In this document: piece by piece, positions 1 to 64,000 of the stretch
Numbering within the stretch: position 1 is the stretch's first letter
How the letters are laid out: the number at the start of each line of letters is the position of its first letter
Source: Orbicella franksi
Taxonomy: Eukaryota
Assembly (NCBI GenBank): GCA_964199315.1
Contig: OZ116698.1
Span: forward strand, 34,596,001-34,660,000
Direction: 5' to 3'
Length of the DNA: 64,000 nt
Position numbers and translations under genes: made by a program
The notes under the pieces: model-generated
The model's input: the letters and a program-made list of their open reading frames with translations, nothing else
Databases searched by the model: none
Told to the model about the DNA's origin: nothing

Positions 1-946
1 GTAAGCAAAAAATAGAGCATTTGTTTGACCTTCATGCTTTGCTGAAACGATTGGTGCACTAGCCATCGAGTAACTCCACAAAAACGGAACATGTTTTGCC
101 ACGAAATCCTTTATTGATAAAGTACGTGATGAGGACAAGCTTATTATTTCTCCAGCGTTACGCTACACTTTTGTCATTTATTTTTCGCATTCCCCAGTGA
201 GCACAGAAGACTATAATTAGAAGTGAATAACTAATCAACGCGAAAACTAAGGGATAAATCTTAAAAAAAACAATTTCGACTTCCGCTTTTCCATTTTGCG
301 CGGGGAAATTCGACCAATCAAAATCTACGCAAAATATTTCTGCAAATGAAATTAGAAGTTCGTTGATTAGGCTATCATCTATGAACGGGCGTCTTTTGTA
401 CGCATGAGCAGTCATATCGATCAAGGTCTTTTGTGTTTCTGGGAGAGAAAAACATAACGTCGCCATCACAGATAATTAACCAATCTTATCTTTTTCATCA
501 ATTTCGAGAGTTCTTAGTCGACATGCAAAAGTACTAGCTCCACATTACTTACTGAAAACTTTCTTCAGACAGTCCTCGAGCTAAGCGTCGATTTATTGTT
601 TTGTAAATATTTTTTTCGAAAAGCGGCCAAGCACAAACGAAGAGAAATAAAAGACAAAAGTGCTTGAGATTCCTTTGTACTCCATCTTATTATTGGTGGT
701 AATTCTCCGTGAAAATAATGCACTTTTGTCTTCAAAGGCTGTGAATATTGCATAAAAGGCGTAAGCTTTAACATCGCCCGCCTTTTGGTAAATAAGACCT
801 TTAAACTAATCAGCTATTCGGTGCTCGAGGTGGAACGCAAGCAAGCAGTTAGACAAATCTCAACTCCCAAAAGTTGTAAGATATCACCTTCTGGACCGCA
901 AAGTATATACCATTACCACATCGTCGACAGTTTGAGAACACTGGAA

Positions 947-3900
947 ATGGAAGTCGAAAACAAGGTAAGGATAAATTTTGTTTCAGACAGCGTAGTTTGG
1001 GTGAGCGCTTGTAAGTTAAGTGGTGAATCGCATTGTTGCACAGAAATTCCACTCCTTGACAGTAGACGAAGTAACAACCAGCTGTCAGCAGGCATTTTCG
1101 CGCGGTTTTTGACACTTTCGACTGTTTGGCCAATTTGCTGGTTGTGAAAAGCGCGAAACTTTTGCTTGCTTTTTCTTGGTTTCTTCACCCACTTGCAATT
1201 GAGCTAGTTACGCCTCACCGAGTTGAGTTTCCTGCAAACTCACCGTAATCCACGATTTTCCTTCAATTTGCAACGAAATTTCGATATCAATCGATTGTAA
1301 GCAAGGGTATAAATTTAAAACTCGCTTTCGTCAATTTTTTTGCGGTGGGTCTGTTCTAGAAGTTTGGGAAACTTCGGTTTACGTAGGTAATTATGCAAAC
1401 ATCCAAAACTTTTATGAAGGGGAAAAACAAAAGGAAAATACTACCGTGATTTGCATGAAGTTTTTCATACTTTTTTCACCCAACAGGGTAATTTTCAATC
1501 TTTTCATGCAATCTCGAGATGTTTTTTGGTTGTAAGGGTGTGAGTGGATAGCAAGCAAACGGAATTTCTGAAAAAACTTGTTAACAGTTTTAAACAATGC
1601 CTCTTGCCTTCCATTGTGCCGAAAAACGATTTGCTTCGCTGCATTCGGTAATTTAAAAGCAAATTAGACAATTGTGAATATTTTATGTATGATTGAATGA
1701 ACCACGGACAAGTCTGATATTGCTTACTAATCACCGGGGGCTGAGAAGAAATAAAAATCGACAAGCTTCCGATCCTTGTTAAAAACCTTTTAAACTTACA
1801 AGCGCGCATACGCTGTCGCGTTTTGAAGCCGTTTTTACGAACAATTTCAATTGGGACGAAAAATGCTCCACCAGCGGAAAAGGTATACCGAGAAACAGGT
1901 TTTTAAATCAATCTCTTACACTGCTGAACTAAATACTTCTCTCGATTCTTACAAATGTAAAATGTGTATCTTTTGACAGGCGCGAAAAATGATCAACCCT
2001 GTCGTGGATAGCGTGAGTTTGAATCGGGACGAGATGTTTCAGCCTGTAGCCAAGAAAGCCCGTATGGTTTCATCGCCCAAAGTGATCTCCACAAAGCTTT
2101 CACCGTACTCCTTCACTGTGACTGACTTACAGAAATGTCTTTTCAACGCATCGGCCGTTCATCCAGTTAGCACACAGGACGTATTGGTGAAGAAAAAGGG
2201 ATCGACTTGTTTCTGTAAGTAATCCATGATGTGATGATAAAGTTACTCGAAATGCATCATAGGATATATTTTTTTAATGCTCATTTCGTGCGTGCAGCTT
2301 GATTGCACCTTGTTTTGATGGACTGAGAAAAACCACGCAACCAACTGTTCCGTTTTCTGGGAAAAATGAAAGCACTAAACTGTAATAGCATTTATTTGTC
2401 AAATCGTCTGTTCTGATATTTTGTCTAAAAACTTTCAAGAGTTATTGCGAAATAGAGTTACCAATGCAAGAAGTCACTTGCCCACTTTGCGTGTTTGTAT
2501 GAATTAGCTTGGCTTACAAACTAATCCAGTCTCAAGTCTTTATAATTTGTTGTCCAAAGGGTATTTTTGGAGTCGTTTTGATGATAATTTTTGTGTTCAG
2601 GGTGCGACGCTAGCTCAACAGATCCGAGTTTCCAGTGTCCGTGTCATCAACACGAAACTTCTGCCTCTCCACGAGCAACAAATCTGCCACTTGCTCTGAA
2701 ATCCCTTCCGCCGGAAGTGGACTTGTGTGCATCAAGCGTTCCAGGAACGGGATACGGTATTTGCGCCAAGCGAGCGATTCCTGTCGGCGCGTGGATTGGG
2801 CCTTATGAAGGAACATTTATGAAGCCTGAGGAGCTGTCTTCTGTTACAGATACTTCGTACATGTGGGAGGTATGTTGAGAATGTTAGAGATAAAAGCTTT
2901 GGGCGTTGTTACAATGCTCATTTTTGGGGGCGATAATTTCATTGATAATTTTCTTGCTTGGCATCCCTTAGATCTTTGAAGACGGCAAACTGGCGGGATT
3001 TGTTGACGGCAGTGACGAAAAAGTTTCAAGCTGGATGCGTTTCATCCGCTGTGCTCGCCACAAAGGTGAACAAAACCTGTTTGCCTTCCAGTACCTGGGA
3101 AAAGTGTACTACCGCTCTTTCAAGGCCATCCTGCCTGGACAGGAAATGCTGGTTTGGTACGATGAAAAATACCCACAATACCTTGGCGTCCCAAGCTCAA
3201 TCTTCGATATGGGTCCCTTGACAGCAAAAGGTAAATTTTTTGTTGATATTTGGGTGCGGCAGAATATATTTTTGGGTACATTTTGTTACAGTAGAGTGCA
3301 ATGTACGGGAAATTGATATATTGTTAACGTTTTCTCGATAGGAACTACAAAACAGCCAGAAAAGTTCGGCACTGTCCTTACGGAAGAAGGCCGGGTGCCA
3401 TCTGAGACACAATATCCACCCACCCCTCCCAGCTCAGTGTCTTCTCCCTCCAGTCCTCCGCATTCGCCAAACAGTCAGTCTGGGAGTCAGCAACAGCCAT
3501 CTCCGACCAGAGCAATCAGTGGTGAGCCGTTCAACGGTATTCAGAGCGACGTTCCTTCTGCCTTCGACTTTACGTCTGCTGTGACTGGCCCTGAAAAGCC
3601 ACAGCACCTGATGCTTCAGGAGAAGTTGGTGGTTAATCAGTCTCACCCGCTGCCATCGCCAGAAAGCGAGACCAGCAATCCTGCCTCACCCATCCCTACT
3701 GAAGATGGACAGAACAAAACTGCAAAACCAAGTCAACCCGTATTCAGCAACATCACTGAGCTGAGCCTGTGGAAGTGCGGCCAGTGCAAGAAGTCCTTTC
3801 CACAGAGAACCATGCTCCAAGTTCACGTCTGCAATGAGGCGCCAAAGAAGCCATATCAGTGCGGACACTGCTCGCAGAGCTTCTCACATCCCGCCCAACT

Positions 3901-4114
3901 GCGCGCGCATGCTGTCAGTCATGCCAGTAAGAAGCCATTCAAGTGCGGCTACTGTTCGCGTGCGTTTGCCGGGGCTACCACTCTGAACAATCACATAAGG
4001 ACACACACTGGTGAGAGACCGTTTGTGTGTGACAAATGCGGCAAGAATTTCACTCAAGGATCACAGCTTAGCAGACATCAGAGAATCCCTGGCGACTGTG
4101 TGGCCCGCGTTTAG
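947..4114 (+). CDS. PRDM6: PRDM6-like PR/SET zinc-finger protein, paralog G1 (about 517 aa, 5 coding exons)
   Basis: Exons 947-964 (MEVENK|gtaagg), 1980-2214, 2601-2869, 2972-3230, 3342-4114; all GT-AG, total 1554 nt, in frame. PR/SET motifs [29 protein letters not shown]. The four-finger array WKCGQC..HVC / PYQCGHC / [23 protein letters not shown] / [12 protein letters not shown] matches the vertebrate PRDM6 C-terminus as I recall it. The first microexon is less certain than the rest. Confidence 0.9.
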
Positions 4115-6680
4115 AAGAATATAAAAGAAACACTATGTCAGTGTGGACTAACACTGGAGTGTTGATCGGAAACGCTTATAGCCCAGATCTCGTCAACTGG
4201 AGATATTTTTTTGTGAATATGGTGTAGAAAAATGAAAGAATGTAAAAACAAGGACACTAAAGAGTAAAGACCTTCCATAGTTTATAATAAAAGAGCCAAT
4301 GACTACGATATTAACTATTTAGTTTTGAAAATTAATCAGGACAAGGAGCGTCTTTCATTTTTGAAGCTTATGAATGCTTGTAAAAGCACTTTAACTTCGT
4401 GGTTTTATTCTGATCATTGTACAACAAATGTAAATATTCGTATGTGTTCTTGAAGGGACGATCATGGTAGAACTGAATTACTCGTAATATGAAATTTGTA
4501 CATAGGGCATTTTGAGAGACTGTTCGGCGAACCAATAGACCTTGAAAAATAAAAACGACTTCATATAAATAGAACTTTTTGTAATTTTGATTAATTTTAG
4601 TTTCCTTACCGAAAAACTAGAAATTGTTGTAAGGACGTCTGCGTGTGGCATATTTGTGTTAGTTTTTAGTTACCGCGAAATTCCCTGCGCGCGAGGACTC
4701 GAACACGCAAAACCTAACGCGATTTCGCGTGCCTCGCACACGCGCGCGATGTTTACAAAGTGAACAAGTTTCTTCGAGGGAACTCCTAAAGTACGTGATT
4801 TTCCCTTTTGAATAGATAGCTTTTATTTTCATCCCAGGAATACTGTAGTATATTTACCATAAGCTTTATGGGTAGGTTAATAAAATGTTCGAGATAAATT
4901 TAGCAGATTCTTTGTCTATTTCTACGGTCAAAACAAAAGCAAATTCATGAATACAACACGGACTATCTGTAAATTTAAAAGCCTTGAATAACAAGAATGA
5001 AGACGTGAGAGATTGTTATCTCGTCGTTTCTACTCATGATTGTGGTACTGCTATCACCGCCCGCAATTAAGATCATCACTTAGCCGTGCATCTTTTATTT
5101 GCGCAGACAAAATTTTTCTCAGCCAACAGTTATGTCAACAGTCTTTATGGCGTTTAGTGGTCGCAGTTTATTTTCATGCAGAAAGTTCTGCCGTCATGCT
5201 GTGTAATTCTTTGATTTAACTTCCTTGGGGGATGCATTCCGATAGACTCTGGTACCGCCTTTTTACTTAAATACCCGTTATGTTTCATTGATTTCAAAAT
5301 AATCGTTCATCTGTTATTACTCGTGCCTCAAACTGGCTTTATTTTGCCGTTTCTTGCGTTCTTCCAGCCTGAACCGAACTCGTTGTTAGCTTTTTGAGCA
5401 AAAGGAAAGAACGATTGAACTGAGAAAAATCGCTTTTGTTAACCACATTATTAAGACTTATTTCATCTCAGTTCAATACAGTTCAGTGATTTCTTTGATT
5501 AGTTCAACACAAACAACTCAATGGAAAAGCCGACTGAATGAAAGTGTTTGGTTATTTGCATATTCTAATATATGTACCCTTTTAAACAGTCCTCAAGATT
5601 TCGTAACAGCCTTCGTAATTAATCTTAACGGATTAGCACAAGAATGGAGACGAGGTGGGAGTTAATGTTGCGTGCCATCCGGCCTTTCAAAGAAATCTTA
5701 AAATAAACCGGGCTGCCTGCATAATGATGGCTGTAATCGTGCCATGCTGGAGGCAAAATCGAATTCGAAAAGAATTTTCCAAGTTGTCCGTGGTTTTTTC
5801 ACTGTTGGTACAAGAAATTTCATCTAAAACTGCCATCTTCTTCAGACATTGCACCTGTAACTACGTCAAACGAAAACTAATGTGGAAATGTTGCAATGAT
5901 CTATTTATATGACTCTTCAAGAACGACGGCTTTTTTCTTGTTGGTTTGCTCAATGATTCAAACAGGAACATGGAAAAACGTGTTATTTCGTTTTTCTGAA
6001 CAATAAAACTGCACCCCCTCTTCACAGACCTCTCTAAACTTCCGCAGCACTTGAGTCGGACACAGCGGAAACGGATTTGCATCTTTACTGGTTTCCGTTT
6101 ACATCCGTTTCCGGTGATATCCATTTCCTGTCTTTCGTTTACTTTGGCACATGTTGCTTTCCGTTTCGGTCAATCAAGCGAATGTAACTGTTGTTTGTGG
6201 AAATAACTTTTCTGGGACAGTTTTATATCGTACCTGTCGTAGGTGACTGCAGCCGCTTGATTATGTAGATCTTGTGTTCTTAGACCCAGTGTTTCGTTTG
6301 AAAACGCAAGCTTTAGTTTCGATTTGTTCTTTCCGAACATCCACACTATAATGATCGAAAACGATCATAGCTCAAGTTCATCGAAAACGCTACATTTAAG
6401 AACATTTGAAAACGGAGTCCCCTCGTATATTAGTGTGGATAGCAAAAACACTGTCGTCATTTTGCGCCCTTCCCAATGTCTAAAGAAAACGCGCTGGGAA
6501 CCAGGCTGTTTATTCACATAACATGCGGGCTGCGCATGCGAAAATGATGGCTGTAGTGTTTCTCAGCAAATAAGCGTTTTCAAGCGTTGTTTTGTTCTGG
6601 TCTTTGGCGCCACGTTGTATAATAATGTTCCGAAAGACCAGTTTCATAAGATTTGTTTTGTACTTTTTCTTATATCCTTA

Positions 6681-6960
6681 GAGATGGACCATATGACTTT
6701 TGTAGGAAATGGTGGGGGAGGGGGTGGGGGGGCGAAACGGGAGGGGGGTAGGTGATTTTGAAAAAAAAAAATCCTGCTAGCATACTTGCACCAAAAACAA
6801 AATTTCACGCACGTTCAGAGAGACGGAAAGAAAAATGCTACACGGAGAAAAAATTATTCTGTAGGCAGACGTCCCGAGAAAAAGAATTCTTAGCGCATGG
6901 AAGGGTCTTGCCTATACCAAATCACCAACCCACCCACCTCGAGCGTCAAATGTGCACCCC
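6681..6960. mobile_element. Non-autonomous DNA transposon (MITE), PIF/Harbinger-like
   Basis: Imperfect TIRs GAGATGGACCATATGAC / GTCAAATGTGCACCCC, flanked by TTA at 6678-6680 and 6961-6963; no coding capacity. Confidence 0.55.
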
Positions 6961-7163
6961 TTATGTTTGAACCAGTTGAACCAGTTTACAGTAATGACGC
7001 TCTATTAGGGTTAATTCTGGCTAGCGATTTGGCCTTGAAGGGCGACATGAAGAAAATATAATAACTAGAATGACAAGACGCTTGACTCTTACCGCAATAA
7101 AGGAAAGAAAAGAGAAAACCAGGAAAACTTCCGCCCTGTTTTCAGTTTCTAAAACATTTTGAC

Positions 7164-7336
7164 GTCGACCAAATTAAGGAAACATGGAGGAGAACTGTAG
7201 AGGAAGAGAGCCAGAAGATGGGTTTTACCACTTGGAATGAAGCTGTCACTGTTGCAAGAGACAGAGCAGATTGGAGGAGACAAGTTCAATGGCCGTATTC
7301 TCCCAGAGGCGAGCTAGGAACTGTGATGATGATGAG
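7164..7336 (+). mobile_element. 5'-truncated RTE-type LINE insertion
   Basis: Translates as KETWRRTVEEESQKMGFTTWNEAVTVARDRADWRR (RTE ORF C-terminus), ends in a (GAT)n tail, and is bracketed by an 11-bp TSD AACATTTTGAC (7153-7163, 7337-7347). Confidence 0.8.
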
Positions 7337-9494
7337 AACATTTTGACAGAAAACTGGTGTGCTGGTAGGTAATCTCTCTAAAACGTGCACAGCTTATTTT
7401 TAGGCTATGAAAAGAAGAATACCAGAATACGAATCAGTTAACAGCATCCATTCCTTTCTCCTGCTAATAGTATTTTATTAAAAAGGTTGCCACTTAAAAA
7501 AATTTTTTAAAAATGTTACTGAAGGACAACACTCAACGAGAACCTTATTCGTCTTAGGGGAATTGGAACTGCAAAGAAAGGCCAGCGAGCAACAAATTTC
7601 ACTGAAATTTCACTGACATTTGTTGCTGATCTGCCACAGGCTGTGGTAGATCAGCGGTATTTATTTCAATATGAGAAACGGATGATCTGTTTACTTAAGC
7701 TAGTAACGTCGGTTTATTAATCTTGCCTTATTAAAAGCATTCAATGTCTTTAAAAGAAACTCATGCTCTGTGATTCGAGGTTAGTCACGTTGTTTCTTGC
7801 CGATCGAGAAATTAAAAAATAATAACTTCCTTAGTTCATTGGGAAACGTCTTTACCTTTAACTTAAATTTAGGTCAAGCCCTTTTTAAATCGGTTAGGAA
7901 ATTTTAATGGTTTGAGATATTTTCGTCGGTCGAGAATTTTTTTTAGCTGTTAAAAACTTTCTGTCAATGGAGAAAGTTTCACTGATAAGTCGATGTTTGA
8001 ACACTTGCCTTATTAAAATGCCTTATTAAAATGCCTTATTAAAATTAAAAAGGTCGGTCTTTGAAACGGAAAATGTAATTTCTGACGATTCAGGGGATAG
8101 GGAGGCTCGTGGGGTGTCATGGGACGTTTAGAGGCTTTTGGCGGGAGATTTAGGTCATTCTAGGTTAGTCAGTCTTCGTGTTTGTCTCCTTTTTTTTTAA
8201 GCTCTTGTTTTAACAGCTTATATGTATAATTGTCAAATGTTCTAGCTTGTTGATTTTGTACCCTTTCCTCGGGGTCTGGTTAGACGAGGAATACGCCGTT
8301 TTCCACGTATTTTTTTATCTAAAGGGTGGTTTTTAGTGGTTTTCCGTATCTGGGTAGCACAGGTTCTAATTGTTCGAACCAATAGTTGTAATTTGCAAGG
8401 ATTCTGATCATCTGGTCAGATCTTCTCAATAAACTATTCACAGTGAATGTTTCGTGTTGGTGTAGTCAGAATGACGAAGTTCCAACACGATATTCTTTCA
8501 AATTCAGAAGAGAGACATGCATACCTCCCCTAACAAGGCCTCACCATTGATGAACATCAAGTACAATGTTTTCGCGGAATGCAGTTTAAATTCCTTTAAA
8601 TGATATAAAGCAAATTCTGGCTCAATCTGTTTTCGTGTAACAGATCGGATGCCAAATAGTGCCGTGTTTATTATTTATTATTATCATTTTTTTATGGTCC
8701 AGTTATCTGTCTTAGCCTAGCTGAAAAGATATCGTAGGCAAGCGTATGGCTAAGTGAAACCTTATTGAAAGGTTATGGCACAAGTAACTGTCCCGAGGAA
8801 TTCAAGCCCGATGCATTGAATACTTTTTGTGTTTAAAAACCCAAAATTTTACAATGTATGGGTAATGTGTCCTAAAACATTACGCCCTAAAAGCTAAAAA
8901 ATTCGTCGGCATGTTACTAAGTTTCTCAAGCTCTTCAAATGTTTGGAGACAAGTTGTAACTGGCATGACGCCTTCTCAGTCTACCCAGAATTGTATTCTT
9001 ATGTGGATAAATGTAAACGATGACGTCAGCCTCGATCGCCCTATTGCCGTAAAAGAGCAACATCTCCTAAGAAAGCCTGGGTCTAGTGTACCACCGTCAT
9101 TGTTAATGTCCTTCTGTTAGTCTTCTCAGGAATTTAATTATCCTTTTGCATCAAAATGGTCCTCCAAAATTTCGGGAAAACGAAAAAACGTCGCCATTTC
9201 GTAGGCGACCAACAGCTACTGCACTCTAATGACTGATAGTGTACGAGTAGCTCAGCCAATCAGAATGCAGCATTTGCATTAGTATACTAGTAAAATTCTT
9301 CTAATAGGAATTAGTATAAATCTACTAGCGTTCTATCACGGATGGCGTTCTCTTATTGGCTACGCTACTCACTAACTATGCTGTTGTAGATAGCGAGTAG
9401 CGTAGCAGGGAATGCTTGTTAACAAACTGGGGGCTGCTTCTTTGCGTTTTCGAAGTGTCTGTGAAGAGGATTTAGATAAAGTTTTGAACGACTA

Positions 9495-9620
9495 ATAGAT
9501 TTATACTAAAACAATTAGATTATTCGCTCTCGATTTCTATGCATGATGGTTGACTCAGGCTGCGCCCTCGTCAACCCTCACGCGATAGAAATCTCGAGCT
9601 CGTAATCTAATTGTTTTAAA
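9495..9620. repeat. Long imperfect hairpin within an interspersed repeat
   Basis: ACAATTAGATTA..CTCGATTTCTAT..GGTTGAC / GTCAACC..ATAGAAATCTCGAG..TAATCTAATTGT inverted arms. Confidence 0.6.
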
Positions 9621-10383
9621 ATTTGAACAAGGGAATGCAACCGTGATTTCAAATACGCAAAATATATATATAAAGCGAAACCCCTGTCAACTTTTTAATT
9701 GAACTACCTCATCAGAACCATCATAAATAACTTCATAAAGGACGTTAATGTTAAACTAAACCTAAAAAAAAGTATTAAGTGTCATAATTCGAGTACTATT
9801 ATGAAAAGAGATGGCGAGAGTGGGTCGCCCTGGCGAACACCCCGTTTAACATTTTAAGTGTCATGCACCAAAAATACCGACAAAACTTTGTTCCAGAAAA
9901 TACAAAACTTTTAAAAATTGCCAGTCCCATACTCACAAAGTTCTCCCTTGTACCTCGCTGTTAGTTTACTCTCGAGTACCCTCCTCTAAGCCACTAGGCG
10001 TATGCTAACTGTAAATCATGCCAGACCTGGACAATTTGTATTTCTTATGTATTAATCATAGTGGCATTTATTAAGGCTGGAGAATTTAACACAAGTAGAA
10101 TAGATAACATTTAAATGCTTGGATTGTATTTATATTGTTAGGTATCGTTTATCGTTGTTCACACACATCTTATCGCTAAGCAAAGCTTAAATAAAAGCCA
10201 AAGCATCGGTGCTCTCTTTTAAAACTCTTAACTATATAAATTTCTATAGAGACAAGTCCCTTGTCATTAAAATCGACTTCAAATCGGCTTCCTGTATGAC
10301 TGGCTCTAGCTGGCAGGTTCGCATTGTTCTTTGGTTGTCGGTTTATTCAGGTTTTTCTCTTCAGTCCGAATGTCTTAGACCTT

Positions 10384-13300
10384 CTACTCAGGCAGGCCTT
10401 CGTATGGAACACAGTCTCCCGGTAGTCCCTCGTGCTTATGTAGCTGTGAGGCCTGGGTAAAATTCTTTCCGCATCTCTCGCATGTAAATGGTTTTTCGCC
10501 AGTGTGCGTGCGCACGTGGTTGTGAAGAGTCGTTGCTCCCGCGAATGATCGATCACAATAGCCGCACTTGAATGGTTTCTCGCCAACGTGAATGACAGCA
10601 TGCGTGCGCAGCTCGTTTGGATTGTCAAAGGACTGATTACAGTGACCACAGTGATAGGGTTTGTGCGGCCTGTTGGGACAGACATGAATCTGAAGAACTG
10701 AGCGCTGGGCGAATGACCTGCCGCACTGTCCACAGTTTGCATCCGAACCATCTGAACTATTACGTTCTTCATCTCCAGATCTTGACTGCCTCTTTTCAGC
10801 TGTTGTCAGCGGAACCATTGTGTTCGTAGCATGCAGTTCCTTAGAAGATGTGACGTCATGATGACCATTCGTCTGCGTGTTACGCGTAATGCCACTTCTT
10901 TGTCCAAAAGATACAGCTTGGTTTTCACGTGTGAAGCGGAGATCTTCCGAAAAAGAAACAGAATTATCAGTCACTGGCGCACTGAATTGTAAAGGTGCTC
11001 CATCGTTCACCCATGAAGCGTGGCGCGCACGTTTGTGACCCTCTGTTGGTAAAGTTGCACGCAAAGTTTCACTTCCTTGATAAACAGTTCGAGTCAAGTT
11101 TCGCATGATATGCGACGCATTGAGTGACCGATCACGTAAGTGATCGCGTGATGATGGCGAGGGCCTGACTTGTGTCGAGCGAGGGCTGGGTAAAGATTGT
11201 AGATTATCTACCAGGGGCCTGGACGAAGGCAGGTGTGAATAAGAGGTCCCTGGGTTAGAAGTGTCGTGGGGTACAACGACTACCATTTCAGGGTGCTGTC
11301 TCGGATCTGTATTAAGAACGAGAAAAATAAGTGAATTAATCACAAAGTGACTGTCACTTATTACCTTCATTAAATTATGCTGGCTTGGTGACTTACGAGG
11401 TCGTGTTTAGCCTTTATCTGCGTTGCGCGTAGTTAGAAGCACCAAGACAAGAGCAAAACGAGTACTGTGACCTGTTAAACCAGTTTTCTACTGCACAAAA
11501 CCGTGGAATATTTGTGCTTGTCTCATGCGGCACTTGCAACAACAACAATACAAACTCTTATTTCACCCCAGAATTAGAAATTACAACGTTTTGCTAAAGT
11601 ACTTTTTCCACGCTTAATTGCGTAGGCCTAATGTGATTACTAGGCATTGAAACTGATTTATTGGCATGGACAATAAATGTCAAGTACAAGAAAATAAAGT
11701 ATAAAAATGGAAAATGCAGCTATCGAGCAATCTTTATCAGTAAAACAAATGACTAGCTCCCTCGGAACCATATCTTACCAACAGGGTTGTGGGGGGACGT
11801 TTCGCATATTTCCAGCGGGATGCCCATATACTGCGGGTACTTATCGTCATACCAAACCAGCAGTTCTGTCGTGGCGGGGATGTCCTGGAAGGCTCGGTAG
11901 TAGATGTGACCGCAATACTGGAATGCAAACATGTTTTGTTCGCCTCTGTGTCGTGCGCAGCGAATGTATCTCATCCAACTTGATTTGTTTTCATCGCGTC
12001 CATCAATGTAGTAAAGTAACTGTCCTTCATGAAATATCTGTAAAACAAGAAAAATTCAACAATTTTTATTGACCAACAGGAGATAGTCGGTTTGACTGAA
12101 ATTTTCGCCAAAATTTCGTTGACCAGCGATACTCAAATAATACACCTGACCAATGGGTCGATATGTGAGATATCTAGTTTGCGTTTCTGATGGTAGGTAA
12201 ACCGTGCGACAATGTGGGAGGTGCGGTTGCCTCATGGTTAGTGCGCTCGTCTCTGGATCGAGCGGTCCGGGTTCGAACCGTGGCCGGGGACATTGTGTTT
12301 TGTTCTCAGGCGAGACACTTTACTCTCACAGTACCTCTATCTCCCCCCAGGTGTATAAATGGGTACCGTTGAATTTAATGCTGGGGTAACCATGTGATGT
12401 ACTAGCATCCCATCAAGGGGGGAGTAGAAATACTCTTGGTCGCTTCATGCTACTGAAACCGGAGAAAAGCGCCGGGCTGATGGGCCACTTGGCTCGTGTA
12501 CAGACTTTGCCCACTTACAATCGACAAAAAATACTATTAATACAAGAAATATATGAGAGATACTTTTGAACTTATAATTTAACAGTATTAGACAGCTTAG
12601 GACTCTGAAAACAAAGGTTCTGAAAAAAGATACTTCTCTGTAATTTACGATCTGAAAAGATTTTTGCTATTGAACCGTGAAAGAATGAAAACAGTCGAAA
12701 TAAAAATAATTTACCTCCCACATGTACGAGGTATCTGTTCCAGACAGCACCTCTTCAGGTCGTACCAGTTCCCCCTCATATGGTCCAATCCACGTGCCCA
12801 GTGGAATAGTCTGATTAGCGCAAACACCGTACCCCACCCCAGGAATACCTGATATACACAGGCCCACTTCATTTGGAAACGACTCCACTGCGCTTGGTAA
12901 TCCCACGGCGCTGTTGTTTATGTTGTTATTGTTGTTTACTGTCCTTGTTAGTTTAAATGTTTGATGAGGACCGTGCAATTGACACTGCTCAGTGCGCTCT
13001 TGGCGGCATCCTTTGCACCCTAGCGGGGGAGAGAGAGGGTAAATTTTTGCACAGTTATTGTTTTAAATGTCCAAAGATCGTCCAAAAACAATGTAATTAA
13101 TGTCAGTTTCCGTTCCTGCTTTAATTATACAGCTTTCACTTGGCTGCCGTTCAAATAACCTGGGATGTTTGTAAAGTTAATTATGATCAGGTATGTTCAG
13201 AAACCATTATTGAAATCAAACGCATGCGCAAAATCGAACCGGAATCAGGATTTTCTGATTCCGGTTGATCCAGAGCGCCGTTGACCGAAAACGCGCGGGC

Positions 13301-16300
13301 CCTGGGGACGAGAGGATCTAGGAGATTTCAGAGGAACAGATGTTTTAGCTTGTCATTAGGAATTTCAGACGTTTAATTTTATATTTGGCAATTTTGATTG
13401 TTTCCAGTCGTCAGTTTAACAAATAGATTCCATGTTGCCGTAAGAAGAATGCTGAAGTCGAGACACTTATTATATGATATATCGAATTGTTCTCGTATTA
13501 TGATTGGTTCTTACTTATGATCTATTGGAGGACAGACGCATAGATCACGTCATATAGATATATAAAACAAATAGATTCCATGTTGCCGTGCGTCTTTTCA
13601 GTGACAGATCACAAAAGACGTCAAAATGTGGTAGAACATCAGTGATACACTCGGTTACCGATCGCCTCGTGTGCTGCTTTTATGTTCCTACCACGTTTGA
13701 CGTCACCTGTGATCTATTACTGAACAGACACATGGCAACATGGAATATTTCGCATCATTTGTTAGTTTTCAGTGCCGGTAAACTTTGGTCTTTTTCTGGT
13801 TAACCCATTCAGACCTTGCTCCATAAAGTACTCTACGATATTTAACGACAGCTGGTTGCCCACCATTCCCGATTATTATATCAGATAGATTGAAACGTTT
13901 TTAACCTCGGTACAACTTGATTTTTCTACTTTGTCATCAATTATCAAACAGTGAATATTGTAACTAAAAAAATTTTATGTGTGTCTGAGCTGTTTTCTAA
14001 GGTACTTTAGTGATAACTTGAAAGCTGTTTTGTATAAATTCCACCACCATATTTGTCATTGTGTGTTTCTTATTTTACTGTCAAGTAAAAGCTTTTACAT
14101 ACATGATAGCAGAGCCAATTGTTTTAATTTGGCTACTAACTTTTTACACATGTAATAGTGTGTGTGGTGTAGCGGTACAGTATTTTTGCGGGGAGAAATA
14201 AACCCTCGAGTTTGGATTCGAGTTTGAGTTCGAATTGGACTTTGAGTTGAAGACCGAGTTAGAATTGGAGTTTACACATGAGAAATTTGACAAGAGATAG
14301 GCGAAAACTGCAAAGACCAAACAAAAGGAATCAAAACAACCTAATTATCTTTTCCGGCTTTGTAGCCCGACCGCAATCAATTGTTTTTTTTTTTTTTCAG
14401 TAGTTCACTTAAGTTAAAAAAAAGTTATAAGAAATCTATTGGAACAATATATTTATTCTTCTTTATTTACCAAAAAATAGTTAGTTACAGTGTGACAGTC
14501 AACCTGCCGTCCACTTAAACTAAAAGCCTAAAAATTAATTCTAACTATTGCAATTATTAATGTTGTTTAAGTCATTGAATCACTTTATCTTGCAGCGTAG
14601 CTAGTCTCGAGTACTGTCATTAAATGCAAAGGATAAAATAAAAATCGAGTCAATATAAACCTGTGTTAATTAAACTGAAAAGGAAAACATTTGCAAACAT
14701 AAATCAATTTATACTTGTCCAAATTCAATTCAATATATAATATATTTTGTTTCCCGCGAACAGCGTCTACCCAGCCAAATTTAGAGACAAATGTATGAAA
14801 ATTAGGAAAATTAGCTGAGCGTCTTCTAGAAAAGCTACATCCTTCAAACTTGGTGAATACAATCTTTTCTACCTGGAATTCTAACATTGCGATTTACAAA
14901 TTGTGTTAAATTAGAGTCTGGAAAAAGTTATTTGCCATCGGATTTCCAAACAAACACTGTAATTTCTGACAGCTTTGCCTACCCCTCAAGATAGCGCAAG
15001 GTCGGTACTGCATGTGCCACTCGGACGGGCGCATAAGCAAATAGAGTGGAACCCCGTTAATACGACCACCTTCGGGCCATGGAAAATTGGTCACATTAAC
15101 GGGATGGTCGTATTAAAGGAGTTCTTTAAATAAGAAAATGACTGACTGAGCTTTTTTGGGGGCCAGAATAAAGTGGCTGTAATAACGAGGTGTTCGTACT
15201 AACGCGGTGGTCGTAAGGCTTGGTTCCACTGTAAAGCTACGTGCAGAAAAATACAATCCCAAAACGGCATTACAGTGGAACCCCGCCTTACGACCACACC
15301 ATTAATACGAACACCTCGTTATTACGGCCACTTTATTCTGGTCCCCCCCCCCCCCAAAAAAAAAAGCTCAGTCAGTCATTTTCTTATTTAAAGAACTCCT
15401 TTAATACGACCACCCCGTTAATGCGATCAATTTTCCATGACCCGAAGGTGGTCGTATTAACGGGGTTCCACTGTACATCCTTCAGTCTCTTCCGAAATAC
15501 CGTTTTGATCCACGATGAAAAGATAAGACCTACAATGTATCACCACGTGCATCTTTTCTGATCTTTCTCTAGCGATGAAGTGATTTCTATGATTGTTTAA
15601 TCACTGAAAACAGAGGCATGTTTCAGCGTTAATAAATCTTTCAACTGCAAGTCTTCATAAATTAAATTAAACCTACCTTTCCATTGCTAATGCCACGATG
15701 GCCAGCAAGCAGACTAATGACAGGATCTCAGATCATACCACTGTTATCCAAATGTGTCATTTTAAAACACAAGATGACCACGTGGACAACGTTAGTGTCA
15801 CGCGTCACGCGTCACGCCACATGCACTTTCTTAAAAGAGATGGACATGAGATCGTTGGCTCATGGTTAGCATCTAAAATTTGCGGAAAACTAATCCTTCG
15901 TTTGTGTTTGTGCCATCCCCGATGATGGAGATGCTCGTCAAGGGCTTCCCCGCGCCTTTTCCCCGAAAAGCGGTCCTTCCAGAAATGCAAGTATATCGGC
16001 GGGTTGTGTTGTTTTGCGAGCACCTCACCTGCCTCCTCTTTTTTATTTTGTTCTTTTTTATTTGCATGTTTTATTAGTTCTCTCAAACTTTAACTCGAAC
16101 TCCAACCCGAAAATTAACTCGAAGTCCAACTCGAACTCGAACTGGAACTCGAACTGGAACTCGAACACGAACTCGAACTCGAATCCAAACTCGATGGTTC
16201 GGGATTTCCACTTTTGCGAGTCTTGGGTTAAAACAGAAACGATGAGTTAAAATGATTTGCTATGTACTTCACACTAAAATGTCTTTGTGTTTTATGCTGC

Positions 16301-19179
16301 GTGCAGCACAAAACACAAAGATCTAAGAGGGTTATAAATAACCTGTATCCAACAAGGGCGAATGGACTAATTGTTTTATTGAATTTTTTCAATCGACTGG
16401 ACGATGTGGACATTTCAGTTTGTTTTAAACGAAGTGATGGTATGAAAAGGCGGCAAAATTTGTGGCGCGGTGGTCGGTGCGGTGTTCACTTTTTGAGTTG
16501 AGTGAAACATGCCAGTGGAAAGCGAGCGAGATAGAGTTTTCTTTCCAAATATTCTGCGCATAATGACCTCCCAAGTCGTCTATATTCTGGAAAAGTGTAA
16601 CAAACTAGAAAGGTTCACGGAAAGACCTGAAGTAATAGTATTGCTGCCAGTGAAAATTATACGGCTTGTGCAAATGAAGTCAAATGAAGTATTTGTTTAC
16701 GCGGCTCATAATGACCGCAGATTGTGTTGTTCAGAAGGAATCGGTGAAGTTCATTGGTGTGTTCAAGAACAAAACCCAAATGTAAGGTAACAAACTTCAC
16801 TGAAGAGCTAAGCTTATTTTATACCGAATTTTTTTTACATTTCTTTTCGTCTTCATTCAGTTCAGTCGCTTTTGTGTTTAGATACCCCGCAGCCGGGAAG
16901 TGTTTTCAAAGAAACTAGATACCCGGCAGCCTGTAATTCTTATATAATTTCCACGGAATATCTCATTCAATTCTTAATTAGAATAGTACCTCTTTGTTTA
17001 GAAATGTTAAGCGTTTTCAAGTATTATTTTGGCTTTTTATTCGAGGGGATTTTCGAACTTGGGCACCGTGCTATAAAATCTCGATGTTCCGACACTAACT
17101 TAGAAAATATTTGTACTCTGACTCCAGAGTCAAATCTCATATAATAAGTTTAATATCTACAGAAATTACAGTTGAAATTCTCTGAGTGTATTCGATATTT
17201 GTTTAGAAATGCCAGGCGATTCTAAATGGTTGTAGTTTGGTTTTGTAGTGAACGAATTCTCCCAGCCTCGACATACTACACTGTTTAAAAAAGAAAACTA
17301 GATACCCGGCAGTCAAAATTTCATAGATAATCAATGAATCAACGGAACTAAACGACACTCGCCGCACTCATGTTCCATATAAATAAAGCCATCGTGATGG
17401 CCGAGACTCAGTGAAGCCAATACATTATCGGAACATGGTTGGTGATTAATTAGACTAAATACCGTGCGATATTGTATTCGTTTCTTACAAAAAAAAATTG
17501 ATATGCATCGTAAGCAAAATTTGTGCCTGTGAAGCAAACATTTTCCATGGCCAATGGGGAAAAATACTTTTCTAGTTTCCGAGACGGAAAAAGGAGGCGA
17601 AAAATTTGTTTCAGGAATAATTTTTTTCACGTGGCTAAACTAGGTTTAAACGTTTGTCTCCAAAATTGTTTCTAGTTTGCTCAGACCTGAATTTGCACTC
17701 TGTTGCGAGTGCAGTTAGATTATGGACTGTTTTGCTATACTAGACCTTAATTCGCACTCTCTAATGTGCAGCTGGAAAATAAACCGGTTTACTATACTAG
17801 AATTATTATTATAAAGACTGATCAATACCCTAGAGTTCTTGCTTAGTAACAAATCTTAGGGCTGGTAAACCTTAGTGTTTTGGTCAACCTTAAAAACTAG
17901 CGCCCTAGTGAAATAAGAGAGCGACATTATTATCTTCTTGCTCAGAGCTGGAAGTTCATAGAAATGGGGACCAAATTAAAATTACGAGAGACTAGCCATA
18001 GCTTTGGAGAATAACCTCTGAAATCCTCGAATTAAGACTGAGAGTGTTTTAATGATTCATACAATGATGTTTGAAGGCATTTGTGGCAAAGGTTTTGAAC
18101 TGCTCATTTGTTCCTTTAGATTCTGAACTTCTGGTCTAAGCCTCCTAATATTTCGAATGAAAACATGTACAGTGTGAAATTTTCTAAGGAGATTTCCATC
18201 AGGAGGAAGATCTGATTAAATTCGCTCTTATGGTTTCTCTTTGACTCTCTTTCAGGTCCCATTCACACACCACTGAAGTCAATGGGCAATCGAGTCTGAT
18301 CCAGGTTAGAACAAACGTAGATGTTAGGTCCTTTTGATGAAAGTTGGACTCAAAACGTGATTATCTATCGACGATATTTAAGTTCCTTGTAGTTACAACT
18401 TGGATTTCTTACGTAATGAAATTATATTGCTTTGATTTACAAAAGAATCTTTATTTCCTTATGACGTAGTGAAAATGATGCCGTCAACCAAAGCTTGTTG
18501 TTAGCGATAAACGACACCAACTAAAAGACTATTTTTGGCACAATTTTAGGCTGTGTGGTTTTATGGTCTATCCGTCTTAAACCCTAATAATGGTTTTCTT
18601 CACTTGCTTATAAAATAGGAGTTGGTTTAGTCAGCTTTTATCAAAGAAGAACTGATGTTCAAGCAACCAGGAGTGTATCAAAATGTATCACTGAATAACA
18701 ATTTAAATTGTATTTGGTGTTTGCTCACTTAATGAATAGCTTATTGTCTTACTCTCTCAGTAAACTAATGAATATTTCACATAAGTAATGATCTAATATG
18801 AAAGTAGATAAAAACTTTATGGCCTAGTTTGCGAGTCAAAACGCCATTCTGGCGCTTCCCTATGCGAACTCGTGAACAGGATTACGTTGTTAGTTCGTTA
18901 ATTCTTACGCACTTTTCACATGAACTGTGACTTACAGTAGCTGTGGACTTCTTCTTTGTGTTGAAGGGAAGTTCTAAAATCTTCCTTGCTCACAACGATT
19001 ACTTCATCGCGCTTGTACAGACATCGGTGAAGATCATCTGTTGTGTACAGCATTGGTCGATTTGCTTGTGGTTGAAGCGTTCTAGCCCGTGAACTGACAA
19101 ATGTGTGTTCCCCAGTTGTCTTTGCTCTTGAAATTCCTGCGTTACTCATCTGAAATTTAGAGAGCAGTGTTTGAAACAT
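10384..19179 (-). CDS. PRDM6: PRDM6-like paralog G2 (about 576 aa, 4 coding exons)
   Basis: Exons 19179-18936, 13019-12715, 12037-11779, 11306-10384; total 1731 nt, in frame, with phase 1/0/1 introns like the other paralogs. Knuckle [16 protein letters not shown]; PR motifs [29 protein letters not shown]; four fingers; exon 1 carries [11 protein letters not shown]. Confidence 0.88.
12216..12508 (+). mobile_element. tRNA-derived SINE in G2 intron
   Basis: tRNA-like head with A box (TGGTTAGTGCG) and B box (GGTTCGAACC), followed by a body (GACACTTTACTCTCACAGT..CAGGTGTATAAATGGGTACC..CATCCCATC..GTCGCTTCATGCTAC) that I recognise as a common anthozoan SINE2. Confidence 0.8.
13425..13750. repeat. 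Interspersed repeat with internal duplication and long imperfect hairpin
   Basis: AATAGATTCCATGTTGCCGT occurs twice (about 13422 and 13570). Arms CATGTTGCC..GACGTCAAAATGTGGTAG / CTACCACGTTTGACGTC..GGCAACATG. Confidence 0.55.
15044..15231. mobile_element. Tc1/mariner-type MITE, copy 1
   Basis: TIRs (G/C)AGTGGAACC..GGTTCCACTG with TA on both sides. Confidence 0.75.
15273..15473. mobile_element. Tc1/mariner-type MITE, copy 2 (inverted relative to copy 1)
   Basis: TA|CAGTGGAACCCCG...CGGGGTTCCACTG|TA; the internal sequence is the reverse complement of 15044-15231. Confidence 0.8.
15534..15603 (-). other. Candidate alternative exon of G2 (short N-terminus MHVVIH, or poison cassette)
   Basis: Acceptor TGTTTTCAG|15603, donor 15534|GTAGGT. 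ATG at 15552 is preceded by an in-frame TGA, and its phase-1 end splices in frame to the knuckle exon (MHVVIH-W-CKGC). A 73-nt GT-AG intron (15676-15604) lies upstream. No transcript evidence. Confidence 0.4.
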
Positions 19180-22016
19180 ACAGCTGTAATGAAGATAAAC
19201 TATAGTCGATCGATTTCCTTAGAATCAAGCGAAACAATCCCAACATTACCATGTCAACAAGAGTTATTTCGTTGACCTGTTAAGTACGAATGGACTTTAA
19301 TTAACTGCGCACTATCTGGTGAGAGACAACAACGAAGCTAACTCAATCAATATTTACGAGGAAAGGAGATAGTTGGTAACAGAACCGCCGTCGCAAACAG
19401 CTCATTACGTCGTCGAAATGTTCAGACTGCACGACTTTGATGAAATAGTGACGTAATTTAAATAAGAAACCGTTTGAAACTATGTGACAAACCATGGCCT
19501 AAATAATGAAAATTAGTTACCGGTCAAGAGTTTTTTTTAACTTTTAAGAGTTCGTTAATATTGTTTTCGCGTATGAAGGATGTTTTTAGCTTGTTGCGAT
19601 CCTCAGAGCGCCCGGAAACTTCCATTAGAGGCCGGCTAGTTATGTTTTATCCTCGTTAATACCTTCGTTTGCATATTTTTATTGTTGTACACATGAACGA
19701 ATAACCCCAGCTGCTCTCATTTGCAGAGCGTTTTATCTCAGATGTCTGCATGTCTTGCATGGGCAATTAAAAGCATTTCATTGTTGCACTCTATTGAGCT
19801 ATCCACTTCAGTGAAGTTTGAAAGCTTCTTTGTCGCAATACTTGTGAACTGTTTGGGTGAACTTGGTGTTGCTTTAATTAACCAAGCGTATCTTTCAAAT
19901 AAAGAAATGCAAATTTGGCGTGAGAATTTCCATGTTAATGAATCCAAATGAGCTAAATCAAAGAAGTTCTGATCGTTTAAAATGGAAATTCATCATGGAT
20001 AGAAACTGGTGTTTTTGAATTGACTAAAGAAAAGTAATGGCTGTTCATAACCTTAGTTAATCAGTTTTTATCATCGTACTCTTGTTCAAAAATTTGCTAA
20101 TATTCTTAAAATGACCCAGATAATAAACAAAAACTATGCCGGGTTCCCTGTCAAAGCAGAAATATTTGCTAACATCTGAAACCAACACACTCTTAGTAAA
20201 ACAAGCACCCTGGCCTGACGCAATCACGCTTGTTTTCTTTGCCGGTTTTTGCTAAGTATTTTTTGCACACCAAACATTTCAAAGACAGTTATATGCATCA
20301 GCTGTCAACACCCATATTTGGATTTCATCGACAAATTCCTTGTACATTACCTTAGCTGTTTGTTCTTTCATAAAGTCGAAGCGTTCTTCCAAGTCCAAAA
20401 GGATTTTACCGTTGGTGTCACTTAGTGTCCATTTATTTGCACTTTTTGACAGGCTTCTTACATACTTAATATGGTAGACTGCTCGTTTGCGTGAAGGAAA
20501 CTCTCAGCTTCAAGTGTTCACGGGAGGATGAGCATGGAGTTACCAATCATGATAATGGCTAAGGAGAGATTTCAACATTTGATTGACATTTAAATGACAT
20601 CATCTGCGATCTGTGCATTGTTTGAAAAACCTCTAGCTCGACTCATTGCACGAAAGTTATCCTTTCTCCTTAATGTATGAAGATTATTCTCATGCACATG
20701 ACAGTTTGATTAATAACAAGCCTTCTAGAAGTTGTCAATTTCAAGGTTGATGTATCTTGCTTACTGGGTCTGACTCTCGGGTTCCGTAAGGTTATTTGAA
20801 CAACTAAAGATTAAAAAGCCTGCATCTTTTCGACCACCTCTTAATAACAACAAAAGGGAATGAAATAACAACAGTGCCTAGATGAATGTGGTCCCAAAGG
20901 GGGGTCCCTAGATACCAGAATGATTGTTATGTCTGTTATGAAGTCAACAGATTTATGATGAAACCCAAGTGCTCAATATTTTCTTCTTGAAGCTTTGAAC
21001 TTGGTATTTGTGGTTGGGAAACCTGGATTAAGTACTAATATGAGAAATATATAGCAACATATGTCGCAGAATTCCTCATGTGGAAAGCGTGCGCTGTATT
21101 CCTTTAGTCTCTGTTTTAAAGGTGTAGTGCAGAGGTAATGCGCATGACTAAAGTCATATTTGTGGTCAGTTGTTTTCAAGTGCCCTAATTGCATGGTTTC
21201 CCAAACTTATCAAAAGGAAGGGGAGGAAGTGAATAATAGCCTCTATACAGCGGTCAATCTCCTCTCGGATCAGCGGGCGGATATATGAAGGCCAGCCAGT
21301 TAATTCCTCCAGGGAACCCACTGAAACCAAATTCAACACACTATAGCATGTTATCTGTTTTTAATTACAAGACCTCAGCATTGCAATTCGAGCAAACTTT
21401 ATCTTTATTTTAGTGTGGTTGCTTTGTCTGCTTTGCTTAGCTTCCAACTATCGACGTTCAAACTATTTACACTCAAGAAAGCTATTGTTACGACTTTTTC
21501 TGTCTAGACAGACTGAGTCATAAAGTCTTCCTCCAGGCACTGGAATCTTCTGAATCTTTAATCTCTGTGAAGTGTACTATACCAGATTTACATCTCCTTG
21601 TATTACGAACTTTACTATGCTATAAATTGGAATATTCTATGTGTATTATAATATTCTAGTTGTCTCAATCTGCCACTAGCTGGTGCCTAAGTCAAAATTG
21701 GTCACGTGATACATCTCTAATGGAAAATTGCCACGTGTGCATTGGATCAGTACAAATCACTGGGAATATTATCCACCAAGTTAGTCAATTAAATATGAAC
21801 ATATTGTTTTTTTTCAACGAACAGTTTGAGAATTCTAACGTCCGTTGATTTTAACTACATTGTTCAGTTAAACAGAATGCCCTTGCCCTTGCCTTCTCGC
21901 TACTTTACTTCTTATCATGTGTTTATAGTGTGGAGGTTTATCGTTTAATGGGGCAATCTTCTTAGTCGACAAAGTATACACACACTGGACTGATTTTTGT
22001 TCTGCGTTCTACTATG

Positions 22017-25000
22017 TCATCTTAGAGAAGACGCAAATTGTCGACCTCCAACATGTGATCGAATGTGGTTGTTTAAAGTCGTCGCCCCGTTGAAAAAACG
22101 CGAGCAGTAACCGCATTTGAATGGTTTGTTGCTCACATGAATGGCAGAATGCGTGCGCAATTGATTGACATTTGTGAAAGAAGGCGGGCAGTGGCCACAC
22201 TGAAAAGGTTTCTGTTGAACCGTCGAGGTTTGAAGTAACGCTGGGTTTAGCGGACTTTGACTTGATGTCCATGATGAGCATTGCTCAGAAGTACTGTTAA
22301 AAACTGAGTTCATCGGGAGCGTTGCGTTTTCATTAAGGTCTCCACTTCGTAACGGAGACGTTTCATGTTCGCTTTGTTGTGGATCTCTCAGTGGATCACC
22401 GTTATTCTGATCCAGCGGACTGGTCCACTGCTTGGGAATGGAGGTGGTGTAAGACACAGGTTCCACTACTCCATGCTCCTGGTAAAAAAGTAGTTTCTCG
22501 TCACAAAGTTGATATGGAGGGGTACGTTTTTCATTTATGGGCGCGGACGTAACCGTAAAAGAACTGCTGCTGGGATTGGAAACAGGCGAAGGAGGAGGAC
22601 TGGGAAAGAACGATGTTTGGCTTGCCTTACGTGGAGAGACAACTATCACTTCATCAGGCTTTGAACTGGCACCTGCCGAGAAAAAAACGGAACACAGCAA
22701 TTAGCAAGTGATCATTCTGTCACAAACACTGATGGACAAATGGGCGACCACAGTTACTCCTCAACAAGGAATACTAGCCTTTCTGGTTAACCCGAGACAT
22801 TTGTCAGGTTTCTCTAATATTTCCGATTGCTGGCCATTTTTACACCTGATGACGGAGAGGGGCAATGTGAGAGTATCTTTCATGATTACAGCATGACAAT
22901 ATATGGCCAGGATTGAAGGCTGGCTAGACATCCTGTGTTACATTTTAGCTGTGGATAAAAATATTGCCACAGCTCTATCAAGCTATCAGGAAGTATCTAG
23001 TCTGATAACAGATAACCTACCACTCGGTATCACAGCTCCCATGTCAAAAATAGCTGATGGAATGCCAAGGTATTGGGGATATTTTTCATCGTACCAAACC
23101 AGCATTTCCTGTCCAGGCAGGATGGCCTTGAAAGAACGGTAGAATACTTTTCCAAGGTACTGGAAGGCAAACAAGTTTTGTTCAGCTTTGTGGCGAGCAC
23201 AGCGGATGAAACGCATCCAGCTTGAGACATTTTCGTTGCTTCCGTCAATGTATCCGGCCAATTTGCCTTCCTTGAAAATCTGGTGGTATAATAAAAAGAT
23301 GCCTGCTTGGTTTCTGTCGCAAACCTCCAAATAATATTTGTTTGTACAACTGAAATCCTCATTGCGCGTTTTTGGTTTTACGCTTCTTGTGCTTTCTTAT
23401 TGGTCAGAAAACGTGTCGTGTGTCCTAGCGAAAAGCACAAATTTTCTCCCTGAAAACTTTCTTTTTCGCCATAAATCAGTCCAATTGACCATTGTTAGCC
23501 TCTAACGAGCAAAATTTGGCTGGATGAAGGAATTCATACATTTATGGTTAACAACGTACCTATGAGAAGCACAGTTAAAAGTCGTGAATTAATTATCTTA
23601 TGCATGTTCCTTACATTTGGCGTCAGTTGCATGTTTTTGCTTCGAGTTTTGACCACCATTCGATGTGTGGTAAGATCAAAGCTGTCTGCGTACGACAAAC
23701 TCATACGGCTGACGATGTACCACACTTACCTCCCACATGTATGTTGTATCTTTAACAGAAGACAGCTCCTCAGGCTTCACAAATGTTCCTTCGTAAGGCC
23801 CAATCCACGCGCCAACAGGAAACGCTCGCTTGGCGCAAATACCGAATCCCGTTCCAGGAATGCTGGATGCACACAATTCCACTTCCGGTGGAAGTGATCT
23901 GAGAGCGAGTGGTAACTGATTGGCGGTGTTTTCATGTTTATGGTTCGGACACTGAAAGTTCGTGTCTGTTAAACTTGCGTCACACCCTGACACGTAAACG
24001 AAAGGCAGTACAAAGATCAGTAACTGAAAAGTTTTCAGTTCGTTTTGTTGCAGTAAAAACTAAAACATCGTCACTTGAGGTTTCGAAATTTACTTTTGTT
24101 TTGTTAACTATTAACTGATAATTCTTCCTGTTCGTTCAAAATCATATAACGTAATTGTTGTGTTCATACTGGATCGGCCAGCAAGTGAAAGCACTGTAAT
24201 CAGTTTGGATTGTAAATCAACCACCATATCTAAATTTGTGCAACTGACTTTTCGAGCGTTAGCCGGCCTTGGTGCGTGATACTAGTATGCGTCGAAAACT
24301 AGGAGCTGTCAAACTATCTTTGCTGCAAGGCGATCAACTTTTGTGACGGTACTCACAGAAGCATTCGTTTCGTTGCGTTACCACTGACTGTTTGATGCTG
24401 ACTGGCTGGATTTCACTATTGCTGAATAAGCATCTTTGTAGATCTTTAAAGGTGAAGTGCTCCTCAGTTGAGGTACATTGAGAGAGACTGGGACTATCAA
24501 GCGGTTTCTGAAACCGTGGTTTCTTTGCGGCAGGCTGAGAAACGTGATGATAAAAATGATCTGCAGCAAGGTTAAGTTTCTGCGGGAAAGATAACAGTAT
24601 TTATTCACTTAGCTTCACTCAGAACATGCTATGATTTTGCCTTATCGACAAACCTACCGTTGGTACTGACATAGAGATATATTATAAAGAGATCTCCGGC
24701 TATAAAATCCTAAGTTAACTTGTTTATTGTTGATTGCATTGTTCCTTTACCAATCTTCGTTTAAATTCTGAATAATTTCCTTAGTGAACAATTTTAAGTC
24801 GATCTAGAATGTTGGCAGTCTTCATATCTCACATAGTTTGCGTGCATACGAGAAAAAGGAGACAAAAATTACAATAATAAAAAATGACATTTTTGACATG
24901 AAAATTAGATCAAGGTTTGCCTCCACCATGGAACGAATATCTTTAAGCAGTGATGTGTGACCCAGAAGTTCCCTCGAATATCACTACAGAGTGGTACAGA

Positions 25001-25215
25001 CTGCAATACTCTGCACAATACCCGAATTTATCCTACCTGGAACATAAGCTAAGCTTTGATTGCAGAAAATTCATCTCTTGTTTCAGCAACGTAGATTCGC
25101 CCTAATTCGCCGGGAAATGTATTTGTCTATAATACTTGTAGCCCTGCATTTATCCTGACAGTTTATTTAACACTGCTAGCGGCTGGTATATCCTTACCTC
25201 GTATTCAAGTTCCAT
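22017..25215 (-). CDS. PRDM6: PRDM6-like paralog G3 (about 470 aa) with only two intact zinc fingers
   Basis: Exons 25215-25198 (MELEYE|gtaagg), 24579-24357, 23986-23730, 23279-23021, 22672-22017; total 1413 nt, in frame. PR domain nearly identical to G1. Only PFQCGHC..HSAIH and FKCGYC..HIRSH fingers are intact. Confidence 0.85.
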
Positions 25216-28185
25216 TATCTCTTGACTTAACTCTTCGATTGATCAAGGTGTCCCTTAAACACTCGATGAATATTTGTTGGCTTGTTTACAAGGTTGCGCA
25301 CAAAGCAGAGAAATTGGCGCTCTGGTGTATTTAGTAAAACAGTAATATGTGTTTTGGTATTTAAAGATACAGTTAATAGTTTGGCGCCTTTTTCACACTA
25401 AATTAAAGGTTATTGTGTTTACGAAGAATTACCACAAATTATAGTATAATAGGGATTTAAAGACAATCGTTAAGGGAAGCCTTTTGTTGGTAATGTATGT
25501 CATGTGTTGGGCAAGATTCGCGCCATTTCTGAGTGAGATAATTAAAGTAATAATTTGCTCCGTATATTGAATATTGAATGAGGTTTAAGATAGATAGAGT
25601 TGGAAGAACGGTAATTTTTATTCAATCACAGTCAGTGAATGCTACAGTAACATTTTAGATCGATCAGGGAAATTGCCTTTTTCAACCGGTTTGGTAGATT
25701 CTAAGACGCCAGGTTGTTCTGAGCTCCCCGTGTTTCCGCGCCAAAGCTAGTAATCCGTGTGTTTGACACAATTATGCATTAGCATAATGATATCCTATAA
25801 TTGTGTATGCTCTGAAATTTTATACTCTCGTTTCTTCTCTGTTTATGTATCTTCATTCTGGATCAACTATTGGCGATACGCTATCTTTTCATGATTTAAC
25901 AATATCTGTTGCTTTGATTACTTACTGTTTAGAAATCTCCTGTTTATGTGCAGTTAATGACGCAGACTATTAAGATCTTTAACGAACACTAACATACCAC
26001 TGCCTCTTAACAGAACGTTAACTTCTCTCAGATCAAACGTTATTTTAGGTTATAGTCCAAATCTTAGATGTTAGATGATGCCAAATACAGCTCAACTGGC
26101 ACACCAGACAACATAAAATCCTGTTCCAACACGTGTTACACCACGCGCGAAGCCACGCACGCACGTGCATCACGCGTGATAGCTTTTACTCGACGAAAAC
26201 TGTTAAGTCAAATTTCAAATAAATGTTAAATATGTGGCGTTTTTTCTTTGACATGCTAGTAGAAAAGAACTTTTTAAAAGGTCTTTTTAGGTTTCTGAAA
26301 GAAATGTTCAATTGTTTTGCTCACGTAAGTTCGAATTGCAATGAACTGGCTAATCTGCGTTGAATAGCGTTCTAAAATGAACCTACGTAATCTTTCTAAA
26401 GAAACCAAAAAGAACAATCAAAACACTCGAACCTTTTGTTTGCCGCAGCATATCACAACGCCCACTTTATTTTAATCAAAGAAAATAATTTTGAATTGTA
26501 AAACCAAGTCCTGAATTTTCGATTACCATATGTTGCTGTTCTTGGGATTAAATCAGATATAAACTTCGCTTTTCTCGAAGTAAAATTTTAAGAGCCTACT
26601 ATTTCTTCCGAATAAAATTAACATCAGTTTTTAAAATGTAGGTTGTGTGTTTCATTAATGTTAATTGATTAACATTATGTTGGGTTTTGGCGGGAAACAA
26701 GCTCGCTTTCTTGTCACGCTTCAATAATAATGAACATAAATTTCTCATTTAAATACCAATATCTCAGACCTTTTGAAATAGCTGTCTTGTGGTTATTAAT
26801 GAAATTTAAATTACTTTTTTACTTAAAGAAACCATAACCCTGCGGAGACCTTGATCCTAACTTCATGGGTTAAATAACAATGGTAAGAAATTTACCGCAG
26901 ACATAGCTGACAAAGAGAAAAATACCTTAATCTTTTAATCTCTGAGAGACGGAGCTATAAAGAAAACATTGTTCATATTTGCATGATATGTAGACTATTT
27001 AAATGTCGCGGAAGATGAAAATTTAACTTCTCATTGTTTGTGGACCTTTAAAGTGCTGATTTCTGCGAATTACGATGCAACATTTTTAGTTGCCCCGTGC
27101 TATGCATTTTGAGATGAATCGATATGGATGTATAGGGTACCTACACTGAGTTAGTTTGTTTAAAATACCTGCCCATAACAATTTTTTTCAAAGGCGTTTC
27201 AACAAGGATTATGTAAGAGACAAAGGACTCTTTCAAGAACTTGCAAATGCGAATAAAATATTGGCGCAAACATACAAAAGAAGCCTTTAAAAATAGAGAA
27301 GCGCGATAGATAGATTATCAATCGATCAAATCTGGCGGGAAAGCCCAACACAATCACTTGGATATTAGCCTTCTAATAACAATTAATGATATTGAGATAC
27401 TGTTTTCTTAAGAGAACATGTTATTTCATCAGTTTCTTACTCCCCACCCTCTCCCCCCCATTCCCCGTCGTCACCCCAATTGCCTTTTAAAACACCCCTT
27501 GGAGAGGTAATGGTTTATATTGGTTCTAAGCTCTAATCCGGTTGAAATGACTTGAACTCCTGTTTAGGCAACTTAAATCAAGGTATTGGTATTGCACACG
27601 ATAAATAATCGGTTGAAAAAATATCTTTCTTTATTGACAATATTTACAGATCATTTAGAAACTATTTTTCTATGTTATAGATAGCAGCAAGCGGCGAAAT
27701 CCATTGTATTTACACTCTTTGTTGGTACTGCTATTAAATGTCTGCGCTACCATTCACCTACAAAACCCTTCTGGTCAACAGCTAATCGCACCGGCTGGAT
27801 TTTGTGACAATTTTTGTTTTTCAATCTTTGTTGTTTTGGCTCTACAAAATGGTAGTTAAAACAATAGAGCTGAACAGCTAAAGCAACAAAAACATACACA
27901 TGCATTTAACGCTTAACATACTCTTGCGAGTCAAACTTTATGAGTCATCATAGCGCCGTGTGAACTCTCTTTTTGCTACAAAATCGCGTCGCAATACAAG
28001 ACTCATTCTGTTCCGAATTTTTTTTTTTATCAAGGAGTACGCCACTAATAATTTTCAGTGTTTCCCAATTTTCAATTGTTATCCCTCTGGTGTTTTGCTA
28101 CTTAAGAACAATGTCATTTGCTTTTACTTCCATTTGATTTGTCTTACATACTAAAAATTGGCCAAAAAATTCCAACGTCACTCTT

Positions 28186-31100
28186 TTAAGTTGGCAGTGC
28201 TTGAGCCGTTACAGAATCCGTTCTAGTTGTGCCATTCACGTATTCACACGATTCCCGCGCATGCTTGGAGAGGTGCATGGCTTGTGAAAATGTCATACCA
28301 CATTTCTCGCAGCTGAAGGGTTTCTGCCCCATATGTGTTCGAACGTGGTTGTTCAGCGTTGTTGCGCCAACAAATGTGCGTGAGCAGAACCCACACTTGA
28401 ATGGCCGCTCAGTAGTATGGGAAACCACATGCGCACGCAGGTCTGAGGAGTTAGTAAATGTTTCACTGCACTGTCCACATTGGAAAGGCTTGGTCGGTTG
28501 ACACGGACACACGTGCATTTGTAACGCCACTCGCTGAGTAAAGGTCTTGTGACACTGCTGGCATCGCCACGAGGTTAGTTCGCTGACTGGACTTGTGGGA
28601 CTGGGTACCTTGTTGTTGCTAAGGTTACTGACGTCACTGTCCCTATCACCGGTCGCTGGTAACCCCTGATCACTTAGAGCATTGTCGGAAGATGCTCGCC
28701 TTTGGTGCAAGGAGTAGGTTGGAACAAGGGGTGGGAGTTTCTTAGTATCCGTTGATGAAGCTCTTGTGTCTGAAAAAGAAGTTTTGTTTTCAGTATAGTG
28801 CTACCCTAAGGATTACATATCCTCCACTCCGAAAATAATGATTTTCCCTTCAAAAAATCTGAGACACACACGGACCGTATTTGCAAGATCACCCTTACCC
28901 CAAATTCTTTCGATTCAAACGCGGCGCGCCCGCACTGAGCACTCGGGCGGGAAGACAAAGATGAACCAATAGACGTCATGTGATATGAGCGTCATTTTTA
29001 CTCTACTGAGTTGGGTGGATCTGTCATTTGTGTTGCTGGTAGAGGAACAAAGGCAACAGGTCGATATTGTATGCGATAAATTAAATATTTACCATTCTGC
29101 CTATACTTTCATTTCTCCCCTTAACTCTGAGCACCTGGTAGATAGCCTCGGTCAGGGAGTGTATGAGAGCTACCGTGTTTTACGCCTGGGGTCTTTCAAA
29201 TTCAGATCAGCAAAGAAAGAAGAAAATGGTAGTTAACAGAGGCCAAGAAGCCAGTAACAAGAACGAGCTCGATAATGAACTGCTCTCATGTCGGCTGTAG
29301 TCATGTTACAAAGTTGCTGAGAAAAGGCGGGTTCAGTGTTTGTGTTCACGACAAACCAGGCAGAAACGTGGGTTTCTTTGTTAATAAAAATCTATTTATT
29401 TTTCGATCTTGTTATCTATTTACTTATTCCGTTACCTTGACCACTCCAAAGAGGACTTCTACTCGTAGTGAACTGGGAGCTAGTAACAGTTCTGGTGTAT
29501 CGAGTTGTATCCTGAGGGTTGACTTGTGTCAAAACTGGATTTAAAGATTGACTAGACTTTTGTACGGTTGTGTCGCCTTGTTTTCTGTCATGTGTACCTG
29601 AGAATTTAATTTGATTTAAAACCTGAGAAGTTAACTACAAAATGACTGACAGACTGAACGACTGACTTGTTGGTTTTGCCTGACTGTCTTTTCAACGGAC
29701 GGACCGACCGTCACTCGGTATGACTAACAAACTAACTGACTGTCTAGACGACGTTCTGATTGACCGACAGACGGATCTAGTGACCGACACTGGTTAACGA
29801 ACTAATTTACTAACTGACGGATCGACTGACCGAATGACCCTCTATCTGATCTGCTGACTAAATGACTGACTGATTTTCTGTTCACTGACTGACTGTATGG
29901 CTGACGGACTGGTTGGCGTACCTACTGACTGAGTGATTGACTGACGGACTGACTGAATAACTGAATGACTGATTGATTGACCTGAGGGACTGACGGACTG
30001 ACGGACTGGCAGATTGGCCGACTTCCTGACTGCCTGACTGCGACTGCCTGACTAACTGAATAACTGAGTGACGGATTGGGTGATTGACTGGCTGACTGAC
30101 TTTCTGACTGACTGATGGACTGATTGATTGACTGTCTGACTGATTTGCTGGCTGACTTGTTGGCTGACTGACTTTCTCTCTGACTGACGACCGGACTGAT
30201 TGACTGACGGACGGACGGACGGACCGACTGCCTGCCTGACTGATTGACTGACTGAATAACTGAATGACGGATTGGATGATTGACTGGCTGACTGACTGAC
30301 TGACTGACTGACTGATTGATTGACTGGCTGACTGACTGACTGACTGACTGATTTGCTGGCTGATTTGCTGGCTGACTTGCTGGCTGACTGACTGTTTGAC
30401 TGGCTACCTGACTGACGGACTGACTGCTGACTGACTGACGGACGGGCTGAGTAACTGCATGACTGATTGATTGACTGGATCGGCTGACGGACTGATGGAC
30501 TGGCTGACTGGGTGACTGCCTGACTGAATGAATAACTGAATGATGGATTGGGTGATTGACTGGCTGACTGACTGATTTGCTGGCTGACTTGCTGGCTGAT
30601 TGGCCAACTGGCCAACTGGTTGAATGACTGGCTGACTGGGGACTGACTGGTGGACTGACAGACTGACTGGCTGACTGGCTGACTGACTAATAACGGTCCG
30701 ACCGATTATGCGAGATTATTAAGAGGAAAAAACCATAAGTCATAAATATACAGACTGACCTGCAGTAGATGTACTGGCTATAGGTTCGGCTTGTATTCCG
30801 AGAGGAATGCCCATGTACATTGGGTACTTCTCGTCATACCATACAAGCAGCTCCGTGCCCGTGGGGATATCTTTGAATGTTCGGTAGTAAATATTCCCGT
30901 TATACTGAAATGCAAAGAGGTTCTGCTCGCCTTTGTGCCTTGCACAGCGGATGAAACGCATCCAACTGGAACTGTTCTCGTCACTTCCGTCAATGTAATG
31001 AGACAAGATAGTACCTTCATAGATCTGTCCAAAAGAATGAAGTTCTGTTAAAAATCTTCAACTTGTCAGTGGGGGAGGAGGGGGGGGGGGAGCATATTAA

Positions 31101-34100
31101 ATGATGGCGACACCTCGTCCCAGAAAATTATCTGCACCCAGAGTTTTTGTGACCAAAGTTGCTAAGTAAGCTGATGCATCGGCGTCGACAAAACCTGGAT
31201 AGGACCAGACCGGATCACGGATCGGATCACGGACCAGATCACGGATCGGATCACCGACCGGATCACGGACCGGATCACGGATCGGATCACGGATCGGATC
31301 ACAAAAAAAACAAAGTTTAAAAAAAAAATCCAAAAAAAATCAAATCGTTTATAAGATAATAATAAATAAAAAATAAAAGTGGAAAACTAAAATGTGTTAA
31401 ATGAAAATAAGAATCCCGAATTTGACGCAATGACATGTTAATTACAGAGAACGACAAGACGTCATTTAAAAAGTCACATAAGCGCCTAATTTACGACGAG
31501 TTTAAATTGTAATGAACAGGCAGATGTAGTTATATTTGAACGTTAGTTGGCTCGAAGCTTGCGTGGACCTCCCATTCTCGCTTTTGAAATTGTTGTTAGT
31601 ATCAGTAGCTAATTCTCGGCTACATTTTCGTGTCAGATGTGAGCGTTACAGTTGGCATTACAGTTAATGAGAGAACTCACGTACGAAAGCTTAAGGACAT
31701 GACTTGCTTTAAAGGAGCTACGTCACGATTTGCGCATCTCGAAAAAAATTAGCCTAGTTTTTCAAGTTTGTCATTTGCAGTCCTCGTTAATCTTTGCCGT
31801 CCTTAACGATCCTCATTCCGTTTTGATTTGTTCTTGCCTCTTAAGTGTTTTCTATCCTAGAACACGATCATTTTCAGGTTTTATCCTATTTAAAGGCAAT
31901 TCTTTACGACCCTAAAAATGACTCTAAAAATCGTGACGTAACTCCTAAAATGTTGTTTATTCTCGGGTTGTGTTATCGTTCACACTATCGATGTTATTCT
32001 TATAATCTTTTTGTAAAACAGCTATATTTCCTTGAAATACAAATGGTTTGTTTCGTTTTATTTCAAAGCGAAATATCGTATTCCAAACTCACATCTTGTA
32101 AAAGTATAGATTTGTCTCAAAAACGGAAATTGTTTGAAATCATCAGGTGTTTAATTCTTTTTAGTGTTTTTAGCTTTTGTGTTTCGATTCATACGTTCGG
32201 TCTATTATTACCATGCTGACTAGTTTTATGGCAGTTTACCTTTGATGCAAGTGAATATACAAAATATCATTTATCTGAACTGCGGAGAAAGATATGAAGA
32301 CATGATTGATCATCGCAATCAAAACCCAACAGCCTGAAAAAAATTCATCTGTGACCAGCTCCCAGTTGGCTTGATATTATAAAAGAATAAAGGAATATCA
32401 CACATGAATTAAATAAAACGTTCTGCTCACAGTAGTCACTCTAGTAATTTACTCAACAAAATTTTGAATTTTGAATTTTGAATCTTGAATTTTGAATTTT
32501 TTCCTTGATCCAATCCGTGATCCGATCCGTGATCCGATCCGTGATCCGATCCGTGATCCGATCAGTGATCCGGTCCGTGATCCGATCCGTGATCCGGTCC
32601 GATCCCGGTTTTGTCAACGCCGATCAGCGGCATCTTATTACTTTATGCTGGTGTGACGTCATGCCTGTGCGTTAGCAGTAACGGTTAGTAATCGTGCTGG
32701 GCTTTTGATTGGTTAATGAGGATCAGGAGCTATTTAAGTGCTTCAATGAGGATTGGCCAAAGCAACACTTGTTCTCCTAGTTGCTATATAAATGTCTCTT
32801 TTTGAGAATAAGGTAGGGTTGAGGGCATAGTGGAATGAATTGTAAATTTCAGCCTCAACTAAATGGATGCGTTTGAGTGAAGGTAAAAAAAATAGAGCAA
32901 ATACAGTTTTAGGATGAAACTCATCTTAGTAAGACTGGAACAATGTAAAAATGTTGCACTGCTGGTGGTGTAGAGCCATTTGAATTTAAAGTAATGCATA
33001 AGATAAGATATAGCATAAGATATTTAGGACCCTATCTCTGGGGAAAAGTAGACAAAGACCATCGCAACAAAACAAGCCTTCGTGAATTTAAAAAAGCAGT
33101 TCGGGCCATTAACCTAACAGATGTGTTGGACGGAAGATGCAGCTGCTATGCTTGCTCAACATAATAATAATACAACCAATTTAAGTAATCTTGAACTTAT
33201 TTTTCAACTAATTAGACCTATAAAACATATTTTTAATTATTAACCACCTATATATTTTATATAATATTAGTATTTTATATTTTATATTTGTATTTGTTTT
33301 AGTGTCCCCAATTAGTTATCTTTAGCTAAATACTCCGACACTCAAATAAAGTTTATGTATGTATGTATGTATGTATGTATGTATGTATGTATGTATGTAT
33401 GTATGTATGTATGTACGCTTGAAACCAAGGCACAGTGGTTGCCCAATCATAATTTTTATGAGATAACTGACTGAAAAAACGTTGCAAGAGTAATCAAACT
33501 TCAAAACTATGAAGGAATTTCAGTCGACACAATGCGTAGTTCAAGAAAGAATAATATGGAAGTGCAATTGAAAGCTGTAAACAAAGAATAGTCAGGGCTA
33601 TAAATGAATATATTTTTTCATCTTTCAGATCGAGAAAGAACCAACCACAGTAAAAACTATCCACTTAAAAACACAGCGTTTAAGACTTGTATCTCACCTC
33701 CCACATGTGCGACGTGTCCATGTGTTGTGTGACGTCACAAGGACGAATTCGTCTGCCTTCAAAGGGGCCAATCCATGTACCTGTAGGGATGGGTTGGTTA
33801 GTGTATACACCGTGCCCCTCCCCTGCTGAGTTAGAGACGCCTAGCTTACATTCTGGTGGCAGTGACTTGACAGCGTAGCTGAGCCGTCCGCCTGTCAGCG
33901 ATTGAGTGGGTTGCTCGTGCATGTGACACGCTCCATGTGGTATTGTTTGACAAAGTTTACAAGCTGGAAGGAAAATGTAATTTAGTTAAAAACCTTGAAA
34001 TGAACACGTAAATTTGAAATTTGCAATTCCTTGGATCGTTACAACTACATAAGTTCATGGATAAACAATAAGACAAGAGTTAATTCATTTACTATAACCA

Positions 34101-37100
34101 AACTATGAAACTATGAGAGGATTCATAGCCACTTTATATTTTTGAGAATTTACGTAGGTTCTGGACCTCTCTACTGATTTTTTTTATCTTTGCAAAACGT
34201 ATTTAACCATGCTTGTTACAATTCGATATTATGACATAGCACGCGCGCTGGTCCTACCTAATTCCTGTTGCGCCATCATGGTAACGTGACATGTACAGTT
34301 TCATTTTAGCTGCAAAGTTTCTGACAAGTTTAGCTGCGACTTCCTTTTGTTAATTAAAGTTTCGGCAATGTGAACATCATTCTTAACAATTCAAACCGTA
34401 CTTCGGGCCTTTGACTTTTACCAATTACCAAGCTAAGATGCGTACTGAAACTTGAGTATTTTGACTTTGCTTGCCTATATTTTTATTAATTCGAAAAAGC
34501 GAATTTCTCATTGGCAATTTTAGAAACCAGATGAAGTGTTCTCGCTCTACTGATTGTGGCGTGTTTTTAACCAGCCAATGGGATACGTCCTTCTGCGTGC
34601 ATTGTGAGAACCTTGTGGTCAACCACAAATTAAACCTGTATTAAGGACGGTGCATACTTTTGTTAGTGCGCACACGTTCTGCGCATCACGCAATGCATGG
34701 TTTACACTCCAAGCGCGCGCTAGGCTTGGGATGGACGTAATCAACTACGCTACCAGGTGCGCGACTAAAATGAAAGCAAAATTTTTCTACTGTGACCAAA
34801 TCAAGTTCAATGAACCCGTACTAAAACCAGGAATACCAGAATAGCAGCGTATCGCTAACCACCAACTGTTAACGGCTTCCAGCTGAAAAACTAGCTGTTA
34901 TCTGTCGAAAATTATTCTGAAATCCAAATGTAAACTTGTACCTGCCGATGGCGTAGTGCGCGCGCAAAACAAGTGCTAGAGACGCAAATGTTTTACTTAC
35001 TAGGGAGGTAACAGGAAAAATGTAACGGGCAACGTAAAAGTTTTCAAAAAAGATGAATAACTTTAAAAAACGCATGGTTACCCCTGCATTTTAAGTTATG
35101 ACATGGAAGTGGCAAGCCCGTTCAACACGTGATTAGTGTCTGGTTGTGAGGAAAAGTTATTGAGACTGTATTTGAGCAGAACCAGAGGAAGGCTGTCAGA
35201 GACGTTAAAAGCGCTGTTGCAACGATTTTGCCATTAAAAACATGCCAAAAATGCTTTTTATGTAACCTTTTATCATGCAGTTTTAAGATCTTATAATGTG
35301 CCGGTCTGCTTTTCTGTGTGTAAAAGCGAATTCTAAGGAAATCTGTGAAGAAATATCCTTTACTTCTCTTTTCAGAAAAGTGCTGTTGTCAGCATTTTTG
35401 TGAAGATTCAAGGCTAATTATTTCTTTGTGGATTCCAATAGCCCTTGCAAAGATCTACTTTTTGCACTTGGTCCTAATTTGGCGCCAAAACCTTTGTATT
35501 TAGTGGGCACCGTCCTTAACGCCCAAGTTGTTGTCGCTATGTTGTAAAAGAATTGGTTCATGCTTTTAGCTGTGCGTATATCGAGTTATGGATGCACTTG
35601 GGAAGTTTATAGAACACTCAAGAAGCTCTCCAAACTTCCCGCTTGCATCCATAACTCGACATACACATTTAAAAAAAGAATTGGGGTCACCGAGCTCATT
35701 TTTGAATTATAAGTACTTTAAGTTAGAATAAAGGGTTTTTCTAACTGGCTGTACTGTTGCTTTGTTGCTATAAAAGGATGACCACAACCTGTTTAACAAT
35801 GATTGAGCATTAAACTTGATTGATACCATTACTGCAGGATCGTATGACAAAGAGTGATGGTATTGATCCATCAAAGTATGTGATGAAAAAGCTGAAACTA
35901 TTATCAGCCTCCTTTTAAAAGTAATTTGCGTAAGAATAGAATCAAACCCACCTACACGTGCCAGTTTTTAGGGAGATAGACTGAGGTCTGGACTTTTACT
36001 AGACGTTTGACTTACAGTAATCTGACAAAATCTGACAGCAATTTGGCTACTAAAGACCATAGTGACCAGTAAAGACTTTCAGAGGTGCAGTTAGAGTTCG
36101 ATTGTGCAAAAATTGACTATACAATAAGCTTTTTATTTCGCTCGCTGTGATGTTCCTTTCGCCTTGAAAAATGGTTTTTAACGAATCATATTTACAAAGT
36201 TGAAACATCCCGTCCAGGCCAGGCACTCTTGCGATACATTTATTTATTAAAAATAATGAAGTTTGTTATGATATTTTATTGGACGCAATGTAAATCTCCA
36301 CAATGTTTATAGTCAAAATAACAAAAGCTAAAACTGAACTAGAATTTTCATAAGTAAAAAAGTAGAACGACATTTGTTTTTTAATGGTGGGAAAGTGGTT
36401 CGTTTTAGCCAGTTGAGAACGACTCCTCTATCACACCCACTGAACCCTGAAATTCATTTCCGATTAAAATGTTTCTAAATTTTGTATGAAATGTATATTG
36501 AACGGTAAAATATTTTAGTGTAACCTTTTCATTTGAGTTGAGTCAGTGTTCACTGAAACACATCGTTTTAACAAGCTGTTCCACGGAACTAGACTTGTGC
36601 AAAGGTCAGGTGAATGACGCGAATGCCTCGTCTGGAAGCATCTTGAAAATGATGAACATTAATTTAAGTGAGTGTTGACAAGATATTGGTGTGGTTTGGA
36701 TTGATTTGTGTATAGTATGAGCTCTTTATTTGATGACAATCAAATTGGCTCTTGATCAATGCGTGTTAAGTACAGTGGCTTAGTCGGTAAGTTATTAGTA
36801 GCTAATATAGCTTTCCTTGTAGTTGCAGTCCAACGTCCCTGACTAGCCATCTCTCGTAATCGATAGCACGTGAAAAATTCCCAAATTTCTCTTACGCATC
36901 CAAATACACTCCCACAATCAATCACACTCACTGAACAAAACCATGATCACCTACGATTTGTATGCAAATTTTACCATTTCCGCTGTTTAATACTTTCCGG
37001 CTACCCCAAACTGTCCTGTGCGATTTGACACGAAAGAACAACTGGCTTAAGCTTAAAGTTATTTAATGTCAGTGCTAGACCAAATCTAATAACAATTTAC

Positions 37101-37542
37101 GTAGTGCAAGAAGCTTCTCGATGTGTGGCTAGTTAACCCTGTTTTCATCGTGGGCTGCATTTTCTTACGATAGTGCTTTTATCAATGAATTTTAAACGGC
37201 AGTAATATATTATTGCGAATAAGCATCGACTCTTTTCGTGAAATAGAAAGTAACACTATTAATGAACGCGCAAGTTCTTACAACACGCGAGTATCCGCGT
37301 AGTTGCGCGTGACTGGACTTGGTTTTTGATCAGCACGACACGAACCAGTTTTAAGCCTTAATTCTAAACTTACCTGAATTAACTCTGTCCGCTGTTCTGA
37401 GTTGCGCTGTAGTGAAAGTACCACCTTCGTCCATACTGACCTGCCGTGCTGTGTTTGTGCCATAAAGTACCGTGAACACGTCAGAGGGACTGAAATATCT
37501 TGTGTTTGCATGTGAAGGCCCGGGCTCTAAGCTGGATGGCAT
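28186..37542 (-). CDS. PRDM6: PRDM6-like paralog G4 (about 427 aa, 4 coding exons)
   Basis: Exons 37542-37374, 33963-33698, 31024-30760, 28769-28186; total 1284 nt, in frame. Knuckle [15 protein letters not shown]; PR motifs [29 protein letters not shown]; four fingers; exon 1 carries [12 protein letters not shown]. An extra upstream coding exon cannot be excluded. Confidence 0.87.
29640..30690. repeat. Degenerate (TGAC)n tetranucleotide satellite, about 1 kb, in the last intron of G4
   Basis: Mixed TGAC/TGAT/CGGA/TGGC units; source of the spurious SQSVSQ ORFs. Confidence 0.9.
31180..32622. mobile_element. Non-autonomous TIR element with subterminal 12-mer arrays
   Basis: Ends CGGCGTCGACAAAACC / GGTTTTGTCAACGCCG; (GGATCACGGATC)n at 31208-31300 and its reverse complement at 32512-32605; AT on both flanks. 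Confidence 0.7.
33012..33170 (+). mobile_element. 3' end of an L2/Crack-type LINE
   Basis: [50 protein letters not shown] followed by (TAA)n and an AT-rich UTR. Confidence 0.65.
33355..33413. repeat. (TATG)n microsatellite
   Basis: About 14-15 perfect units; may be the tail of the adjacent LINE. Confidence 0.95.
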
Positions 37543-40500
37543 AGCAAGCTGATTTAACTAAAGAAACAAGTTCTGGTATTAGCACAAACTAATTCCATGC
37601 TTGCACAAATCAAATTTCGTTTTTAACTCTACAACTGCAACAGTTATTTCATGTGAATTAGAGTGCAATGACCTAGAGTGTAGTTACACAGGACATACTT
37701 TATTACAAATAATAACATAGAGTCAGCTAATACATTTGTGTCTTGCTGTATGTTGGCATGTCATAGGGGCGAAACAATTATCCGTGCATCTCAGAATCGT
37801 GAAGCAGAATTTGGTGATTTGTGAATTACACTTGATGTAGCCATATGTTCTCCCTTTTTGAATCAATTCATTCTTTGCCCCCTCTGAAATCATGATGAAG
37901 CAGCCATGGTCTATTCAATGCGGAAAATTATGTATTCTCCCTGATTTCTATTCTTCATCAAAGTGCTTACCAAATTTAACTCCAACCTTCGTTTAGCCTC
38001 TTCGCTAAACAAAGACATTTCCACAGCATCCGTTGTGTTTGCCTGATGTTCCTGCGAAGCTTAGTATCCTTCTTCTACTTCTTAATGTGCCGATGGACTG
38101 AACAAACAAATTTGAATACGGTTGAAGGTTCCAAAACTGTATTCTTTTCAGACTGACCTGTCATTTATCCACGCTTGGGTTGGAAATAAGCAGTTTGCAA
38201 TAACATGATTGGTTCATTTTACCCTGTGCTCGTGTGGCCCTTTTTATTGTCATTATAAAGGTAGTTGAATATGAAATTTGAAATCTTAAGCTTCCAAAGT
38301 TGATGAATTATAGAAGGATCCCACTGCATATCTGCGATAGTAATTTTTGCAATATTTGTAGTGTTATGTGCCTTTCGTTTGCATATTTGTGAAGTCTTTT
38401 CTTTGCCGTATGGCCTTTAAACCCAACCATTTTGCATACGTAACATTGATTGGCGTATTGTTCAAGAATTTCTAAAGCCATTCAAGCATGTAAAGTGTTT
38501 TTTACCAAATAAAACGGATGATCATCATTAACTTTCTTTCTATCAAGAATGAAACTAAAATTCAATTTAAGTGAAAGGAAGATGTTTCTGGGACGGATGT
38601 TTTTATGCTGAAAGAGTATTTAGTGATTAGCGGAGGAGGAGAGGAAAAGGTCACCTTTTGTCGAAGTGACACTGAAAAATTTACATAACAAGCGAGCAAC
38701 GTAATAGCATGCCACAAATACATAACTCTTTAAGCAGGCTCGAATTAGAAATTAATGACTTCTAAGGCATCCAGATAAGATTGAAAATACTTTGACATGT
38801 GACATGTGGCTGACTGTAGTAAGCTTATAAACTTCACACAAAATTACAAGTACATAACAAGTTTCCCTTGTTCGCCTTTAATCAGTAAGCTATGGCGCTT
38901 TGAACACAAGGTGTTTGTAAATGATGCTACAGAGGCTGGTTGATAAGGGCTCTTTTTAAATTTCTTGTTAACTGAGTTATAGGGTGTCTGACATGGAAAG
39001 CTTGGTTATGTAAGAAATAGGATTTGTACGGCGAGCGATCTTAAAATGAGTCGATCAATTGTGTTTAGAAACAATGGCTGCATACCAAACTCTTTCTTTG
39101 TAAAAACGAACTTTCTAGAATCCTGACAGACCATCTTCTTCAGCAGAGTTATGAACGAAATAAGATTAGAATAATAAGAAGAATAACGAAAAAGTTACCT
39201 TTTGAAATAATAAAGAAAAACTTTACTATGTAACGGTCAAATGTGTAGCCCAGTTTAGGGAATTTACAATTTGGTCAACGTGGTTACGTCGCACATCAGT
39301 GAAATTGATCACATGTCTAGATTTAATTAGAACATTAAGACATAGGAGAGTGTTAAGATTGAAGAGGTGTATTATGAAAAGTGGAACATTTGAAGTTACA
39401 GAATAATAATGAGCAGTTTCGTTGTTTATGACCAATAATTTACTTTTTCTTACAAAAACCCTGATGAGTGTGGGTGATGGCAAAATGTTTACGAGACGTT
39501 TTTTTATTTTTATTTTTTTAATTGTTTTGTATGTTTACGAAATTTAATTGGATAAAAGCTTAAGGCACAGTGTTCGGACTGATAATCAAAAGTTTTCTTT
39601 CCTAATTTCCCTATCATGGTGACAAAAAACACTAAATATACAAATAAGTTGGATGAAAAGATTAAAAGATAAAGAGCAAAACAGAACAACTATTTTGGGT
39701 TGAAGTTCAGGATTACAAGGATGGAACCCGGGCAACTGTACAACTGATGACGGAATAACACAGATTCAAAGAGGTAACGAGAGAATAGTTCCACAATGAA
39801 AGAAAAACATAACATCGAACGGCTGAAAATTAGTTGAAACAGCCTAGTGCAACCTTTAAAATCCTTTCAAAACATCATGAACAACGGAACCAAACGCTGG
39901 ACAACTGTGAGTAAATTTTGTATTTTGCCATCTGAAAGGATTTGTTGTTAACCGTTATTGCAGTTGATGCTAGGTTTTGTCTTTTCTGTCCGATTGCATC
40001 GTTTTCACCTTTGCAACAGCCGTAATTTCTTGATCAATTGTAATTAGTATTGAAAAAGATCTTGCAGAGAGCTTACGAGATTTGTAAATTTTTGTATTCT
40101 TTGTTATTATTTTGTTACGTTTATTTTGTTATGTTTTTCTTATTTAATATCATTGTAGTTGATGCCAGGTTTTGTCTTTTCTGTCAGAGTTCCCTGTTTT
40201 CATCTTTTCAACAGGCGTAATATCCTTAATAAATTGAAATTAGCACTCGAAAAGATCTTGCAGACGCAGTGACAAATTGTGTGAGGTTCTAAATACTAGA
40301 AGCTTCTATCCTTAATAACTCGTCCTGATTCAGTTTCTAGCTTTCTGATTAACATTTTCCAAAGTCCTATCAGTATCCATTAAATATCAGATAATTTATT
40401 TTGTGCAGAAACAGTCACGTGATGAAATGATATCGCCAGATAAATCTTGTGGTATTTTGAGACAAGAATAGAATATCATGTGCTTTCGTGCCTCCATGGA

Positions 40501-40689
40501 GTCATTGGCAATAAAAGTAATGAAATTAGTCATTGGCAACAAATTAGTTATTGGCAACAAAACCTGTTTTATTATTAAAGTGGAGGTTTGGGAGAAATAT
40601 AAGTGGTGGAAACACGAGCCACATTTTGTAAAGTTGATTTGAGTCGAGTTGAGTTGAGTGTCATACGGATTGCTGTCACTGAATCCACG

Positions 40690-41509
40690 TGTAACAAAAT
40701 ACACAGAAAATCCAGGAGATTAAAAGTAGGCAACCAGATGCTTTTCAAAATCAAGGTTGCCTACGTCCAACCTTCCTTTGGTGTGCGAAAAATAAAAAAA
40801 AAGATTGTAAAAAAGAGGCTTCAAAACGTCTCAATGACCCTTTGAGGAAACAAGGCGTGCGTCACACGGGTTGCTGAATCCGCGTATAAAAAAGCAGAGA
40901 AAATCCAGGAGAAGAAACAAACAAGATAATTTTTAAATTAAGATTGACAAGGCGCAAGCCGCCAGTGAGAAATACCAAAACTTTAAAATATTAAAATAAA
41001 ATAGCTTTAAAACGTCTCAAAGACTTTATGGGGAAAATGGAAAGTGTAGCACGGATTGCTCCTTTTCAATCTATGTGTAAAAGAGCAGAGAAAATCCAGG
41101 TAAAAAACAAGATGCTTTTCAAAATTAAGGTTGACTAGGCGCAACCTACCTGTGGAAACCCGAAAATTTATAACATTGAAAAAAAGGTTTAAAATGTCTC
41201 AAAGACCCTGTAGAAGAAAAGACGTGTGTCACACGGGCTGCTGCCACTGAATTCGCGTGTAAAAAGAGCAGAAAAGATCCAGAAGAAGAAACAAACAAGA
41301 TACTTTTATAAATTAGGCTTAACTATGCGCAACCCATGTCTGGGAATTGGAAATGTTAAAAAAATCAGTAAACCTTCACAATATCTCAAAGACCTTTTGG
41401 TGAAAAAAGGCTTGTGTCAGACGGGTTGTCGGACCTGGACCCGCGTGTAAGAAAGAAGAGAAAATCCGCGAGAAGTTAAAAAAGGACGCTTTTCAAAATT
41501 AAGGTTAAA
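40690..41509. repeat. Diverged tandem repeat, about 185-190 bp period, about 4.5 units
   Basis: AGAAAATCCAGG..AACAAGAT..TTTTCAAAATTAAGGTT recurs at about 40705, 40898, 41088, 41270 and 41458; the last unit abuts the DIRS end. Confidence 0.75.
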
Positions 41510-41587
41510 AATGAGAATTATACTAGGGCTGCGAAGCGGCCTGAAGTTGTAATTCAAATTGTATGAACAGTTGAAGTGAGAAATAAA

Positions 41588-41749
41588 TGAGACAACAAAT
41601 GGTAGGACTTTCCTGGTTAGTGCTTCAAACCACTTTTTAACGCCAACAGAAGGGCGAACCCCCCTGAAGAAACAGTAGAAGGGGCCTGGTATACCCACAA
41701 GGCCCAGGGACCTAGATCTCTTAGACCCATGATGCTTCGGTGGCTTTTT
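41588..41749. repeat. DIRS right inverted terminal repeat
   Basis: Reverse complement of 52889-53031 (TGAGACAACAAATGGTAGG..AACGCCAACAGAAGGGCGAACCCC..CATGATGCTTCG), with an 18-bp extra segment. Confidence 0.9.
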
Positions 41750-41818
41750 GACGCCATGGAATAGACAGGCAAAAGAGAGACCCCATAGAAGGGAGGGAAG
41801 AAGGGTGGGAAGCTCATA

Positions 41819-41940
41819 TATTTCTCACTTCATCTGTTCATATAATTTGAATGATAACTTAGGGCCGCTTCGCGGCCCTAGTATAATTCTCATTATATTT
41901 CACAGGCTCCGTTCGAAATATATGAGACAACAAATGGTAG
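41819..41940. repeat. DIRS internal complementary region (ICR)
   Basis: 41819-41894 is the reverse complement of the outer end 41510-41586. 41892-41940 matches the reverse complement of the other end, 53013-53062. The two halves join through ATT. Confidence 0.88.
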
Positions 41941-42057
41941 TTTTTAACGCTGCTACTAAGAGCGATAAAACAGCCATGGTTCCACATAACAAAACATTTA
42001 TATATATTATATATAATTCAAAACTTAACAGGAGAATAGCTGAGTTTACACGTAGAT

Positions 42058-42900
42058 CTACTTTGAGGATAAGACCCCTGTAGCAAAGTCTGAAGTAAAC
42101 AAGGGTTTATAGTAAAATGTTCTGAAAGTTGAAGCAGAAGACCAGTCGGCTATTGGCATGATACTCGACAGCGGGACAAATGCATTGGCTGCTGCTGTCG
42201 TAGATGCACCACGCACAGAGTGAGCTTTAAAAATTTGACTGTCTATTTCTGCTGGACTCATAAAGGTTCGTGGCTAACGCCCCAACGTCGTAGAAGTGAC
42301 CGGTTTGTGGGGGCGTTTAAATGAAATAAACAACTTATTGGGAAGAGAAGACGGGATAACGGGTCAAACATTCCTGGATAATTTTACATATTGTCTAAAA
42401 CAATCCACGGGACGACAGAGCTTCTTGTCTTGGTCAAAGCGGGCAAAAAATTGCTTCCGCTGGTTCATCCGCATTGCCAGTTTTTCTAGGGACGGTGAGT
42501 TTGAAAGAAACTCCTGGAAGGACGCTGCAATGTCTGAGATCCAGGGAAGCCAAGGCAGAAATCTGTTCAGGACAGGTTAATGCAAACAGGGTGCTAACTT
42601 CAATGAGATAGTTTTAATTGATAGGGTGCTGCTTTTCCACAAAGAAATCATGTATTCAATCATGGCATCAACATTCCAGGTATGGGAATACCTGCGCTTG
42701 AGAGGACGTTTATTGAGAGCTCCTTTAAGGATCCTAGCAACGTAAGGATGCTGACCCACTGAAAAACTGTCTATCTTTGGATGAGTTGATGAAATAGCAG
42801 AACGAAGGACGTTAAGTGATCGGTATGCTAAGCCTTCGTTTAAGGGTTCTGTTAAGAAATTTAGAATGTCACTTATAGATGACGAGAGAGGGTCAATTTG
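42058..42900 (-). pseudogene. DIRS tyrosine recombinase (frameshifted)
   Basis: ISDILNFL..GLAYRSLNVLRSAISSTH..GQHPYVARILKG (N-terminal part) and FKAHSVRGASTTAA..DWSSASTFRTFYYKP (catalytic C-terminus), in different frames with stops between. Confidence 0.85.
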
Positions 42901-43115
42901 CCGTCCAGGGGTACGACGAGGTGGAGGTACGAGTTGCTGCGATGAGTGGATCGGCAACGTTTGTTGAAATGCCCTCAGCTTGAAAACCTTGGTAGAGATG
43001 TGAAACACGGCCAAGTGAAGGCGAGGATACATTGGATGAACTCGGTTCAGGTCGGTCGGGTCCGTTAAGAGGGTTGGATTGTTCAGTAGCAAAACTAGCT
43101 GAGATATTAGAAGTC

Positions 43116-46100
43116 TCAGCAGAACCGGCCACCAGGGCTGGGCCGAGCAAGGAGAATTAGTTCCGTTTGGTCGATCGTTACCTTCGGTAAGGTTTTGGAT
43201 ATCAGATTGAAGAGGGGGAAGGCATAGCTCCGTAGAGGAGCCCAGTTTATCGTAAAGGCGTCTGTGTGGATGGCTTCCGGGTCGGGTCTCCAACTGATGT
43301 AATCCGACGGTTGGTTGGTTAGGCGACTCGCAAACAGATCCGTCAGACAATTCAGCAGAAAAAAGGCTGAATAATTGTTCGGACCAGCTTCCACTCGCTC
43401 ATGTCCTTGAATTCTCTGGACTCCTTGTCCGCTGAGACGTTGTCTCTTCCTAGGATGTGAGAAGCTATCACAAGGATGTCTCTTTCCCAACACCAATCCC
43501 ACATCTCTAAGGCCAGAGTCATATGTTGGGAGGAACGTGTACCCCCTTTCACGGGACGAAATCACATGTTTCCGTATTTCTGAAACGTGGCGGAAACATG
43601 TAACTCCATGTTTCCGTTATGTTTACGTCTTGCGGAAACGTGAAAATTCAAGTCTACGTGATTCCGTCACGTTTCCGGAAAGGAAATGCCAAGTCACGTT
43701 TCCGTCATATTTAAACTAGCAGATTTCCGCCGTTGTTCGTTTCCGTCACGTTTCTGCAAACGGATTTGCAGTTGTTTGCTACATCTACCAAAGCACAAAA
43801 GCGAGATGGTTCTTTGAACAACAATGAATATTAACATTTTAACCAGTAGGAGACGAACTACAGCTGCAGCCGCAGGAAGTACCTCACCTCACACTTCATA
43901 AAATGACAAATATAAGGTGGTATGAGGAGTCCGTGTAAGGACCCTTAATGTATAAGGACTGTGCAGTGATCAGTATACGTTTGCTCCCTTACTCCTATGT
44001 ACACTAGTTCTTACACATAACCGTACAAGTGTCAGGGCAATCTTATATTTATTCCCTTAACCCAGTAATCCAACTGAATTTTTAACCTTGCCTCTTCAAA
44101 GTTATACAATACTGAATATAGTTTTCATCTAAAAATATTCCTGGTACGTAACTTTCCAAATGTTTCTGTCAGGATGCGATTTGAGCTGGTTCGAAGCCAG
44201 TTGAGCCGGTAGGCCCAAATGAGACAGTTGTGTGAATTGAGCTGGTTGAGGGTTGTCCAATACACACAAACGGAGTCCAGTGGAATGGCACTCAGTCCAT
44301 TGGTAATCCATTGGGAAATGTCTCCACATGGGGATTTATAAAAACTTAGAATATTTCCGATGGCTTCAGGTTGAGTAGGGGTCCATTCTACTCGTCCATT
44401 GGTACCAATGGTATGATTTGTACTAATGGAATTGCACCATTGGTGAAATGCATCTCATTGTAAAGTCGTAGAATTGTCGTGCTATTGGTGCCAATGGAAT
44501 TGCACTTATTCGATTGGTGTTCCATTGGTGAAATGCATCTTATTATAAAGACTTAGAATATTTCCGATGGCTTCAGGCTGAGTAGGGGTGCAATCTACTC
44601 GTCCATTGGTACCAATGGTACGATTGGTACCAGTGGAATAGCGCTCAATCCATTGGTATTCCATTGGTGAAATGCATCTCATTTTAAAGACGCAGAATAT
44701 TTCCAATTGTTTCTGGCTGAGTAGGGGTGCATTCTACTCCTCCATTGGTACCAATGATACGATTGGTACCAATGGAATAGCACTCAATCCATTGGTATTC
44801 CATTGGTGTAGCGCATGTCATCATAGAGACTTAGAATATTTCCGATGGCTTCAGGCTGAGTAGGGGTCCATTCTACTCGTCCAACCAATGGTACAATTGG
44901 TACCAATGGAATTGCATTATTCGATTGGTATTCCATTGGTGAAATGCATCTTATTATAAAGACTGGATATTTCCGATGGCTTCAGGCTGAGTAGGGGTCC
45001 ATTCTACTCGTCCAACCAATGGTACAATTGGTACCAATGGAATTGCACTTATTCGATTGGTGTTCCATTGGTGAAATGCATCTCATTATAAAGTCGTAGA
45101 ATATTTCCAGTTGTTTCTGGCTGAGTAGGGGTGCATTCTACTCGTCCATTGGTACCAATGGTACGATTGGTACCAATGGAATAGCACTCAATCCATTGGT
45201 ATTTCATTGGTGAAGCGCATGTCATTATAAAGAGTTTGAATATTTCCGATGGCTTCAGGCTGAGTAGGGGTCCATTCTACTCGTCCATTGGTACCACCAG
45301 TGGTACGATTGGTGCCAATGGAATTGCACTTATTCGATTGGTGTTTCATTGGTAAAATGCATCTTATTGTAAAGACATAGAATATTTTTTGTATATTCTT
45401 CGTTCTTAAAGCGTGCGAGCCCAAAACACACGCTAAATACAATGCCCGACATACAATATGTATATTCTTCGTTCTCAAAGCGTGCGAGCCCAAACACACG
45501 GTAAATACAATTTATATTCTTCGTTCTTAAAGCGTGGGAGCCCAAACACACACTAAATACAATGCATATTCTTCGTTATGAAAGCGAGCCCAAACACACG
45601 CTAAATACAATTTATATTCTTCGTTCTCATGCCATTTGTGTTTGCCTAAAGTGTGGGAGCCCAAAAGCGCTAAATAAATACGATATGTATATTCTTCGTT
45701 CTTAAAGTGTGCGAGCCCAAACACACGGTAAATACAATGTATATTCTTCGTTCGTAAAGCGCCAACGCTTGCATCAACGACAAATTTGTTGTTGATGTAA
45801 GCGTTGGTGGTCCTGTTGTCTAACTGGAGAGATACGTTTACGTGAAACTTGCCTTTGAGAAAGGTTTTTAAGCCAAAAAGGACGCCTTTAGCTCCAGATA
45901 ATTGATGTGTTGGAGAGACCCTTTTTGTGACCATCTGCCATTGGTCTGAAGGGATTGATGAACTGCGCCCCAACCTTTCTTGGAGGCGTCAGTTGCGATG
46001 ATCATATCCGATGGAGGAAGGTGCACGGGACTGCCGTTTGCATTGAGGGTGTTTCAACCACCACGCAAGTTCTACTCTGGCACTCGATGACAGGGCAAAC

Positions 46101-47030
46101 AAAGCGTCGTAAGACTCCTGGTTTATTTGTAGGCCCCTTATCAGATCTGACTGCAAGTTACGAAAGTGTAGTGGAGCTCGCCAAATGGCTGGTCTCGAGG
46201 ACTCTAACAGACCTATTAAACTTGCTAGGTTTCGCAATGTGATACTTTGAGAAACGAGCAGACTGTGACAACAGTCTAGAAATTTGTTGTCCTTTTCTGC
46301 CGGGAGTGATATCATCATGCACAATGAGTCTATTTGGAAACCCAGGAAGGTTATCACTTGTGTTAGAATCAGTAATGATTTCCTGAGGTTTATTGGAAAA
46401 CCTAGGGACTAGAGGAGAGTCACTACCAGCTGAGTATTTCTCCCAGCTTCCTCCATTGCTGCAGCCAAAAGAAGAAAGTCGTCCAGGTAAATAAGGACTC
46501 GAATAGCCTTCCTCCTCAGGAATGCGGCAACAGGTTTTAGAACTTTCGTAAAAATTCTGGGGGCTGAACACAGGCCGAATGGGAGAGCTTTGAACTGGTA
46601 ACATGTTCCCTTCCAAATGAAGCGAAGGAACTTTCGGAAAGACTCGTGAACAGGTACAGAAAAGTGAGCATCTTTTAAATCTATATTTGTCATAAAATCT
46701 CCTGGTAATAGCAACGTCTTTAGGCAACTGAGGTTTTTCATCTGGAAATGCCCGATTACGGTGAACTTGTTCAAGGAACGTAGGTCTACGGCACCAGACG
46801 CATAGATCCTCCCTTTTTGGATACAAGAAACAGGCGGCTGTAAAAAGCGTCTCTGGTAAAAGGAGTCTTATGTATGGCCCCTTTTTGCAATAACTCGTTC
46901 ACTTCATGGGATATTAGGAGTGCTTCCTGATCCGATGTTTGGATAAATGGTGGAGACTTTTGAAAAGGAGTTTTGAGGAAACTTATCTTGTAACCTGAAA
47001 CAATTGAGAGAATCTGTGAGTCCGATGTTA
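43116..47030 (-). pseudogene. DIRS pol: RT, RNase H and adenine-methyltransferase-like domain (broken, split by the 43550-45784 insert)
   Basis: IDLKDA..LPFGLCSAPRIFTK..IYLDDFL; FLGFQIDS; DNRTTNAYINNK|GGTRS..HILGRDNVSADKESR; DLFASRL..DAFTINW..YAFPLFNLI. Confidence 0.87.
43550..45784. repeat. Composite repeat-array insert inside the DIRS RNase H domain
   Basis: GTTTCCG clusters (43568-43755), a palindrome-rich array of about 135-140 bp units (44290-45390), and about 7 copies of a roughly 55-bp unit TATTCTTCGTTC..GAGCCCAAACACAC..TAAATACAAT (45392-45760). The DIRS reading AYINNK/KGGTRS resumes exactly across it. Confidence 0.85.
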
Positions 47031-48001
47031 GGGTTCTCCAAGACACTATGCACTCTGAGAGTCTGGCTGACGTCCCTTCTGGTGAGGGGAACGAAAAAGC
47101 CCGTTTTTTGAACGAGGCTCTTGGTAATTTGACCGAAATTTATAAGGGTTTTGAATACCCAGTGGATTGATCCTTGTTAAAGGTGTCTCCTCGATGTCTG
47201 CTTTGGGACTGGGATTTATTATTACGTCTAGCAAAGGATTTCCCTGTAGTTTGTGCCACGTTTTTCGTGAAACCCCTGGACAATTCGGCCTGTTTTGAGG
47301 CCAAGGAGGGGAAATCACCTCCAAATAGTCATGATTTTGCATTAGGCAGAGGTAGTTCCGCGAGGTTTATCCTCGAACGGTTTATGGCTGCGAGGACTCT
47401 CTGTCGTCTCAGGATAGACAGCCGAGCATTGTCTGAGCCTAAAAGGCAAAGAGCTTGCTCCAAAGCTACTTTAATTTCCTCATAACTTGGAGCTGAATCA
47501 TTTTCGATACAATCATGAAGGCCACAAAGTGGGCCCGTGGCAATTAAGAAAGCACCCTGAACATGTGCAAACTTTTTCACTTTAAATGGTACTTGATTCA
47601 ACAATTGTTGATCGAGTTTTGGAGCAGACAGTGCATCCACTTCAGGATTTGCCCAGTCATCCAAAATAACGAGAGATTGCTGTTAAGATGAAAGATAATT
47701 TTCTCCGAAAATTAGTATCAAGAAACTTGGAGAAAGAAGCTGATGGTTTCCAGGAGGTTGACTTGGCAAGTGGGTGGAACAGCCTGTGATCATCACTAGA
47801 TTTCGCTGAGTTTTCAGCTTCGTCAGATGTCTTACTAGACTCTGTTGGTGCCTTAGTAGGCGCTACGGGTGCCTGAATAGGCTCTACGGGTGGCCTAATG
47901 GGCGTAGTAGCTGTCTTAAAAAGACGCTTCGGTCGTCAAAGATTCGCTAATCTCCAAGCCTGACGTTTCACCCGACATAATCGACAAAGCATCATCATCA
48001 G

Positions 48002-48140
48002 TGAAACATACTAGCAAAAGTATGGCTCGGTGACATAACAACACAAGTTGACGAGGCTTGCTCAACACAACAACTTTATTCTCTAAGCATCTTGGTTAAT
48101 ACAACAGCTTAACACAACTTCCGGTTACGAATATATTACA
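48002..48140 (-). repeat. Gypsy 3' LTR
   Basis: 137/139 identical to 52364-52502. Confidence 0.96.
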
Positions 48141-48199
48141 CTGCTTTCCCCCAGATTTTCAGGATGCTCTTATACCCAAGACATAGTGATAACCTACAG

Positions 48200-51100
48200 T
48201 TACAGGTTACGTTTAACAACTGGTTTTCTAATCCTTTGAGATCTTCGCAAAACTGTAGGTGGACGACTTACAACTAAAGGAGATACAACAGTATCCTCGT
48301 TTTCGGGCAGATCTACATGTGGTTCAGAAGTACTATCGAGAGGATTCACATTATCATCATTTATTTTCTGACCACTTGATTCAGGCACCACGACATCTGG
48401 CTCACTGACATCATCTGGTACATTATCATGTGCTCTTATCATGTGATCAGTGTGCACATATCTGGTTTTGTGTCCTGTCCTAACTACATAGGTTCTGGGC
48501 CCACAAACTTTAATTATAGTGCCTGGAATCCACTTATCAGTCTTAGAATTAGCCCTCGAGTTTCGTACCCGCACCCTGTCATTTCTTACAAAGGATCTTT
48601 CCCTCTTACATTTCAAATCCTTATACATTTTCTGTTTCTCTTGCTTATTCTCTACAACTTGTGCCAGATTAGGCTTAATCAGACTTAATCTTGTTCTTGG
48701 GCAACGCTTCACCATCAACTCAGCGGGGGTCACACCAGTTGTACTGTGAGGGGTTGTGCGATACCGAAATAGAAAATTAACAAGTCTGTGTTTCATAGAG
48801 ATGCCCGTTTTACCCTCAAGCACTTGTTTAACTAAAGCATCCTTAACAACTCTCACAGACCTCTCCGCTGCCCCATTAGATTGAGGGTGATAGGGTGGAA
48901 CGAACGTGTGCTTGATGCCGTTTTTGCGCATGAATTCAGCAAATTCAATGGACGTAAACTGTGGTCCGTTGTCAGACACCACCTCTTCAGGTAAACCATG
49001 AGTAGCAAAAATTAAACGGAGCTCATCAATAGTCCGTTCAGTAGTTGTAGAGCTCATATGTTTCACTTCAATCCACTTTGAGTGGCTATCGATTACTACA
49101 AGGAAGTAATCATTACTCTTCTGACAGAAATCAATATGGATCCGTTGAAATGGTCTAGTTGGCCACTTCCATGGGATCAGGGGTGCACTGGGTGGGGCAT
49201 TTCTAACATTTTGGCATACTGTACATACTCTCACTGCTTCCTCGATTTCCTGATCCATTTTTGGCCACCACATGCATGTACGAGCAATTGCTTTCATACC
49301 ACATATACCAGGGTCTTCCCAATGCAACTGCCCCAGCATTTTGGCTCTAAAGATTGGTGGAATAATCACCCTAGAGCCCCAAAGGACACAATCCTGTTCA
49401 CAGGACAGCTCATTTCTTCTATTATGATAGGGTTTGAGGGTCTCATCAGGACACCCTTCTGGCCAACCTGACATCACAAATTGATGTACCTTACCAAGTA
49501 CAGGATCTACAAGGGTTGCCTTTCCTATATCTCCTGCAGTGATTGGAAAATCATCATCAATTACACTCACACTGTAGACCACACACTCACTTCCCACTGT
49601 GGAGTCCTCATGTGGTAGGCTTGAGAGAGCATCACAGTTGGCATGGTCTTCAGATCTTTTGTATTCAATCTCATAGTCATACGCCGAAATTACTAGAGCC
49701 CACCTCTACATTCGAGCTGCAGCTAGTGTGGGGATAGCGGATTTTGGATTGAAAATTGCCAACAATGGTTTGTGATCAGTGATCAGGGTAAACTTACGCC
49801 CATACAAAAAACTGGTGAATTTTTTTACACCAAAAACAATTGATAATGCTTCACGCTCAATTTGTGCGTAGTTCCTTTCACTTGAACTCAGTGTCCGAGA
49901 GGCATAGGCTATTGGCCTCTCCTGGCCATCATCCATCACATGGCTAATAACTGCTCCAATTCCATAGCTGGACGCATCACAAGCAAGTCTCAGTTCACGG
50001 TCCCCATCATAATGCACCAACAGTGCATCACTGGTGAGACCTTGTTTACAAGCTTCGTATGCTTGCTGACGCTCTTTTGTCCATGTCCACTGGACACCCT
50101 TTTTGAGGAGCTCATGTAGTGGTGCTAGTGTGGTTGCTAAACCTGGTAGAAATGGGTGATAGTACTGGACCATACCCAAAAAAGATCTCAACTCACTGAC
50201 GTTTTGTGGTACTGGTGCCCTTTTTACAGCATCCACTATTTCCTCAACTGGTGCAAACCTTCAGCATCTATCTTCAAACCCAAATAGACAACTTCCCTCT
50301 TCAGAAATTCACACTTTGCCATCTTCAAATGCAGGTTATATTTATGCAACCTCTCCAATACCTCAGCCAGGATTTTCTCCTGCCAACTGACACCACCAAT
50401 AAGAATGTCATCCTGCTTACACACACATTTTTCTACTCCTTGCAAAATCATATCCATTTTAGCTTGGAATATTTTAGGTGCTGATTTAACCCCATAGGGT
50501 AATTTGCTGTAGGAATAGAGTCCCTTGTGTGTGCTAATTGTCAGGTACTCACGACTTGCTTTATCAACACTTAGCTGAGCATATGCATGCGACAAATCAA
50601 GTTTGCTGAAAAATTTTGATCCCGAGAGGGCAGCATACAAGTCCTGTTGGGTGAGAAGGGGATACTGCTCATCTTCAACAGCAGAGTTGATGGTTACTTT
50701 GTAGTCCCCACAAATTCTAACCGATTTGTCAGCCTTTGGCACAACTACTATTGGGCTTGCCCAGTCTGATCTGTCAGTTTTAACGATTACCCCATTTTTC
50801 TCTAATTTATCCAACTCCTTTTCAACTTCATCTTTTAGTGCATATGGAACCCTACGTGGCTTAATAAATATGGGCTTTGCACCATCTTTCATGGTGAGGT
50901 GTGCTTCCAACCCTTTCATGCCCTCATAGCTATCTTTGAACAACTCACTGTGTTTAACTAGTAATCCATCAAGTTGACTTTTGGCACTTTCCAACTCGGA
51001 TCTTGTTAAACTAAATATTTCACCCCACTCAAGCCTTATATGGTTTAACCAATTTCTTCCCAGCAAAGTAGGCTTCTTCTCATAATCAGCTACAATAATT

Positions 51101-52223
51101 GGCAATGTATATTCATGGCCCTTGTACACTACATCACACAGCATTTCACCACACAATGTAAGGGTTTCACCCGTATAGGTTTTCAATTCAACTTTTGACG
51201 GACGAAGTGGAAAATTACTGAATTTCTGAAAATGTGTGCTCTTACTCATTATTGAGTAATCAGCTGCAGTGTCTACTTCCATTGAACATGGTGAACCATT
51301 TATGGTCATTTCTACAGTATAACTTTTGTTGGTAGGATTATCTGTACCAACTGCATACATGGAATAAATACCTAACTCATCATTATCATCATAACCTTCT
51401 GTGTTTGATTCTAAGACACTATGAACAGTACCTTTAGCTCCTGGTTGTTTTGTTTTCATGCTAGACTCAACATCTTTACTGCGACAAACTGATGCAAGGT
51501 GACCTACTTTGCTACATTTGTAGCATTTTGCTGACTTAAATTTACACTTAAATGCAGCATGCTTACCACCACACCGGTAACATGAGGGTTCCTTAATGTT
51601 TACAGTTTCCAGTTTATTTACTATGCCTTGGCTGTCGTCACTTGCACTGACAGGACGGAATTCTTGGGTGTTCTTCTCTGCCATTTCCATTGACTTTGCA
51701 ATCTGGCACGCTTTCTCAAAAGAAAGATCCTCGGTGTTCAAAAGTTTATTCTGTATTTTGGGATTGTTCAATCCGCACACAAAACGGTCTCTCAGAGCTC
51801 GGTTGAGAAACTTCCATAGTTACAATGAATCGATAACTTCTTCAAGGCCACAATAAAGTCACTGATGGATTCGTCTTGTTTTTGAAAGCGAGTTCCAAAA
51901 TGAAAACTCTCTGCTATCTCCAATGGCGCTGGATTGTAATGTTTCTCCAATGCTTTGACAACGTCCGCAAAAGGAGTGTCTTTTGGTTTCACTGGTGCCA
52001 GCAGATTGCTCAGGGTAGAATATGCTTCGGGTCCAATCTCAGTCAGAAAGATAGCACGTTTTCTATTTGCAACTGCGAGATTGGCTTCCTCTTTACCCTC
52101 GCCTGTTTCTTCTATGATATTATTTGCCATGAAGAACATTTCCATTCTTTCCACATAGGAACGAAAAGTCTCTCGCTCAGGGCTGAACTCGCCGACACGA
52201 CCAAACAATCCAATTCCCGCCAT
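48200..52223 (-). pseudogene. Gypsy gag-pol (two frameshifts and one nonsense codon)
   Basis: Gag with two CCHC knuckles (CYRCGGKHAAFKC, CYKCSKVGHLASVC), protease VDTAADYS, RT, RNase H (CDASSYG..EREAL..TDHKPL), integrase (HIDF..VIDS..SDNGPQF..SNGAAER). Frame breaks near 51810 and 50250; TAG at 49706-49708 in AAARM*RWAL. Confidence 0.93.
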
Positions 52224-52342
52224 TTTGATAGCACGTGCTCAAACTTTGATCAAGTTGCCTCGGTCGAAAACAAACCTTTTTCCTCACACAGAGAAAATCA
52301 AAACTTCACGGGATTTCTCATGCGTCTTCGTGCATGTAGAGT

Positions 52343-52360
52343 ATCCCATCCTCGTCGCCA
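52343..52360 (-). promoter_or_regulatory. Gypsy primer-binding site, tRNA-Ser(GCU)
   Basis: TGGCGACGAGGATGGGAT, 3 nt inside the 5' LTR; complementary to the recalled 3' end ATCCCATCCTCGTCG-CCA of metazoan tRNA-Ser(GCU). Confidence 0.85.
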
Positions 52361-52363
52361 AAA

Positions 52364-52502
52364 TGAAACATACTGGCAAAAGTATGGCTCGGTGACATAA
52401 CAACACAAGTTGACGAGGCTTGCTTAACACAACAACTTTATTCTCTAAGCATCTTGGTTAATACAACAGCTTAACACAACTTCCGGTTACGAATATATTA
52501 CA
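52364..52502 (-). repeat. Gypsy 5' LTR
   Basis: TGTAATATAT...TATGTTTCA; pairs with 48002-48140. Confidence 0.96.
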
Positions 52503-52888
52503 ATCAGTATCTGCAATAGTTTCTGGCTGATTTGCTCGGGACTCTAACGAGTCTATTCGGTTGGAAAGACGTTCAATCGCCTGAAGAATCTTCTGAAGGG
52601 AATCGCTTTCGTCCTTGCGTCGTTTCGGCGGAGACCCTTCATGATGTACGTCAGGCGACGAAACGGAGTTTTGGCGGGAAGATGGCGACCAAGAACGAGA
52701 CCTTTTACGCGACTTGTGTCCTCTATGGGACATGTTCAACGATTTTAAATATCCTGAACAGCGACAAATATCACCTAAAAGAAACCTACTGTGTAAAAAC
52801 ACAAGGTATAGCCTAAAAAACGATTAGAATTTGTAAAAAAAAGCAGGGCAAAAGCAAAATACTTACCGAATGGTTTGAAGAACAAGGA

Positions 52889-53031
52889 AAAAAGCCATCG
52901 AAGCATCATGGGTCCACGATATGTAGGTCCCAGGGCCCTTCTATTGTTTCTTCACGGGGGTTCGCCCTTCTGTTGGCGTTTAGAAGTGGTTTGAAGCACT
53001 AACCGGGAAATTCCTACCATTTGTTGTCTCA
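52889..53031. repeat. DIRS left inverted terminal repeat
   Basis: Reverse complement of 41588-41749. Confidence 0.9.
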
Positions 53032-54675
53032 TACACTTTGAACGGAGTCTGTGAAATATAATTTTTGTGTCTGCATTTCGAATGCGTGTTAAAGAACAGT
53101 GTAATTGAGATATATTTGTCAAGATGTCACTTTAAATAGACTGATTAACTTGGTGGCCTGATTAACGGAGTTCCACTCTAATGATAAACTTGCCAAGCTA
53201 TATAAAAAGTGTGAAAAGGTCTGATACTGTATCAGTAAGCTCTGTACTCGAGTATGTCAATATTTGAGTATCTCTGTCTTCTCCTAGTGTTTTTCTTTAT
53301 TTCTGCTTTTAGTTCTCATTTCTTTATAATTTTTTTGTTTTATTTCATGGAGACAAATACATCTGTAAAATTTTAAATTTGTTCTATTAGTATTAATGCA
53401 TTTCTTTTCGTGTAATTTTACTAAAATGTACAGTAAAAATTAATAAAATTCAAAAGAAAAGTTGCATGGCAACTTCTCTTGATTGGAGCAAATTTTTCCC
53501 TTCGAACAAAGTCTTTTTCCCTCTATGAATTATTGAAACCTTTTTGCATTCTGAGCCACTTTTAACCATTCTGAGAAATCGGAGCAGCTTTTAGTGTTTA
53601 TATTCGTCTTACCATTTTCTGAATATTTCCGAATAATCTCCGAATATGTTTCCTAAAGGCTATACATGCGTTCCCGATTATCACGAATTTTAAGTAAGAT
53701 TCTCGACGTTTGCCGGAGATTTCCGAGGAGGTTTCGAAAATCTTTTGACTTGATATCGACAGTTTTTGGCTCATTTAGCATAACCGTATTACACATTTTT
53801 CCATAAATGTCGATATCTTCACGTTTGAAAGATAACATACCTTATAAAGATGAGATGGTTTTTAGAGCCTTGGAAAGCTTACTTTCTTAGAGTGATTAGA
53901 GCAAATGACAGAAAAAAGTTTCGTTTTCGTTTTAACAAATTGGGGGAAACTTTTTAAAGAAAAATTCGGCAACTCGTGGAAAACCTTTCTCCCTTATGTG
54001 GAAACAAGGCGAGAAATTTTGTTTCTTTTATCGAAGAAACGTTAAAACAATGCTATTTTTCCATGGAATTTCAAATAAAGGAATTTCAATAACGAACGCA
54101 GTGTATTTTAATGAATACCGGTTGGTGATATTTTACAAGCGCAAGTAAATATACATTAAGAAAACGAATGTATTGCTCTCGAACCTTTTTGAAAGGTTTT
54201 CCAAAAATATACAGCAATGTCTGTTTATTTACAAGTATATAAATATATTTCGCTCTTGAGCTTAACACGCATATACGTCAGCACTTATGGTGTCCCTTTA
54301 GAGTTGGTCTAGACAGTCGAGGAATTTCTGGAAAAAAATAAAATTAAAATAACCATGAGCTCATTACTCAGGAGATTATGTCAATATTTACATCTATTTT
54401 TAACCTGCAGATTGTCTTCTAGAATACTAATGATACGTTGTCGTCAACCTCTGTAATTTGTATCTTTATGATCTCCATGGTGACGAAAGGTAAATTTTTC
54501 TGAAAATGACTTCCATTGGATTCTCCTGAGTGATGAGCGCCTGGTGAAGTTTCATCCATAATATTGCGATAACATGAACTACGTCAGTTTTTCTTTTGTT
54601 GGAACGAGTCCATTGATTAAAATAATTACTTAATACACAAACGGATTTGCGCAGTGTTTCCGTAATCTTTTAAAC

Positions 54676-54901
54676 TAGGGTGCAATTTTTTGGGAAAATC
54701 GAAGTTTGGATTCTTAAATCCGAAAACGGATTTTGCGTTTCTTTACTAAACAGAATAATCGAGGATCACTCGGATCATGGTGCATCAAACGAACCAAAGA
54801 ATGTGATCATGGATGAATCTGTTTAGTACAGAAAGACAAAATCCGTTTTTGCTTTTATTGAAAAAAACAATCTTGGATTTTTCCAAAGAAACGCATCCCT
54901 A
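54676..54901. mobile_element. MITE with long imperfect TIRs
   Basis: TTAAAC-TAGGGTGC..AAACGGATTTTG..CTAAACAGA / TCTGTTTAG..CAAAATCCGTTT..GCATCCCTA-GTTTAA. Confidence 0.7.
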
Positions 54902-55238
54902 GTTTAACTAGCTAAGGTTAGAAATAAGTAAAAAAACAACAATTTTAAAGACTCGATAATGAAACAGGTAAATATTACTTGTAAATCACTTAACTGGTTA
55001 AGACCAACAGTTATTTTCTGTCGTTGTTGTTTAAAATCCGGTGTGACTAAAACGCCACAATGAAAGGTAGGAAAACACGTTGAAATACAAATTACTTAGA
55101 GTTACGCTCAAAGTGTTTCTAATTATAAAATACACAAGAGTCCTTTTTATAACGTGATATATAAATGTTTACAACTCCACGCAATCTTATAGTTGCTAAT
55201 GTAAAATTGTTCTTGGGGTCCTCACGACAGAAAAATTC

Positions 55239-57982
55239 TCAAGAGAAGCATTCATAGAGGGATCTCTTGTGCTTGCTGAGTTGCGATGCTTGTGAAAAAG
55301 TTTTGTAGCACTTGTTACAGGTGAAAGGCCTCTCTCCTGTGTGGGTTCGGACATGGTTGTTAAGAGTCGTGGCTCCGGCGAAGGTTCGCGAGCAAAATCC
55401 GCACTTGAATGGCTTTTTGCCAGAATGAATGACAGCATGCGTGCGCAGCTCGTTAGGATGCGCGAACTCCTGTGCGCAGTGACCGCACTGGTAAGGTCTG
55501 TTTGGATTTCTGGAACAGACGTGCATTTGAAGCAGACTGCGCTGAGCGAAAGATTTGTCACATTGACCACAATGCCATATCTTTGGTTCGCCATTCTCCA
55601 AGATGAATTCTCCGTCAGCTACACGCGGCCATTCACAAGGCAGATCTGTCTTGTCCTTGAGACGTGCCTCTTCTAACTTCCGTAGCATCTCTTTTGGACC
55701 GTCAGTCTTCTGCGTGCTCTGCAGCTTCACCTTCTTAGCATTGTTGCTGCGGTCGTTTTCTTCGTGCTTTCGTTTGATGCTTTCCTTTGGTATCTGTTTG
55801 TTTGCTTGAAGTTCTCTTTCTTGCGCGGTTCTTACTTGTGGCGAATCACGCGGTGATGTTCTCTGGTTAGGTCCAGTCACCTGCGGAGACGCTTGTCTCA
55901 TAGCAGCAGAGGTCGGAGGAGGAACGGGGGAAATTTGTTGTTCATCTGCGTACGGCGTCGCCATCACTGGGTAAGGCCTGGAACCTGAGGCGAAAAAATA
56001 AGTACTGTTCAGTTCTGTTGATGTTAAGTTAAGAGTGAAAGTTGCAAAACAAAGTCGTCAAAATGTAATGAGAAATCTTCAGTTTAAAAAGTTTAAACAT
56101 TGCAGAACTATCATGTTGCGAGACTTAATTGGGTACCAGATTCCCAAACAGACAACGTCTTTCGCGCCGTCTTTGGCCCACTTGTAAATCTTTGAGATCT
56201 TTAAAATTTCCGAAATCGTCCCTACGCAGCAGTTTTCATTTACTTGAACATAAATAAACACCGGGTAATAAAATACATAACAACGGAAGAAAACGTTGAC
56301 TCACCCATTGAATTCAAGTCGTGTATGCTTAACGGAATCCCAAAGTACTGCGGGTAGAGATCTTCATACCACACCAGTAACTCTGTCCCTATGGGAATTT
56401 CTCTGAAGGCTCGGTAGTAGACATTGCCACAGTATTGGAAAGCAAACAGGTTTTGCTCGTTTCTGTGACGAGCACATTTTATGAATCGCATCCAGCTTGA
56501 GGTGGCCTCGTCTGTCGCATCAAGATAGTACAAGAGGCGGCCATCTTTGTAAATCTGAGATTAAAGAGAATGAAGTTAATGATTAATTCTCTATTGTAAA
56601 AGCGAAATCAGTAATTGTGTAGGTAAAAACGGATACATTGTTGTAATCAGTTTGTGGTCTTTACAACTAGCTAAACGGTAAAACGAAATATCACTCAAAA
56701 CAGGATTTATAAATCAGCTCAATATCTATCGCACGAAGATATTGTCGGAGAAGAGTAGGCACTAATTTGGAGTATCAAGGAAATAAACTCGATAGATAAT
56801 GACTTCACAAAACCATTAATCTAGTTTGTCAGATATAAACAAGCTACACTAATAGACAGGTTCGGAAGATGGAGTTTAGTCAAGTCACTCTGGAAACACT
56901 TCACTCAATAGGTCAGTAACATTCAGTTAAACACAAGTAATTTTTGTTTTGTTCTCATACCTCCCACAAGTACGAGGAGTCCATGTTTGGGTTGATTTCA
57001 TCTGGATTAATTCGCTTTCCCTCGTAAGGACCTATCCACGTACCCACAGGAATGTGTTGCTTGGCAGCCACGCCATACTTCTTGCCTGGGATGCTGGATT
57101 TACACAACTGCACCACATCAGGGAATGACTTCATGGCATAGCTGTCCCAGTCCCCTGGGTAGCTAAGGTCAGGTGTGTTGTGGGATGAGTGAATAGGACA
57201 GCGTATGTTGTATACCTTGTTACATGTTCTGCAAACTGAAGGTAAAACATGGAATGAGTTCTATTTTCCATCTGTATGCCATGATATATCTATGTTTATC
57301 TCGGAAAGTTTGGATGGAGTTTCAACAAGTGGCCCGCCTGAAATTTCAGTTAACTAAAAGATTGTTCTCAGTCGTCCCCGATACCCTTTTTAACAACTGA
57401 CTAGCGACCAGATTTTTAGCTGAATGTTGACTGGTTGTTATGCAACTGAAGCAGGCTCTACTATCCAACCTAGGTTATCGTACCAAACCATGACATCTCC
57501 AAAATTATGGACGTTTGACGAGTACATGAAACGTTTTTGCGAGCTGATCTTACCAATTTAAGATGCTCCGTTATACTTAAGTGTTAATCTCGGAAATCTC
57601 GGGTTGTACTAAGTGCTTTTCTTAGCTAAAACAGACAACTTTCCGCTTTGAAATTTACTTTAAATAGTTTCTCTGTCCGCATATCACACTACTCTCAAGT
57701 AAACAAGCAAACAAAAAAAGAGAGAACTTTAGAACAGATACAGATTAACTTACACGAAGACTGTTTCTCCGTCCCCGCACCATTGTCTTCCAGTTTCCTA
57801 TTCCTGGATTCTTCAATATTAATCGTCTCAACTTTTCCACTCTTCTGATGCAGGTAATCATATAAATCTTGCTCGGTAAACTTAAAAAAACTGGGCTTCA
57901 CTGCTTCCTTCTGCTGTTTTGTCTTTACCGGGTTGAACTGTGGTCTCAAATACGCCGCCTTTTCAACAGTTGACGCCTGCAT
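55239..57982 (-). CDS. PRDM6: PRDM6-like paralog G5 (about 499 aa, 4 coding exons)
   Basis: Exons 57982-57754, 57235-56961, 56554-56305, 55984-55239; total 1500 nt, in frame. Knuckle [15 protein letters not shown]; PR motifs [29 protein letters not shown]; four fingers; [13 protein letters not shown] motif. The start is uncertain because ATGCAG may itself be an acceptor. Confidence 0.88.
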
Positions 57983-60900
57983 TGCAAAACAAAGCGCGTT
58001 ACTTTAGAAATTTTCAACGCTACTGGCGTTATTTGAAGATAACTTCACAATTACTTTTGTAGGCGAACACACTATGAATTTCCTCTCGAATCGAAGATAT
58101 TATTTATTAACATAGTTACGTAAGCCGCAGTAATAAAAGATGAAAAGCACATTTGTTATACATAGGTCACAAGACACAGAAATAGATTTGTGACGACAGA
58201 AATCCTATATAAAGATCCAGTATTGGTTGCCCTCTTTGTTTTAGGTGACTTTTATATTCAGTGCTTTAATATAAGTAATAGTCTTGTCATAAATTTCGTA
58301 ACAAGCAAAGATGATTCCACCTGATTTCTCCAGTATTCGAAACGTTAAGAAGCGTTAAGGACAGCAAAAACTAGAAAACGTGGCGAGATTTTACTGGTTA
58401 AGAGATACATTAAACTAAGTAATAAGTGTTAAAACTATGAGAAGCAAAGTTTGGTGTTTGGTTTTAATAAACTATATCGGAAAACGATACAGTTTATGTA
58501 TCAGTTTATGTTTACAAAAGGGTCATAAGTATCAATAACTAGGAGATAAGTTAATTCTAATAATTTACTTGTCAACTGATCAGTCTGGTTTTCAATGGAT
58601 GTTAAAGTTGTATTCTCCTAAAATGAAGTAACTGACCGAAAGTAAAGTGACTCTTCTTGGTCCTGTTGCCTCTAACTTCAGATACACTTTAAGTAAAGGG
58701 TTTTTTCTCAAAATAATGATAATAATAATAATAACTAATAATAATAATAGTAATAATAAAAACAAAAACATTCTAAGGTATGTTGTGGTAAATTCTGCCG
58801 GATTATTTCCATAATTATTTCCACTGACGTCACCACTTACGTAACGTCTAACAAAGCGAAAAAATTAAATTGATTATATGTGATATTGGACAGATTGGAA
58901 GATCGAGTGAGGGATATAAAAACTATGTATGCGTATATTAGCCTTGTCCTTGTAATATATTCGTCTAGAAAAATATTTATTCACGTTTCCTAGTTTCAAT
59001 CAGATAAAGACATGTGAAGTGGGAAAGGAAAGGTTCTGCAGACGTCTTAAAAATGCCTTTTATCTTTTCATTTCCTTCACAACACACTTTTGCTACTTTC
59101 GGTACGTAATCTATATTTTCGTGGTTATCTAATCCATAAATCTTTTTCCAAAATATCAGAAACAGTTCTGTGAAAAATGGCTTTAATCAGATACCGAATT
59201 TATAAAGGTAAAAGGGCTCTTCTGGCTCAAATAATTGCTTGTATTTTTGCTCAAAAAAGACATCACGGAACTCCCCGTCAAGACTCCACAAATTGTACTT
59301 TTTATGCAAAATATATACTAATACTAAATAAAACTTACCATCGCTTGGTAGAAAATTTCTTTTCATCTCGTATAACAGTTCTAAGCTTTCCAGCCTTAGA
59401 GGGCTCTTTTGGTGATATCATTAAGATCCGCGCAAAGAAACGACAATTTTATTTCAATGTGAGCAATTTCGATCCTCAGAGTACAATACTTGTTGTTATG
59501 TTGTGACCTTGTTTTAAATCAGACTTTTCATTCGCCGATAACTTGCCATGGTAACTTAATAAACAGGAGGTGAACTTTAAAATCCAAGCAAGCAACAGCC
59601 ACTTATGTAAACTTACTATTTTTTGCGCTGTGCGGTTTAAATCAAAACATTGACGCAGGTAAAACGAACAAATGATACTTTGCTAATTGATTGTAAGTCT
59701 ATTTATAAACAAAGTCGTTTATAAAAATGCCTATTTTAACCTTAACAATTAGGTTAAATGCTATAAAGTTTAAATCTTAAAGCACGATCTCATCTACATG
59801 TAGGTCAATATTGCTCAACAGAGATATAACCCCGAGATGTTTGCCTGAGAACAAAAACTACGTGCCTGCGTTGAATTTGCTATTTTTGTTTGAGACAAAA
59901 AGGGAACTGTATTTTGTAAATAACACTAATATAGCTGTGCCTCAATTAAATGTATTATTTTTGTCGTTACACTGCAACCGCTCTTATACGTCGCATCAAT
60001 ATATTTAAAAGTTCAATGCGATTACGTCCCTTGAATATTTGACTACAAAGGTGTTCTAATATCACAAATTGCCCCAAGCGAGTGTCTGAAACGGTGAAAA
60101 GATGATAAACGTAACATGTGCAGTTTCAGAGCGACAAAAACGTACGTTTGAACTGTAAGTAGCAAAAAGTATCCTTTTTCCAAATTTGAAGAGTCATATA
60201 TTCTTTGTGTTTAAGCGCCAAACATTAGTATAACTGATGAACTTTATATCTTAAGCTAAGAGTTACCCATCAGAAAAGTAATTAAACTAAAAAGTGGGGA
60301 GAATCTTAGTTGTCAAAATTGAGTGCGACAAATCTCGATTTATATCTTTCTAAAAGTTGTTAATATCACGCCAAAAGATAAGTCAAGAAACCCGTACTCA
60401 AAAAATCTACAGGTCACTGAGCAATAACTTATGATAAATTTGTAAACAATGGACGACATGAATTAATTCTTCTTTAAAGTTAAAAATAGTTCAGTACAAA
60501 AAATAAATAAATAAATACAAAATTGGCACCTGGACAAGACAGAAGCAAATGCGCTTTACAGTCAGTTACCAATATAACAACTTTACATCACGCAATATGT
60601 TAAATATCAGAAGTGCTTTAGATCTAAGCAGTGTAACAAATGGAACCTACTTATATTATATATTTCTAATATTGGAGTTCATTATCCGACATATTGATCA
60701 GTTATTTCAAGAAAATTACTCGGCAATGAGTCATTTATCCATGTGTTTACACACCGGTATTTACATTGGTTTCCAAGCAACGTTAAACTGCAATACTGAA
60801 AAACCTTCTTAATTTTTCTTTGTTCTTTTACAAATAGTTTCTCCTAGGTTTTGCTGATCAATTTAAAGTATAATACATATAGTTTTGATTTACTAATACC

Positions 60901-63900
60901 AAATTTTAAAAAAAACAGTCAATGTCACGTTTTCTTTCTGAAAAATGTATATCACAATGTAAATAGAAATCTATTATTATTGTATTAAAGATGCATACAT
61001 GTGAATTGAGACTTTTTACAACAAAACAAAATACACTTCAACATTGAGGTTATTTAAATATTAAAAATTTACGAAGAAAATTAGGCTAAAAATATGAACT
61101 AAACGATCAAGGAAAGGTCCGTTGTTTTCAAACTTAATATCCTACTATTACTTAATCCTTTTTCGCGATATTGTCAACGTTTTGTGGGTAATCAAGCTGA
61201 CAAAGTTGAAAAATGTTCGTCTCAGTAAAAGATATGATAAAGTCTTGCAGGGATTATAGAAAAATTCATGGTCCAAAAAGTTGCAAACAAAACAAGTTGC
61301 ATAGTCTGAGTGTAGAAAAGAAGTAACGGTAACTTGCGGTAACTCAAAACTTGTAGTCAATCAAGATTGTAAAATCAAATTCGTACTGGTCGTAAAAACT
61401 GCAGTTGTCGAGAAGTAACCAAAACGGCTACAAGCGAAGTTAACTACACTTATTTGCTTAGTTTTGGCGTGCTGCAAGTAATTAATTTTATACTCCACTG
61501 CCTGCACATGTTTGATGAATAAAGAATCGCTCATGCGTGAATTCCTGAAGTAAGTCATAAACACGTTACGCTCGCTGTCTGTCCAACATCACCCGTGATA
61601 TTGAGTAAAACCACTATTTGGCGCCTTGCGAGCTAGGATGAATATTCCTCTACCTTTTGCTACAAGTGTCTGAAGAATATAAGATCCTAGGTCGAAAAAT
61701 CAAAAAAGTCCGAAACAGGAAAAAATTCCACACGCTTCAGGTAGTCCTAAAGATCATTAACACAAAACAACAGTTATTTGAGGCAAGAAACGTTCGATAA
61801 AATGGCCATAGGATCAGCTTTGGCTTTGAAGTGAAGAACTTCGCTTACACTACAAAAACCAATTATAGCCCGTCTACGAATATGTAAAACGAGAAGTTTG
61901 TTATGGCCGGAAAGTTACGTGGATTATGTCAGTTTCGGCGCGAAAACCTACCATCATATTTAATCCCTCTCTTATGCCACTTTCTATGAGTTGCTCCGTC
62001 CTCTTCGGGAAAGATCAAATTTCGCCAGTTGCACTTCAACAATGCTGATGGCTTTGATTTTTTCACTTGATTTGTGAGAGCTTGGAGTAAAAACGTTGCC
62101 GCACCGGTAGGCTGCTCGGCTTACTACTGACGTGCGTCATATGCACACAGGCTATTATGATGTCAAAACTGGTTGGCGATTTCGAAAACAAGTGATCATG
62201 TGCCACTTGTTATATAATGGACTTATCACGGTTGAAAGAACAAAGCTCTTTATCAATACGATATAGACAATAAAAGGGAAAAAAAACATCTTTGAGATTA
62301 ATTAACGAACTTTCATACGGGCTGAATAATTCGCAACAGTTGTTAAAGTTAGGAAAACGCAAGTTGTTTGGACTTGTTCAGTGTCGGTTTCGATGGTATG
62401 AAATATTTTCAAGGAAAGTGTAAAAGTTTTAGTCGAAAGTAGTTTTCGTCTTGTTAACCTGGAGGCTTAGTGCAACTGGGTTCCCATTTTAAGGGCTTTG
62501 TCTTAACACGTTTCGATCCTTAGAATTTTAGCATCAATGGATGAGCACTTTTGTTTGTGAAAGACAATTTAATATCGTGTGCCATTGTGTTCAGCTCTTC
62601 ACGCATCATTTACCCCCAGCTGCTTTCAAGCTTTTTTCCTGTTTCGTTGAATTAATAATCAAGTAAAATTATTTCTGAATCAAACTATCAACCCAAAACG
62701 TTGTAATTCTTAAACGAATTTACTGTTCTGGGTAACGTTCTCATGGCAAAGCATTCTATACCAATGCAACAACCCGCTTAACTTGCCACTCTTCAATATG
62801 CCGTTACTTCAATTAAAAACGCAATGCCGCTACGTTGCATAAAATACTTCCATGGCTAAAGTAAACTCTCGCTTTAATTGACGTGATTTGAGTAAATATA
62901 TCACGTCGTTTCATTCAAATATTAAATGCTTGGTATTTCATAAGTTTTTTCCTAACCAGGAATGTTTTTATAGAAGGTAATAGCCTCGGAAGGGTTCAAT
63001 ATCCGCAAAGAACTATATATTTTCCTGGCAAGTTTACAACTGCTGAGGGAAGTATCTCGAGGGTTAATACAGGATTTAGCGAAAACCTTCAGCGACAATT
63101 TATTCTTTTCAAGTTTGCTGAATGACACAAAAAAATTGAAGTTACTCAAGCAAACAGTAATCACGCATTTCTAAATCTTCAGGAGTACTGAAACTCTAAT
63201 GAAGGAAAACCGAAATATGTTTGCCTTGTTTCTCGTTTTGAAATTAAATGACATGTTAGAAGTCCTTGACTCTCTCGATCTCAGTTTTCCAAGGGAAAAT
63301 TCTGTCCGTTTTTCGCCGTAGTTTTTGTACTAACTTCAAGTAACCTTCATTGCGTAATTTTTCCTGCTTCAAAAAGATGAAAACTATGTGAGCAGAGCTG
63401 AAACAAATTGGTCAACAGAGATGCAATATATACGCATGTTGTCTACCCACAATCGGTTTTGTTTCATTTTCGTTGGAAAGAGAAGCACTGCTCCCTTCTT
63501 TTTCGAAGTCGGCTCAAATAACAACATCTCCGGAGTTTAATATACGAGTCCAGGTCGGAAACTTATTCTTTCACAAATGATGCATTTGTTGACGGTTAAG
63601 ATGGCAATATTGTCGCTTTGCTTCATAGCGGCACGTTATCAGTTTATTTGAAGAACCAATATGATATCCTTTGTTTTCGTTCTTTTAATTCATTTTCGAT
63701 TGAAAGCATAATTCCCGCCAAGTTCCGCATTGCCAAAGATAATTATTCTAATTACAGAGTAGCAGGCTTTTTATGCTCTTCATCATCAGGCCTAATCCAA
63801 AAAGTGATCAAATCCGCTCAGGTTTTCACGTACAGATTTTCCTGTCTTCTTTAAAAGCTTAAAACCTTTCAAATTTCCACCGTTTAAATTAGATTACAAT

Positions 63901-64000
63901 GGTTTACTTTATGTTTCTTTTTCCATGATGACGTCAATATTTCTGAACCGGTAAATAAATTGTCATACAGCATGGTGATTATAACTAGAGTCAGACTTGT

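Follow-up and report, generated by a model that had tools for sequence, protein, structure and literature searches.

The analysed DNA, a 64,000-nucleotide window from the coral Orbicella franksi (contig OZ116698.1, positions 34,596,001 to 34,660,000), very probably carries five of the ten members of an ancient hexacorallian tandem array of PRDM6-type genes for predicted chromatin and transcription regulators. The array is likely to have arisen by repeated local duplication in the hexacorallian lineage. These duplications would predate the stony coral radiation, and some of them also the split between stony corals and sea anemones, and the copies appear to have been retained since as distinct, separately conserved genes.

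Ten PRDM6-type genes are arrayed on one chromosome

The original prediction placed five intact PR zinc-finger genes at positions 947-57982 of the window, within 57 kb. All five are present there, with Pfam matches and open spliced models, but a five-gene cluster proved too narrow a description. The profile model that detects their PR-C exons recovers ten genes, G0-G9, over 128.5 kb of one chromosome (chromosome-scale contig C1, 34.593-34.721 Mb). The window cuts this array and holds G1-G5; one further member lies 0.8-3.4 kb upstream and four lie downstream. The genes in the window are as follows.

947-4114, plus strand: G1, PRDM6-type, 517 aa, four fingers (spliced model; Pfam PR and zf-C2H2). 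Exons 947-964, 1980-2214, 2601-2869, 2972-3230 and 3342-4114; intron phases 0, 1, 0, 1.
10384-19149, minus strand: G2, PRDM6-type, 566 aa, canonical knuckle CxxC-x7-CxxH, PR domain, long linker, four fingers. Exons 19149-18936, 13019-12715, 12037-11779 and 11306-10384; intron phases 1, 0, 1.
22017-25362, minus strand: G3, PRDM6-type, 470 aa, G1-like variant knuckle, PR domain; 5' UTR to at least 25362. Coding exons (spliced model) 25215-25198, 24579-24357, 23986-23730, 23279-23021 and 22672-22017.
28186-38018, minus strand: G4, PRDM6-type, 502 aa, canonical knuckle, four fingers. Exons 38018-37971, 37557-37374, 33963-33698, 31024-30760, 29597-29436 and 28769-28186; intron phases 0, 1, 0, 1, 1.
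55239-57982, minus strand: G5, PRDM6-type, 499 aa, canonical knuckle, PR domain, four fingers. Exons 57982-57754, 57235-56961, 56554-56305 and 55984-55239; intron phases 1, 0, 1.

None of the five full spliced models contains an internal stop. G1 is convergent with G2-G5, as had been predicted. The members are physically linked genes and not assembly artefacts, since the paralogues are 36-54% identical at the amino acid level and have orthologues in other species. Chance does not account for the clustering: 10 of the 26 PR-C exon matches in the 497-Mb genome fall within the 128.5 kb, where about 0.007 would be expected.

This coral encodes at least 12 PRDM6-type genes, the ten in the array and two elsewhere (on C11 and C14), whereas deuterostomes have one PRDM6 gene. 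Of about 26 PR-domain loci in the genome they make up at least 12, the largest PRDM expansion that it has. The PRDM6 naming of such genes is already known: RefSeq calls them 'putative histone-lysine N-methyltransferase PRDM6' in Orbicella, Pocillopora, Porites, Oculina, Stylophora and Nematostella. Our literature searches on a cnidarian PRDM6 cluster found no paper describing it. According to Vervoort et al. 2016 (PMC4760075), the metazoan ancestor already had PRDM6, which protostomes have lost and cnidarians carry; the main text of that paper describes no cnidarian PRDM6 array, gene order or age.

Gene structure and domain architecture

In most members a short N-terminal motif (FxFxxxDLxxxLY) precedes a zinc knuckle and a PR (SET-like) domain, and four fingers, starting with one of the C2HC type, form a C-terminal block. 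In G1-G5, PF21549 (PRDM2_PR) matches both PR exons (PR-C exons at E 1e-19 to 1e-28), and zf-C2H2 and zf-H2C2_2 match in the last exon, C-terminal to the PR domain. This last exon encodes all fingers of each of the five genes. Their introns are of phase 1 ahead of the knuckle exon, phase 0 directly after MWE and phase 1 behind the PR domain; this 1/0/1 pattern holds for all ten array genes. The predicted common intron positions and phases thus stand for all five, but the phase-0 intron is not specific to the cluster. It also occurs in PRDM9-type, PRDM12-type and other PRDM-type genes of the same genome and is a feature of the whole PRDM family. An extra small 5' coding exon is present in G1, G3 and G4, and G4 also has an extra linker exon (29597-29436).

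The modules differ among members. The knuckle has the form CxxC-x6/7-CxxH in G0, G2, G4, G5 and G9, is variant in G1 and G3, and is absent from exon 2 of G6-G8. In G1, which retains the N-terminal motif, the variant reads CFWC...CPCHQH and is interrupted by a phase-1 intron. Within the PR domain, ELLVWY or EMLVWY is kept in ten of ten array genes, while G0 and G4 have GPF in place of GPY, like macaque PRDM6; the GxG region of G4 (SAGEGHGVY) is divergent as well. G3 keeps just fingers 2 and 3 intact, fingers 1 and 4 being lost, and G8, outside the window, has no fingers. At 55% identity or more, the four-finger module is confined to the array and one C14 gene. In finger 3 the predicted contact residues read GTTN in every member, and likewise in Nematostella, Glandiceps and macaque. 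Almost all paralogues differ in their finger 2 contacts, and some in those of finger 4. The residues of fingers 2 and 4 were read off alignments, a regular expression having missed several first and fourth fingers.

Individual models are corroborated by related proteins. The predicted G1 start at 947 was upheld: it opens a 6-codon first exon (MEVENK) comparable to the starts of G3 (MELEYE) and Oculina KAL9985992.1 (MEVESK), and G1 is 85% identical to the latter over aligned residues. Exon 1 of G2 was located by similarity and is confirmed by the start MSNAGISR of Pocillopora XP_027044764.1. O. faveolata XP_020615206.1 (RefSeq "putative PRDM6") matches the G4 model at 99.8% identity. G5 matches one Oculina protein (88% identity) and one Pocillopora protein (80%) that RefSeq lists as PRDM6. 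A long SQSV-rich open reading frame at 30052-30615 was rejected as a gene, being only a CTGA microsatellite in an intron of G4.

The array genes belong to the PRDM6 subfamily

An IQ-TREE phylogeny of the PR domain and fingers places all ten array genes in a clade with macaque, bird, fish and Glandiceps PRDM6 (support 99/95), which excludes the PRDM9-type (L015, L020) and PRDM12-type (L019) genes of the same genome. A second, quick tree of the PR domain only gives the same placement with a support of 99. When the PR region of a Nematostella member was used as query, the matches following the cnidarian ones were all vertebrate PRDM6 among the 120 matches listed (43-46% identity, E about 1e-38). 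The several Nematostella paralogues mentioned originally were found. By clade membership the array genes are PRDM6-subfamily members, in line with the prediction, and their architecture is alike. Vertebrate and hemichordate PRDM6 (PRISM) have the same N-terminal motif, knuckle, PR domain and four fingers with a C2HC first finger, and their finger block is about 60-70% identical to that of the array, with GTTN in finger 3 of both. Vertebrate PRDM6 differs from members with a variant knuckle (G1, G3), without one in exon 2 (G6-G8), or with two (G3) or all (G8) fingers lost. The nearest other subfamily in the PR and finger tree is PRDM12, represented by L019; it has three fingers of another type and no knuckle in the matched region, and falls outside the 99/95 clade. 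PRDM6 and PRDM12 group weakly in Vervoort et al. 2016 (PMC4760075), as reported there.

Could the array genes instead be truncated PRDM9 paralogues, retaining SET and fingers without KRAB and SSXRD? The PR-C profile scores PRDM9-like proteins well, a fused Montipora model carries the RefSeq name 'PRDM9-like', and old SET and finger PRDM9 paralogues have been reported in hexacorals (preprint 10.64898/2026.09.07.749791). Cnidarian PRDM9 families resemble the array in being PR zinc-finger genes with several copies per genome, some sharing a scaffold, and certain truncated paralogues are older than the split of sea anemones and stony corals (same preprint). Both trees rule out this identity, which we regard as extremely improbable. 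They recover a separate PRDM9-type clade of L015, L016 and L020 with Nematostella, lamprey, amphioxus and oyster PRDM9-like proteins, while the array genes stay with PRDM6. The PRDM9-type genes of this genome moreover have long, uniform and fast-evolving finger arrays and include recent duplicates, in contrast to the fixed four-finger block and the old, individually conserved members of the PRDM6-type array.

A subtler question is which PRDM6 lineage the array represents. Its genes form a hexacoral-only clade within the PRDM6 clade (93/83, moderate), and a cnidarian-only clade is also moderately supported (94/79). In the PR and finger tree, deuterostome PRDM6, the C11 gene group and the large cnidarian clade that holds the array emerge from a three-way split. 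Since the knuckle of the C11 gene (L017) is the most vertebrate-like of all, almost identical over a 25-residue stretch to hemichordate and macaque PRDM6, the array genes may not be the direct PRDM6 orthologue. They could descend from a sister paralogue that was present in the cnidarian-bilaterian ancestor and lost in bilaterians, L017 being the true orthologue. The PR-only tree groups L017 with deuterostome PRDM6 (SH-aLRT 82), and an AU test does not reject that grouping (p 0.62). Nor does the test reject a single clade of all cnidarian PRDM6-type genes (p 0.65), which fits slightly better, and vertebrate PRDM6 is far closer in its finger block to the array genes than to L017, which has three divergent fingers. 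We consider the sister-paralogue origin possible but on the doubtful side.

Age and conservation of the array

G1-G9 each group with proteins of other stony corals, and most array members have one-to-one orthologues there. The partners of G2-G9 come from both major coral clades and those of G1 from robust corals only. The G2 orthologue group is supported at 100/100 in the PR and finger tree, and three groups (G9, G2 and G1/G3) include proteins of Nematostella, Actinia or Actinostola. G0 sits on a long branch and has only fragment matches (83-87% identity), with no full-length orthologue in the sets retrieved.

Gene order offers further glimpses of conservation. Montipora XP_068692324.1 is a fused model of a G3-type and a G2-type gene in the order seen in the window. 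Nematostella has two PR and finger genes at a distance of 7.5 kb and Desmophyllum two at 8.4 kb, and the same Cu-monooxygenase gene adjoins G9 in Porites and in this genome. The microsynteny proposed as a check across anthozoans holds for a few adjacent pairs and the G9 neighbour, in a comparison confined to three local neighbourhoods and the fused Montipora model.

A young cluster with fast birth and death, like KRAB-zinc-finger or PRDM9 arrays, would contain decaying copies, G3 being a pseudogene. Such dynamics are known for cnidarian PRDM9 (preprint 10.64898/2026.09.07.749791), retroelements are located inside the array, and G3 lacks fingers 1 and 4 as well as an ATG in exon 1. Yet the open reading frame is complete in each of the five window genes. 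The ATG of G3 lies in a 6-codon upstream exon (exon 0, 25215-25198, MELEYE) that is spliced in polyA RNA, and G3-type orthologues in other corals have the linker motifs EVIVVSP and FPSPPPSP in common; we reject its pseudogene status on these grounds. In one of these orthologues (P0025) fingers are entirely absent. Synonymous sites are saturated in every comparison among the nine finger-bearing genes, the PR exons of G1 and G3 excepted, and orthologue groups cover both major coral clades, which makes a young cluster very improbable. The exception suggests gene conversion between the G1 and G3 PR exons.

Each member had been predicted to have altered a different module, and the differences are real (knuckle in G1 and G3, GxG and GPF in G4, fingers in G3). 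None of them is a recent change, however: orthologues in other corals hold the same states, which are ancient and fixed.

G3 is transcribed

PolyA RNA contigs from run X3 give exactly the four predicted introns of G3 (joints 22672/23021, 23279/23730, 23986/24357 and 24579/25198, all GT..AG on the minus strand). RNA support, proposed as a check of the models, was thereby obtained for G3, the one member examined, and this gene is transcribed. Two raw-read polyA runs (X23, X24) gave 0 reads on 21500-27400 in the approximately 12% of each run that was sampled. Run X1 covers introns as well as exons, as DNA or unspliced RNA could, and was excluded as splicing evidence. Many orthologues are found on Logan contigs of about 2 kb that bear whole proteins of 480-580 aa, and thus sit on spliced transcripts.

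Predicted functions of the array proteins

Vertebrate PRDM6 is a smooth-muscle repressor, for which H4K20 methylation has been reported. By analogy, the array proteins may act as nuclear sequence-specific regulators, with fingers that would bind DNA and a PR domain and knuckle that could recruit or modify chromatin factors. Histone methyltransferase or other enzymatic activity is putative, as motif conservation is what can be read from these genes. Because finger 3 contacts are invariant and those of fingers 2 and 4 vary, the paralogues are predicted to bind related but non-identical sites. DNA binding may have been given up partly in G3 and fully in G8, and both proteins may serve as PR-only cofactors or competitors. 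Repression and a division of labour among paralogues are likewise predicted. The sub- or neo-functionalisation proposed originally is a reasonable inference from the long retention of the paralogues.

We speculate further that the array could be an ordered, hexacoral-specific regulatory unit with an age of more than 500 million years, whose members are deployed by cell type or stage under shared control, with the finger-poor G3 and G8 as natural antagonists of the members that bind DNA and with gene conversion keeping the PR domains of the inverted neighbours G1 and G3 alike. We rate this as rather unlikely. If true, this would make the array the same sort of conserved transcription-factor cluster as the homeobox clusters, derived from a gene that is single-copy in deuterostomes and lost in protostomes.

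A gene that is single in vertebrates and reported as lost in protostomes (PMC4760075) here founded an arrayed coral expansion, whose copies appear to have been kept linked since before stony corals diversified. The paralogues differ by swapped or missing modules (knuckle, PR motifs, fingers) and form a natural series in which the role of each PRDM6 module can be probed. The series also bears on the question of whether lineage-specific duplicates of chromatin regulators lie behind cnidarian-specific cell types; in Nematostella, a 'PRDM6-like' gene has been reported as one of the factors that specify cnidocytes early (preprint 10.1101/2022.05.11.491463). The models are also of use for annotation, as RefSeq models of relatives fuse neighbouring members or carry PRDM9-, PRDM4- or PRDM15-like names.

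Gene models and extent of the array

The window sequence contains no N, and its ORF listing and Pfam scans reveal five exon sets in which a split PR domain (PF21549) is followed by a C2H2 finger exon. Spliced models were assembled partly manually and partly by a short script for refining splice sites, using orthologous proteins as a guide, and all five are free of internal stops. ORFs, Pfam matches and stop-free models bear out the original prediction of five PR/finger genes, with G1 on the forward and G2-G5 on the reverse strand. The proposed intron phases also hold in all five: phase 1 before the knuckle exon, phase 0 directly after MWE and phase 1 after the PR domain, with the fingers in the last exon. 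The proposed G1 start at 947 is a real six-codon exon (MEVENK), with counterparts in G3 (MELEYE) and at the start of the Oculina orthologue (MEVESK).

RNA was compared over 21500-27400, a stretch covering G3, the most doubtful gene. Logan contigs of a polyA library (X3) contain the spliced joints 22672/23021, 23279/23730, 23986/24357 and 24579/25198, all GT..AG on the reverse strand. These joints match the four predicted G3 introns exactly and bring to light an upstream exon that carries the start codon. Of the other three runs compared, two of raw reads placed none on this stretch, which has no bearing on expression, and X1 was left out of the splicing evidence because its coverage includes introns.

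When the genome (497 Mb, 805 contigs) was translated in six frames and searched with the Pfam PR model, 26 matches were obtained to the exon carrying the second part of the split PR domain (PR-C exon). The window occupies C1:34596001-34660000, and ten of the 26 lie on this contig between 34.593 and 34.721 Mb; adding flanks yields an array of ten genes in 128.5 kb, a span for which about 0.007 PR-C matches are expected by chance. The clustering originally proposed therefore stands, but not its size, as the array holds twice the five genes reported.

Genes of the array (window coordinates; G0 and G6-G9 lie outside the window)
G0: forward strand, ends 0.8 kb before the window
G1: forward strand, exons 947-964, 1980-2214, 2601-2869, 2972-3230, 3342-4114; 517 aa
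G2: reverse strand, exons 19149-18936, 13019-12715, 12037-11779, 11306-10384; 566 aa
G3: reverse strand, exons 25215-25198, 24579-24357, 23986-23730, 23279-23021, 22672-22017; 470 aa
G4: reverse strand, exons 38018-37971, 37557-37374, 33963-33698, 31024-30760, 29597-29436, 28769-28186; 502 aa
G5: reverse strand, exons 57982-57754, 57235-56961, 56554-56305, 55984-55239; 499 aa
G6: reverse strand, downstream of the window
G7: forward strand, downstream of the window
G8: reverse strand, downstream of the window
G9: forward strand, downstream of the window

All ten genes share the 1/0/1 intron phases. In this genome, PRDM9-, PRDM12- and other PRDM-type genes have the phase-0 intron after WE as well, which makes it an ancestral trait of the whole family and no evidence for common descent of the cluster. 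The array is a tandem transcription-factor expansion that is ordinary in kind, ancient and conserved.

Placement within the PRDM family

In a library of 1.84 billion proteins, a profile of the ten PR-C exons had 3151 matches at E up to 0.001. Among the 120 matches listed for a Nematostella knuckle and PR query, cnidarian proteins come first, followed by vertebrate PRDM6 only, at 43-46% identity. For phylogenetic placement, PR domains were taken from the 16 other PR loci of this genome, and a quick tree of the PR domain only (131 rows) was complemented by a careful tree of PR domain and fingers (77 rows, 307 columns, LG+C20 PMSF). In the careful tree, deuterostome PRDM6 (macaque, bird, fishes and the hemichordate Glandiceps) forms one clade (99/95) with every gene of the array and two further coral genes, so the original PRDM6-like assignment is right at subfamily level. 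Outside it fall a PRDM12-type gene (L019) and three PRDM9-type genes (L015, L016 and L020), the latter with PRDM9-like proteins of Nematostella, lamprey, amphioxus and oyster. Macaque and Glandiceps PRDM6 share with the array genes an N-terminal motif (FxFxxxDLxxxLY), the knuckle, a four-finger block with a C2HC first finger, and the predicted contact residues of finger 3. At 55% identity or more, this block occurs in the genome only in the array and one C14 gene.

The PRDM6 clade splits three ways, into deuterostome PRDM6, a small cnidarian group that includes a C11 gene (L017), and a large clade of cnidarian genes only (94/79). The last includes a 45-row hexacoral clade (93/83), to which all of G0-G9 belong, together with the C14 gene group and groups of octocoral and of hydrozoan genes. 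AU tests rejected neither a single clade of all cnidarian genes (p 0.65) nor a clade of L017 plus deuterostome PRDM6 (p 0.62). Orthology between the array and bilaterian PRDM6 is probably other than one-to-one. L017 (C11:1358001-1368000, reverse strand) has a knuckle nearly identical to that of vertebrate and hemichordate PRDM6 but only three divergent fingers, whereas the array genes have more divergent knuckles and vertebrate-like fingers.

Several dispersed loci were characterized alongside. L017 lies outside the array and has a 79% identical orthologue in the sea anemone Actinostola. The C14 gene (L021, C14:8521001-8531000, forward strand) is PRDM6-type, with orthologues in Acropora, Porites, Actinia and Nematostella; its finger block is interrupted by an intron after finger 1, unlike in the array genes, and its matched exon lacks a knuckle. 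The PRDM9-type genes (C15:18744001-18754000, C15:19558001-19568000 and C12:6798001-6808000) combine a knuckle, a PR domain and a long series of near-identical fingers (YQCPQCNKAFN...), and two of the three lie 0.8 Mb apart on C15.

Existing annotation and literature

Orbicella faveolata XP_020615206.1 matches the G4 model at 99.8% identity, and XP_020625758.1 matches the G7 exons at 97-99%. Both carry the RefSeq name "putative histone-lysine N-methyltransferase PRDM6", which is also given to orthologues in Pocillopora, Porites, Oculina, Stylophora, Montipora, Desmophyllum, Acropora, Actinia, Exaiptasia and Nematostella, so the genes are already annotated. Relatives have some fused models (Montipora XP_068692324.1, Stylophora XP_022798068.1) and others labelled PRDM9-, PRDM4- or PRDM15-like.

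According to Vervoort et al. 2016 (PMC4760075), PRDM6 is an ancestral metazoan gene that protostomes lost and cnidarians possess, and ten subfamilies have species-level duplications; the main text gives no description of a cnidarian PRDM6 array. A "PRDM6-like" gene is among the early cnidocyte factors in a Nematostella single-cell preprint (10.1101/2022.05.11.491463), and PRDM6 is among the responsive regulators in a coral heat-stress paper. The cnidarian PRDM9 paralogues treated in a 2026 preprint (10.64898/2026.09.07.749791) belong to a different clade from the array genes. Our literature search found no publication describing this array. Among its attractive features are its age, the series of module states, the lineages that lack fingers and a probable gene conversion.

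Age, linkage and probable gene conversion

G1, G2 and G4-G9 each cluster with proteins of other stony corals. These groups usually span robust (Pocillopora, Stylophora, Oculina, Desmophyllum) and complex corals (Montipora, Porites, Acropora), except that G1 has robust-coral partners only. Sea-anemone proteins occur in the groups of G9 (82/57, under the tree's star threshold), G2 (95/79) and G1/G3 (99/98); at least three duplications may thus be older than the divergence of sea anemones from stony corals, which is no younger than 540 My as cited in the PRDM9 preprint (10.64898/2026.09.07.749791). Full-length identity is 36-54% among window paralogues and 62-88% to orthologues of other genera.

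Local linkage recurs in other species. The fused Montipora model consists of a G3-type gene and a G2-type gene, ordered as in the window. In Nematostella, 7.5 kb separates XP_032239603.1 from the end of a second PR and finger gene that lies upstream in the same orientation, and four PRDM6-type proteins map to contig entries of one size, 19,000,648 bp. Desmophyllum has another PR and finger gene 8.4 kb downstream of its G6-type gene, and several members in Stylophora, Oculina, Pocillopora and Porites lie on equal-sized contigs within species. In Porites, a Cu-monooxygenase gene follows the G9-type gene on the opposite strand, and homologous exons directly follow G9 here. The Porites species is Porites evermanni. 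The exons homologous to Cu2-monooxygenase (PHM/PAM-like) appear twice just past G9 (C1:34722681-34724781 and 34749792-34754307; L011 and L013-L014), which suggests that this flanking gene is duplicated in this genome.

Synonymous divergence (Nei-Gojobori pS) is saturated, at about 0.64-0.96, for all pairs of the nine finger-bearing genes and all regions, with one exception. The two PR exons of G1 and G3 have pS of 0.37 and 0.44 and 81-87% nucleotide identity, whereas the N-terminal, linker and finger regions of this pair are saturated and a comparison of their introns found no similarity. The N-terminus and linker of G3 resemble not G1 but a finger-less coral orthologue (P0025) and the G3-type half of the Montipora fusion (EVIVVSP, FPSPPPSP). 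The simplest reading of these sequence patterns is that the PR exons of G1 and G3 probably underwent an old gene conversion; the two genes are oppositely oriented, with about 20 kb between them. Such conversion would explain why G3 falls beside G1 in PR-based trees. G0 and the G4 group are sisters in the PR and finger tree (96/76); the order G0-G1 / G2 / G3-G4 accordingly resembles the outcome of an old inverted duplication of two genes.

Divergence of individual modules

The canonical knuckle (CxxC-x6/7-CxxH) is present in G0, G2, G4, G5 and G9. G1 and G3 share a variant in which the phase-1 intron splits the first Cys pair (CF|WC...C.CH.H), and exon 2 of G6-G8 has no knuckle. Every PR domain of the array carries ELLVWY or EMLVWY; GPY is replaced by GPF in G0 and G4, as in macaque PRDM6, and G4 and G8 have a divergent GxG region. 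Fingers 2 and 3 are all that G3 retains, and P0025, its orthologue, lacks fingers altogether. G8 (C1:34699610-34701650, L008-L009) and its Stylophora orthologue XP_022782011.1 possess a PR domain, lack zinc fingers and share a C-terminal motif, RRxIVI...DAPDPF. Predicted contact residues vary in nearly every paralogue in finger 2, are invariant in finger 3, and vary in G0, G4 and G7 in finger 4. The module states are common to orthologues and so are old and maintained. Judged from sequence, they would fit a long-term division of labour among the paralogues.

Repeats and mobile elements in the window

The window also carries several repetitive features.

48002-52502, reverse strand: compact Ty3/gypsy-type LTR retrotransposon between G4 and G5
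48002-48140 and 52364-52502: its direct repeats, 139 nt, 99% identical
42577-47664, reverse strand: second run of long ORFs
44336-45387: about seven tandem copies of a 139-nt unit within that run
45451-45761: shorter 48-52-nt repeat within that run
29854-30688: 835-nt CTGA microsatellite inside a G4 intron
31211-31302 and 32502-32601: two 12-nt minisatellites in the preceding G4 intron, 1.2 kb apart

The gag-like, protease-RT, RNase H-region and integrase frames of the retrotransposon are open, with matches to RVT_1, rve and Integrase_H2C2, and the RT frame has KQDD in place of the usual YxDD. The second run looks like a degraded mobile element; the two of its ORFs that were scanned (42577-43350 and 46158-46826) have no Pfam match at E up to 0.01. 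SQSV-rich ORFs at 30052-30615 are spurious as coding sequence, being a product of the CTGA microsatellite. The units of the two minisatellites, CGGATCACGGAT and TCCGTGATCCGA, are mutual reverse complements.
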